Source: Neoconidiobolus thromboides FSU 785
Taxonomy: Eukaryota > Fungi > Entomophthoromycota
Length of the DNA stretch: 64,000 nucleotides
Assembly: GCA_025603075.1 (NCBI GenBank)
Contig: MU626343.1
Coordinates: forward strand, 1 to 64,000
Direction: 5' to 3'
Shown: positions 1 through 64,000 of the stretch, one piece after another
How positions within the stretch are numbered: the stretch's first letter is position 1
Layout: the number at the start of each line of letters is the position of its first letter
Made by a program: the position numbers and the translations under genes
The notes under the pieces: generated by a model
Databases searched by the model: none
What the model saw: only the letters and a program-made list of their open reading frames with translations
Told to the model about the DNA's origin: nothing

Positions 1-2
1 TT

Positions 3-401
3 AAAGAAATTCATAAAATAAATAGTAGGTTGAACATTAATCTTAATTTTTTTGCTGAGCATCATGGAAAAAGTATAGTTGATGGACATTTTGGAAACTT
101 TTCAAAATGCAAAAGTAGTTTTGAAGCGTTAGGTAAAATAGAAGATATCAATCAATTGATTTCAAGATTTGAGGCTTTTATTTGCGAGCATAATAAAATT
201 AATAACTCGACTGTTGATAATGGGAAAACAAATATAATTTTTAAAAAGTATAAAAGAAACAAAAATACAAAAAGGATAATAGAGATGCAAGGCATTAAGA
301 AGTATTTACACTTTATTAAATATAACAATAAATTATATTGTTATCCAGTACCTGATACATCAAAAAAAAGCGATACAGTTCTAATTAGAGTTATAGAGTT
401 T
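3..401 (+). mobile_element. C-terminal part of a DDD-type DNA transposase, Sola-like, interrupted by an LTR
   Basis: Frame is open from the window edge (KEIHKINSRLNINLNFFAEHHGKSIVDGHFGNFSK). The FF-x3-HGK-x3-D motif (H-x5-D) and downstream GIKKYLHF resemble the third catalytic Asp region of Sola-type transposases. After nt 401 the listed ORF reads into LTR sequence. Confidence 0.55.
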
Positions 402-656
402 TGTGAAATCTGGTACTCAGTGTTTGGAGTCAAGAACAGTTGTTGCTGGGTTGACTACACTATAAGTCGAAAGGTCTTAGTTTATGTGACTAAGATAGAC
501 TTGGATTATGAAGAATAGCACGTAATAGGTTACAAGCTATATAAGACAAATTAAAATAAGAGCATATGGTTGATTGTCTCTGAACTCAAGAACACAACAG
601 CTTAAATGGTTATTATGCATTAATCAAACATGGAGCTGATAAAGCAATATTTCACA
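402..656 (+). mobile_element. Internally deleted LTR (same family as 28960 and 30545)
   Basis: TGTGAAAT...ATTTCACA ends; first ~150 bp and last ~105 bp align to the 468-bp copies; ~213 bp missing; no matching flank duplication (GTTT/TTAC). Confidence 0.85.
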
Positions 657-810
657 TTACATAGCTTGCTGGTATTTGGTTAATATCAAAATGAACTTTT
701 TTAATTTGAATAGTATTTTAAAATATGATCTTATAAATTTTTTTTAAAACATGTTTAGGGTAATGTTTATTATAACAAAATTTAAAAGTAAAATAAATTA
801 TAAAGATAGT

Positions 811-916
811 ATAGGGGGATGTATTTTTGTACTCAAGATTTTTATTAACAATTTTTCCACTTGAATAGCGCTTAAAAGATGAAAAAAGTAATGAAATCAA
901 AAAAACACCCTCATAT
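811..916 (+). mobile_element. ~98-bp MITE copy
   Basis: Full-length match to family consensus; flanks ATAG/ATAT. Confidence 0.9.
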
Positions 917-1212
917 TTATATTTATATAAAACAACAAAAAAGCTAATTTTTTTAATTATTATTCTAGCTTCAAAACAAATAAACTTAAAAATATAAACC
1001 TGTATAAAAAATAACTTTTATTTAAAAATATAAGATTAATCGAAAAAGTTTGTTTTATTATTAAAAACTATTTTATAATATTTTTAGTCTATAATTTAAG
1101 TGTTTTAAAAAAAAGTTAGTATAACAAAATAAAATACTAAAATTTTTATTTTTTATTTTTATTTTATTTGTACAAAAAAATTTACTAGCTTTAAAATATA
1201 AGACAAATATTT

Positions 1213-1320
1213 ATATGGGTGTGTTTTTTTTTGGCTTCATTACTTTTTCCATCTTTTAAGCGCTATTCAAGTGGAAAAATTGTTAATAAAAATCTTAAAC
1301 ATTAAAATACATCCCCATAT
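1213..1320 (-). mobile_element. ~98-bp MITE copy
   Basis: Full-length; flanks ATAT/ATAT. Confidence 0.92.
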
Positions 1321-1535
1321 ACTATTCTTATTAATTTAAGCCTATTTTAGTTATATAGACTAAAAATTTTCAAACTATAACAGTTAATTAAACAAAAGCT
1401 GCCTTTTGATTTTAATTATTGAAGGCCAACTTCCATAAAAGCTGTTTTAGCTTAATTAACTGGTTATAAGTTAATAGGCTAATAAGTCAAGATTTATATA
1501 ACTAAAATAGACTCAAAGTATAAAAAGTAATATAT
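1317..1535. repeat. Imperfect fold-back element (~85-95 bp arms) between two MITE copies
   Basis: CTATTTTAGTTATATA (1342) is the exact reverse complement of TATATAACTAAAATAG (~1495); AACTATAACAGTTAATTAA pairs with TTAATTAACTGGTTATAAGTT. Confidence 0.7.
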
Positions 1536-1638
1536 GGCAGTGTTTTTTTTGACTTCATTATTTTTTCCATTTTCTAAGCGCCATTTAAGCGGAAAATTTG
1601 TTGGTAAAATTCTTAAACACAAAAATACATCCCCATAT
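1532..1638 (-). mobile_element. ~98-bp MITE copy
   Basis: Full-length; flanks ATAT/ATAT; shares variant GCCATTTAAGCGG with the 26168 copy. Confidence 0.92.
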
Positions 1639-1660
1639 AATAAGTTAAAAATTATAGAAT

Positions 1661-1765
1661 ATATGTGGATGTATTTTTGTGTTTAAGAATTTTACCAGCA
1701 AATTTTCCGCCCAAATAGTGCTTAAAAGATGGAAAAAGTAATGAAGTAAAAAAATACCCCCATAT
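1661..1765 (+). mobile_element. ~98-bp MITE copy
   Basis: Full-length; flanks ATAT/ATAT; inverted relative to the 1532 copy, 22 bp away. Confidence 0.92.
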
Positions 1766-4700
1766 TTATATAAAATACTTAATAACTTTATTAAAAAAAT
1801 AATACTAAAATAGCTTAAAAGAAAGAATTATCATACTAAAAAGTTCTTTTATACTTTGTATTAAAATATCATATACATAAAATATAATAAAGATTATAAA
1901 TTTTTATCACAAGTATTAAATATAAATATCAAAATATCAAAATATCAAAATAACATTATTTATAGTTAAAAAATTTAATAAAAAAATTTTAAATTAATTA
2001 TGCATAAATTTAAAAATATATTGAATTTTGAACTTAGGAAGATAGTTCTGCTGAAAAATCAAAAGTTTTTGCAAAGCCGCTTTTGATTTGAAGTTGAATT
2101 TGCATGAAATAAAATTCACTTTTAAAACTGAACTTTAATTTTGCAAAACTAATTTTGATTTTGAAGTGTTACCTTGAGCTTATAGTTGTAATTGAATAGT
2201 TTGCTGCTTGAATTGCTTTAAAAATTGTACTAGCATTATTGCTCTATTTATTTTGCAACATTATTTAATCTTTTTAAATAGCTATAGTGATGGAAAATGT
2301 GAATCTATGTTAACCATAAACTGTCAAAGAAATAGATATTATAGGTTTTATACTACATTGGTTATCTATTGCTACTTTGATTTTTCATTTAATTTTAATA
2401 TTCATTCTTGTTCAATTTTAAATATTTAAAAATTAATATGTATCATAAACAAACAATTTTTTTATCAAACTTGGGAGAACCAAAAACTCCAAAGCATCTC
2501 GTTTATTGGTGAATATAAAAAGATAAATAAAATGAGCTATTATAAGTGGAGATGGAATCAACCAAAGGCAAAACCAGTCAAACCAATCAGGAGATGGTTT
2601 ATTTTAAAGCTCCTACTTTTTATTAAGATACTTTCATTTAACAACCATATGCCCTACTTTATGTAAATTTATCTAGACATAAATAAGAAATGATGGTAGC
2701 AATTGGAGTGGACATTTATCGAAAGATTATTTTGTATAAAAAAGTAAACAATTCAGAGGCTGGCAATTACAAAAAAAGGTTGCGGGAGTGGGAGGACACC
2801 TAGGATTTTTGTTTTAGAACATTTGACTTATAATCCTTGTTCATCTAACTAACTCATCTATGTGTTTTATCACTCAAGTAGCATCCTTTAGTTTTATATA
2901 GCATTACGTATTTCTTGTTAGTATTTGGAAGGCCAAATCATGAAATATTATGGGAATAACTATATTAACAATTTTTTCTGCTCACATGCTTGTATACTTA
3001 GATTAAGGTACTCAGCATGCCCGTGTATCATATAAGTATGTTTAGTTGAATCAATTTTTAAAAAATAGGACTAAAAATTTAAATCAACAATATATAAATA
3101 CAAAATGTCAAATACTGACTTTTCTATTCTTTGTTTTATAAAGATAGTCCGTATTCATGAATTTATAAAAAAAGAAAAAAGTTCTCTAGCTCATTTGCAT
3201 GGAGAACATTATCAGCTCTAAACTATACAGTAAAAAACTGCATTTATATAATAATCTATAATCAATCATTTACTCATTTAGGTATTAACTTTAATCAAAA
3301 AAGTTTGCATTTGTAGAGAATAATAAATACAATCTAAGTTTCAAGTAATTTAATACTAACTGTTTATCTATTTCTTTATTTATAGTGGTAAGGCAGAATG
3401 GAGTGGTTTACAGCCTACAATATTTGATAGCGAATCTATAGCTTACAAGCTATTGAAGATAGCAGATTACCTTGAAATTTTTTTTAGGAAATTCATTGTT
3501 TCTAAGCGGTTAAAATTTAATTATTTTGTTACTAAATGACGAATTCGTCCTTAACCCTTTGATTTATTCCCTAATGATGGAGGCTTAGGAAACGTTAAAA
3601 GATGACGATAAAACGAACTTTCGTGGCGCTTTTGGTGTGGACTTTATAGGATATTACTAAACATTTACTAATGATAAAAGAGAAGTTCGATCTTTAATAG
3701 GAATTTTACTTTCTCTGTTCTGTGTCGTGAAGCATTAGCTAAGTATGTTTTAAATAAAGGATAACCTAAATTGTGGAGATTATGATTTATTTGGGTATCC
3801 TAAATTTGTTCAACTGATTTTAATTTCTACCTTTAATACTATTGTTATAAATCATAGAGACTCTGCTTTAAAGGATTGATTCAACTTAATTGATAATCTT
3901 TATGGTAGCTTCGCTACTTCCTCTAAACTTTAGCCTCATAAAATTGAATCCAGATTATCGCAAGACATAGAGATATTATTGTAATTAACAGTCAAGTATT
4001 TATAATATTCTTATACAAGATGTAGTCGGTTTTATTGTGAAACTAAAATATATATTACTTCTCAGTATTTTATAAATAAGCACCCTGATCATATTAATTT
4101 AGCACTAGGAATTTATTTACTATAAAAATTATAAAGCATATTTTTATTATCTTGATTTTATGGTTGCAGTTAACTTATCATATCATTTTAGTTATTCTTT
4201 AATAAAATAATGACTTTTTTCCTCTGTTTGTTCTCTTATACCATTATTTAAGTTTTTCAAATAAGCAGTACTAAATAAAATAGACATCATGATTTTTTCT
4301 AATTAATTATCTATATTTTCGGCTCCTTGATTTATTATCTAACTTTATTATTTAGCTTCGTTATTTAATTTTTGAATCTTTTTCGAGACAATGCAGTTAT
4401 AGGCTTCACATATTGCTTGCTAAAAGAACTTGAAACAATTGAAGGTCCCGAAATGTTTTTATCAATATAGGAAAAACAAAAGAAATCAAGAAAAGACTAG
4501 TTGGGAACTGATCTAAGTAGGATAAATGTGGTTAAAGAACCAAATGACTAGAAGGGGGTTCTGGCTGCAGTTTATTCGCTTTACATTAAGAGAATTATAT
4601 GAAGCATATTTGGATTTCAACTCATATAATCCAAATATGAGAGGATGAAGCAACAATAGAATGAGGTAAATGAACTATTTCAGAAGAATTTGGAGTATGA

Positions 4701-5697
4701 AAAGCTTTTAAATTTCTTTCTGGTGTTTTGTATTTTTAAGATTCAACAACTTGAATAAATATTATAATTTTAATCTATTACAGCAATTAAGTTATTAACT
4801 TTCATATAGAAAAAACAGCCGCCGTGATATCATGCACCCTATATTCAAAGTAATTATTATTTAACAATGTATTTAACTTTAAAGTCAGCAGAGATTAGAA
4901 ATGATATATAAATTAAGGGCTTGGTACAACGAGGCTTTATGATTATATAGCTATATTATCAACTAGAATAACTATAGTAGTATATCAATGCACCTATTGA
5001 GTTACATTAAGCTTTTTGAGAGCTGTAGTTAAAGTTTTAATTTGCTTATGTAAAAGCAAGGTCGAATTGAATAGTACATATTTTATTTATTTTATTGAAT
5101 AAACAGATATGATTTTATAGTTTTATAAATAAAAGGATAATAGCTCCTTTAATCTGTTTAATTGTAAAAGTGCATTAGCTTCTAATTATGATGTGGATAA
5201 CTAGAAGGAGCTTAAATATCTTTATTTGTTATAACATATAATTCTGATACAATACTCTTCTGTTTGCTAAAACTATGAGTAAACTCTTAATATTTTTTAT
5301 TCAATTTTAAATTTATTTTTAAAACATTTAAATGAATTGAAGTCCTGTTATCAAAACATGGTGATGGAACTACCCTTTATGACTTGCTAAAGACTGTTGA
5401 GTATCTTAGCCACTCAGGCCAAAACATTTATCCAGAGACGCTTGACAAATATGTACATCAGATGTACATCAGATTTGCCAAGTTGTTAATATACCATTAA
5501 GCTTTGCTTCATAGCATTTTTCTAATTCTCTACACAGTATAAAGTATTTATTTACGTTGTTAATTTATGCTTATTGGCTTAAATTTACCAAATATGAAGG
5601 TTGCTTTTAACTATAAAAATACTATCCTATAACAAACGAAACAGTCATTAGAAAACAGCTACAACTTTAATATAATAGCAATTATTTATTGACAAGG

Positions 5698-7542
5698 CTA
5701 AGGATTTAATTCAACATCATAAAACACCAAAAGGTTTTCCATTAGAGAAATATTTGATTTTGCTTGATGTCCTGCAATTCTGCAAAAGGAAAGCTCATAA
5801 AACAGACGTTTAGCCTCTGTCAAGGCTTTTTTCAAACTTTGGGCTGTAACCATAGTCTTGTTTTTCAAACGATCAAAATGACCATAATATTTGATTATAA
5901 AATGCGATGCAAATGCCAAAAAGGAGCATCGCATCATTGTATAAGGTTCTGGGCCAACACCACTAAGCAATTTTATTATCTGTAAACAGGCTTTGATGGC
6001 TATGACCAACGCAGGATAAATGGATGTCTTTCGGCCTTTTATATAAGTTTCATACAAATGACAGTAGTTACTTGTTACTAAAAATATACAATAATAATAT
6101 CTTATATACAAAAAGGTCATGGTTTGGTTTATGATATTGTTTAATAGATCTTCATCCGTTACCAAGTCACTCAATCTGTTCTTCAGCAACAACACTTTTT
6201 TTGTTATTGCCGCGTAGATATTTTCGGTTGTTGCTAATAATTTTAATATATCAGATACGTCAATTTTCTTTCTCTCGGAGTTATAAATTTGGATGAACTC
6301 GCATCTTTTAATATACAGTTTGAATAAGATACTGTTCTCAAAAAAACTGACTTGAGATAAATATATAATGCAACAATCCATAATAGTATGCTTTGTAAAA
6401 CTATAGCTACAATTTATAGTTAAACTTATGTAACTATCTATATATTCTGTTAAATCAGAATTTGTTGTAAAGCTAAGGTAGGTTTTTGGAACGTTTGATG
6501 AGATCCAAATACCATTGGCATCCAAAGCCAGTAATCGACGGTAAGCTAGAACCTTTTCCAACTCATCAATACTTCCATCCTTTATTTTTGTTAAGTGTAA
6601 ACCTAAAGAGGTCATTAAAGATAATGAAGCAGAATGAAATACCCACATTCTATCTAATAAAACCTTCGATGATCTAAGACAGCAGTAAATTATAGTATAT
6701 GCCTGCAAAGTATCTAGAGAATGAACCATTTTTGAAGTTCTAGTTAAGGTTTCCAATTTCTCTGTCAAGAGAAAGGATAGTTCTTTGGTAAGTTTTGATT
6801 CTGGAAGTAATTGAAGCCCTGAGCACCACACAGAAAAGTATAATAGTTTGCTTCTTTTTTTGTTATGATATGAATCCCAGGTAAATAAAGGGTTGAAAAA
6901 ATTAAAGTAGTGAAAAAAAGCTATTTCTGCTTGGTGAATCAGCTCTTTAACTCTATAGCCTGAAAAATGGTTTTTTATCTTCACTAATGGTACCACTCCC
7001 CGAAAGTATAGTTTGTTATTGAATAGATCAATTAATAATAATTTGCTGCTCTTTTCTAATCTCTCTGTGGTAAATCCAGTCAAAGTAAATAAGTGATAAA
7101 ATTCACAACGAGTTGTAGTATTTGACAGCCACTTCTTGACAATATTATTCCAATCCCTTGTCAAAAATTTACCATTATTATCCACATTTAGCATGACAAT
7201 GTTTTCAGAGAAAAACAATATGCTAGTATTTTTTTCTTTTTGTAAGATCTTTTCCTTCTTTTCTTTTTTGGTCTTCTTATCCGTTTCTTTATTTTTGCCT
7301 CTAGCTTTTACCGGAAATCTTTGGCGTGATCCAATACTAAATGTCTCTATTGTTTGGTAGCTGAAGGTTGCTTTTTTAGATAACGGTCGATCCCAACTAC
7401 ATATCAGCCCACTGTTGGCACAAGGTTTACATTTGGGTATTTCTTTGTTACATTTCATTTTTCGGAAGTTACATTGATCACAACTCCTATCATGAACCTT
7501 AATTAAAACACTATCTTCAAGACTTATCAATTGATTAAGCAT
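5698..7542 (-). CDS. Zn(II)2Cys6 fungal transcription factor (single exon)
   Basis: 614-aa ORF with CDQCNFRKMKCNKEIPKCKPCANSGLIC binuclear cluster, a basic linker and a helical middle region (YFNFFNPLF) typical of fungal TF domains. Confidence 0.9.
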   Translation of the reverse strand: MLNQLISLEDSVLIKVHDRSCDQCNFRKMKCNKEIPKCKPCANSGLICSWDRPLSKKATFSYQTIETFSIGSRQRFPVKARGKNKETDKKTKKEKKEKILQKEKNTSILFFSENIVMLNVDNNGKFLTRDWNNIVKKWLSNTTTRCEFYHLFTLTGFTTERLEKSSKLLLIDLFNNKLYFRGVVPLVKIKNHFSGYRVKELIHQAEIAFFHYFNFFNPLFTWDSYHNKKRSKLLYFSVWCSGLQLLPESKLTKELSFLLTEKLETLTRTSKMVHSLDTLQAYTIIYCCLRSSKVLLDRMWVFHSASLSLMTSLGLHLTKIKDGSIDELEKVLAYRRLLALDANGIWISSNVPKTYLSFTTNSDLTEYIDSYISLTINCSYSFTKHTIMDCCIIYLSQVSFFENSILFKLYIKRCEFIQIYNSERKKIDVSDILKLLATTENIYAAITKKVLLLKNRLSDLVTDEDLLNNIINQTMTFLYIRYYYCIFLVTSNYCHLYETYIKGRKTSIYPALVIAIKACLQIIKLLSGVGPEPYTMMRCSFLAFASHFIIKYYGHFDRLKNKTMVTAQSLKKALTEAKRLFYELSFCRIAGHQAKSNISLMENLLVFYDVELNP

Positions 7543-8180
7543 TTTGTTAAGTTGTTTTTCATAGTTAGAAAGAATAGAACTTTTTATTTTGGCTTAGTAC
7601 TTAAGGTTCTCCTCCCTTCTCTTGAATATTGATTTATTTGGATCAAATGATATTTTGTATTTTAGACTAATCGTAGCTACATTAGGTTTTATTGCTTTTT
7701 ATTGGCTATAGCGAGCCTTGATTTTTTATTTTATTCGGTGTAATTTCAAATTATGCAGTACCTTTCTAAATTGGATTAAAAATATGACATTTATATTTTT
7801 ATTGAGTAAGCAGTTACATTATCTATTATTGTGTAGATCAGGTTTATAGTTGTAGTAAAAAAAGACTCAATTTAAATTGAAAGACTGATAAAATGATTAA
7901 AATTTTATATTTATATTTATAGTAAATTAATATAATAGCGAAATACTAGCTTGAAATTGGAATGATAGTAAACTTAATTTTAATTAGCTATAAAACAACA
8001 CACTTGATAAATATCAATTCTAAAATCGACATCATTGATAAAGAGCTCATTATCGTTATTCAAAATCTACAGTAGTTATTTTGTATTGAGAAACAGTGGA
8101 ATCTTTCAAAATATAAACATGAAGCTGAATGTAATCTTAAATTTCAATAATAAAACCACTAAAACCAAAAAATGAAAATG

Positions 8181-8195
8181 AAAATGATTGGTTAA
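8181..8195 (-). promoter_or_regulatory. CCAAT box upstream of eIF2A
   Basis: AAAATGATTGGTTAA about 50 bp before the ATG; identical 15-mer at 48678-48692. Confidence 0.55.
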
Positions 8196-8245
8196 ACGAG
8201 AAAATAAAAAACAACTTTTATATTAAAACTACTTTACATTATTTA

Positions 8246-9970
8246 ATGGCGACTAACAGTGTAAAAAAAGCAACCCATTTTGCGTGTAATATCTTAATCT
8301 ATTTCTAAGTTAAAAACTAAATTACCATTTAGATCGTACAAAAGAAGGATTAGGATTAGCTCAAGGTAGTCCAAATTATACCAAAGAGGAGGAGTTATTC
8401 CCCTTTACCAAGGGCGATATTCAATCTGTAATCTATGATCAAGGGGGCAAATATATGGCATATACCACTACTGAACAGTAAGATATTTTAAATATAAAAT
8501 ACATGACTCTAAAAAATAAATTAGTATATTTATACATTGTGCTGAAACATATAAAGAGTTACAAAAAATTGAAGAGAAAGATGTATTGTATATGGAATTT
8601 AGCATCGGTGGGAATTATTTAAGTATTTGGAAACGATATAAAAAAGAGGATGGAGCTGATAATTTGGTCATTTACTCAACTTTAGAGGGTGAAAAGGTTA
8701 ATAGTTTTATTCAAAAAGAGAGCGAAGGTTGGAATTTGCAATGGACTTTTGAAGAAAGCTACATGGCTAGAATGGTTAATAACGAAGTACACTTTTACAG
8801 CTCAAAAAAACTTGGTGATAAAGCTCCAAGCTTCAAGTTACATTTAGAAGGTATTAAAAATTTTAGTTTATCTGCTGGAAAAGCACCTCATGTAGCTATT
8901 TTTGTGCCTGAACGTAAAGGAAGACCTGCTTTTGTTAGATTATATTCAATCCCCAATTTTACTTCACCAGTTGCTAGTAAAACCTTTTTCAAAGCTGATA
9001 AAGTACAAATGGTTTGGAATCCATTAGGAACCAATATTTTGGTCTTGACTCAAACAGAGGTTGATAAAACTGGAAAGAGTTATTATGGTGAAAGTCATCT
9101 TTATTATCTCTCTGTAGCTGGAACCTTCGATTGTAGAGTTCCTTTAGATAAAGAAGGACCAATCCATGACTTTAATTGGTCTCCTACTTCTAAAGAGTTT
9201 GCTGTCTCCTATGGATGTAAGTTATTTTATGTTTTATTATTATTTAATTTTAATAATGTTTAGTCATGCCATCAAAAACTAGTATCTTTGATCAAAGAGT
9301 TAACAAAGTACATACTTTTACTGAAACAAGTCGTAATTTCACTCGATTTAGTCCTCATGGAAAATATTTCTTATTAGCAGGTTTTGGTAACTTGAATGGA
9401 AATTTAGATATTTATGATTTGAAAAATTATAAAAAGTTAGCCAGCATAGATGGAAGTGGCAGTTCTTATTGCGAATGGTTACCAGATGGTAGACATTTTG
9501 TTACTGCTACTTGCTCTCCTAGATTACGTGTTGACAATGGGTTTAAAATATGGCATTACAGTGGAGCCTTAGTGTATGAGCTACCTATTTCAGTACTTTA
9601 TCAAGTTTCCATTAGAAATCTTGATGCTGATTTGTTTCCAATGAAGCCAAATTCACAATCTCCTCCACCAAAGTCTCTAAAAGTTAAAACTAAAGTACAA
9701 TCGAAAACAGCTTATGTACCACCTCACCTTAGAAACCAAGCTAAAGCTGAGCCTAAAAAAGAAAAAGCAAAGCCAAAACAAGATTCTGATGCATTGACTA
9801 AAAAAGCAGCTACTTTAACAAAGAAGCTTAAGCAAATTGAAGAGCTTATCTCTTCAGCTATGAATGGACAAACTTTGACTCCTGATCAAGTTAAGAAAGT
9901 GAAAACTAAAGTGGATATTCAAGTTGAATTGCAAGATATTCAATTGAAACTTAAAAATATTCGAATTTAA
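8246..9970 (+). CDS. EIF2A: Eukaryotic translation initiation factor 2A (4 exons)
   Basis: Spliced model (introns 8286-8332, 8478-8524, 9217-9263) gives MATNSVKKATHFAYRTKEG... with eIF2A motifs SKTFFKAD, DKTGKSYYGE, EGPIHDFNWSP, LAGFGNLNG, PRLRVDNG, AYVPPHLR. Confidence 0.93.
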
Positions 9971-10400
9971 AATCAACAATAGATTAAAGAAGTTTAATTT
10001 AAAAATATATTTTTATTATATTTAATACTTTCTATTTTTTAAAATGAAATATATTTATTATAGCTCTTAATTATTAGTTTATGTATTTTGCTATTAATTT
10101 AATTTTACTTATATTGTATGAATTTAGGCTCCTATATTAATTTAGATGCTAGCTTAAAAATGTATTAATATTAATATTAATATTAATATTAGTTTATGAT
10201 AAAAGATTATAATTCTATTTATGGAAAATATGAAATTAAATTTGAAAATACTTTTTTTCAAAAGGTGCAAAATTGTTTGCTAATCATAGCCAATAAATTT
10301 TACAAATTTTCAAAAAAAGCAAAACCAAGCTGCTTACGTATAAACTAAATCAATAATTTAAAAAATAGTAAGAAAGCAACATTTAGTTTAATAAAAAAAT

Positions 10401-11293
10401 ATGAGTGGAAAGCTTAAGCCAGGAGAAGTAAATTTAGGGGTAAGTCGAGCAAAGAAAATACACTAAAAAAAGTGCCTAAAAGATAATTTAGACAACCATT
10501 ATGGCCGTCCAATTTGATGGGGGCGTTGTAATTGGAGCGGATTCTAGAACTACCACTGGTAGTTACATTGCGAATCGAGTCACTGATAAGTTAACTATGG
10601 TACATGATAATATTTGGTGTTGTCGATCAGGTTCTGCTGCTGATACTCAAGCAGTAGCCGATATTTTACATTATTATTTACAGTTATATGAGTAAGTTTA
10701 TGGCTTAATTTTTAAATTTATAGATTTAGATCAAATTTTATAGAGTCCAACACGGAGAAGCCCCAACAGTTAAAATAGCTGCTACTTTATTCCAAGAAAT
10801 TTGTTACGGTAATAAAGATAATTTAAGTGCTGGTATTATTGTTGGGGGTTGGGATAAACTTGAAGGCGGTTCTGTTTATTCTATTCCTTTAGGTGGTTCT
10901 TTACATAAACAACCATTTTCTATTGGAGGTAATCAAAGATCAATATGAAAGTAATTAATTCTAATATTTTTTAGGCTCTGGTTCAACTTTCATCTATGGA
11001 TATTGTGATGCCGCTTATAAAGATAATATGAATGAAGATCAATGCGTTGAATTTGTAAAGAATGGTATTTTGGAGATAATATTTTTTTAAAATTTAATAC
11101 TTATTTTATTTAATTTAGCTGTTACTTTGGCTATGTCTAGAGATGGTAGCTCCGGTGGTGTTATTAGATTAGCAGTTATTACTAAAGAAGGTGTAAGAAG
11201 GATTTTTGTTCCTGGAAATCAATTACCAGGTAATATTAATAATAATAATAGTTGGTATAAAAATTAATATACTTTTTAGCTTTCTATGAATAA
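10401..11293 (+). CDS. PRE3: 20S proteasome subunit beta1 (multi-exon)
   Basis: Propeptide ...GEVNLG then [35 protein letters not shown]; [10 protein letters not shown]; [13 protein letters not shown]; [10 protein letters not shown]; GT-AG introns. Confidence 0.95.
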
Positions 11294-13012
11294 ACTGTAG
11301 CTTCACGACTTTATATGTTAATTTTTATTTAAATTTATAATTTGGGCTTTATAATAAATAGCACTGAATTGGATAAAATATAATGATAGGTCTAACATTT
11401 TGTACACTTTTAAATTTTAGGTACTCCCATACTGTCTGATGGATTTTATTTGAGTATAATCTAAACTCCATTATTATACATTGCCTTAGTTGTTGTTCAT
11501 TTTCATTAAGCAATTTAATCTTTTAAACTAGGAAGGAGTATAAAATAGCTTAGGTATACGAATACATAGAGTATAGCTAATATATAGGATTAAATCTTAT
11601 ATAAATAAAGGAACAAAGAAATAAAGGAATAAACGAGGTTTTAACCGGTATCTTAGATGGAATATTCTAGGCAACGCAATTAACTATGTAAATAAAATGT
11701 TTACGAATTTAAAATTATTTTAGCTATTTTTTATACTTTAAATAATTGTAGCTTCTAATCTACAATTTAAACTAGATTATTATCTTTTTTTGGTTCCAAA
11801 TCAGGTTCTCGAAAATGAGAAGGTTTTCTTATCTATCCTTTATTTTCTGTTTATAATTCAACTGAACCAGTAAGCCCATGATCTTACAGAAATAACATAT
11901 TTAGTCGTCTTACAGGTATAGTTTCTAGCTCATTGCTTTTTATCTGTTTTGTAATTAGGTTTGGAATAAATAGACTCAATACAAGGCATTTGTTTTTGAA
12001 AATTTGTATAAAAAAATCAAGTTTTAAAAAATAGTTATTTTTTATTATATAAATTTAAAAATTAAAAAAAATCATTTAGACTTTAGAACAATAGTCTTTT
12101 CAAGTTATTTTTTAAATAATTTTTAGAAAAATAGCTTGTAAAAAAAGAACCAATTTTGCAAAAATCTATTTTTAATTTTAAGTTTTATATAACTTGTTAA
12201 TGTTTTAAATTTAAAAAACAAAAGCTTTTATATATTGAAACATTAAAAAAAGAAATCTTTTAAAATTAGTTTAAAAACTAAAGCTTTATGCGAAAAACAA
12301 TAGCTGTCTTATTTTTTCATTACAAATAACATAAATTTTTATATATAATGACTTATCACTCTATATTCTCATTTACAATAAACGACTATTTTTAAATTAA
12401 TTTGTGAAATGAATTAATTTTATTTTATTTGCAGTGCATTTAAGGGGGGAAAGATTGAAATCACTTCTTAATGCTTAAATTGGAATTACCATTTTTTTTA
12501 TGGTAACATTCAAATGACATTTTAGAAATGAATAAATAATCAATTGCAACAGTGGTGTAGCCTCAAACTCAGTCTAAAGTATGCATAAGTAACACACTTG
12601 AGATGAGCTCATCAACTTTTATTGGCTGAATTAGGATAAGTTATGTTTTGGTTCAGCATTTAATTGGTAAATTTGGCCCAATCAGTTGCTCTTTATTTCA
12701 ATTAATTGAATGCGCTTCTTTTAAAATACTAATAACAAAGCAGATTCAAAATTTATCTTTTTAGTAGTATTAGCCTTAGTGTAATTTTCAAATTTATATA
12801 CCTTAATAGATACTATTGTAGTATTTTTGTAAAATATTTATATTTCATATTTCATTTTAAAAGTATATAATAAATTAAAAAACAAATCGATTATTGTTCT
12901 ATTCTAAGCTTAGTTGATCAAATAAATTAGATAAACCTTACCACTTAAAGGGTTTTGTAAGATTAAAAAAGATTCAACTATTGAACTGCATTATAAATAA
13001 ACTATATAAGTT

Positions 13013-16000
13013 ATGTCGGAATCAAAGACAATAAACCCAGAAAATCAAGTTAAAGCGAGTAATAAGTAAGTTCTATTTTTCCTATTTTATAGATTTCAAA
13101 TGTTAAATTGTTTATTTTAGTGAAGACGAATTATTACCATTTCCGTCTTTACCACCTAATACTACTGGTAATTTAATATAGTTACTATCACTTTAGTAAA
13201 TTAATACATCTTTTAGAATCTTCTACTCACCAACGTCCTAAACCAAGATTAAATGTTGTAAGAAGGGGCAGAGCAGATACATTACCCCCAAGCTTTAGCT
13301 ATAGTTTTCCATTTTCTCCACCTCCACCTCCACCAGGATTAAAAAATTCAAACTCAAATTCGGATTTAAAAGCTATATCAACATCTTCTATACCAACCCC
13401 AAAATCAATACCTTCTTTAGGTCGTACCAATAGTAGTGGTAATCGAATGAGAGGAGCTACATTTTCTGTTCCTCCTTCTTCTTTACCTCCTCAATTTGCT
13501 CACCCTAATCCTTATGGTTCCTTTTATTCCAATAATTCATTACCTTCAATGAAAGGTGGTTTACAAGCAGTAGATGAGTCGGAACAAGCTATTATTAAAC
13601 ATTTGGGATTAGATGATCATGATAATGGTCCAAATGAACAAAAACGTAATTTACCAGAATCTAAAAGTAAGTTTTTATATTAAAATTAAGAAATTTATAT
13701 TCATTTCTTTAATTTAGCGATAGCAGCCTTGAAAAATTTGGGTAGAAATCGATCACGATCTTTTAATGTAGCAGGAAATTATAACGATTCACAACAAATG
13801 AATAATAATCCACCCAATATTAATACAACACCACCTCAACCAAGACTTACTTTACGCCAAGCAAGAGCAAGAGCTATTTCAGTTGGTTTTTTAAATCAAG
13901 AAGAGTTGTTTGATGCATTTCCAGAATTAGATGCTTTAATTGATTCGGATGATGAAAAAAATAGTCATTTACAAATAAGCCAAAGAATTCAAGAAGAAAC
14001 TTCATGGGCGAGTCAAGATTATGAAGATGAATATAATGAAATGGCACCTCCACCATTACCTTCTAGATCTCTTTGGGTAGGGAATTTAGACCCTAATGTA
14101 TCTTCCAATGATTTATTGGCCTTATTCTCACCTTATGGTCCTATCGAATCATTAAGAGTCTTGCCTGAAAAAGAATGTGCTTTCGTTAATTTTCACAGTT
14201 TAGAAGATGCTATTAAAGCTAAAGATGATATGCAAGGTGGTAGAATGGGGAGTTTAAATATTCGTATTGGTTTTGGTAAAGCTGATCCTACTTATGCTAC
14301 TACTACTGAAGTACAAACTACAAATCCAACACGTGCCTTGTGTAAATTTAATTATTTTTTAATACTTGTTTTATTAATAATTTATTAATAATAATTTATT
14401 TAGGGATTGGTAACATATCTGCTTCTACTTCTTCAGCTATTTTACAATCTATTTTTTCTAATTTTGGTATTGTTGAATCAGCACGAGTTTTAGTTCACAA
14501 AAATTGTGGATTTGTCAATTTTACTACAGTTGAGGCAGCACAAAAGGCACGAGATACAATGAATGGAAAAGAAATATCTGGATCAGTAGTAAGAATTGGA
14601 TATGGCAAAGCACCACCACCTGGAGAAACAAGTAACAAAACGAATCGACCAATTAATCCAATACCATTAAGCCAATTAGGTATTCAATTAGATGAAGTTC
14701 AAAGTCCAATTTCAGATAATTCATTTAATGAAATTAAAGGAAATAAAGAAAACAAAGAAGATAACATGAATCAGTTAGAAGAGAGCATTAATAAAATGAA
14801 ATTGGAAGAAAATATTAATAATCCTAATTATGGGGTTTATGAAAATGGTAATTTATTGGGTATGGATGGTAAGTAATTTATTTTTTATTTCATTTAAAAA
14901 TATAATAATAATTTTTATTTATTATCAATAGAAAAATTAGTTAGTTTTCCATATAAATCAATTGTACCTAATTTACCTAATAATGAAATTCGAATCGATC
15001 AAAATACTTTAAAAGAAAAACGTAAAGGTTTGGATGGTCATGTTCATTCGGATAATTATAATAGAATATTTGATGAATTATTTGAACTTGCAGTGGAATT
15101 GTGTACAGGTAAATAATAATAATAATCAAATCTATAACAACTTAACTTAACTTAACTTTCAATAATCAAACTAAACTTAGATTATGTTGGTAATACAATA
15201 ATTCAAAAAATGATGGAAAAAGGAGATATTGAACATCGAACATTATTAATTAAAAAAGTATCACCATATATGGCATCAATTGGATGTCATAAAAATGGAA
15301 CTTGGGCAATACAAAAAATGATTGATTGTGCAACAACTGATGAACAGGTAAATTTAATTTATTAATGATTAATAATATCAATATTAAATAATAATAATTT
15401 ATTTATTTTAATTTTTTAGTTTAAGATTATATCAGAATCTTTAAAACCGTATACACCTCCATTATTATTGGACCAATATGGTAACTATGTAGTACAATGT
15501 TGTCTCAAATTTGGACCCAAATATAATCAATTTATATTTGATGCTATTCATGCAAGATTTTGGGATATTGTTCATGGTCGATTTGGTACTAGGGCAGTAC
15601 GAACTTGTTTAGATTCTAAATTTAGTAATAATCAACAGAAAGTAAGAAATATTTATAATTTAATTTATGTTTTAATTTAATAACAATTAATTAATAATTT
15701 TAATAAAATAAATAGAAATTAGTAGCTATTGCTTTAGTTAATCATGGACTATTTTTATCAACGGATGCTAATGGATCTATATTAATAACTTGGCTATTAG
15801 ATACAAGTACAGTATCTGGACGCTATCGTAGTTTAGTACCTCAATTTTCAGTTCATTTGCCTGTCTTATGTACTCATAAATTAGCTTCATTAACTATATT
15901 AAAAATTATTAATCAACGAATTGAACCCGATGCACGAGAGAATTTAATTGAAGCTATCTTTTTTACCGAAGATGAAAGTGTACTTGAAGCTGTTTTATCG

Positions 16001-16216
16001 GATTCTAACTATGGTTTGGGATTAGTACAAAAAATATTACAATCTAGCTGTATTTCTATGGAAACTAAAGATAAGATTGCTGATAAAGTAAGATTAACTT
16101 TAAATCAATTACAATTAAATCATAATCATATTTATGGTCAATTAATTAATGATTTGGCTAATCATAATAATGAAAATGAAAATAATATGAATTCCAATAA
16201 TAATGGGTTCTATTAA
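13013..16216 (+). CDS. JSN1: JSN1/PUF2-type RNA-binding protein (2 RRM + Pumilio repeats, many exons)
   Basis: RRMs RSLWVGNL/CAFVNF and WIGNI/NCGFVNF; Puf repeats DYVGNTIIQK, HKNGTWAIQK, DQYGNYVVQCCL, GRFGTRAVR, HKLASLTILK. Start codon inferred. Confidence 0.85.
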
Positions 16217-16665
16217 TATTGGAAAGAGGTTTTGTATAGGATGAATAATGAGGTTTTTTTTATAAAGATATACATATAAAATAAGGATTGTTTACTTTTT
16301 ATTGTTATTTTAGTTTTTATATTAAATTAAGATTAATAGCTTTGAAAAGATCTACTATTTTGTATTTTAATATTTTAATATTTTATTTATATTTTATAAT
16401 TAGATTTCAAATTCAATAAATAACTAAAAGTGATATTTTAACTAATAATATAACCTCTATTTTTGGAATATATTGAGTTAAATTTAAGTATATATTTAAA
16501 ATAAAACCTATCAAATTTATTACACCTGAAAGCTTGTTAATTTTTAGTTAAGATGATGTCACCATATTATAGAAAATCTACATCAATTTCAAAAACTTTC
16601 ATTTCTCATTTTTATTTTAAAATTTGTTAAACCAATACTTCACTTAATTTCTAATATTCAATTCA

Positions 16666-17606
16666 ATGACATTTACCAATTTAAAACCCTTAATTGAAAA
16701 AGAAGTACTCACTTTAAAACCCTCGACTTTACTTAACTTAACTTTAGCCCCTTATTTACCCAAATCAGAAAATTTTAATTCAACTTTAAAATTCGATACT
16801 CCATTACCATATAATTATCATTTAGCTTACTTTTTCTCTCAACATCTGGAATCAAAACTGGCCAATGATGGTTATGATTTAGATCACTTTCCTAAATCCC
16901 GTAGGATAATGTGGCATAGTGGAAGGTTATTATATACTCACAATAATCTTATGAAATATGGACAAGAAGTTTCATGTCAAACTTCTATTATTAAAGAGGA
17001 TAAGATTATTAGTAGTAATTATAAAAAGGAATTAGTTAAAGTAATGAAACAAAAAGAATATTTTAATCAAATGGGACATTCAATGACGGAGATTCGAAGT
17101 TTAGTTTATTTTGATGGGGAAGATAAATTTCACATGAAAGTCAAAGAAAACGGAAAAGAGATTGAAGTGGAAGAAGGGGAAATGAAATTTAGTTTAACAA
17201 CTAATCCTGTTTTATTATTTCGATATTCAGCATTGACATTTAATGCACATCAAATTCATTATAATTCCAACTATGCTAAAATGGAAGGTTATCAAGGTAA
17301 GTCATTTATTATATATTAAATATTATAATTTTAATTCGAGTTTGTCACTAATAATAATCGTTGATAGATTGTTTAGTTCATGGACCTTTGACTATTACAT
17401 TTGTATTAAAATTAATGGAACATTTTAAAACTATTAATGGAGATGATAGACAAATCTTAGATTTCAATTATCAATTAATTTATCCACTATTAGTTAATCA
17501 ACAAATTCATTTTTATATTAAGAAGTTAAATAATCATCAATTAAGTTGTAAATTTTATAATCAATATTATCAATTATGTGGTAAATGTACAGCTATACTT
17601 GATTAA
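16666..17606 (+). CDS. HTD2 / MaoC-like hot-dog fold dehydratase (2 exons)
   Basis: LLFRYSALTFNAHQIHY...EGYQ joined across intron 17297-17367 to DCLVHGPLT; N-terminal RRIMWHSG. True start uncertain. Confidence 0.8.
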
Positions 17607-17740
17607 TAGAAAAGTAAATAAAGATAATAAATAATAAATAAAAATAATAAATAAATCAAATTCCATATATATTCCTCTTCTTTCTTTTTTCAAAATTAAA
17701 AGTTTGTTTATTCTTATAATAAAATAGTCTCTTGTTATCT

Positions 17741-18544
17741 CTACGCTTTAGTACTATTATAAACCTTTTTAAAGAGTCTTGAATATCCAATATACCCTGA
17801 CACAATACCAGCAAAGTGCATAATTTCAATATTCTTATTAATATGAAACAAATCATAACCACAGAAGATCATATCCGATAAAATTTTAACAAAATTCACT
17901 TTGATTGTATGTAATTCATTATTAATTAATGAATCTCTTTTATCTCCTTTTTCTTGAATTTCAATCTCTTTTTTGATCTTGAAATATTTCATTACATGAA
18001 GATATAAATCGATAGATAAACTAGTCCACCATAGTTTAATTGACCAAGTTTTAACATAAGTACCAAATTTACTATCTACAATCTTATATTTAGATAAACA
18101 GAATAAATCATCTGTAATTGCATTAATCATTTCACTAGTCGTCTTCACCATAATTAATCCATAATTCTCTTTTTCCACTGCTCCCATAGCAGTATTAGGG
18201 TTGAATCCTTTTCCTTGAAGTAAATAAACCAATTTAGCAAAAAAAGAAGTAAAATTCATTAATCTCACAATCTTTCTTGCATCACCAAACATTTTCATTA
18301 CACCATCAATACGCTCATGATGTTCTAATAACATTTGTTTTTTACGTAATAATGTAATCATGAGGACGGATAACGTATATTGAATCACTTTCATACTTTT
18401 ATCTCGTCCATCAGTATATGTAAGAGTAGTTGCAATCACATTGAAGAGTTTACTTACATTGTTAAGTCCGGACGAGGCAATTAATTGTTGAAGTGGTTTG
18501 TTATTGGCGAGATAAGCAGAGACGCTGTTTTCGATGGATGACAT
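17741..18544 (-). CDS. PEX11-family peroxisomal membrane protein
   Basis: 267-aa ORF with DGRDKSMKVIQY N-terminal motif, ARKIVRL and D..FC/GIVSG C-terminal features. Confidence 0.8.
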   Translation of the reverse strand: MSSIENSVSAYLANNKPLQQLIASSGLNNVSKLFNVIATTLTYTDGRDKSMKVIQYTLSVLMITLLRKKQMLLEHHERIDGVMKMFGDARKIVRLMNFTSFFAKLVYLLQGKGFNPNTAMGAVEKENYGLIMVKTTSEMINAITDDLFCLSKYKIVDSKFGTYVKTWSIKLWWTSLSIDLYLHVMKYFKIKKEIEIQEKGDKRDSLINNELHTIKVNFVKILSDMIFCGYDLFHINKNIEIMHFAGIVSGYIGYSRLFKKVYNSTKA

Positions 18545-19350
18545 TATATATTAAATCAATTACTAATTTAAAACTGAAGGTTAACGCATTGGTATTTAAA
18601 GAAAGTTTTATAATAGTTGATAGTATATGGACTTACTTTTTTATTATTTTTTAATTAAGTTTATTTTAAATTATTAAAATATAGTTACTTTAGATTTCAA
18701 TTCTTTTAAAAATATAAAAAAATTTCAATTTTAATCCAGTTGAAAACTGATGATAATTTAAGCCATTGATCAAGTTGAATTGATTCTGATATCTAATTGG
18801 CACTAATTAAAATCCGAATCAAAGTCATTAGCCAATAAAAATAAATAATTTTAACATACTTTGAAACTAAATGAGATCATTGAACTTTAGTTCTAAAAAT
18901 TATTAAACATTTGAAAATAAGAACATAAAAAAAAATAGCCACATAAAATTTGATTAAAAAAGTAGACAATATAAGTTTCAGTTTTCTATTCAACGATACT
19001 AACAATTGTAATTCTTTATTCTTCTCACTTTATTTTCTAGGTACTTCAATTAAAATATAATACCCTATTTTAAATAGAAAAAATAGCTAAAAACTTTAAT
19101 TATTATATTTAATACATTACAATGCTTTCTATTAAAGTGAGGATAAATTCTGTTGATCTCACCTCTTATAAAATCTATTGAACCTAAATAGTTCTTTAAA
19201 CCCTTATCTTAAGTATATTGCAAATTCTATAACAATAATAATAAACTAGTTAATGACAAAAAAAGCGGAATTCAACCAGTTGTCTTTCTTTTTAGTATCA
19301 TCCTTTGTTCAGTTTATTGTTCAAGCATAGCCGTTTTTGGAATAAATTCG

Positions 19351-19453
19351 ATATAAGGATATTTTTTGATTTCATCACTTTTTCCATTTTTTAAGTGCTG
19401 TTTGAGTGGAAAAATTGTTAGTAAAATTCAAACAAAAAAATACATCCCCATAC
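19351..19453 (-). mobile_element. ~98-bp MITE copy, degenerate
   Basis: Consensus core TTTTCCATTTTTTAAGTGCTGTTTGAGTGGAAAAATTG...ACATCCCC; flanks ATAT/ATAC. Confidence 0.85.
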
Positions 19454-19854
19454 AGTGGTTATTGTTAAATAACCCTGTAACATTGCTATACTAATTCACT
19501 TATAATTAGCTTTGAATTAAAACGTCAAGGATATTAAATAATAAATAAAGTAATTTTAATAGCTCTAATAAGAATTTATATCATTATTCTAATGGCAATT
19601 AATAACATATTTGAAGTAAAAGATTAATTTTATTATACAAATATTTAATGAATTAGAAATCAGAATGCCTATTTTCACGAACTAGCACGAGTTGATTTTT
19701 AAGCTTATTAAAATATAATTAAAAGTAAACTTTATTAAAAAATAAAATGCTAGTTAAAAATAAGCAAAAAAAAGTAGCTAGGATAGAAGTGAGAGGGAGG
19801 GGAGTGTAATAGAACAAAAAAAAGATAAGTAGAAATAAAAAATATTTCTATCTT

Positions 19855-21631
<1,777 letters not shown>

Positions 21632-22150
21632 AATAATATTGTATATTTTTCTGCTTTTTAAATCTTTGAATATCGAGTTTATTGTATTAAAAGAGTTGAA
21701 TTTTTGATTGTGGAGAAATTGAATGAGGTAGTTTCTTAAAATTGGAAATTTGAAAATTTTGAAGTTGAATTAAACAATAAAATTAATAGAAAAGTTCACT
21801 AAATTACGACTTGAAAAAAATCGCGGTTGACTTTTTATTGACTAAAAATATACGTTTATAGGGCAATAATTCGCTCGAATTTTCCCCCTTTACTCAATTA
21901 AATTCACTAACTTTAATCTTAATAAATTCTTAATTTTTTCAATATTAAAATAGTAACTTAATAATAAATAATTCAAAAAAAACAATTGTACAAAAGATCA
22001 TATTTATTAACAGAGCTTATAAAACTATAAATACATATAATAAAAGAAAAAGTTTAATTTTTCTTAACGCTCCCTATCCAAGATAGATAGCTACCTATCA
22101 TCTATCTTATCTCTCTCCATTTGTTAACTTGGCTCATTATTACTCTCAAC

Positions 22151-25100
22151 TTAAGCCATCTCCTCCCATTTATTTTTTAAATATAAATTAATTTTATCTA
22201 ATTTACTCTGGTTAACAATTTTAACCCCAACTTTAAACCAACCCATAATTGGTCTATGATCAGAGCAATTAATTTCAATTCGATTATATTTATTACATTT
22301 GATATTTTTTGATTTAATTAATATTCTATCGCAATAAGCAGGTACTCTTTTTTTTTCACTTGTATCATAATTATTTGTATATAAATCATATTTATAGGTT
22401 GGATTAAATAAGATTTCTTCTTCTTTAAAATTATCTAATAAAAATGGAAGAGGGCTATTTTTTAATTGTGTTAATTGATCAAATTGTATTAATTGAGAAT
22501 AGTCTTTATAAGATATTAGGTTTTTGACTGCTTGCTGATCTAAATTAATTCGATAATTTAAATCTCCAGAGAAAAATAAATGTTCATAATTTAATGGTTC
22601 AATGCCTTCTTGTTTATTTAAATAAATCAATTCTTCTTTTTTAATTGTTGGCCAAGGCACTGAAATTGGTCCTGTTCTTATATAAGATGAATTGTAGTTA
22701 TTATTATTTGTTACTGCTGTTGTAATAAATTGAGATTTTTTTAATATATTAAATATATCTTGGTTTCGATTACTAATTTCTTTTTGACCCGCAGCAAGAT
22801 GACAATTAATAAAACAAAAACTAGAATCATGTAATAAAAACTTAACTAGTATACCCCCCTTATTACCATGTAAGCCACCAAATCCAGTTTTATTAATTAC
22901 ACATTCCAACAAGTGAATTTGAGATTTTAACTCTGATTTAATGATAATTAAACTAAATAAACCAATCATATTTTCACTTATTAATATTTCATAATCCATT
23001 GAATAATTTTGTTGTATAAAATTTAATAATTGAATTTTCCATTCATTGTATCGACTACTTATCATTCTTTCTTTCTTTTCTTCTTTACGTTGAAATATAC
23101 TTTCTATTAATTAATAAAATATGAATGTAAATAAATAGAAAATTATTAATATAGTATAATAATAATAATAATAAGCTTACTTGCAGTTACTTTTTTACTA
23201 TCTAAATTAACTACTTCTTGAAATCCAAATACAATTATATCTGGTAATCCATCACCAATCCATTCTAATAAATAATCAGAATTCTTTGAGTTTATTACTT
23301 CTTCTGGTTTATTAGCACCAACATTAAATGAACAGATTCTCAAATCAATTTCTTTATAATTACTATACTCTTTTGATAATTTTTGTAATTGAATTACTAA
23401 TAATAAAATAAATAAATAAATAAATAAATATAAATATTATGTTTATTTATAATAAACTTACTTTGCCAATCATATGTTAAATTACCGTCCCAAAATTTAA
23501 ATTGACCTTGTTCACAACTAGAATAAACTAAACTTAAATTATTACTGTAATTTTCAATCTCTACATTTGTACTTAAACATTGAATTGAATTTGTGTGAGC
23601 TTCAAATTGTTTAATTAAGTTCAAACCATGATTATTAAAATTTAAAATATAAATTTTGTTTACTGCTACTAACCATAAGAAGGTATTTTTAACCAATAAT
23701 AATTGTTGTATTTTATAATTACATATTGTCAATGTGTTAATTAACTCAAATGTATCTTGATGATATATACTTAATTTACCATCTTGATGGGCAATTAATA
23801 TAATTTCTTTTTTTATATAATTTAATATACCCGTTATATTAGCTTGATTATAATTTAGATTAATTTTGTTTGTTAATTCAATTTGTTGATAATCTAATTG
23901 AAATATTAGTATTGTTTTTCCATAACAGTACCATAATTTATTATCTTCTGTTATTATTATATTATTGTTAATTTCTATAGAATGATTATTATTATTTAAT
24001 GTATTTTCATAAATAGTAAAATCCAACTTTAATTTAATATTTTCGTTTAAATCCATTAAATTAAAATAATAGATGATTGATTGATTTGTAATTGAAATTA
24101 ACTCCTCCTTATTATTTAATAGATTCATTATAAATGTCATATTCTTTTTCTTTCTTAATATGTAATATTGTTTTAACTCTAAATCCCATAGTATTAATAA
24201 CCCATCATTAAATCCAATTAATATTTTATCCTTCGTTTTTAAATAATTAAAGCTAATAATTTCATTATTATTATTTATAATTCCCATCAAATGACTATTA
24301 AAATTAATTTCTTTTAATAATCCACTTGTTGTTATATCATATAATTTTAACTGTTGGTTAGTAGCTACATATAATTTCCCTCGAATCGTTAATGAACATC
24401 GATTATTTCCTTTGGAAAATAAATCTTGATATCCAATATAAGGTAATGTTGGATTATTTTCATTTTCCATATATACTTTGTTACTTCTCTTTAATACTTC
24501 TCGCCATTGTGAATGATTTCCAATACCACTGTAATTACTTTGATGTCTGATTGAAGGTTTACTACTCAATTGGGGTTTACTATTTGCCTGATTTAACTTT
24601 GGTTTAGGTGGTAACATTGGTTTATTAGTTGTTGTTGTGCTGTTGACAATTACATTAAGCTTTGGTTTACTAGGTAACTCTGGCACTTTTCTTTGAGTCC
24701 CTAAACTTCCACTACTTTCCGTCGTAGAGCCAGTACTATTTTCCCTTGACATATATACTTTATTAATTACTTTTGGTGAATTCAAACCAACATTTATTTG
24801 TGGTATTTGTTTATTAATTCCCGTACTCAAGTTGCTCGTCCCTGTAGAACTAGTACTATTTTCTCGTGACATCAATACTTTTCTAATAACATTAGATGAA
24901 TTTAAACTTGAATCTATCTCTGGTATTTGTTTTTTGATTCCTAAATTTACATTGCTTTCTCCAACACTATTATCCCTTGGAATGTTTATTCTATCGATTA
25001 CTTTTGGTGAACTCAGGTTGACATTTATCTCTGGTATTTGTTTTTTGATTCCTAAACTTCCATTACTTTCCTCTTTATATCCACCGCTATTTTCCCTTGA

Positions 25101-25472
25101 CATACTTACCTTAGTAATAATTTTTGGAGAATTTAATGTCGAGTTGGTTGTAAAACTTACTGGTGAAATAACAGTATTAATTCCTTCGGTCCCTTGTCCA
25201 CTTTCACTTTCATCAAGAAATGGGTTTTCGATTTCCATCATATGTTTTAATTGAATTTCTGGTTTCTTTTTAAAGCTTTGTGGTTGAAATAATGCCCCTT
25301 GTTCAAAACTAGGTTTTGGTGAACTATTGTTCTTCATCTTTGGTAAAATCCCTTGGATCATGACTGCTCCTTTTGGGTCGAGAGTTGGGCTATGTGAATG
25401 GGGTTGAAGGGTTGTGGAATTGTTTAATTTCAACCGTTCAATACGTTGTCTTACGGATAAGGTTTCTTCCAT
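22151..25472 (-). CDS. Inositol polyphosphate 5-phosphatase with repeat-rich N-terminus and WD40-like region
   Basis: IPPc motifs FNVG, GFQE, NKGG, NCHLAAG, GDLNYRI, PTYKY, PAYCDRIL, SDHRPI; exons joined by GT-AG introns. Confidence 0.9.
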
Positions 25473-26068
25473 TTTATATTTTGCGGTGCTTTTATTTATT
25501 ATGTTAATTATTTAAGATATTATTTAGATTACAAAAAAAATAAAGGGTAAACTGTCCAACTTTACTTATTTTTACAATTATTCCATTATTATTCCCTTAA
25601 ATTCATATTTCCCCACTGCGAAGCTTCAAGTTACCCCTAAGTTTGAATTTTAATTCATGCTAAAAGTTGATTGGTGAGAACTAATTTAAGGAACCAAGAA
25701 CTTTTGGTAAAAGAAAAAAATTAATTGTGAAATTAATATAGCATTGATAGTAATATAATATTAATAACAGTAATATAATAATGGGAGTAGTAGTATAACG
25801 ACACAAGTATTAATATAATAGTAAAAATTTACTAATAATAGTGACACTTAGATCAATATAGAATAATTGTTGGTCAAAGAAATTCTTTAATCATTTACTA
25901 AGAATTTCATTAAATTATAAAAATAACTTTTAAAATTAACCTAATAGAAAAAAAGTACATAGCGCTATTTTTAACTCTTATTTTATAAATAAACATCCTA
26001 CGATTATTAACTAAATTATTATTATTATTTTTATATTGATGATGTTATGTTTCTTATTGTGTTTCATC

Positions 26069-26171
26069 ATATGTGAATATATTTTTGTTTAAGAATTTTA
26101 CTAACAGTCTTTCCACTCAAATAGCGCTTAAAAAATGGAAAAAGTAATGAAACCAAAAAACATCACAATAT
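26069..26171 (+). mobile_element. ~98-bp MITE copy
   Basis: Full-length with eroded ends; flanks ATAT/ATAT; right ATAT is shared with the next copy. Confidence 0.88.
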
Positions 26172-26274
26172 GAGAGTGTTTTTTTTAACTTTATTATTTT
26201 TTCCGTTTTCTAAGCGCCATTTAAGCGGAAATTTTGTTGGTAAAATTCTTAAACACAAAAATACATCCCCATAT
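26168..26274 (-). mobile_element. ~98-bp MITE copy
   Basis: Full-length; flanks ATAT/ATAT. Confidence 0.92.
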
Positions 26275-26728
26275 ATTCTTTTTGTCATATATATATTTTA
26301 AAATATAATGCATTTTAATTCCCTTAGAGATAGTATCATAAGTAATAAAGAATAATATTTTAATAAACTTTTTTAGCAAAATGCATTTTTTATTCTACAT
26401 AATATTAAAAACTAGATTATTACATTAAATAAGGGATTGTAATTAAATAATAAAACCGATCTAGCTATTAATTAGTGTATATCAATTAATAGTCAAAATA
26501 CATATTATAATAAAGCCTTTTAACATCATAAATATAATGCTGTTATCTTCAAAATAGACAAGTTCCTGCCATTAAGTAGATATAAAATTTATTCAAATAT
26601 TGACTTGTAATCAATATCAGCTATTCAAAAAAATATACCTTATTTAGCTCAGGACTTTTTTATTCAACTAAATTTAATTTAGACTATAAAATTAGCTATA
26701 AAAGTTCAAAATGAAAATTTATAATAGT

Positions 26729-27530
26729 TTATTTTGTATGGGTAATATATTGAGCAAATGGATCATTATCTGGATCCTTGTTGGGTGTATATTCTATAAT
26801 CTTTGAAAACTCATCAGCCTCATTATCATTTTTCATCAATGATAATATATAAAAGGCAGCATCTATACCAGCAGTGACACCAGAAGAAGTAATAAATTTT
26901 TTGTGATGAACCCAGCGAGCATTAGTATGCCAATTAACCTCTGGAAACATTGGGGTGTATTTCGTATAAAGTAACTTATTTGTTGTAGCTTCATGACCAT
27001 TTAATGCACCCGTTTTAGCTAATGCTACTGCCCCAGTACATACTGAAAATACAACTTTCGATTTTTTGATTAATTTTTTATAATCTTCGATAAATTCTTG
27101 ATTTTCAATCAAATTATCTACACCAAAACCACCAGGTATTACTAATAAATCCCAATCTTTTTCAATTGCTTGTTTCATACTTAATTCAATATTAAATGAC
27201 ATAGTTTTAAACATTGAATATACTGAAGAGTTGGATTTAATTCCTATAGTTTCAACGGACACTATATCAGGTTGTCCTCCTAATACCTCCATTGGCCCAA
27301 TTAAATCCAACATTGTAAACTCTTCATATAACATTGCCCCTACCTTATACTTTGGTTGTTTTGGGAAATAAGGCTCAATTATATCTACAATAAAAACATA
27401 AAAACCTGATTATATATTATTTCATATACTATTTACTTTTAGAGTCACTTGAGATCATGTTATATGAACTATACTCAGCACAATGTACAACGGTTAATAA
27501 AGTAGCTAAAAGTTTTAAAAATCGTACCAT
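26729..27530 (-). CDS. DJ-1/PfpI (ThiJ/InhA-like) protein with predicted signal peptide (2 exons)
   Basis: Exon 1 27530-27437 MVRFLKLLATLLTVVHCAEY..., intron 27436-27385, then FTMLDLIGPMEVL, IPGG, SVCTGA (nucleophile Cys), RWV, TSSGVTAGIDAA. Confidence 0.88.
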
Positions 27531-28959
27531 TTTTTAACAGACTGAATTAAACTAAACTCAAAGTAAATTTTTGTTTGTTTATATTCTTTATATTCATGCT
27601 TTGCTGTTGCCTATCTTTTTTTTTTACCAGCCACAACTAACTATCATTTAACCATTATTTCAGATTTTTTTTGGGATTGATTGGGTATTTCCAACTTATT
27701 TGTAGAGGCTGTTTTATTCTATTAAGCTGTTTATTAAATTATCATAAATAATGACTTTAATTTATTTTTAGATAGCTTCAATGCTCATTAAAATTAATAT
27801 TCACTCGGTAATCGCGCGATTAACTAAATATTCATTCTTTTGAAAATATATGTTTGTGATAATGTAGCTATTAAATTTATACATGATTATCACTTGATCT
27901 GCCTTTCTTATTAACCCTACTCTATTTATTATCAGTTTTTCCGTTTGTTTTATTTTAAAATTACCTACACTTTTTCTCAAAGCATTTGCCATGCTATATA
28001 CTAGTAGGCATACTTTTATATTTTCTTTTAGTAAATCAAGTTCAGTCTAATTTATAGATAAAAAATAAGGAAAAAATAAGAAACAGTAAACTTACTAATA
28101 AGATATTCAAAGATTATAAAATTACTTTCATTAGACTCTTGAAAGACTTGCTATTACTCTGCTTCAAAATTTGATGATTTTCGATTCTATGTTTTTTAAA
28201 GATAATAGTTTGCAAATTTTTTAAAAATGTGATTTTTCTTATTAATAACCTACCACTTGACTCCATATTTTATCTGATACTTAAGTACCGGACTTGATCT
28301 GCCAAAAAAGAAACATAGAAAATATATATATAATACATCTAATATGCTAAATATTTTGACAAAAGGTATATTTCAAAGTTATATTAAAAATTTATTAGCA
28401 TTAATATAATCTAATTTATAAAAGTTCAGATGAATCTAATCTAATATACACGCCTTTCAACTTTTTTCAAGCTATTTAGTGATAATTTCACAATTAAATT
28501 ATTTTTACATTTTTTAATGTCTAAGCTTTGTAATTTATCAAATTTTGGTCTAAAATTTGTCCTTAAATACGCAATTTATAGTCTATGAAAAAATGAAAAA
28601 GATGTTATCTAAATTAGGATATCTTTGACAGCTTATGATTAACTAGGCAACTATCCACCTTTTGAGATTATAAAATTTCTGAATTAAAGCTTAAAGTTGT
28701 CAATTTGTCTTTATTAGTCATTGCCTTAAAAAGTATAATAAAAGTGTTTTATTTAATGTATAAGACTAGGTTAAACATTCTAATCTTTAAGCTTTTCTTA
28801 TTTTTGTGGTTAATATAAGTCAACTTCTATTAAAAATGGATAATAAATGAAACCAAAAAATGTCCTTAAATTGAGTATTAATAAAAAAAGTTATCCTAAT
28901 TGAACTATTGTATTTAGGTACTTTTTATTTCAATTTATTTCAATTAGTTATCATTCTAA

Positions 28960-29427
28960 TGTGAAATATGGTACTCAGTGTTTGGAGTCAAGAACAGCTA
29001 TTGCTGGGTTGACTACACTATAAGTCGAAAGGTCTTAGTTTATATGACTAAGATAGACTTGGTTTATGAGGAATAGCACGTAATAGGTTACAAGCTATAT
29101 AAGACAAATAGAATAAACAATACTAATGTAAAATCTAGGTAAAATATTATTAAGAAAACTTAGTGGCTTTGTTAAATGTTCGAGATATCAGGGAATAATT
29201 CAGTTGAAAAGCCTCGAACTACTATACCCTGTAAACTCTTTTATACTCTGAAAAGTATAAATATCAAAATGAGAAGATAATAAATATCCTTTGTGATGGA
29301 GCTAGAAATTCTCATAGCAAATCAAACTAAGAACATGGGATTGATTTTCTCTGAACTCAAGAACACAACAGCTTAGGCGATTGTTATGCTATAATTAACC
29401 ATAGGACTGACAAAGCGATATTTCACA
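28960..29427 (+). mobile_element. Solo LTR, 468 bp
   Basis: TGTGAAAT...ATTTCACA inverted termini, TATATAA followed by AATAAA; flanks CTAA/CTGA (3 of 4 match). Confidence 0.88.
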
Positions 29428-29967
29428 CTGATTAGGTTAGATCATATAGTATTAAACAGTTAGCCTTGTCTAAAGATAAAAAATTTTATATCCAAGATAT
29501 TCAATGAGCGTAAAACCAAAAAACGTTGATTTACTAGAAGATAATATGGAGATGTCCAAATTGATTTCGCTTCTTATCTAATTTTTAGATATTTTATATT
29601 TTATATTTTAAAGCTCCTTAAAATTCTGTAAAAATATTTTTCATTAAAAAGCAAGTACCTGATAGTTTTGAATTATTTTATGATTTATATTGTGAGTTAG
29701 CAGAATTTTTATTAAATTTAATGAAAATCCCTATATTGACAAGGCTTTTATCAATATAACCTATATATTCATGTTAATTAAAGCTATAGTATATAAATGA
29801 ATGAATATTTTTATTGTTAACTACTTTGTAACTAGTATTTCAAATTTATTATTAAATAAATAAACTATCTTAATGCTACAATTACATTACTAACATACTA
29901 TTAAATTAATAAATAGCTGCATCAAAGGGAGTAGTTAGCTTCAGAACTATAATCAAACATCTTTATC

Positions 29968-30122
29968 TAATGGGGATGCATTTTTAAGTTTAGCAATTTT
30001 ATTAGCAATTTTTCCACTTAAATAGCGCTTAAAAGATATTAAATCTTAATAAAAAAAATAACAATGAACATTTATCAGATAATATACATGGGAATGATTT
30101 TTTTGGTTTCATTACTTTTTCT
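29968..30122. mobile_element. MITE copy split by a micro-inversion
   Basis: 5' 70 bp in + orientation (29968-30037); the missing 3' ~36 bp are present inverted at 30086-30122. Confidence 0.75.
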
Positions 30123-30299
30123 AAGGTAACTAAATTATTAAATAAATATTATGTAATGATTTTAAGTTATTTATTTTTAATTTTTTTGTATTTTTAGTAA
30201 CAGATTGTAATGCTGATATTTTGTTATTGTTAATATTTTGAATAGTTACATTGACTTCTACCTATATTAAATCTAAAACTTTTATATTTACTAAAAAAA

Positions 30300-30405
30300 A
30301 TATAGAGGTGTTTTTTTTAAATTTATCACTATTTCCATTTTTTAAGCACTATTTAAGTGGAAAATTGATAATAAAATTTTTAAACAAAAAAATATATCCT
30401 CATAT
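30300..30405 (-). mobile_element. ~98-bp MITE copy
   Basis: Full-length, degenerate; flanks ATAT/ATAT. Confidence 0.85.
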
Positions 30406-30544
30406 ACTAAAACTATAACTGATAATAATGCTACTTATTAGCCTTTGTTTCCCTTTTCCTTTAAAGCATTAATCTTATGCGTTATTTAATTAAGTTTACT
30501 ATCAATGATAATAAAATTAATAAAATTAACAAAATTTTACAAGC

Positions 30545-31008
30545 TGTGAAATATCGCTTTGTCAGTCCCATGGTTAATTATAGCATAACAATTTCCTAAG
30601 TTGTTGTGTTCTCGAGCTCAGAGGAAATCAATCCCACGTTCTTATTTTGATTTGTTATGAGAATTTCTAGTTCCATCCCAAAGAATATTATCTTCTCATT
30701 TTGATATTTATACTTTTCAGAGTATAAAAGAGTTTACAGAGTATAATAGTTCGAGGCTTTTCAACTGAATTATTCCCTGATATCTCGAACATTTAACAAA
30801 GCCACTAAGTTTTCTTAATAATATTCTACCTAGATTTTACATTAGTATTGTTTATTCTATTTGTCTTATATAGCTTGTAACCTATTACGTGCTATTCCTC
30901 ATAAACCAAGTCTATCTTAGTCATATAAACTAAGACCTTTCGACTTATAGTGTAGTCAACCCAGCAATAGCTGTTCTTGACTCCAAACCCTGAGTACCAG
31001 ATTTCACA
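30545..31008 (-). mobile_element. Solo LTR, 464 bp, with 4-bp target duplication
   Basis: Reverse complement of the 28960 copy; flanks AAGC/AAGC. Confidence 0.9.
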
Positions 31009-31188
31009 AAGCCTTAGATTAATATAAATAGTTGCTAAAATTGATACAAATAGACTCCAATGTTTATATAGTATGCTTTTACTTATTGTATTGATTTTTA
31101 AAAATTCTGTTTTAAAGTTTAGCTATAAATGCTTGAATTTTGTCTTTATTTTAATAAAAAGTAAAATCAAACCATACCTCTATATATT

Positions 31189-31295
31189 ATATGGGGATGT
31201 CTTTTTTTGCTTCATTACTTTTTCCATCTTTTAAGCGCTGTTTACATGGAAAAATTGTTAGTAAAATTCCTAAATACAAAAATACATCCCCATAT
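31189..31295 (-). mobile_element. ~98-bp MITE copy
   Basis: Full-length; ends GGGGATGT...ACATCCCC; flanks ATAT/ATAT. Confidence 0.92.
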
Positions 31296-31338
31296 ATTGT
31301 ATGTCTATTAAACATTTAATAAAAATAAAATAATAAAA

Positions 31339-31573
31339 ATAAGTCTTTTAAGTTGAACTTTTCTAATTTCAAGCTTTCAAATCAATCATATGGGGATGCT
31401 TTTTTTAGTTTAATTACTTTTTCCATCTTTTAAGCACTATTTGAGTGGAAAGACTGTTGGTAGAAATTTTAAACACAAAAATATACTCCCATATATTAAA
31501 GACTTACAAATTTAAAAACTTAAAATTTGGTTAATTCAAGTAAATTCTAAAACCAATTTCAACATCCCCATAC
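31339..31573. repeat. Second ~120-bp repeat family, here interrupted by a MITE
   Basis: 31339-31387 and 31495-31573 align to the reverse complement of 51206-51324; ends in CATCCCC like the MITE. Confidence 0.7.
31388..31494 (-). mobile_element. ~98-bp MITE copy (nested in second repeat)
   Basis: Full-length; flanks ATAT/ATAT. Confidence 0.92.
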
Positions 31574-32193
31574 TCAATCTTTTATTTATCGCAGCTCCAA
31601 TTTAAAATCTAAATATTGTTCTTTTATTTAATTTTTAACTTTTTAACTATTAAAGACTCCTTAAATTTTGTTCTACCTAAAAATACACAAAGTATTGGAA
31701 CGAAAACATTTTTATTATCAAACTAATATTGATAGCCTTGATATAATGATTTTATAATATCATAGTGCTCAGTATTAAAAGGTATAAAACTATAAAGCTA
31801 TAACTAGAGTTATAACAAAAATTCTCTAGTTTGTTTTGATTGAAATTCAGAATACCTAATAGTTTAAAAACATCTTATTTTGATCTACTTTTACTACAAT
31901 ACAATGAGATTCATTATGTTTTAATAAAAACAATATACGATTAAAAGTTTAATATTCTCAATACCCTATTAAAAGGGTCATAGAAAAAAATATAACCTAG
32001 AACATAACAAAACGATTTAACTAAATATAAAAATAATATATTTGTCAACTAATCATATATTAATAAATGACTAAATGTATCATTTTTTTCCAGCGTTATG
32101 AATACAGTGTTATTACGCTTAAAACAAATAAATCACTATTATGAAATGATATAAAGTTTATTTAAATATCGATTTGTTAGTAATCAATATCAA

Positions 32194-33512
32194 TTATTCG
32201 AAAAAGTGTGTTTCACTTGGTTCACGACCTCTAAGAGATTTAGGTTCGGTACCTGGAACATAAATATCCTTCCAGAAACCATCTAAGTTAGGTTCAGCAG
32301 CATTCTTAGCTTGAACGGTAGCTTCATCAACTATAGCTCTAGCCTTCTTTTCGATTTGTTTAATTTCTTGTTCAGTTAAGATTTCATTTTCTAAGAGACG
32401 TTGTTTTAAACCTTGAATTGGATCAGAATTGGATCTCATATTTTGAATTTCTTCACGGGTACGATAAGTAGTGCCTGGATCAGACATAGAATGGCCACCA
32501 TAACGATAAGTGACCATTTCCATAACTAATGGTCCGTTACCATTAGAAGCATATTCTTTAGCAAATCTACAAGCTTCTTTAACAGCTAATACATCCATAC
32601 CATTGACCTTTAATCCTGGGATATAATCACCACGTTTAAAGTATTCAGTAGAAGCAGAAGAACGATTAGCTGCAGTACCCATACCATATTTATTGTTTTC
32701 ACAAACAAAGATACATGGTAAGTTCCATAATTTAGCCATATTGTAAGCTTCAAATACTTGACCTTGATTGGAAGCACCATCTCCATACATAGCAAAAGTA
32801 ACATTTTTACTGCCTTGATACCATTGACCAAAAGCCAAACCAGCTCCAACTGGTACTTGGGCTCCTACAATACCATTACCTCCATAAAAGTTTTTGGCAA
32901 ACATATGCATAGATCCTCCTTTACCATAAGAAATACCTTCAACACGACCTAAAATAACGGGTTATTAAAAAATTCAAGGTTAATTTAAAAAAATTACCAA
33001 GTAATTCAGCTAAAATGGATTTAATAGAACCACCACGAGTATAAGTATAACCGTGACAACGATATGCAGTAATAATACGGTCTTCTTTTTCAATAGCTGA
33101 TTCCATACCACTTGCAACGGCTTCCTAAAAAGTTTCGATATTAATATTTAATAAAATAAATTTTTACTCCTCGACTTACTTGACCAGTGCAAAGATGGCA
33201 GAAACCACGAATTAATTTACTTTTATATAAAGCATCAGCAGCCATTTCCATTCTACGTACTTCAACCATCTCTTGATATAAACGAATTAACTCTTCTTTT
33301 TCAACTGAAATTTCTAAGTTTGGTCCTTCATTTAATTTGAAAGTTTCGAAAGAGGTTTGTGGTAATGAAATCTTGACAGCTTCAGCAGACCTTAAACTGG
33401 TACTGAATGTACGTAAGTTCTAAATTGTTTGTTAGTTTTTGGGATTTTTTGAGATTTAAGATCTTACCTTGGTAGCAACGGTCTTTAAACTGGCTTTATA
33501 AAGGTGAAACAT
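32194..33512 (-). CDS. PDA1: Pyruvate dehydrogenase E1 alpha subunit, mitochondrial (multi-exon)
   Basis: LIRGFCHL, ITAYRCHG, GKGGSMHM, FYGGNGIVGAQVP, YGDGASNQGQ, TYRYGGHSMSDPG; N-terminal presequence MFHLYKASLKTVATK. Confidence 0.97.
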
Positions 33513-33700
33513 TCTTTTTATAAAACTTCTAATTAGACGGTATTACTATTTATCCTTATCACTGTTAGTATCAAATATTACCTTTATAAATTTTAAAAAA
33601 TTTCAAAGATTGTTATCGATTGATAAAAAATTTCGAAGTTCAATTTATAACACTGAGCGTGGGTATTTTTTACAAGCTTTGATTTGTCATTATTTTAAAA

Positions 33701-33710
33701 TAACCAATCA
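33701..33710 (+). promoter_or_regulatory. CCAAT box upstream of PDA1
   Basis: TAACCAATCA about 190 bp before the ATG. Confidence 0.5.
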
Positions 33711-34146
33711 CTTTGTATTGCTTTTGGTTTTGATTACCTATCTTTCTTACAAAAAATTTTGAGTCTCTCCCATAATTTAATCACACCTTAATCTTATTCC
33801 TATTTATCCCTGATTTATTATTTGATAAATAAACTCTGATTATAATATTAAGGGCTTAAGATTATAATATTACTTTTAAATATAACTTATTAGGAAAAGA
33901 AGCTTCTTTAGATTGATACTTAATTGGTATATAAAAGATGATAATAAAACTATTATTTAAATATCTAACTTTTTACTAATTGGCTTTGGACAAGCTCTAT
34001 TTTGATTCCTCTTTGAATTTGAAACTTATACATATCATTAGAAAGCATAACGTTAGTATATATCTCCTAATTTTGAAGTTCCTATTTAATTTCATTTTTG
34101 ATCATTTCGTTAGAGTTGATATTATACTAGTTAATAATTAATGAAT

Positions 34147-34252
34147 ATGTGGGGATGTCTCTTTTTGTTTAGGAAATTTACTAACATCTTTTCCACTCAA
34201 TAGTACTTGAAAAGATGGAAAGATAATGAGCCCAAAAAAAAACACCTCATAA
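34147..34252 (+). mobile_element. ~98-bp MITE copy, degenerate
   Basis: Full-length; flanks ATGT/ATAA. Confidence 0.82.
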
Positions 34253-34754
34253 AATTAAATATAGTATATACAGTTATGAAATAAAATAGCATGAATACAA
34301 ACCAGAAAATAATTTAAATATTTTTCAAGTCTATTTCAATTATTTACTAATAATTTAGTAAACAGAGTATATCTGGTTTAATCTAAAAAAAGCAGTGATT
34401 TTTAAAATTAGTTATTTAGTTGGTTAATTTCTTAAAGCTTGCCTGCTTAAAAAAACTGATTTACATTGGTATTTGTAATCTAAATTGGAAGATTATTTAT
34501 AAACAAATATAAGTGATATATTGCCATTATTATTGTTATTATTACCTTAATGCCCTATTCTTATATTAATAATATTAAGCTACTATTTATTAAAAGCATA
34601 CTAAAGTAAAAAACGTTAATTATATAATTCTAAAATAAGAGAAAGCTAAAACATTATTTATAAACTTCTAATAATAAATTAATAACTAATATTTAAATTT
34701 TGTAAAATAAATAAATAGCACTACAATATAAATTTTATCTAAAAATAAATTAGC

Positions 34755-34855
34755 TTATGGGGATGTATTCTTTTTGAGAATTTTACTAACAACTTTCTGC
34801 TTAAATAGCGCTTAAAAAACGGAAAAACTGATGAAATAAAAAAACATCCTCATAC
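34755..34855 (+). mobile_element. ~98-bp MITE copy, degenerate
   Basis: Near full-length; flanks TTAT/ATAC. Confidence 0.82.
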
Positions 34856-34866
34856 CTTGATTTCAT

Positions 34867-34977
34867 TTAACCCCTCTGAGTACTAAAGCCTCAAAGAAGC
34901 TTTCTGATTGGACTACGATTTCTAATCAATTTCATACTGTTAGGTTAATTTCTGAAACTCAATTCTTAAAGGGTTAA
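34867..34977 (+). mobile_element. Putative piggyBac-like miniature element (TTAA-CCC...GGG-TTAA)
   Basis: 103-bp core bounded by TTAA|CCC and GGG|TTAA; a diverged inverted copy lies at 48220-48333. Confidence 0.5.
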
Positions 34978-35267
34978 GTTGATTTAAAACATGTGGGCAA
35001 TGTTTGTCCATGGTACTTAAGTGCCTAGAAAACATTACCGATCTCTAGCCTTTCTACTATAGCGTTAAAAAATAAATTATAGAATCGTTTTATAAGAAAT
35101 TCAAAAAAATTGTACATTTGTTCGTTGTTATCATGACTGTTCAAAGACTTCATAATTTTTTCTACCTTGTGACAAGCTGATTTTTGATCTACTACAATTA
35201 AGTTTATCATAAAATTAAAATTTTAATTAATAGTTTAAAAGTTTATTGATGTTTTGAGACTGCTGTC

Positions 35268-36185
35268 ATGTCAATATTCAACTTTTTATTTTTAGTGATA
35301 TTTAACTTGTATTTAATCACCAGCTTAAAGTCTTATGATCTAAGAAATGACTTAGCTAGCTTAGAGAACCGATATGGCCTAAATTTACCACCAGGAAGTC
35401 GGATAGTGTATGGAGAGATAGCAGAAGAACCTGATCAATATCATTTTATTATGGCAATTGCCATTGGACTGCTTCCAGACAGCGTAATCTGTGGAGGTAC
35501 TTTGATTAATCCATATACCATAGTAACCGCAGCACATTGTAACAAAACATTTGGGTTTCAGGGTTTAATTGCTTTTCAATCAATCTATGACTTTGATGAT
35601 CCAGAACAGGTTAGAAGAGGGAGCAGATATAATATTATCAATTTTATTCAACATCCAAATTATGACCCAGAGCTGGGTGTTAATGATAGTAAATGCTAAG
35701 TTATCTTATTTTGGTAATTTTTTATTAACCTCTTTTCTTAAGTTGCAGTACTACGACTGAATAGACCTGCCAGGGTTAAGGCTCCAGTCATGTTTGATGA
35801 TGGTACCATAGCAAACGATTTTTTACATAAAGTAAGGGTTGTTGGATGGGGTTTCTATGAAGTTGGAAGGAGAGTATCTAGTAGGGTGTTGAGGAGAGCA
35901 GATTTACAAATAACTGATAACAGGATGTGCCAACTTTATATGAAAACTCTGTTAGGTGAATTTGTAAGTGAAGACAAACATGTATGTGCTTTAAAAATCG
36001 GTGGTCAAACTGATTCTTGTCAAGGAGATAGTGGCGGTCCTCTTTTAGCTCGAGTTTGTGGAGAGTGGATTGTGGTTGGAATTGTTTCTTTCGGTTATCA
36101 GTGTGGATTAGCTACAGTACCCGGTGTATATACTAAGGTTGGCGCTTTTTTGGATTTTATTAGACAATATACGTTTTATAGATAG
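35268..36185 (+). CDS. Secreted trypsin-like serine protease (S1A), 2 exons
   Basis: Signal peptide, GSR|IVYGE activation site, TAAHC, spliced DIAVLRL, DSCQGDSGGP (Asp in S1 pocket), PGVYTKV. Confidence 0.93.
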
Positions 36186-37097
36186 AAGAGTGTCTAATAA
36201 TAATCAAGTTAATAATTTTATAGTTCATTAGTGTAAACACAAATCAGCTAAAACACGTGGTTTTCCTATATACTTCAATCGAGTTCAACGAATACTATAT
36301 AACAATAATCCCAAGTTTTTCTGATTTTATTCAAATTATAAATTTACCACATTCTGTATGATATGCAACTGGTTTAGAAATTTGACAAATTTAAGATGGA
36401 CCAATTTCAACAAAATTAGCTTAAAATTAAAAGTTTTATCAATGGTCTTTTCAATTTTTATGCTTAAAAATAAACAAAGTATAAGATAAATATTCATAAT
36501 CTTTTGCATATAAAATATTCAATAATTTATATTGATTCCAAAATAACTAAGTTTATTAGAATTAATACTATATGCTAGTAAATTTATTTTATTCTTCATA
36601 ATCATACAGATGATTCTCACTTTAAATTGAAAATGAGTAGTAATAATTTTCAAAATTAGCCATTTAGTATTTTTTTAAAGTTTACTGCTAAAAAATCAGC
36701 GGTTTACATTAAAGTTTATAATCCTAAACTAGAAGGCTATTTATAAATGAATCTAATCTGGTATGCTACCACTTTAATTATTACTATTGCTAGTATCTTT
36801 TTGTATTTATAATTTTAAAAGAAAGCTATAACGTTTGAGAATTTTTGATTTTCACATTCTAAATTTGATAGTATAAAAAGGAATTCGACTCATCAGTAAA
36901 ATTATGAAAATTAACAACAAGCTTAAATCAATTTACAAACTGTCTTATTAAAATCTGACAAAAATTAGTGATTAAAAATTTTGGTCAAATTTTACTAGTG
37001 TTTTGACCCTATTTTTTAAAATAAAAACATTATTTTTAGTTTTAGGTGAACCAGCTTTAATTATTCTCATTTTTGTTCCTGTTTTAATTATTTTAAA

Positions 37098-37200
37098 ATT
37101 TGAGAATGTTCTTTGACTTCATCGCTTTTTCCATTTTTAAGCGCTATTTGATGGAAAGAGTATCAGTAAACTTATTAAACGAAAAAATATATTCTCATCT
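37098..37200 (-). mobile_element. ~98-bp MITE copy, degenerate
   Basis: GACTTCATCGCTTTTTCCATTTTTAAGCGCTATTTG core; flanks ATTT/ATCT. Confidence 0.78.
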
Positions 37201-38243
37201 AAAAAATCAAATTATATATTTTTATTAACAAAATCTTCAATGATTTGACATTTGGCTTTGAATTTGAATTACACAAATTGTTATTAATTTTTTTCAACTA
37301 TGACCATAAACAAAAATATATTTTAAATACTACAAGTTTAAAGTTTTTCCAATAACTATATAAAGCAGTGTTTTGTTTAAAAATTAGCTAAATATTTTTT
37401 AAAATTTTAAACTGAAGAATAAGAGTAAGCAAAAATAAAGTATAAAAAGATTCTTATATTATACTTTATACATTGTTGTCTCCTAAAATCAAAATAGATA
37501 TTTGATAATTAAATAAAAAAGTAATAAACTTAATACTCTTAATGTATAAGAAACGTTTTAAACCATTTTTAAGTATTGTGACATATTTGTTTCAATGATA
37601 TTTATTAATTAAGGGTTTAAGCTTTGGTAGTACGGTTATCTTGTTCAGTCAAAAGTTGTGAATTAAAGTACATAAATTTCATATATCAATTATCCATACA
37701 TGATATATGGATATGTAAATTTTATGTGTAAGCAAATGGCTTTAATATTTTTGAAGCTTCCTTGGTGGTAACTGCTTTATAATTAAACATTACGGGATTT
37801 ATAGTGCTTGATATGGCTTAATGTTTTCAGCAAAAGTAGTAGTAATATTGCTTGCTTATAGCATGTTTTTTAGGAGCTTTGGTAGAGCATTAATTTATGA
37901 TTTTTTATTATATAAACATGGTTGAAATTACAACTATGTAAACCGTCTTTAAAGATCACTCATTGCTACTACTTTTATCATATAAAGTCATTGTCATGTA
38001 TTGTGATTAATCGGTATTATTTTTTTAAACAAAATAACTATTTTTTATAATTTTATAGCATTTTTATACTACTTTTTACTTTTTAAAGTGCTACAGTTTT
38101 TTAAATTTTTAAAACTCATTTATTATCCAAAAATAGCAACTTAATTTTTGATCTACTACTATTATGTTTATCACTAAATTAAACAAAAATTTAAAGAGAT
38201 ACAATTAAAATTTTATTTATTTATATTCGAAATATTAACTATC

Positions 38244-39160
38244 ATGTCAATATTCAATCTATTATTCCTAACAATAGTAAATCTACAACTAATCACCAGT
38301 TTAAAGTCTTATGATCTAAGAGCGGATTTAGCCAATTTAGAGAACCGATATGGTCTAAATTTACCATCAGGGAGTAGAATTGTAAACGGAGAGATAGCAG
38401 AAGAGCCAGAGCAATATCATTTTATCATGGCTATATCTACCGATCTATTACCAGGTTTCGTAATCTGTGGCGGTACTTTGATTAATCCATATACCATAGT
38501 AACCGCATCTCATTGTAACAAAACAATTGGATTTCAGGGTTTAATTGCGTATCAATCTGTTTATGACTTTGATGATGAAGAACAATTTAACAAAGGGACA
38601 AAATTTAACATTATTGATTTTATTCAACATCCAAAATATGATCCAGAGTTATATATTAATGATAGTAAGAATTAATTTAAATTGTTTAATAGCTTTTTGT
38701 TAATATTTTTTTCTTAGTTGCTGTGTTAAGACTAGATAAGCCTGCTAAGGTTAAAGCCCCAATTAAGTTTGATGATGGTACTATTGCAAACGATTTTTTG
38801 CATAAAGTAAGAGTAATAGGATGGGGCTTGTATGGAGCTGGGAATACGGAAACCAGTAGAGTGTTAAGAAGGGCCGACTTACAAATAAGTGATAGCAAGT
38901 TATGTCAAATATATATGAAATCTTTATTAGATATTTATATAAGTGAAGAAAAGCACATTTGTGCTTTAAAAATTGGTGGACAAGCTGATTCTTGCCAGGG
39001 AGATAGTGGTGGTCCCCTTATATCACGAGTTTGTGGTGAATGGGTTTTGGTTGGAGTTGTTTCTTTTGGTTATGAGTGTGGGTTAGCTACAGCACCTGGT
39101 ATTTATACTAAAGTTGGCAATTACTTGGATTTTATTAAAGAAAACACTTTTTATAAATAA
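38244..39160 (+). CDS. Secreted trypsin-like serine protease (S1A), tandem paralogue, 2 exons
   Basis: GSR|IVNGE, TASHC, spliced DIAVLRL, DSCQGDSGGP; same intron position as the 35268 gene. Confidence 0.93.
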
Positions 39161-39285
39161 ATATATAGGGTTATAGCCAATTTAATCATTTTAAATATAA
39201 ATTTCATTTATTCAATAAGCAAATATTTTTTAAAATTTATAAATAGTAAACATAAAATAGAAATAAAAAACAAACAGGAATTAAA

Positions 39286-40331
39286 TTAATTAACTTCAGT
39301 TACGACTGGTTGGCCTATCCCACTTTCTGGATTTTGAAGTAAGTCACTTTGCTGCTTACGAAGTCGTACATACTCCATACTGCATTTAACAATTATAAGG
39401 AACCCTAACAACATCAATATATAAGCAAACCAGACTGTTGTTGCTGGTAGTATACCATCAATAGCAAAGAGATCATTGATTTCCTTTTTATCCTGTTCCC
39501 CAATTAACTCTAAGTTGCTATTATAATATATTGCTTGAATCTCAAATCCTTGATTTAACAGTGTAATACCTAATCCTATCAAAGAACCAAGCTAAAAATA
39601 CAATCAATAAAAAATAACAAAAACAATATTATTAACTTACTCTTCCTGCATGGTTAATATGTAAAAAGTAAGTTATCACAAAACCAATATAATGAAATAA
39701 AGATGAAATAAATGCATTCCAAACAAATGATACTAGCCCTCCAACTGGTAACCCTTCTACCAAAAGATCATCAATATCTAAGGCACTTAAAGTACGCGCA
39801 TGTCCAGTACTTTCATCAAAACAAGGCGGTGCTGGTTCTTGCATCACTGTATCATAGCCTGGAAGTTGACCATTTGATTCTGTTTCTCCGTCCCACTCAT
39901 TTGGAGGTAACAAAGGTGGAGGAGGCAAACTATTACTATTACCATCTCCGCGATTAGGTTCTGTACTAGGTTTTGCACTTAAATTGGCAAATACACCATC
40001 ATTAATAGCACCCATTGTGGGCGGTAAACGTATTACGTTTTCTGGTTTTTCTTCGTTATTGTCAATATTATTATCATTATTTTCTATTCTTGTTTCCGTC
40101 CTTTCTACTGAAACTTCTTCTTGAGTTTGCTTCTTTTCTTCCTCTCCTTCCTCCTCTTCCTCTTCTTCATTTATTCGAAATGCATCAGATAATGGATGCT
40201 CAATCAAAGAACTACTTTGAGTAGCTTCAGTTTCATTTGAATCTATATCATTAGAGTTTAACTAAAAAAGTGATTAAACCATTGCTTTTATTTTAAGAAA
40301 CATTAACACTTACTTTTTGATAACTTGCCAT
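39286..40331 (-). CDS. BSD2-like (DUF2370) membrane adaptor protein, 3 exons
   Basis: NDGVFANLSAKP, LPGYD (PY-like motif), GLPVG...FVWNAFISSLFHYIGFVITYFLHINHAGR spliced to LGSLIGLGITL; C-terminal TM helix. Confidence 0.85.
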
Positions 40332-40620
40332 GACTTTATGTATTATTTAATTATTAAATAAAACGATAGAATATTAAGTGAATTTTTAAATTGTTGAAAA
40401 AATTATTTTCAATTAATAAATTAAGATTAACTTTGCATGACAATCAATGGAACAGCATTAGTCAGATTGTGTTTTTTAATTGGTCGATACCCTTGCGTCA
40501 ACCAATTAATTGGGGTTTTTTCTATATCCACCGCTCAAATCAGTGAACTAGATCACAGATAAAGTAACCTTTAATGGTTTAGATATGAAATAATTTTGAT
40601 CTTTAGTTGTTTAATTGGTG

Positions 40621-40664
40621 GCTTAACTTGACTCAACTTGGCCTAACTTGGCTTAACTTGGCTT
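40621..40664. repeat. 10-bp tandem repeat (GCTTAACTTG x ~4.4)
   Basis: Units gcttaacttg/actcaacttg/gcctaacttg/gcttaacttg/gctt read directly. Confidence 0.85.
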
Positions 40665-41943
40665 TGTTCTTTAAACTTCAAATAAATTCATCGAATGTTG
40701 TGGAAATAGCTAGTAGCGCTAAAAAGTGCTACTAGTGTGAAAATTGTCTTCAAAACAATATATACAATAAACTTCTTTCTATCATTATTATTATTTTAAA
40801 ATAAGAAAGAACTATATAGATTAGTAGGTTTGAGAAATGACTAATGGTGGAAACATAATTTTTATGTTTGATTTGGGTTTATATTTGTTAATTTATACGG
40901 TAATATTTTTCGTTTCATTTTTTGTCCATTTCTAATGTAGCGTGAAATTAGAAAATTATTAGACGAATGCTTAGACAAAAACACGGCCATTTGGCTTTTT
41001 CAATTAATCAAAAACCAATCATCATAGTTCAATATTTGTTTATTTTATAATTTTTATATGAAAACTGACGAAAAGTATGCTTTGGGTTTAAGTTGATTCA
41101 TATAAAAGCAATTCTTCAGCTATGTCTTTATCATTTTCTTTTTTGCCAGCGGACTTTTCTCAACTTATTTCAAAATGCTTTTATAAAAGTTACATATTTC
41201 TTCAACATTAATTGAGATCATAAGTTACATGTCCATTATTACTTTTTATTAATAGGATTCTGTTTAATCTAAAGTGGTGCAAAATCATTATTGAATTTTT
41301 TGTTTCAATATAGTCATTAAATTTATATTTCAAATATATCAATTACGTCCACATAACAAAATGTTACCGTTCACTATGTTTACAACAAAAAAATTCATTT
41401 TTTTATTCAAGTTTATTATACACTATCGAATTCAAATACAAATAACTCTTAAAAGGTTCAAAACACTCTGATAAATATGCAAAGATTTCGCTATGAGTAT
41501 TTAGTAAGCACTACAAGCACATAGTCAGAGTTACATTAGGACATACCTTTAAATTGTGTCTACTAATGTTTTAACGTTTATTAGTTTTAACTTGAAATGC
41601 TTGTTAATGGTAATTAGCCTCTTATATATTTAATGTTAACATAATATTAAAATAAAAGTTTTATAGAAAAAATGATACTAAGAGTTTAACCAATTATAAC
41701 AATTAACTCAAGTTGTTGAATTATTTGGAAAATATAAAACAATGAGGAAAAAGTAAATACTATTGATTCTACACTAAATCATTGGTAGATACTTTTTCAT
41801 CTTCAGTCGTTACTTTATCATCTCATATCTAAATCATACAAATTAGAGTTTGAATATATTTTTTAATTATCTCAATATAAAACAGGTAAAGTGAAGGTGC
41901 AGTCCACCCTAATGACTTAGTCATCTAATCTCATTCCTATTAG

Positions 41944-42048
41944 CTCTGGGGATATATTTTTTTTGTTAAAGAATTTTGCTAACAATCTTTCCGCTCAAAT
42001 ACCACTTAAAAATGGAAAAAGTAATAAAGACAAAAAAACATCCCTTAC
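41944..42048 (+). mobile_element. ~98-bp MITE copy, degenerate
   Basis: Full-length core GGGGATAT...CATCCC; flanks do not match. Confidence 0.82.
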
Positions 42049-42532
42049 TTTAAAATACATCTGATGTTTCTATTTTTTTTGTTTCTATTCATAAAACAAT
42101 TGAGAATCATCAGCTCTTCTAAGTTTTTGAAAAGCAATGAGTATAATTTATACTCACATTATATTAACTAAAATTTAAAATTAAATAGAAATAAAAACAA
42201 GTTAAAAAGATAACTGCATAACACACAATGAATAAAATAAAAGAGCATAGTGACTGCTTTTTTTAGTAACGTTTATTCTAAAAATTTGAATAATACTAGG
42301 GAGTAGATACAGTAGTAACAGTATGGCGTCTTTATAAGACAATAAAATCTGGGCAACTGCCTGGTTATAATTTCGGATCCAGAAAATAGGATAATAGCCA
42401 TTTTTGATTACTATCATTCATTAGTTAGTACTTTATGCTAAATTAATTTGATCAATATGATTATTTATAGAATAGTAATAAAGCATGTAAAGTTAAAAAG
42501 ATCGTATACAAGAAGTTAGACTTTCAATCATT

Positions 42533-42638
42533 AAATGGTGATGTGTTTTTGTATTTAAGAATTTTACTAATAATTTTCCACTCAAATAGCGCTTAAAGGA
42601 TGGAAAAAGTGATGAAGCCAAAAGAAACACTCCCAAAT
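42533..42638 (+). mobile_element. ~98-bp MITE copy
   Basis: Full-length; direct flank duplication AAAT/AAAT. Confidence 0.92.
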
Positions 42639-42780
42639 GTTGTGATATATATAGTTTATCTAATATTTTGATTCATCCATGAAGCAAAATATAAAAAAGC
42701 AGCAAATCCATTATAAAGGTTTTCAATTGATTTAAGCCAATTTTTTAACGGAGGAGTCTTGATGATTTATAACAGTAGTA

Positions 42781-43494
42781 TCAAAAACAGAAATCAAACC
42801 TGTTTGAGTAGTTAAGGTATCCAAAAAGTATGTAATCTGTATAAGTTGCCTTTTCATCTTCCAAAAACTTGTGTTTAGCTAATCTTTCGCAAAATGTTGA
42901 GAACATTTTTCCAATCATATGCCGTGTGGCTTCTTTATCATGAGTAAGCACCTTTAAATATATTCCAAACCTTATTTCTTGCTCTTCAGCTTCTGAATCT
43001 TTATAAAATTTTAACATTGTTAAGTAAAATAAGGGTCCAAAGATATATTTATACTCTAATAATGTATTAGCAAAGCTTTGAAGTTCTAGAGATACATTGT
43101 TTCCTGAATATTTTCCTTCAAGGTACCTAGCAACTATTGACGGTTCGGAAGTTATAGCCTCAACATCAAGACTTATAAGATACAGGTTATTCTAAAATAC
43201 TTTTATAATAAATGAGATAAAATTAGTAAGAAATAGTTACCTTAAATCTGAGAATTCCTCGTTATCCCCAATATACATAAACTTATCCATAATAATCTTG
43301 ACATTATCTTCAAGAAATGTAAGCTTTTTCGCATTAAGGCCAACTTTCTTAATAAATAAATTAAAACAATATTTGATTAAAGCATAATCTTTTACCTTAT
43401 GCTTTAAAGCTAACAAAGTTCTCCATACTAATGGATTAGATAAAGTGCCTGCCCTCTTTTCTATCAACTCGTGAATTTCTATCATCTTTATCAA
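42781..43494 (-). pseudogene. Fragmented ORFs of unknown product (possibly a helical-repeat gene relic)
   Basis: Two protein-like ORFs (85 and 78 aa) with splice-like signals, but no stop-free spliced model could be built by hand. Confidence 0.3.
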
Positions 43495-44466
43495 AATTAA
43501 AAGACAAAAAAAGCATCTTTGTTTATCTCATCAAAATAAAACTTATTTATTTTATGGATTAACCTCAACTTTTCATTTCAAATTAAGTTTTGGAACTGAT
43601 TAAATAAAAAAATGGAAGTAAAATCGAAGTTATAGGAAACAGTGGATTTCAAGTAATAAAAATGATCAAAAGTATAAAAACGTTAAACAATACTGAACAA
43701 AAGCCCATAAAAAAACAATATTCTGGCTACTATTAAAATCATAATAAAGATACTCGATTTCTATCACTTAGTTGATAAAGAGGGAGGAGGGCCATATAGT
43801 CCTTATTGGTGGTAGATTCTAATATATTTAAAACAATTATTTACATTCCACTAACTTTTGTTTACTATTAGCCTAAAGTTTAGCTTTTTATTATATAGCC
43901 TTGATTTTTAAATCAATAATTTTACCCTCAAAAATGTTGTAAGGCACATTTTGAAACTAAGAGAGTATTATAATATACAAACGACAGTAAACTACCTTCA
44001 AGTATTGCTTTATCTATCAATCAAACTTGGAGTAAAACCCCCTTGATCGTCATTGGCATGAATTACATATATAAATATAAAACCATAGCAACTAGATTGA
44101 GTTTACATACTATACCAACCTTTTATCCCCCCCACGGTCATTTGCTCTTTAGTCAGCTTGAATACTAATTAAATCCTACCATGTTTTTCCTTGAACCAAT
44201 ATTAATTCATGTGATTAATAAAGCCTAAGAGAAAGGCAGGAGTTACTTTATATGTACGAAGAAACTTATTCTAGTATTTTAATCAAACAGTTTTTTGGAG
44301 AGAAGTAAGAGTTCATTAAATCGAATGGAGGCCTTTTATTACCTTTAAATGAACTGATTGATGAGAAGAAGTATTCAGGTGGCGAGATAGATAGATAGAT
44401 ACATTCTTCTCTAACTTATCGATTTATCGGTTTTTAGTTTTAGTTATATAGTTGGCTGCAATGACT

Positions 44467-44572
44467 ATATGGAGATGTTTTTTTAGTTTCATTACTTTTC
44501 CCATCTTTTAAGCGCTATTTGAGTGGAAAGATTGTTAGTAAAATCCTTAAACACAAAAATACATCCCCATAT
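44467..44572 (-). mobile_element. ~98-bp MITE copy
   Basis: Full-length; flanks ATAT/ATAT. Confidence 0.93.
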
Positions 44573-44829
44573 GCTGTTTGACCATTGAAAACGATTTAAT
44601 TAATGACAGCCCAAGTCCTGATTGACACATTAAAGGTCATTGATAATTTAAAACATTGATTTGTTACAATTCAACAGCTTTATTAGGAGTGTGCGGGTTC
44701 TTTTGACCCTTAACTAAGCTTATTTATGAATAAATAAATAAATTGAAAGAAACATTTGTTAACTTGAATAAAATATTGTAAAGCTTTATAAATCAAATCG
44801 AACTAAAACATACTAAAACATAATATAGT

Positions 44830-45207
44830 TTAATAACCAATTCCTCTTAAGTAATTGGAAAGCTATGAGGCAACTCTTGAAGCTTCATCATATTGAGTAG
44901 AATCACCATGAATACCAATAATGATATCCTTAGTAGTTTTTGAAATGGCAACACCGCCATGTCCAAGTTTATCATCAACTTATCATCAACCTTGATACAC
45001 ATCTTCCTTTCCCCATTTATAATAATTACATTGGCATAAAAGATACTTGGATCATTAAATCCTTCTATTATAGTTTGTAATCCCTCTGGCGCGATACTAA
45101 AGTCTTCAAAAGATGCCCATACACTACCATTCTCTTTTCTAAAGATAACAGCTTGTTTAGGCTTACCAACAGTTAACACAACTTGACCAATGTACCCTTA
45201 TCAAGGC
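44830..45207 (-). pseudogene. Profilin pseudogene A
   Basis: **GYIGQV/LTVGKPKQAVIFRKENGSVWASFEDFSIAPEGLQTIIEGFNDP...INGERKMCIKVDDK, frameshift at an 11-bp duplication, then LGHGGVAISKTTKDIIIGIHG...VAS*LSNYLRGIGY*. Confidence 0.8.
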
Positions 45208-46125
45208 TTTTTTTTAAATTTTAATTCAAATAGGAAAGATATTTTAAAAAGTTGTAATTAGTTTGCTATTATGTGAAAGCTTGCTTAAATTATGCATTGC
45301 TACTTCATAAAGTTTATCAAGGATATCCTTGTTCTATACTTATTGATTTTTTGAATATATTTACACCAGAGGTGTAAGTAATGGGTTTTGTTCGATAAGT
45401 TTCAATTTAATGCTGCTAGGACAGGCAGTAATATCAAGTTTCTGATATTTAAATTAAAATTTATTATTACTTTTATAAATAAATACCAAATTTGCAATAT
45501 TTCCATTGGTATACTACAATAACAACTAGCTTGTCTTATATTCTATATCAATTTTTATATCTAGTTCAGTCTTTTGTTACATAACCAAATGAGATTTATC
45601 CTGTTTATTAACCCATTAAAAGCTCTATTTTTAGTGATAACCTATTTTGTACTTGAACCTTACCAACAATTTACAAGAGTACTTACCACACTGCTTATTA
45701 CTTCTCCAATATACTATATAATAAATCCATAACAAATGGAGGTGAATGAATGCCCAAGTAAAAATTCTATCACTATTTATAATAAATATTTATTATAAAG
45801 TAAAATAAACATCAACTGAAGATTTATCTGTGAAGTATAAAAATAGCTCAAATAGTTTTAAAATGACATATAGTTTAAAGGGGATCAAACCGAATCGTTA
45901 TATCGAATATTATCTGGAGCTTTTAATGTCCACTTTAATATTAAATTTAATGTTAAGCCAGTGCTGAGTTCAAATTTTTTATAATCTACAAATATGTTGT
46001 TGATTTTCTTATAGTATTATGGTAGATTCTACAAAATGAACATATTAACTCTTATTTGGCTTTATCTAGTGACCCTTTTTATTTGCAAATTTTATGTATA
46101 AATCAGTCATCCAATGTAACTTCCT

Positions 46126-46228
46126 ATATGGCAGTGTTTTTTTGGTCTTATCACTTTTTCTATTTTTTAAGTCCTGTTTGAGTGAAAAGACTATTGGTAA
46201 AATACAAACAAAAAATACATCCATATAT
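46126..46228 (-). mobile_element. ~98-bp MITE copy, degenerate
   Basis: Full-length; flanks ATAT/ATAT. Confidence 0.82.
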
Positions 46229-46697
46229 GTTGAATTTATTTAATATCATTAGGTCATTAAGTTATTTAAATGAGAGGAAATTATAAAAATGAAAACTATA
46301 ATTTTTTTATTTGAACATTTGTCTACATCGATTTACTAATCAATATAAAAGAAGATCATTTTGTTAATACAACAATTGGCTATATTAACTATTGATTAGT
46401 GTGTAATGAAAAGTAATTAACTATGAGGATTATGTTATATACGAAAGAGCCTCAGCGGTTATTATTTCAATTCTAGAGTATTTAAAAGGAACTGATCCTT
46501 GGATTCTTTTATTTTATTCATATTTTAGTTTATTTTGACTTATAAACTTTTGTTACCTTTATTTAATTAACCATAATAGTAGAAATTTAATCAAATCAAA
46601 AGCATGAATTTTTGATTCCTTTGTTCCTATTCTATATGGTTTAGTTAGGGTTTATACGGCTTATATTTCTGATAGAGCTGCTTGATTTTATTTTATC

Positions 46698-46803
46698 ATT
46701 TGAGGGTGTATTTTTTTCATTTAAGAATTTTACTAGTAATTTTTCCATTCAAATAGCATTTAAAAATGGAAAAGGTGATGAACCCCAAAAAATATCCCTA
46801 TTT
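46698..46803 (+). mobile_element. ~98-bp MITE copy
   Basis: Full-length; direct flank duplication ATTT/ATTT. Confidence 0.87.
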
Positions 46804-47072
46804 GATTCTCAAATTCACCAAAAATGTATTGAAGCACTCGAATATCAAGTAAGTTATATCAATAATTACATTTTAAACTATGTAAGCAAAAAGGTTGTTA
46901 ACATTAAATAGTAAAAAAACATGAGATTACATATATTATGAGTATTTATGTTTATTGTTTATGGGATCAGAACAAAAAAACAGCTGATATTAAATATAAG
47001 TCAATAAGCAAATAAACAATATAAATATTATTTATTACCATAGCAGTAATTTATGTTTCTTTGATTATAATT

Positions 47073-47178
47073 ATATGGGGATGTATTTTTGTGTTTAGAA
47101 AGTTTACTAACAAATTTCCCGCCTAAATAACGCTTAAAAAATGGAAAAAATAATGAAGTCAAAAAAACACTCCCATAT
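47073..47178 (+). mobile_element. ~98-bp MITE copy (close to consensus)
   Basis: 106 bp including ATAT/ATAT flanks. Confidence 0.93.
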
Positions 47179-47243
47179 AATGTCAAGCAAGTTAGTGAAA
47201 AGTAAGTATATAAAATCAAGATCAGGATTATAATAAATGCATT

Positions 47244-47347
47244 TTATGGATATGTATTTCTATATTTAAGAATTTTACTAACAATCTTTACGCCCAAATA
47301 GCGCTTAAAAGATAGAAAAAGTAATGAAATCAAAAACATCCCCATAT
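47244..47347 (+). mobile_element. ~98-bp MITE copy
   Basis: Full-length; flanks TTAT/ATAT. Confidence 0.9.
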
Positions 47348-47394
47348 CTTAGCAAAGTTGAATTGATAATTAGTTATTAAGTACAATCCTAATT

Positions 47395-47840
47395 AAACAA
47401 GGTACCATTCTTAATAATAATTCTAGTAGTATATAAACTAACTTTCAAAGGCTCTAATAGTCCATCAGAAGGAGTGTAAGTTACCATTGAAGGGTTGAAG
47501 GATTAAAAGATCTATTACTCTCTTCTCCTACCAGAGTTACTTTAAATAGGTATATAAGGATGCATTTTTATGTTTAACAATTTTATTAACAATTTTTCTG
47601 CTCAAGTAGTGCTTAAAGGATGGAAAAAGTGATGAAGTCAAAAAACACTCTCCTATATACCTTCATGCTAATCAAAAAGATATTGCTGGTAAACCTGAAC
47701 ATAGTGATATTGTCATTTCAAAAACTTCTCAGAGTAATAGCATTGGGGTTTATTATTAACTTAATCAGGATAGTGAAGCTTTAGTTGCTGTTTTGGGACT
47801 TTCTGATTACTTGAAAGGAAATAGTAAACAAACTAATTAG
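47395..47840 (+). pseudogene. Profilin pseudogene B, interrupted by a MITE
   Basis: KQGTILNNNSSSI*, FKGSNSPSEGV*VTIEGLKD*KIYY, VTLN[MITE]YLHANQKDIAGKPEHSDIVISKTSQSNSIGVYY*LNQDSEALVAVLGLSDYLKGN; aligns with pseudogene A and the profilin C-terminal LxDYL motif. Confidence 0.72.
47552..47658 (+). mobile_element. ~98-bp MITE copy inside profilin pseudogene B
   Basis: Full-length; flanks ATAT/ATAT. Confidence 0.88.
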
Positions 47841-47923
47841 CCTTTACTTATATTTTAGTTTAATTTGACTTAGGAATATTTTCTATTTTTCTTTTCTTCA
47901 ATAAATAGCAATAAAAATTTAAT

Positions 47924-48030
47924 ATATGGGGATGTATTTTTGTATTTAAGAATTTTACTAACAAACTTTCCGCTCAAATAGCACTTAAAAAATGGAAAAA
48001 ATAATGAAGTCAAAAAAAACACTCCCATAT
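47924..48030 (+). mobile_element. ~98-bp MITE copy
   Basis: Full-length; flanks ATAT/ATAT. Confidence 0.93.
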
Positions 48031-48219
48031 GTTGAAAATTTTGGACAAAACATGGTTATAGTTAATCCCTTGAAGCAAATTTCCAAAGGTAGCATTTAAC
48101 TACTTGAGTACCATGAAAGAAATTGTTCATCAAATCTTTAGAATTAGAATTGATAAGCATTGTTTGCATATGATTTAAATCAAAATTATGACAATCATTA
48201 CCCACGTAATTTAATTAAA

Positions 48220-48333
48220 TTAACCCCTCAAGTAGTGAATTTCAAAAAAAAGCTGATCCAATTGGCACAAGGTTAATTAGATTATAATCTAAAGGACAGA
48301 ATTTTTTTAGACATTTGGTACTCATAGGATCAA
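48220..48333 (-). mobile_element. Diverged copy of the putative piggyBac-like miniature element
   Basis: Begins TTAA-CCCCTCAAG, ends TTGGTACTCATAGGATCAA; aligns by eye to the reverse complement of 34867-34977. Confidence 0.4.
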
Positions 48334-48677
48334 ACGAATCTAAATCTAGAAAATATATTCATCCGTAAAAATTTAACCGAATTCCTAATTTCATTTTATT
48401 CAATTTCCATGCACCAAACTTAGCTAAACACTAAAAATGTAGTATCACCAAACAAAAAAGGGCATGATTTTAATTAGGAAATATTGATCATGCATTTATT
48501 ATCATTTTGTTTTATCTTCTTATATAATAAAGCAAAGCTTAACTAGATTGGAATCATATATATGTATCATTAACTTGAATACAACAGTTAAATCAACTAA
48601 TTTATTCAAATGAAGATTTTACATATTAAATTTGACGTTTTACTCATCAACATATTCAAGCCTTGATTAAGGGGTGT

Positions 48678-48692
48678 AAAATGATTGGTTAA
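48678..48692 (-). promoter_or_regulatory. CCAAT box upstream of Zn2Cys6 gene
   Basis: AAAATGATTGGTTAA 100 bp before the ATG. Confidence 0.55.
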
Positions 48693-48792
48693 CTTAAAAA
48701 TTAAAGTTAACTCAGGATAAAATAATTAAATAACTAATTTATTTAATGTGTTTATTATTTTTACCATCTTAATTTATATAAATTAAACTTCG

Positions 48793-50800
48793 ATGTCCGT
48801 TACATTACCAATAAAAAAAATGAATAACGGTGCTGATATAGTGTTAGATAATTTACCAGACGGAACCAAAATAAGTCGAATTTCATGTATGGTATGCCGA
48901 GTTCATCGTAAAAAATGTTCAAGAAATTATCCGTCTTGTGTGACTTGTTTAAAGCGAGGTATAGATTGTGAATATCCAAAAAGAAAAGTCAAAAATTCCG
49001 CAAAGGAAAGCGAAACTAGTGATGTACAACCAATTTTATATAAACAAGTTTTACTAGGCCCAAACATACAGCAACAGAATTTGGGAAATAGTTGTATGAC
49101 GCAAGTATTTAAATATCACGATATTGGAAAAACTTCATCAAGGGGAATTAAAGGGATTTCAAAGAATTTAAGCTATAATAATATTGATAAAAGTCGAACA
49201 GTAGAAAGAAGGAATAAAAAAAATCATAGGAGTTTATCCATTTCTGTACTCAAAGGTAATTATTTTTTAAACTTGACAATTAGTTATTTAAACAAATAGA
49301 ATTATAGCTGTAGAAATATTTTCATTTATATTAAGTAAATCCGGATTCAATTATAATAATCAAATACTATTCCGTAACGCAGATGGTAGTATGGAATATT
49401 GTGGCTCAAGTCCAGTGGGTACATTATTATTAAGTCATCTCAATTTAAGTCAAAAATTCAATACTTCCACTCAAAATTTATCCAATGTACTACCATTATT
49501 TAACAAAAAGCAATACCAAAATTTAAGTCAACATTTAATGCAAGAAATGGACATGAACTATAATTATATACTCGAAGAGTGTACCCGTGCTTACTTTCGT
49601 TGTTATTCTTTCTTTTTTCCTATCCTTGATGAAAAGTATTTAAAAGATGTAAATAGCCCATTATTAGTTAAACTCGTAGCTGCTATTGGTAGCAAATATG
49701 TCACCAAGGATCCTCCTCCAAAATACATGATTGAATGGCTTGACCATCAAGCCATAAGTGAATTCCGAAGTCAATTTTTAAGTTCTAAAATTGAAGTAAT
49801 TTTTGGTTTAATGTTAATTGGGCAATATCAGGTAGGTTCTACTGAATTTTCATCTGCCTGGTTATATCAATCATATAACATAATCTTTACACTTTTATTT
49901 GGCTTAAATAAATCATTACCAGGAAGCTTTAATCAAACATTACGACAGAAAAGATTACGATGTCATCACTGGTGGGCCTGTTGTATACAAGATAAATTAA
50001 ATACAAGTTTATTAAATCGACCCATGTTATTACATGCCAATGAAAGTAGAATGGCTTATCCCGATTTCCCTAAATTACCAAAACTTGATAACAATCCGTC
50101 GGAATTAGAATTCATTATGGGTAGAGATCAATTAGCTGGTACTTATTTTAAATATTGTGTAAGATTACATGAGTTAATAGGACACGCTACTTCATGTTTA
50201 AAGAGTCGATTTGATAAAGAAAAAAATGTATATAAAGCACATACTCTATGCCAAGCATTATTAGGTAAATTTAATTTGTGTTTTGCTAAATTTATAAAGA
50301 GGATGGATCAAATTACCCATCATCAGCCAAAATGGATGGTAGATATTAGTAATTTATTAAAGATGACCAATTTATGTTATCGTAATGCTACTATTATTCG
50401 ATTATGTAGTTATTTTCAGCGTTATGTGGATTTACCTATACATAATATTTACGATCGAATTGCAGCTCACGCATCCACCGAAATTTTGTTTTATGCTAAT
50501 GCATTAAAAGAAGATTTTTTTCGATTTGGTTTAGTGTATCGACTATATGCGGTATCTTCAGCCACTTTAGTACATGCCAGATTGGCTTCAAGAAACAATG
50601 TAAATAGTATATCATTGGATAATCATGACAAGAAATTTGAAGTAGAAAATTTACCGCAATTACCGAATATTCAAAAATGTAAAGAGTTGAGTAGTTTAGG
50701 TCTTAATTTATTGTATAATGCTAGACCTTATTTAACTATTGCTGAACAGTTTTATAAGGTTACTAACGATATGATGTTAATGGAAACAACAAAAGATTAA
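48793..50800 (+). CDS. Zn(II)2Cys6 fungal transcription factor (2 exons)
   Basis: CMVCRVHRKKCSRNYPSCVTCLKRGIDC; intron 49256-49307 joins in frame to the 469-aa ORF with Fungal_trans-type motifs (YSFFFPILDE, RLRCHHWWACCIQDKLNTSLLNRP). Confidence 0.92.
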
Positions 50801-51205
50801 TAGCAGAACATATAATATAAGCGGTAGGAGCTAAGATTCAGACATATAGCTACAGTAACGTATATGATTATTTAAGTAACCTGATTATAATAAATGTTAT
50901 AATATCGGTTTATAACTATTTTGATTATCTTTGAATAAAAAGGTAAAATAATTTCAAGAGATTTCTCTATTGTAGTATTAGTTCAAATTTAATAAATTGT
51001 ATAAATAGTTTAATAATTTAGATTTTAAATTCTGACACAAAATAGTGTTTTATTAGGATTTTAAAAAAACTATAATTGATGTATTGTTAAAAAAATCAAA
51101 TAAATTTGATGTAAAAATAATCAAAAACTAAACTGAAAAGAAAGAACTTTAATTTTGTCTTAATTTTCAAAATAGTGAAAAGTGCTTGCCTAATAAGTAA
51201 TAATT

Positions 51206-51324
51206 GGGGATGCCCTGATTGATCTCAGAATTTAGTTAAATTCAATTTTTAAGTTTTAAATTTGTAAGTCCTTAATACATAATTCAAAAGCTTAAAATTA
51301 GAGAAATTTAATTTAAAGGCTTAT
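51206..51324. repeat. Uninterrupted copy of the second ~120-bp repeat
   Basis: Reverse complement aligns across the MITE insertion at 31388-31494. Confidence 0.7.
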
Positions 51325-51330
51325 ATTTCA

Positions 51331-51429
51331 GTAGCAATATTTTTTTTGATTTCATCACTTTCTCTATTTTTAAGCACTATTTGAGTAAAAAGATTGCTAG
51401 TAGAATTCTTAAAAAATACATCCCCTTTA
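51331..51429 (-). mobile_element. ~98-bp MITE copy, degenerate
   Basis: GATTTCATCACTTTCTCTATTTTTAAGCACTATTTGAGT...ATACATCCCC; one end eroded. Confidence 0.78.
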
Positions 51430-51633
51430 ATTGTTTTTTCATTCAATGTTTAATGGATATATAATATATATATGTATAATTATTTAACTTTACTTTTTAT
51501 TAAAATAAAAATAAAAGAAATGTTAAAGTTTGTTATTGATAATAATAAATCTAACCAAGTGATGTATAAAATTAATGGTTTAAAGGAAATAGGAAACAAG
51601 AAACAAAAATCAATAAATAGCATTATTATTAAT

Positions 51634-51831
51634 ATGTGGGAGTGTTTTTTTTGACTTCATTATTTTTTCCATTTTTTAAGCGCTATTTGAGTGGAAGGAT
51701 TGTTAGTAAAATTCTTAAACAAAAAATACATCCCCGTATTTTTTGTTTAAGAATTTTACTAACAATCCTTCCACTCAAATAACGCTTAAAAGATGGAAAA
51801 AGTAATGAAGCCAAAAAAAATATCCCGATAC
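51634..51831. mobile_element. Head-to-head fused MITE pair forming a 198-bp palindrome
   Basis: Minus copy 51634-51735 directly joined to plus copy 51736-51831, which lacks its GGGGAT end. Confidence 0.9.
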
Positions 51832-52479
51832 AGTTAGTTGGTTTAAAAAAAAGGCCACTCAAAAACCACATTTTCTATAGCTATCTATTTGGAAATAGAT
51901 AGGCATAAATCCTATATTTGTGTCTGTTTATAATGTATACTATTATTAATAAAATTATCCTTTACAATGGGATCACAATTAAAAGTACTGGCTAAAATCG
52001 GAATATTATTGGCTGATTGCATTTTAAATTAAATCTTATATGGTTGACATAGTTGTTTATTTTATTACTAATAACAGCTAATCAAAATGCTATTCAAAAT
52101 TACCTACCTACACTTTAAAACCATTAGATGCTATTGATGATATTTAACGGTGTTAGGGTGTTAACATATATCAACATAATTGAAAATGAGTTATCCAAAG
52201 TTAATATAACTTTGGCCAATTAATTGTTTCTGGCTTAATTATTAAGATCAGTAAAGCAATTCAAGAATTACAAATATAATAAACCATATCTTATAGAAAC
52301 TGTTACTGCAGATTTGATTTCAATATAAGATAGGTATTTTTACTTTATACTTAGAAAATCATCATGATTAAATTCAGCGAATGCAAATTTTAAAATGCCT
52401 CATTAATATTGAAATAATTAGTAGTAAATCCATTTTTAGACAAAAATCTTGATTAATTTTCAATTAACATTATATACAA

Positions 52480-53588
52480 ATGTCATTAGCTTTGGGCTAC
52501 TCCTCCTCTTCAGAAGAAGAGAATGAAAAAATCAAAGTTAATAGTAAAAATCAAATCATCTTAACCAAACCAAAGAAAATAGAAGATTCTGATGAAGAAA
52601 CTGAATCTAAACCAATAGCTATAAAATTAAAACCACAATTACATTTTACGAAATTAAAATCAACTAGCAGAGGCTCTAAATTATTTGATATTTTACCAGA
52701 GGTCAAAGTAGTAGAAGAGGATGAAGGAGCTGAAAAATGGAAGGAAGATAAGGGGATTGTACCAAAAGAGATCAAAAAAGAAGTTATAAAGGAGACAGCA
52801 TTTATTCCAAATAGTATAAAGAAAAAGGTCAATAGTCATATACAAAAACAAGTTGAAGAAAAAAAAGAAGAGGAATTAGGTATAGATAGTTTATTCCCAA
52901 TTGGTAAGTAGTTAAAAAAGAAAGCATTTTTATTTAAAGATTTAATATTACTTTGAATTTAGATCCAGAAAGCTTCAACAATTACGCCGATGAAAGTAAA
53001 ATTGAAGAATTATCTCGACCTATAACATCGGAACAAGAATACCATGAAACCAATACTGCCATTGATGAAGTTGCCTACTATCAGACAAATGAAATCTATC
53101 GAGTAGATAAAGATAACCTTCATGCACAACAATATTTTAGGGATCAGATAGCTGATGAATTAGAAGATACCATTTACAATGGCTCTAAAAAAGAGTTGGA
53201 GGAGTTAAAAAATATGCAAAACATGCAAGAAATAGATTTGAACCAAGAATTGAATGATGAAGAGTCAATAGGTAACTTAACAAAAGGGAAAGATATCCAA
53301 CCGGAGTTTAATATCAATAGGGTAAGTTTATTGTAATTATTTTTTGAAGATAGAATTGACTTAATGATCTATTTTTTTATTTTTTTTTAGCATCAATTAC
53401 CTAGTATTGGTAAAAGAAGATATAATATTGTTTATTTAGCTAATCAAGCTAAATCAAGGGATCAAGAGTTGCAAGATTATTATAATAAAAATAAAAAAAC
53501 AAGAAACGAAGCAAAGAAAAGATATGGTAAGTGAATGATATTTTTATTGTAAAATTTCAACTTAATTTTTTAAATTTTAGGATTTTAA
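52480..53588 (+). CDS. PRCC-like (mitotic checkpoint regulator, MAD2B-interacting) protein, 4 exons
   Basis: MSLALGYSSSSEEE start; C-terminal KRRYNIVYLANQAKSRDQELQDYYNKNKKTRNEAKKRYGF* matches the PRCC C-terminal domain. Confidence 0.8.
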
Positions 53589-53816
53589 GACAATTCACTG
53601 TTTTATAAAGGAAAGTTTGATTGATCCACTTGATTACGCTACAATTTGTTAACTCTTTTGATACATCGATTCTCTTTTGCTATACTAACTTTATTTGCAA
53701 TTTGAAATAAATTCTCTTTTTTAATGTAAACAATAAAATACATAATGACTTAAGATTTTATTTTATTTTTATTTAATTTCAAATTGATAACTATTAAACT
53801 TATTTAACTCCCAAAT

Positions 53817-54535
53817 TTATTTATATCCTTCCAATAATTCTAGTAACGCATTGACATTCAATCCCTTCTCTCCCACTAATAAAGTACTCACTCCTAACCC
53901 ATTAACATCTTTAATGTTCCTTGGTTCATCATCAAAGAAAGCCATTTCTTGAAACTCATATCCTGTCTCCTTTTTGATTTTATTAAAATGTGGTATTTTG
54001 TTCCCTGGATACATTTGAACGGATTCAAATAGATCCAACATAGCGTAAGGTTGAAGTAAATTTTGAGATAACTCTGAAGGTGGGTTGAGATTAAAAGAAA
54101 CATATAATTTTTTTAATTGTTCTTCAGTTGCTGATATGGTCATTTTTTCTAATATACCTTGAGCCCTATTTAAAGAAAAAAGTTAAATTGATTCTAATTA
54201 AGTAAATAAAAATCAATTTACCATACTGGTTCTGGGGTTCGTGAAGCAATAGCTAAATCTAATTTTAATTCACATTTTAAAAAGATTAATATACTAGCAA
54301 CATACGGATAAAGTTTGACTACAAAACCAGATCTAATGAAATTCAAAAAATAAGTTCTTTTTCAGCAGATTTTATCCTATCATTATTTAAAAATTCTAAT
54401 ATATTACCTATCAACCACTAAACCCTTATTATTAACTTTAAAGGGAGCTCCAGATATATGACAATCTACCCAAAATGGCCAGATTGTATAATCTAAATCG
54501 ACTACAATTAGTTTAGGTAAATTATTAAATTTCAT
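53817..54535 (-). CDS. MDP1: Magnesium-dependent phosphatase 1 (HAD family), multi-exon
   Basis: LPKLIVVDLDYTIWPFWVD (DxDxT), IASRT, MYPGNKIPHF, FFDDEPRN. Confidence 0.9.
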
Positions 54536-54700
54536 TAAATATTTAAATAATAATAGTAATTATAATTATAGTTATAATTATAGTTATAATTTAAGAGAGT
54601 CTAAAATAAACCAATCAAATTTTATCAAATTTTTATTCTTCAATTTTTCTATTTGTTTTATTTATAATATAACACTACTTTATTATTTCTATTTCTCTTA

Positions 54701-57700
54701 TTAAAGCTCCAACCTTCGAAGTTTTGTGGCCACTTTATCGTTCTCATCTACTTTACTAATCTGATTTTCTTTATTTCCTTTATTTTCAATCTCTGGTTCC
54801 AATAACTTAACTACTAAATTCTGTTTCAGTCCACCATCACCACCCCCTCTATTAGTTTGATTAATTTCTAGCTGTACTTTCACCTTTAAAAATAAAAAGA
54901 TCTCAGTTTTATTTTCAAATCTCAATATTTTTTCATTTTCATCAAATTCATAAACAATCAATTTTTCATTCTTTTCAGATTCTTTTTGGTTAATATGAAC
55001 AATGGATTCAATTCCATATTTAGGTATTAATACTACAAACCCATTCTTTAATACTTTAATAACATATCCATCTTCTACTACTGTTTTGCCTTTAAAATAC
55101 AAATGAGTGAATAACTCTACAGACCCACGTGCTGCTTGTTGAGCATTGCGATGGCGGTTATTTAAAGCTATAATAATAATAATTAATAAATTAAATTTCT
55201 ATTAAAAATAAATTAAATTATATTTACTTTTACATTGTTCTTCCATGCCTTGTTTATTTAATAAGGCAGGATCTAATGGATGATCTACATCAATAGATGC
55301 ATGCAATAATCGATGAACAATAACATCTGAAATAAAAATAATTAATTAATTAATTAATTAATTATAAAATAAATAAATAAATAAATTCATTTTAAATTTT
55401 ACCTGAATATCTTCTAATAGGTGAAGTAAAATGAGTATAAATATCAGTAGCTAACCCATAATGTTTAAATTCTTCTTGTGGTACAGAACCAGATGAAAAA
55501 TATTGGGCTTGCATCATACATCTAGTTGTTAATATTCTAACTAATTTATTAAGATAAGGATCTTCTGGAATATTAATAGCATCTAACGAATCTGCTAACT
55601 CTTTAGAACTGGAATATTTTAAACAAACATTTAACCTTTTTAAAGCTTGATTTAAATTTTCAAAATTAACCGGTGGTGGGGTAGGATGAGATCTTAATAA
55701 AGCACATAATGGAAAAGTTGTATATATCTTTTTAGCTACTGAAATATTAGCTAACAACATAAATTCTTCTACTAATGCATTGGTATCATGTAATTCTTTC
55801 ATTTCTACATCAACTGGATCTTGGGATTCATTTTCTAATGAAAATCTTACTTCTGGTGAAGATAAAGTTAATGCCCCAGCTTCTAATCTTTTAGCTTTTA
55901 ATAATTTAGCAAATTTATTTAATTGTCGAATCCCTTGAGTTAATGAATCTTTTTGATTCAAATCATCAATTTGTTTTTGTGCTTCTTCATAGGTAAAAGA
56001 TTTCTTGGATTTTATTACCGATTTCATAAACTTAGTATTAATGATTTCTGCTTTTTCATTCATTTCCCAAACACAAGAAAATGCTAATCTTTCTACATTA
56101 CTTTTTAATGAACATAAATTAGTACCTAATAATCCAGGTAACATATCAATTCTTTGATTAACTAAATAAACAGTAGTACATCTATTAGCAGCTTCTTTAT
56201 CCATTACAGTCCCTGGCTTAACAAAATAAGTAACATCAGCTATATGAACTCCTACTTCATAATTACCATTGGGTAATTTTCTAGCATGTAAAGCATCATC
56301 AATATCAGTACAACCTGGAGGATCAATAGAACAAATATCTAATTCTCTAAAATCCATTCTATTTTTAACATGTTCATCTAGTACTTTCCATGAATCTCCT
56401 TCTTTTGGTAAACAAGATAATACATTAGTTGAAAATTCATAATGAGGTACATCATGTTCTAATAATAATACTTCAGTTTCTGTATCTTTATCACCTGCTT
56501 CACCTAACGATTTAATAAAATGTCCCATAGGATATTTAGATGTTGTATTCCATGAATCAATACTTACAATAATTCGTTGATTTAATAATTGATTAACTTG
56601 TCTTGTTCTTATTTTTATTTTAGGTATTTTATTATCTAATGGTTGAAATAATACAAATTGAGTATTTCCAATAGATACCTCTTTATTATCTATATTATTG
56701 TTAATATTTCCTTTAATACTACTTTTATCAATAAATCCACAATATGGTCGCCAATTTTTTTTAATAATACCTACTATTTTACCACATGGTTGAGCATCTT
56801 TATTATTAATAATTATGTTATTATTATTAATCTTTTCCAATTCCTTTTCATCTTCTTCATTAGTAATTACTATAGATTCTGTAATGCCCCATTCATTTTG
56901 AGGTAATAATTCAACACAAACAATATCTCCATGAATACCTCGATTCAAATATTTTCTACCAATTATTGAGATATTTTTTTCTTCTCCATTAATTTTCCCA
57001 TAAATTGAACCTTCTAAATAATTATGTTGTGATATATTTAAACTACCTTTAAAATATTTTTCATTTTTGATACCAGCATTCATAGCCGTTAATGATATAT
57101 ATTCTTCGTATTTAATCTCTTCTTTATCTTTAAAATTACTTTTTTCGGCAATTAAATCAATTAAATTGGGTCGATCACTTATCTGTTTAGCATAATCATA
57201 AGCTATTTAGTTGAATTGAATTATCATTATTATTATTATTATATTATTATTATTATTTAATATTACCTGAAAAAGTAGATAAACCTTCAGCCACTGCTTT
57301 TCTTCTATTATCAGCATCATCAGATAACATAACTACTTCTAAATCACCAATTTGTTTGACATGATTATTAAACCATTGAGTAGCTACTCGGATAGCTTAT
57401 ATAATTTATATGAATAAATAATTTAAATAATCTAAATAATAACCATTTTCATTTACCTCGATCATTTCTATCATTTGGGCTTTCATTTGGTAAACGTTCA
57501 ATAAAAGTGGATCTAATTTTAAAAAAATATTAATTTAATAAATTAATATAATAGAAATTATATTAATAATTACTTATGATGCTCATTAGAAAATAATAAA
57601 AACTTTTTATCTTTATCATTAAACCAATTTTTAACTCTTAGATAAATTGTACTACTTAAGTTACGTACTTCTTCTGCAACAGTACTTAATATAATGACAT

Positions 57701-58012
57701 TAGATAATTGATCTAAGAAATCCATCTATAAAAAAAGATTAATCTTTCATTAAAAGAATACTATTTTTTTCTTGTTTTTACCTGATTCAATACCACATTA
57801 GTATCTGGTATTAAATAATGAGGTTTTGAAATTATTTTTCCCACAATAGATTTGGTACCAGTTAAATTATTTAATTTAATATCTTGAGTTGATGGACATT
57901 GAGTACAACCTTCAATAGAACAATAGATATCATCTCGAAGATAATGCTCAGTAACTACTTTGACTACTTTTCCTTTCCCAGTTTTTTTATTAAATGTTTT
58001 ATTACGAAGCAT
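54701..58012 (-). CDS. DIS3: Exosome catalytic subunit DIS3/RRP44 (PIN, CSD, RNB, S1), multi-exon
   Basis: [63 protein letters not shown]. Confidence 0.97.
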
Positions 58013-58553
58013 ATTCGAAACTTATTTTGTGCAAAAAGGTATCAAAATGAAAATATAACTTTCATAGTTTATTATTTTACAAATTGAAGCTAAAAATTTA
58101 TTGGTTAAAATTACTTAAGTTTTGCTTATTTTAAAATTTTGGTTCATTTCTAAGGAAAATTATTTAAAAAACCTTGAAGCTTTTAAGTATTCAAAAAAAA
58201 CAAAGTTGGAAGGATATTAAAACAATAATAATAAATTATTACTAAAAACTATTGAAACCACTCTAAGTAGTTCTAACAAATAGACTAATATTTTATTTAA
58301 AATTGAGAAGTTTGAGTTTAAATAAAACATTCAAAATTAAATAATATCTATTTAAAATAAAGAAAATATTTGAGTTACTATTTTTATAGTCAAATAAATA
58401 TTATAAATATTGTAATACAACTAACTTACAAATTATTTAATATTATTTTCTTTAATTTCAATACTTTTATTCATTTTATAATTGTTATAAAATATAAGAA
58501 TATTCTTAATAAACTTTATAAAAATATTTTTAATTAAATTTCATTCTCCTTCT

Positions 58554-59817
58554 CTAATTTTCTTCTGGCTTCCAAACATTTGGTAAATTATTTAAACCTC
58601 TATCATCATCTCCTAATCTAGAAACAGTATCATCCCACTCCAAATTACCCATCAAATATGTCAATGTATGTAATCTAGTTTCCGATATCTTTAAAATTTC
58701 ATCAGTAGCTTCTTCATTTAATTTACCAAATGATGTTAATATCCCCTCTTTGTCAATAATACCAAAATCGTTATCAATTTTTTCCACTAATAATCCTTTT
58801 TCAAATGCCAAGTTCGTAGTTTGTTCAATTGCTTTTGGTAAATCATTGATCATTTTTCTTAAACCAACTGGTAATTGAGAAAAATCAGTTATTTCTAAGC
58901 TATCGTCTTCAGTTACTTCTTCATTAAAAATTTCTGATTTTAATTTTTTTAAATTTAGTAACATTTGGGATTGACTACGCCAATGCCATAATTCCATTTT
59001 AGCTAACGAGTCAGTGATCGTATCATCTTCTTGTGGGTTAAATTTGATTTGATTTAAGAAATTAAGGATTGATTCAGGTTGATTTGGTTGTATCATTGTA
59101 TTTTGAAATAAATTACCTTTGGAAAAGTTGGAATTGATTTCAGGTAATTTATCAATAATACCTAATGTCCATTGTAACATACCTTTGAAATAAATCCATT
59201 AAAGATTCTTCTTCATATATAAAAACATAATACAAAAATAAATACTTACCAAAATCTTCCCATGACCAACTATTTTCATTTAATTCCATATCACTCCATG
59301 TACCTAATGGTTTAATTAAATATTGAAACTCCTAAATTTAAATTTAAATTTATAAATTTTTTCAATTATTTCCATTTTAAAACTTACCTTATTACTAAAC
59401 TTCTCCTTTAACTCACAAGCACTTATTGCATTTTGAATACCTCTATCAGCAGACTCTATTCTATCACCTAAATTAATAAATTTACTATTAATATCTCTCA
59501 GTTCAAATTAAAAATATTAATTCTAACTTACCTGAAGCTCCATTTTTAATCGCTGCTTCAATACCCCATCTTGCCAAAAATAATTGTAAACAAACGGTTC
59601 GATATTTAATATCTGTTAAACTTCTACCTTGTCCAGAATTAAATATATAACTTTGATCAAATCCTGAAGTTAAGTTTGAATTGAATTTACTATCGGAAGC
59701 ATAGTGACGATTAATAATGGAAAGTCGAGTAAAGTGAGGTACTAAGGTTTTGTTTATTAAAGTTGATTTACTTAAAAATGGTTGTCGAAATTGTAATATT
59801 TTCTTCAATACTTGCAT
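58554..59817 (-). CDS. DUF4272-like protein with predicted mitochondrial presequence, 4 exons
   Basis: Spliced SWSWEDFGMLQWTLG and C-terminal ETRLHTLTYLMGNLEWDD resemble DUF4272 motifs; N-terminus is Arg/Lys/Ser-rich, acid-free and ends RHY|AS. Confidence 0.6.
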
Positions 59818-59951
59818 ACTTAATATTGGACTTTTTTAAGGTTTAAAGAGTGCAAAAGTAAAATTATTGGAAAATGAAATTTTTTGATTTTGTAATTAGT
59901 CAAAAATAAACATTAAATTTAAAGCTCAAGGAATTGAAATCGATTTTTTTT

Positions 59952-60058
59952 ATATGGGGATGTATTTTTACGTTTAAGAATTTTATTAACAAATTTTCCA
60001 TTCAAATAGTGCTTAAAAGATGAAAAAAGTGATGAGGCTAAAAAAAATACACCTATAT
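59952..60058 (+). mobile_element. ~98-bp MITE copy
   Basis: Full-length; flanks ATAT/ATAT. Confidence 0.9.
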
Positions 60059-60691
60059 ATTGTTTGTTGATAAGTAATGTTGACAATAAAAATGAAAGTA
60101 AATCATGTGTAGTTAATTAGAATATTTTATGTGGATAAATTTAAAGATCAAAACTCAAATTCAACATTAGTAGTTCGGTTTTCCTTTTTTGCTCATTTTT
60201 GTGCGACATAAACTCCAAAAACGATTATTAGCCAAAGATATAAATAAAAAACACTCTTAATTGATTTAGTTGAGAATTAATCGAAAATACTAGCTTTTTT
60301 TTAGTATTCTACATTTACTTTACAGTTTCTATTAATACCAATATTTTAGTTAAAACTGAGCTGTATTCTTCAATTAAAAGGCTTCGATTTTTTAACTAAA
60401 TACTTGATTATCCCTATTTTTATTGATTCATTAAGTGATATAATAAATAACTACTTATCAATGTAGTAATCATCCAGTTTGATAAATCATGAAAATAAAC
60501 CATAGATTCAACTTGCACAAATTAGTGCACAAAAGCTATATTATTTAAAATAATACACTATATACATTAAACAAAAGACATTAAATTTAAATTTAATAGA
60601 TACATATTTAGAGTATCGTCTTTTTTATATAAAATACATAACTAAATAAATTGGGAGTTCCGAGGACTGTTTTTTACAGACCATGTTTAAC

Positions 60692-60800
60692 ATCTGGGGA
60701 TGTTTTTTTTTTTCGATTTATTACTTTTCTATTTTTTAAGCGTTATTTGAATGGAAAAATTGTTAGTAAAATTCTCAAACATAAAAATACATCCCCATCT
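60692..60800 (-). mobile_element. ~98-bp MITE copy
   Basis: Full-length; direct flank duplication ATCT/ATCT. Confidence 0.92.
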
Positions 60801-61642
60801 CTTTTGCTCAAAAAATCATTAAACCACTCCAAATATCATATTATAATCATTTATAAAATGAAATGAAATGAAAATATCTCTATTAATAAGAATAAACAAA
60901 TTAATAAGCAATAAATATTAATATAAATGTTCCTTGTTAATGAAGCAACAGTCCATGTTAAATACAGTCATTAATATAGGGTACAAGGTATGTCAAAGAC
61001 TATTAAGTTATATAGGATGAAAATTGATGGCATAATATAAGTTATCACTTTTTATAGAATGAATTGTAAATTTTACGCTAACTTTAAAATAATAAGTTTA
61101 AAATAATAAGACTAATAAGAATTCATTAAAAGTATAATATATGACTATATATGCTTACTTTAATCTATTTATACTAATTTAGATAAAAAATAAAAAATTA
61201 TAATATGACATAAATTTGAGATTTCTAATATTGTTAAATAGGTAAAAAGAACCTAAAAATCATTATGATAATATTGTATACCAAATAAAATAAAATTAAT
61301 TTATTATAAACTTTATATTAATATTGATTATATTCTAAAGGGTTGGCATTGATAGCTACCTAGTTGTTTTGAGGAACTAATTGAGAAACTAATATACTTT
61401 ATGAAAGTAATTACCTTTATTTAAATCTTAAAATCAATTACAATTAAGAGAACGGAGAACTACCAATCGTGATTCTTGATAGTATATTAAGGACTGTTGA
61501 ATAAATTAAATAATTAAAAGTCTGTCGATTTGTTTTTGTCAGAATATGGGATATACTAGTTGTGAAATTGTTCCTGTAATAAACCATTTCAATTTTTTAA
61601 ACACAATTTTCCTATTTGAATAATAATAATAATAATAAAACA

Positions 61643-61989
61643 ATGTTTTTACAAGACTATGTTGATGATAAATTAGTAGGTTCAAGTCGCCTTGTAGGCG
61701 CTACTATTATTAATAGTCAAAATGATGACGTTTTGGGAATTTCTAAAGGTTTATATCTTGAACCAGAAAAAAAATTGATCATTATTAAAGGGCTTGATAA
61801 CCTAAATACTTTTTTCCTGGTGATATTATAATTAATAAAAAGAAGTATATGTATGATAAGACAGATGGTGCTATTATTTATAAAACAAATCAGATTATTA
61901 TTGATATTTATAATGGAAAATCTCAACTTGGTGATGCTGTATCCACTATTTCTTAACTTTTGGATTACTTAATGGAAAATAGATATTAA
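61643..61989 (+). pseudogene. Profilin pseudogene C
   Basis: MFLQDYVDDKLVGSSRLVGATII...IIKGLDNLNTF, -1 frameshift in a T run, then FPGDIIINKKKYMYDKTDGAIIYKTNQIIIDIYNGKSQLGDAVSTIS*LLDYLMENRY*. Confidence 0.8.
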
Positions 61990-62175
61990 CTAATCTTATC
62001 TTTAGCTATCTTTGGTTATCCCTTTTTTATTTTTAATAATAAAAGTTTGATGCAACTTAATGATCCTCTTGATTGATTGATTTTAACTAACTATAACTTA
62101 GTTAAAATACAAGAAAATTTGCATGCTCTAATAAAGTTGTTCAATAATATCAAATTAACTTATTAAAATTTTAAT

Positions 62176-62282
62176 ATTTGGGGGTATTTTTTTTAGTTTT
62201 ATCACTTTCTCTGTCTTTTAAGCACTGTTTGAATAGAAATATTGTTAGTAAAATTCTTAAACACAAAAATACATTCCCATGT
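62176..62282 (-). mobile_element. ~98-bp MITE copy
   Basis: Full-length; flanks ATTT/ATGT. Confidence 0.87.
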
Positions 62283-63140
62283 TTTAAAGCTATAATTGAT
62301 TTTTAAAACAAAATTAATTAAATCAATTTCAAATAACTCAATAATAAAAAAGAATCACTTTGAATATGTAAGTCATAAAGGTATTGAATCTTTTAAGTCT
62401 AGTAATACAGTAATTGGTAAGTTATTAAAAGATAAGTCAAATGCTTAAATAAGGTCAATAGGAAGCTACAAAACCTTCTTAAACAACTTTAAGGGAAAAG
62501 GTGCTATTTGGATTAAATTAAATCAACAAGTAATAAGATAAGATAAGATAAGATAAATTCAATAAATTTCAATAAAAAGAAATCTAAACAAAGATACATA
62601 ATCATTTATATAGTTTTCATTAATTTAAAATGCATTAATTAATACTGTTTTATATTCATATCTAATATCTATGTCATTAAACTTAGTAATAACTATAATA
62701 TTGATCTTGTTAACATCAGTTTTTAAAATGCATTCAACTTTTATTGAACCTTGAATAATATTAACTTTTTTAAAATTGATTCTAAAATTTGACTGGATTT
62801 ACATAATAAATTAATTAAACTTTTGTAAATTAAAATATAAAACAAAATAGTTGACTTTAACACAATTGTTTTATTGAAGTAATTTAATTACTATAATATG
62901 ATTTATCAATTATGTTTATTATAAATGAGTTATAATATGAATTCATATCCTTATCATCCTATTATATTATTGATTCATATTCTTATCAATTAAAAGTTAA
63001 AAATATTAAAGTAAAAAATAAAGAATAGATTAAAAAACAACATAAAAATCAATTTATCCAAAAAACATTTACTTTCAACGTCAAATTAAATTAAAAGTCA
63101 CAAAAATACTTATTATATTAACTCTTATTATATTTTTAAT

Positions 63141-64000
63141 CTATTTTTCATTTTCATTTTCATTAGTGCCTGCTTTTTCTATAATTAGTAAATCTTGTGC
63201 TTCCAATTGTCCATTAATTACTTCATTATTAAATTCCAATTCATTAAACTTTAAATTTTCATTATAATTCAATTCTTCATTTAAAGTGACTTCACTTTCA
63301 TTAGGTTCTAAATCTAATTCAAATTGAATAACATCATTTTCAATAGTTCTAAATTCATTCTAAATAATTAATAATTAATAATTATAATTAATAATAAAGA
63401 TCTTACCTTCTCTTCTTTACTTATTAATTCTTGGAAGATTTTATCTGATAATAAATTAATGTCATCACTAGCAAAAGAACGCATCAATCCTCCTCCACCA
63501 ATAATTTCATTTTTATATCCATTATGATTATTTAACCAAGCTAAATCATCTTCATCTGATTCACTTTCTCTTTCGTCATAGTATTGTTTCTATTAAAATT
63601 AATAATAGTAAATATTTGAAATATATTAAATTAAAATAAATTACGATTCAAATTAAATTGAATTAAAATTAAACTTACATTTAAATCTTCATCATCAAAA
63701 CTAGATCTATCAATATCAATATATTCTGATGAATAATCTAAATTAGTATGTTGATTGATAATATAATCATCATCATCTTCATCATTTTCATCATCATCAT
63801 CATCATCATTATGATTAATATTATTACTTAAATCTAAAACATTTTCATTTTCATTTTCATTTTCATTTTCATTTTCATTCTCTTCATCATTCTCTTCATC
63901 ATAATCATAATCATAATCATTCATTGTATAATGATAATTATTTTGATTAATTAATTGAATTAATTTATTATTATTAAACATAGAATTATTATTATTATTA
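63141..64000 (-). CDS. 3' exons of an acidic, low-complexity protein of unknown function (probably starts beyond the window)
   Basis: Frame is open to the window edge; (EN)n and poly-D tracts; GT-AG introns near 63594-63679 and 63358-63408; stop at 63141. Confidence 0.55.

Follow-up and report, generated by a model that had tools for sequence, protein, structure and literature searches.

Introduction

The Sola superfamily of transposons is said to have been described by Bao et al. in 2009. Its members encode a DDD transposase and produce 4-bp target duplications (PMC10741241). The closest described systems are the Sola2 elements DFa-1, DFa-2 and DFa-3 of Dictyostelium fasciculatum and PPa-1, PPa-4 and PPa-5 of Polysphondylium pallidum (PMC3627910), the Sola2 elements of these two genera having AWWT duplications (ATAT, AAAT and ATTT) outside ends of the form GAG...CTC (PMC3627910, supplements 2 and 11). 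In fungi, a 2017 survey recorded one case of Sola2, in Aspergillus flavus (PMC5751038). The present analysis concerns a densely repeated 98-bp MITE in the first 64,000 nt of the 87.6-kb contig MU626343.1 of Neoconidiobolus thromboides FSU 785 (GCA_025603075.1), hereafter the window. The reading that we favor, at a probability of roughly 0.85, is that these GRG...CYC-ended MITEs were mobilized in trans by a Sola2-type DDD transposase, with duplication of a 4-bp AWWT target. A literature search found no published description of the N. thromboides family.

Results

Copies and structure of the MITE family

BLASTN of the consensus against the window returned 30 matches between 815 and 62278, 15 on the plus and 15 on the minus strand, with 79-94% identity in the BLASTN alignments and 74-95% identity to the consensus in the comparison of copies; this amounts to about one copy per 2 kb and roughly 4-5% of the window. 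Twenty-six copies are full with both flanks and four are truncated or fused, and a 31-nt probe from the 5' end of the element found 11 matches in the window and 0 in 100 shuffles. The copies and related features are located as follows (flanks given as left/right).

815-912, plus strand, MITE, flanks ATAG/ATAT
1217-1316, minus strand, MITE, flanks ATAT/ATAT
1536-1634, minus strand, MITE, ATAT/ATAT, head-to-head with 1665-1761 at a spacing of 30 bp
1665-1761, plus strand, MITE, ATAT/ATAT
19355-19449, minus strand, MITE, GTAT/ATAT, mismatch at the outer position
26073-26167, plus strand, MITE, ATAT/ATAT, 3' ATAT common to 26172-26270
26172-26270, minus strand, MITE, ATAT/ATAT, tail-to-tail with 26073-26167
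29972-30037, plus strand, truncated MITE, consensus positions 1-66
30090-30121, minus strand, MITE 3'-terminal fragment, consensus positions 68-98, flank ATGT
30304-30401, minus strand, MITE, 5' end GAG, ATAT/ATAT
31193-31291, minus strand, MITE, ATAT/ATAT
31392-31490, minus strand, MITE, ATAT/ATAT, filled member of a paralogous filled/empty pair
34151-34248, plus strand, old MITE, ATGT/ATAA
34759-34851, plus strand, MITE, TTAT/ATAC, mismatch at both outer positions
37102-37196, minus strand, MITE, ends GAG...CTC, AGAT/AAAT
41948-42044, plus strand, MITE, CTCT/TTAC, duplication not recognizable
42537-42634, plus strand, MITE, exact non-palindromic duplication AAAT/AAAT (42533/42635)
44471-44568, minus strand, MITE, ATAT/ATAT
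46130-46224, minus strand, oldest MITE (74% identity to consensus), ATAT/ATAT
46702-46799, plus strand, MITE, 5' end GAG, exact ATTT/ATTT (46698/46800)
47077-47174, plus strand, MITE, ATAT/ATAT
47248-47343, plus strand, MITE, TTAT/ATAT, mismatch at the outer position
47556-47654, plus strand, MITE, ATAT/ATAT
47928-48026, plus strand, MITE (93% identity to consensus), ATAT/ATAT
51334-51425, minus strand, degenerate MITE, TAAA/TACT
51638-51735, minus strand, youngest MITE (95% identity), fused head-to-head with 51736-51826, outer flank ACAT
51736-51826, plus strand, MITE without its first 6 bases, fused to 51638-51735, outer flank ATAC
59956-60054, plus strand, MITE, ATAT/ATAT
60696-60796, minus strand, MITE, exact non-palindromic duplication, plus-strand ATCT at 60692 and 60797
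62180-62278, minus strand, MITE, ACAT/AAAT
51205-51328, minus strand, empty-site paralog with a single ATGT, uninterrupted version of the sequence carrying 31392-31490
3-401, plus strand, C-terminal relic of a Sola2-type DDD transposase, third catalytic block HGKSIVDGHFG
403-657, LTR-like insertion, which together with the contig start cuts the relic at 3-401

Full copies measure 92-101 bp and are without an ORF. The element starts GGGGATGTATTT and has the terminal form GGGGATGTATTTTT.../...CCCC, with a T-rich terminal inverted repeat of about 14 bp in which 12 of the first 14 positions match. Its 5' ends read GGG or GAG in 20 of the 26 full copies, and at the 3' side CCC or CTC lies inside the last four bases in 19 of the 26. 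The copy at 46702-46799 ends in CCCT, one base short of the inverted repeat. The consensus also contains an inner stem (TTTTTCCA/TGGAAAAA), in which pairing holds for 85% of cells. The sequence-only reading of this DNA had counted about 29 copies in both orientations, with imperfect terminal inverted repeats of about 14 bp and an inner stem, and each of these descriptions is borne out. Short, non-coding, bounded by terminal inverted repeats and present in 30 copies in 64 kb, the family has the properties of a MITE, and the range of 74-95% identity to the consensus marks it as old, with amplification spread over a long time.

Target-site duplication and an empty site

In the curated table of the 26 full copies, ATAT stands on both sides of 14, and three further copies carry exact non-palindromic duplications, namely AAAT, ATTT and ATCT (AGAT in element orientation), all of which the sequence-only reading had reported at 42533, 46698 and 60692. 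It had also proposed a genome-wide tabulation of the 4-bp flanks; within the window, direct 4-bp duplication is in excess: exact 4-mer duplications were observed in 17 of the 26 copies, whereas permuted pairing gives an expectation of 9.4 and none of 100,000 permutations attained 17 (P < 1e-5), and exact duplications other than ATAT numbered 3 versus 0.23 expected (P = 5e-4, permuted pairing). No duplication was found at 5, 6 or 8 bp. The consensus of the flanks over the 26 copies is A (21-24)/T (21)/A (23-24)/T (23-24). These AT-rich AWWT duplications are those of Sola2, a likeness in which 4 and 2 bp are inseparable if the outer bases are always A...T, and 5'-GRG...CYC-3' termini are likewise found in the MITE, in DFa-2 (GAG...CTC) and in the metagenome locus L009 described below (GGG...CCC).

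The sequence into which the copy at 31392-31490 is inserted is a repeat with an uninterrupted paralog at 51205-51328. When the element is removed together with exactly 4 bp, the junction is free of gaps and the best obtained (ATC-ATAT-ATTAAAG versus ATT-ATGT-ATTAAGG). This is the only empty site found for the MITE, and it is paralogous, not between isolates. Insertion is thus documented by the 17 duplications among 26 copies and by one paralogous empty site.

A Sola2-type transposase relic and its coding relatives

Positions 3-401 of the window encode ...FFAEHHGKSIVDGHFG..., for which 52 relatives were found at E <= 1e-3 among 1.8 billion representatives, Conidiobolus coronatus (KXN64648.1) and Smittium being among the sources. 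Relatives of the relic also occur in the glomeromycete Dentiscutata. When compared with the transposase of Sola2_DFa-2 (sequence from PMC3627910, supplement 3), the family profile of the relic aligned to the core holding the first and second D with an hhalign probability of 99.1% (E 1.4e-18, 38% identity), and the third-D block of the relic aligned at E 5e-6, such that relic and family together cover all three catalytic blocks. The genome of the MITE thus contains the relic of a Sola2-clade DDD transposase, with Sola2_DFa-2 as the reference for the subgroup. No Pfam family was found for the relic or its relatives. Atlas look-alikes of the relic gave vague transposase or integrase leads only.

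The transposase copy in the window is dead, and tblastn detected no other transposase pieces there. No autonomous element with MITE termini was seen in the N. thromboides sequence covered here, the relic being without both ends; a protein search with the relic returned no N. thromboides transposase gene call, and a search with the family profile gave 69 matches, none shown to be from N. thromboides. A full-length relative with termini was found in L009, where a perfect 18-bp inverted repeat starting GGGTAATTATTTTTG encloses a single open frame of 573 codons, with ATAT/ATAT outside the repeat. This frame has 42% identity to the core of Sola2_DFa-2 (E 2e-23) and 34% identity to the relic (E 3e-12). 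The first 15 bases of the MITE match both termini of L009 at 12 of 15, and no other position of the 5,780 scanned in L009 scores at least 11 of 15; the background for such a match is 8 per 303,820 positions, and in 4 of these 8 the match follows ATAT, AAAT or ATTT at other loci that bear a transposase. Two further loci were rejected as models of a full element, L005 because its nested repeats extend past the putative ends and leave no clean boundary, and L003, a C. coronatus contig, because it is without a 5' end and its 3' terminus was only a guess. Both the relic and the termini of L009 support the earlier suggestion that this is a high-copy MITE family of Sola type in an early-diverging fungus.

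Genomic context and comparison of sequencing runs

In stretches with readable gene calls, 23 of 23 MITE copies (23 of the 30) are intergenic, which agrees with the earlier remark that no copy lies in an intact exon or intron. ORFs of at least 90 aa cover 40% of the window, and the only one overlapped by a MITE copy is a predicted frame of 99 aa at 721-1017 on the minus strand; no credible ORF in the window is overlapped. Presence/absence polymorphism, which the sequence-only reading had put forward as a check, was sought for the 8 copies at 42500-48100 in Logan contigs of four DNA runs, and did not materialize: no difference and no empty site was seen, all copies being present wherever contigs reach. 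There is thus no evidence of recent movement from these 8 copies. Logan contigs break inside young copies yet enter them from unique flanks, and old copies are bridged. Apparent joints in these contigs were rejected as cross-matches between MITE copies.

Discussion

Alternative explanations

The sequence-only reading had held a 4-bp duplication to be provable, with true ends GGG/GAG...CCC/CTC. Duplication is upheld; however, the length of 4 bp was overstated, as the informative duplications (AAAT, ATTT and AGAT) vary only at their two inner positions and hence prove that at least 2 bp, not 4, were duplicated, and ends in T...A are compatible. It is conceivable, though improbable, that an element TGGGG...CCCCA duplicates 2 bp (WW, usually TA) on insertion into A|WW|T; target preference and the terminal bases of the repeat would then account for the outer A and T. 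For filled and empty sites alike, the same sequence is expected from a 4-bp AWWT duplication with G...C ends as from a 2-bp WW duplication whose ends are TG...CA, so that sequence cannot separate them, and published Sola2 duplications are likewise all AWWT. Mismatches at the outer pair (9) outnumber those at the inner pair (5), and the flanks GTAT/ATAT (19355), TTAT/ATAT (47248) and TTAT/ATAC (34759) would require no mutation under a 2-bp duplication. However, 9 versus 5 is a small difference, of the kind that a copy divergence of about 15% predicts, and the 14-19% divergence of the copies at 19355, 34759 and 47248 explains their outer mismatches equally well. To our knowledge, no superfamily has been described with variable 2-bp WW duplications and such ends. 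The literature gives 4-bp duplications for this transposase family (PMC3627910, PMC10741241). The length of 4 bp depends on the superfamily assignment; inside the window, covariation is confined to the inner two positions.

Mobilization by a transposase of Sola1 or of another Sola group, with the Sola2 relic as an unrelated resident, is less probable still. AWWT has been called a hallmark of Sola1, and Sola1 MITEs with G-initial, T-rich terminal repeats exist (PMC3845634); the earlier attribution of AWWT to Sola1 is correct as far as it goes but fails as a discriminator, since Sola2 has AWWT too (PMC3627910; PMC3845634), and the subgroup must therefore be assigned by the transposase, which says Sola2. 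The sole transposase relic found in the window is Sola2-like, the Sola2-like coding element of L009 has ATAT flanks and termini matching those of the MITE at 12 of 15, and the Dictyostelium Sola2 terminus GAGCATTTATTT resembles that of the MITE. A Tc1/mariner MITE of the Stowaway type, which duplicates TA, would fit the central TA of most flanks, the short terminal repeat and the hairpin-like form, but can hardly be reconciled with the central AA, TT and GA matched on both sides of three copies, as Tc1/mariner duplications are always TA (PMC10741241), and Pfam scans found no Tc1/mariner transposase in the window. A PIF/Harbinger (Tourist) element with a 3-bp TWA duplication was rejected, the rate of exact 3-mer duplication being 0. 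That the repeat is no transposon, and instead a dispersed structured RNA gene or a regulatory repeat under selection, is extremely improbable. Pairing in the inner stem reaches 85%, and two-sided changes are slightly more frequent than in shuffles, at 5 cells versus 2.0 (13 of 500 shuffles reach 5); however, the fold is no better than that of shuffled sequence (z = -0.16), no Rfam match was found, and both orientations, target duplications, a paralogous empty site and decay to 74-95% identity argue against this explanation. The covariation of the inner stem is weak.

Proposed mechanism and significance

The favored reading of Sola2-type mobilization allows the following model. A Sola2-type transposase would bind the terminal repeats of the MITE and cut the element out (cut-and-paste), to be reinserted at A-W-W-T sites, overwhelmingly ATAT, by a staggered cut, repair of which would duplicate the 4 bp. 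The duplicated ATAT may then serve as a new target, and the intergenic DNA of the window is AT-rich, such that copies would accumulate between genes and beside one another. We infer that it was this transposase lineage that moved these MITEs, that the stagger was 4 bp rather than 2 bp, and how many copies the genome as a whole may carry. A broader scenario, which we consider possible but on balance doubtful, is that Sola2 is a long-standing resident of early-diverging fungi and not a sporadic horizontal guest, with N. thromboides harboring one of the largest Sola-MITE bursts known, of about ten thousand copies making up 4-5% of a small genome, its promoters and intergenic DNA packed by way of a self-renewing ATAT target, and some copies still mobile without an intact transposase gene having been called.

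The MITE is a solid addition to Sola2, a known but seldom reported group, and not a new kind of element, and it reveals no new mechanism. It adds a fungal Sola2 family and a MITE derivative to a superfamily nearly absent from fungi in a large survey, and related transposases occur in several zoopagomycete and glomeromycete genomes. For annotation of N. thromboides, the MITEs explain the breaks in short-read contigs about every 2 kb, and they constitute a dense source of promoter-proximal variation. A more general point is that, where Sola elements always lie in AWWT, duplications of 4 and 2 bp are inseparable by sequence alone.

Comparison with known systems

The family resembles Sola2 in its AT-rich 4-bp AWWT flanks, G-R-G...C-Y-C ends, short T-rich terminal repeat and DDD transposase, DFa-2 beginning GAGCATTTATTT and the MITE GGGGATGTATTT. 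In contrast to the elements of Dictyostelium and Polysphondylium, it is a 98-bp non-coding derivative, very dense, in a zoopagomycete fungus; no Fanzor passenger accompanies the N. thromboides element, and the resident transposase has decayed. The Sola1_NA MITEs, which occur in Bombyx mori and Rhodnius prolixus (PMC3845634), are likewise Sola-derived, with an AWWT/AWDT target and a G-initial, T-rich repeat, but they are insect elements of 190-700 bp in tens to hundreds of copies partnered by Sola1, whereas the relic found here matches Sola2. Stowaway MITEs are similar in size, in their short terminal repeats, in AT-rich targets centered on TA and in their position near genes; however, they have a strict 2-bp TA duplication, whereas in the present family AAAT, ATTT and AGAT are matched and the transposase family is Sola2.

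Copies, ends and age of the element

A BLASTN search of the window with the 98-bp consensus returned 30 matches between 815 and 62278, 79-94% identical and divided 15/15 between the strands, much as the sequence-only reading had it (about 29 copies in both orientations), and a 31-nt probe from the 5' end found 11 sites in the window at ≤3 mismatches versus none in 100 shuffles. When the copies were aligned with 25-nt flanks, similarity began and ended abruptly, at G-G-G-G and C-C-C, and the full-length copies with both flanks (n = 26) measured 92-101 bp. The imperfect terminal inverted repeats of about 14 bp proposed earlier were recovered, 12 of 14 positions agreeing between the first 14 bases and the reverse complement of the last 14, as was the inner TTTTTCCA/TGGAAAAA stem, 85% paired across copies. 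This stem is read as a sub-terminal inverted repeat of the transposon; as an RNA structure it was rejected, as the fold of the MITE does not improve on that of shuffled sequence (z = -0.16), the window holds no Rfam matches, and two-sided changes in the stem (5 cells versus 2.0 in shuffles) are weak and could be inherited. Because the copies are 74-95% identical to their own consensus (mean 85%; closest pair 94%), the family is old and its amplification was spread over a long time.

Truncated and paired copies and informative duplications (window coordinates)
29972-30037, truncated copy
30090-30121, truncated copy
1536-1761, head-to-head pair, 30 bp apart
26073-26270, tail-to-tail pair with a single shared ATAT
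51638-51735 and 51736-51826, pair fused head-to-head
42533/42635, exact AAAT duplication
46698/46800, exact ATTT duplication
60692/60797, exact ATCT duplication

Target-site duplication and its length

The curated flank table of the 26 full copies bore out the earlier count of 14 flanked by ATAT on both sides and three with other direct duplications. Exact 4-mer matches between flanks (17/26) exceed the 9.4 expected under permuted left/right pairing, with 17 reached by 0 of 100,000 permutations, and three exact non-ATAT matches were observed versus 0.23 expected (P = 5e-4). Footprints of the hAT, Mutator and PIF types are ruled out, because the MITE flanks in the window show no 5-, 6- or 8-bp duplication and 3-mers never match.

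Insertion is also recorded at a paralogous empty site, as the copy at 31392-31490 lies inside a sequence whose other-strand paralog (51205-51328) is uninterrupted. When the element and k further bases were removed and the locus realigned to the paralog, the score peaked at k = 4, where the junction had no gap (ATC-ATAT-ATTAAAG versus ATT-ATGT-ATTAAGG). The tetranucleotide occurs once at the empty site and twice at the filled one, and therefore both ATATs cannot be element sequence. The two loci (31335-31566 and 51205-51328) are copies of a separate repeat of ~125-230 bp ending in ...CATCCCC then ATAC or AATT; its last 8 bases are identical to the MITE 3' end, and candidates for it are a further non-autonomous relative and the 3' portion of a longer element.

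The three non-palindromic duplications had been taken to prove a length of 4 bp. The duplication itself stands, but these cases depart from ATAT at the two inner positions only and do not separate a 4-bp A-W-W-T duplication around G...C from a 2-bp W-W duplication made by an element with TG...CA ends in an A|WW|T target. A 2-bp duplication would require no mutation for the outer-position mismatches (GTAT/ATAT, TTAT/ATAT and TTAT/ATAC), and flank mismatches number nine at outer versus five at inner positions, a small difference; however, the copies with outer mismatches are themselves 14-19% diverged. As filled and empty sites are identical under both models, the 4-bp length would derive from the family assignment rather than from the three copies.

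The transposase relic and the element termini

Features at the start of the contig and related repeats
3-401 (+), relic of a Sola2-type DDD transposase, C-terminal part
403-657, 468-bp repeat with an internal deletion, inserted in the relic
28960-29427, 468-bp repeat
30545-31008, 468-bp repeat

The contig opens inside the relic's frame, reading ...FFAEHHGKSIVDGHFG..., which is broken at 403 by the 255-bp LTR-like element; no other transposase piece was found in the window. The 468-bp repeat, with ends TGTGAAAT...ATTTCACA, has two copies inverted to each other and 95% identical, and AAGC lies on both sides of one copy; these look like solo LTRs of a retrotransposon.

An exhaustive HMMER search gave 52 relatives of the relic at E ≤ 1e-3, among them hypothetical proteins of Conidiobolus coronatus (KXN64648.1) and Smittium species and many metagenomic proteins of 320-640 aa, to which a profile search added Smittium angustum, S. 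megazygosporum and Dentiscutata erythropus. A Pfam scan found no domain in any of them. Five relatives (P0043, P0045, P0007, P0067, P0092) are unnamed hypothetical proteins from C. coronatus, three Smittium species and D. erythropus. The family alignment (A1) has a CxxC motif and three acidic blocks, DFKEN, WSD and HGKS-VDGHFG, and the same blocks occur in the Sola2_DFa-2 transposase of Dictyostelium fasciculatum, printed in supplement 3 of Bao and Jurka 2013 (PMC3627910). The A1 profile aligned with the first two at an hhalign probability of 99.1% (E 1.4e-18, 38% identity), and the relic matched the third at E 5e-6.

The link between MITE ends and enzyme was tested at family level, across genomes, by scanning metagenome contigs with A1 and screening the resulting 48 loci for inverted repeats bracketing the coding region and identical 4-bp flanks. 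The clean case, L009, spans 2.8 kb, has a single 573-codon frame and is bounded by a perfect 18-bp inverted repeat that begins GGGTAATTATTTTTG, with ATAT on each side; identity of its protein to the Sola2_DFa-2 core is 42% (E 2e-23) and to the relic 34% (E 3e-12). The first 15 bases of the MITE match each L009 terminus at 12/15, and a match of at least 11/15 occurs nowhere else among its 5,780 positions. The background in other loci is 8 such matches per 303,820 positions, half of them (4/8) being G-G-G termini of other transposase-bearing loci, preceded by ATAT, AAAT or ATTT. In L019, which is more distant, the ATTT/ATTT flanks enclose a perfect 14-bp repeat; DFa-2 as published (PMC3627910) begins with GAGCATTTATTT and has CTC at its end, then AAAT. 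On these matches, the MITE bears the terminal signature of the relic's transposase clade.

Across the ATATs of L009, positions 1-44 and 2863-2904 are the 3' end and 5' end of a related element (tail-ATAT-element-ATAT-head), which could reflect insertion at a tandem-copy junction or the route that assembly took through a repeat. In C. coronatus contig KQ965313.1 (L003:2040-2075), ...GAAAAAAAGTTACCC then ATAT lies ~620 bp downstream of the transposase stop and resembles the MITE 3' end in its A-run followed by CCC and ATAT; it may be a terminus of the C. coronatus transposase element.

Genomic setting and presence among isolates

Where gene calls were read (15.7-20.5 kb and 25.3-55.2 kb of MU626343.1), 23/23 MITE copies are intergenic, as expected from the earlier claim that none lies in an intact exon or intron, and six of them lie between a profilin gene and a Zn-cluster gene, in a divergent spacer of 3.6 kb. 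ORFs of at least 90 aa cover 40% of the window, and the sole one overlapped by a copy is a putative 99-aa frame on the opposite strand (721-1017). The fused pair at 51638-51826 has lost 6 bases. Adjoining copies fit the pattern expected of a target regenerated by each insertion, in which the duplicated ATAT would serve as a fresh target. Elsewhere, tandem duplicate trypsin-like protease genes (35180-36184 and 38144-39159) are 77% identical over ~1 kb, the second annotated as partial, and the 3-kb stretch at 2400-5600 has short open segments only, with no ORF of at least 90 aa and no transposase similarity seen.

Presence/absence polymorphism between strains, proposed earlier as a check, did not appear. 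The four DNA runs compared contain 74-92% of the sampled words of region 42500-48100, and two of them differ from the window at ~0.6% of sites; the Logan contigs of the four runs bridge the older copies (46130, 46702) or enter the younger ones from unique flanks. All 8 copies in this region were present wherever judgeable in the four runs, giving no sign of recent movement there, but the isolates are so closely related that this is no argument against mobility. At ≥95% identity, contig pieces stack on the MITE copies in their thousands, and therefore thousands of copies genome-wide are suggested, as an order of magnitude only.

Classification and comparison with known elements

Sola elements have a DDD transposase and 4-bp duplications (PMC10741241). 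AWWT is described for Sola1 (PMC3845634), as the sequence-only reading stated, and is not specific to it, as Sola2-type elements have it too, with ATAT, AAAT and ATTT listed (PMC3627910). The tetranucleotide alone therefore picks no subgroup, which is chosen by the transposase. Divergence among the three Sola groups is large enough that a match at 38-42% identity should not confuse one with another. The Sola-type assignment proposed for the MITE is supported and, through the A1 profile match and the L009 termini, narrows to Sola2.

Nothing relevant was found in the literature on N. thromboides with MITE or Sola. The family is mechanistically ordinary, and its record is useful to annotators and bears on how Sola2 is distributed among fungi. 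A 2017 survey of fungal cut-and-paste elements gave a single Sola2 case, from Aspergillus flavus, with Zoopagomycota yielding none (PMC5751038); the fungal range of the relic's relatives is wider than that.
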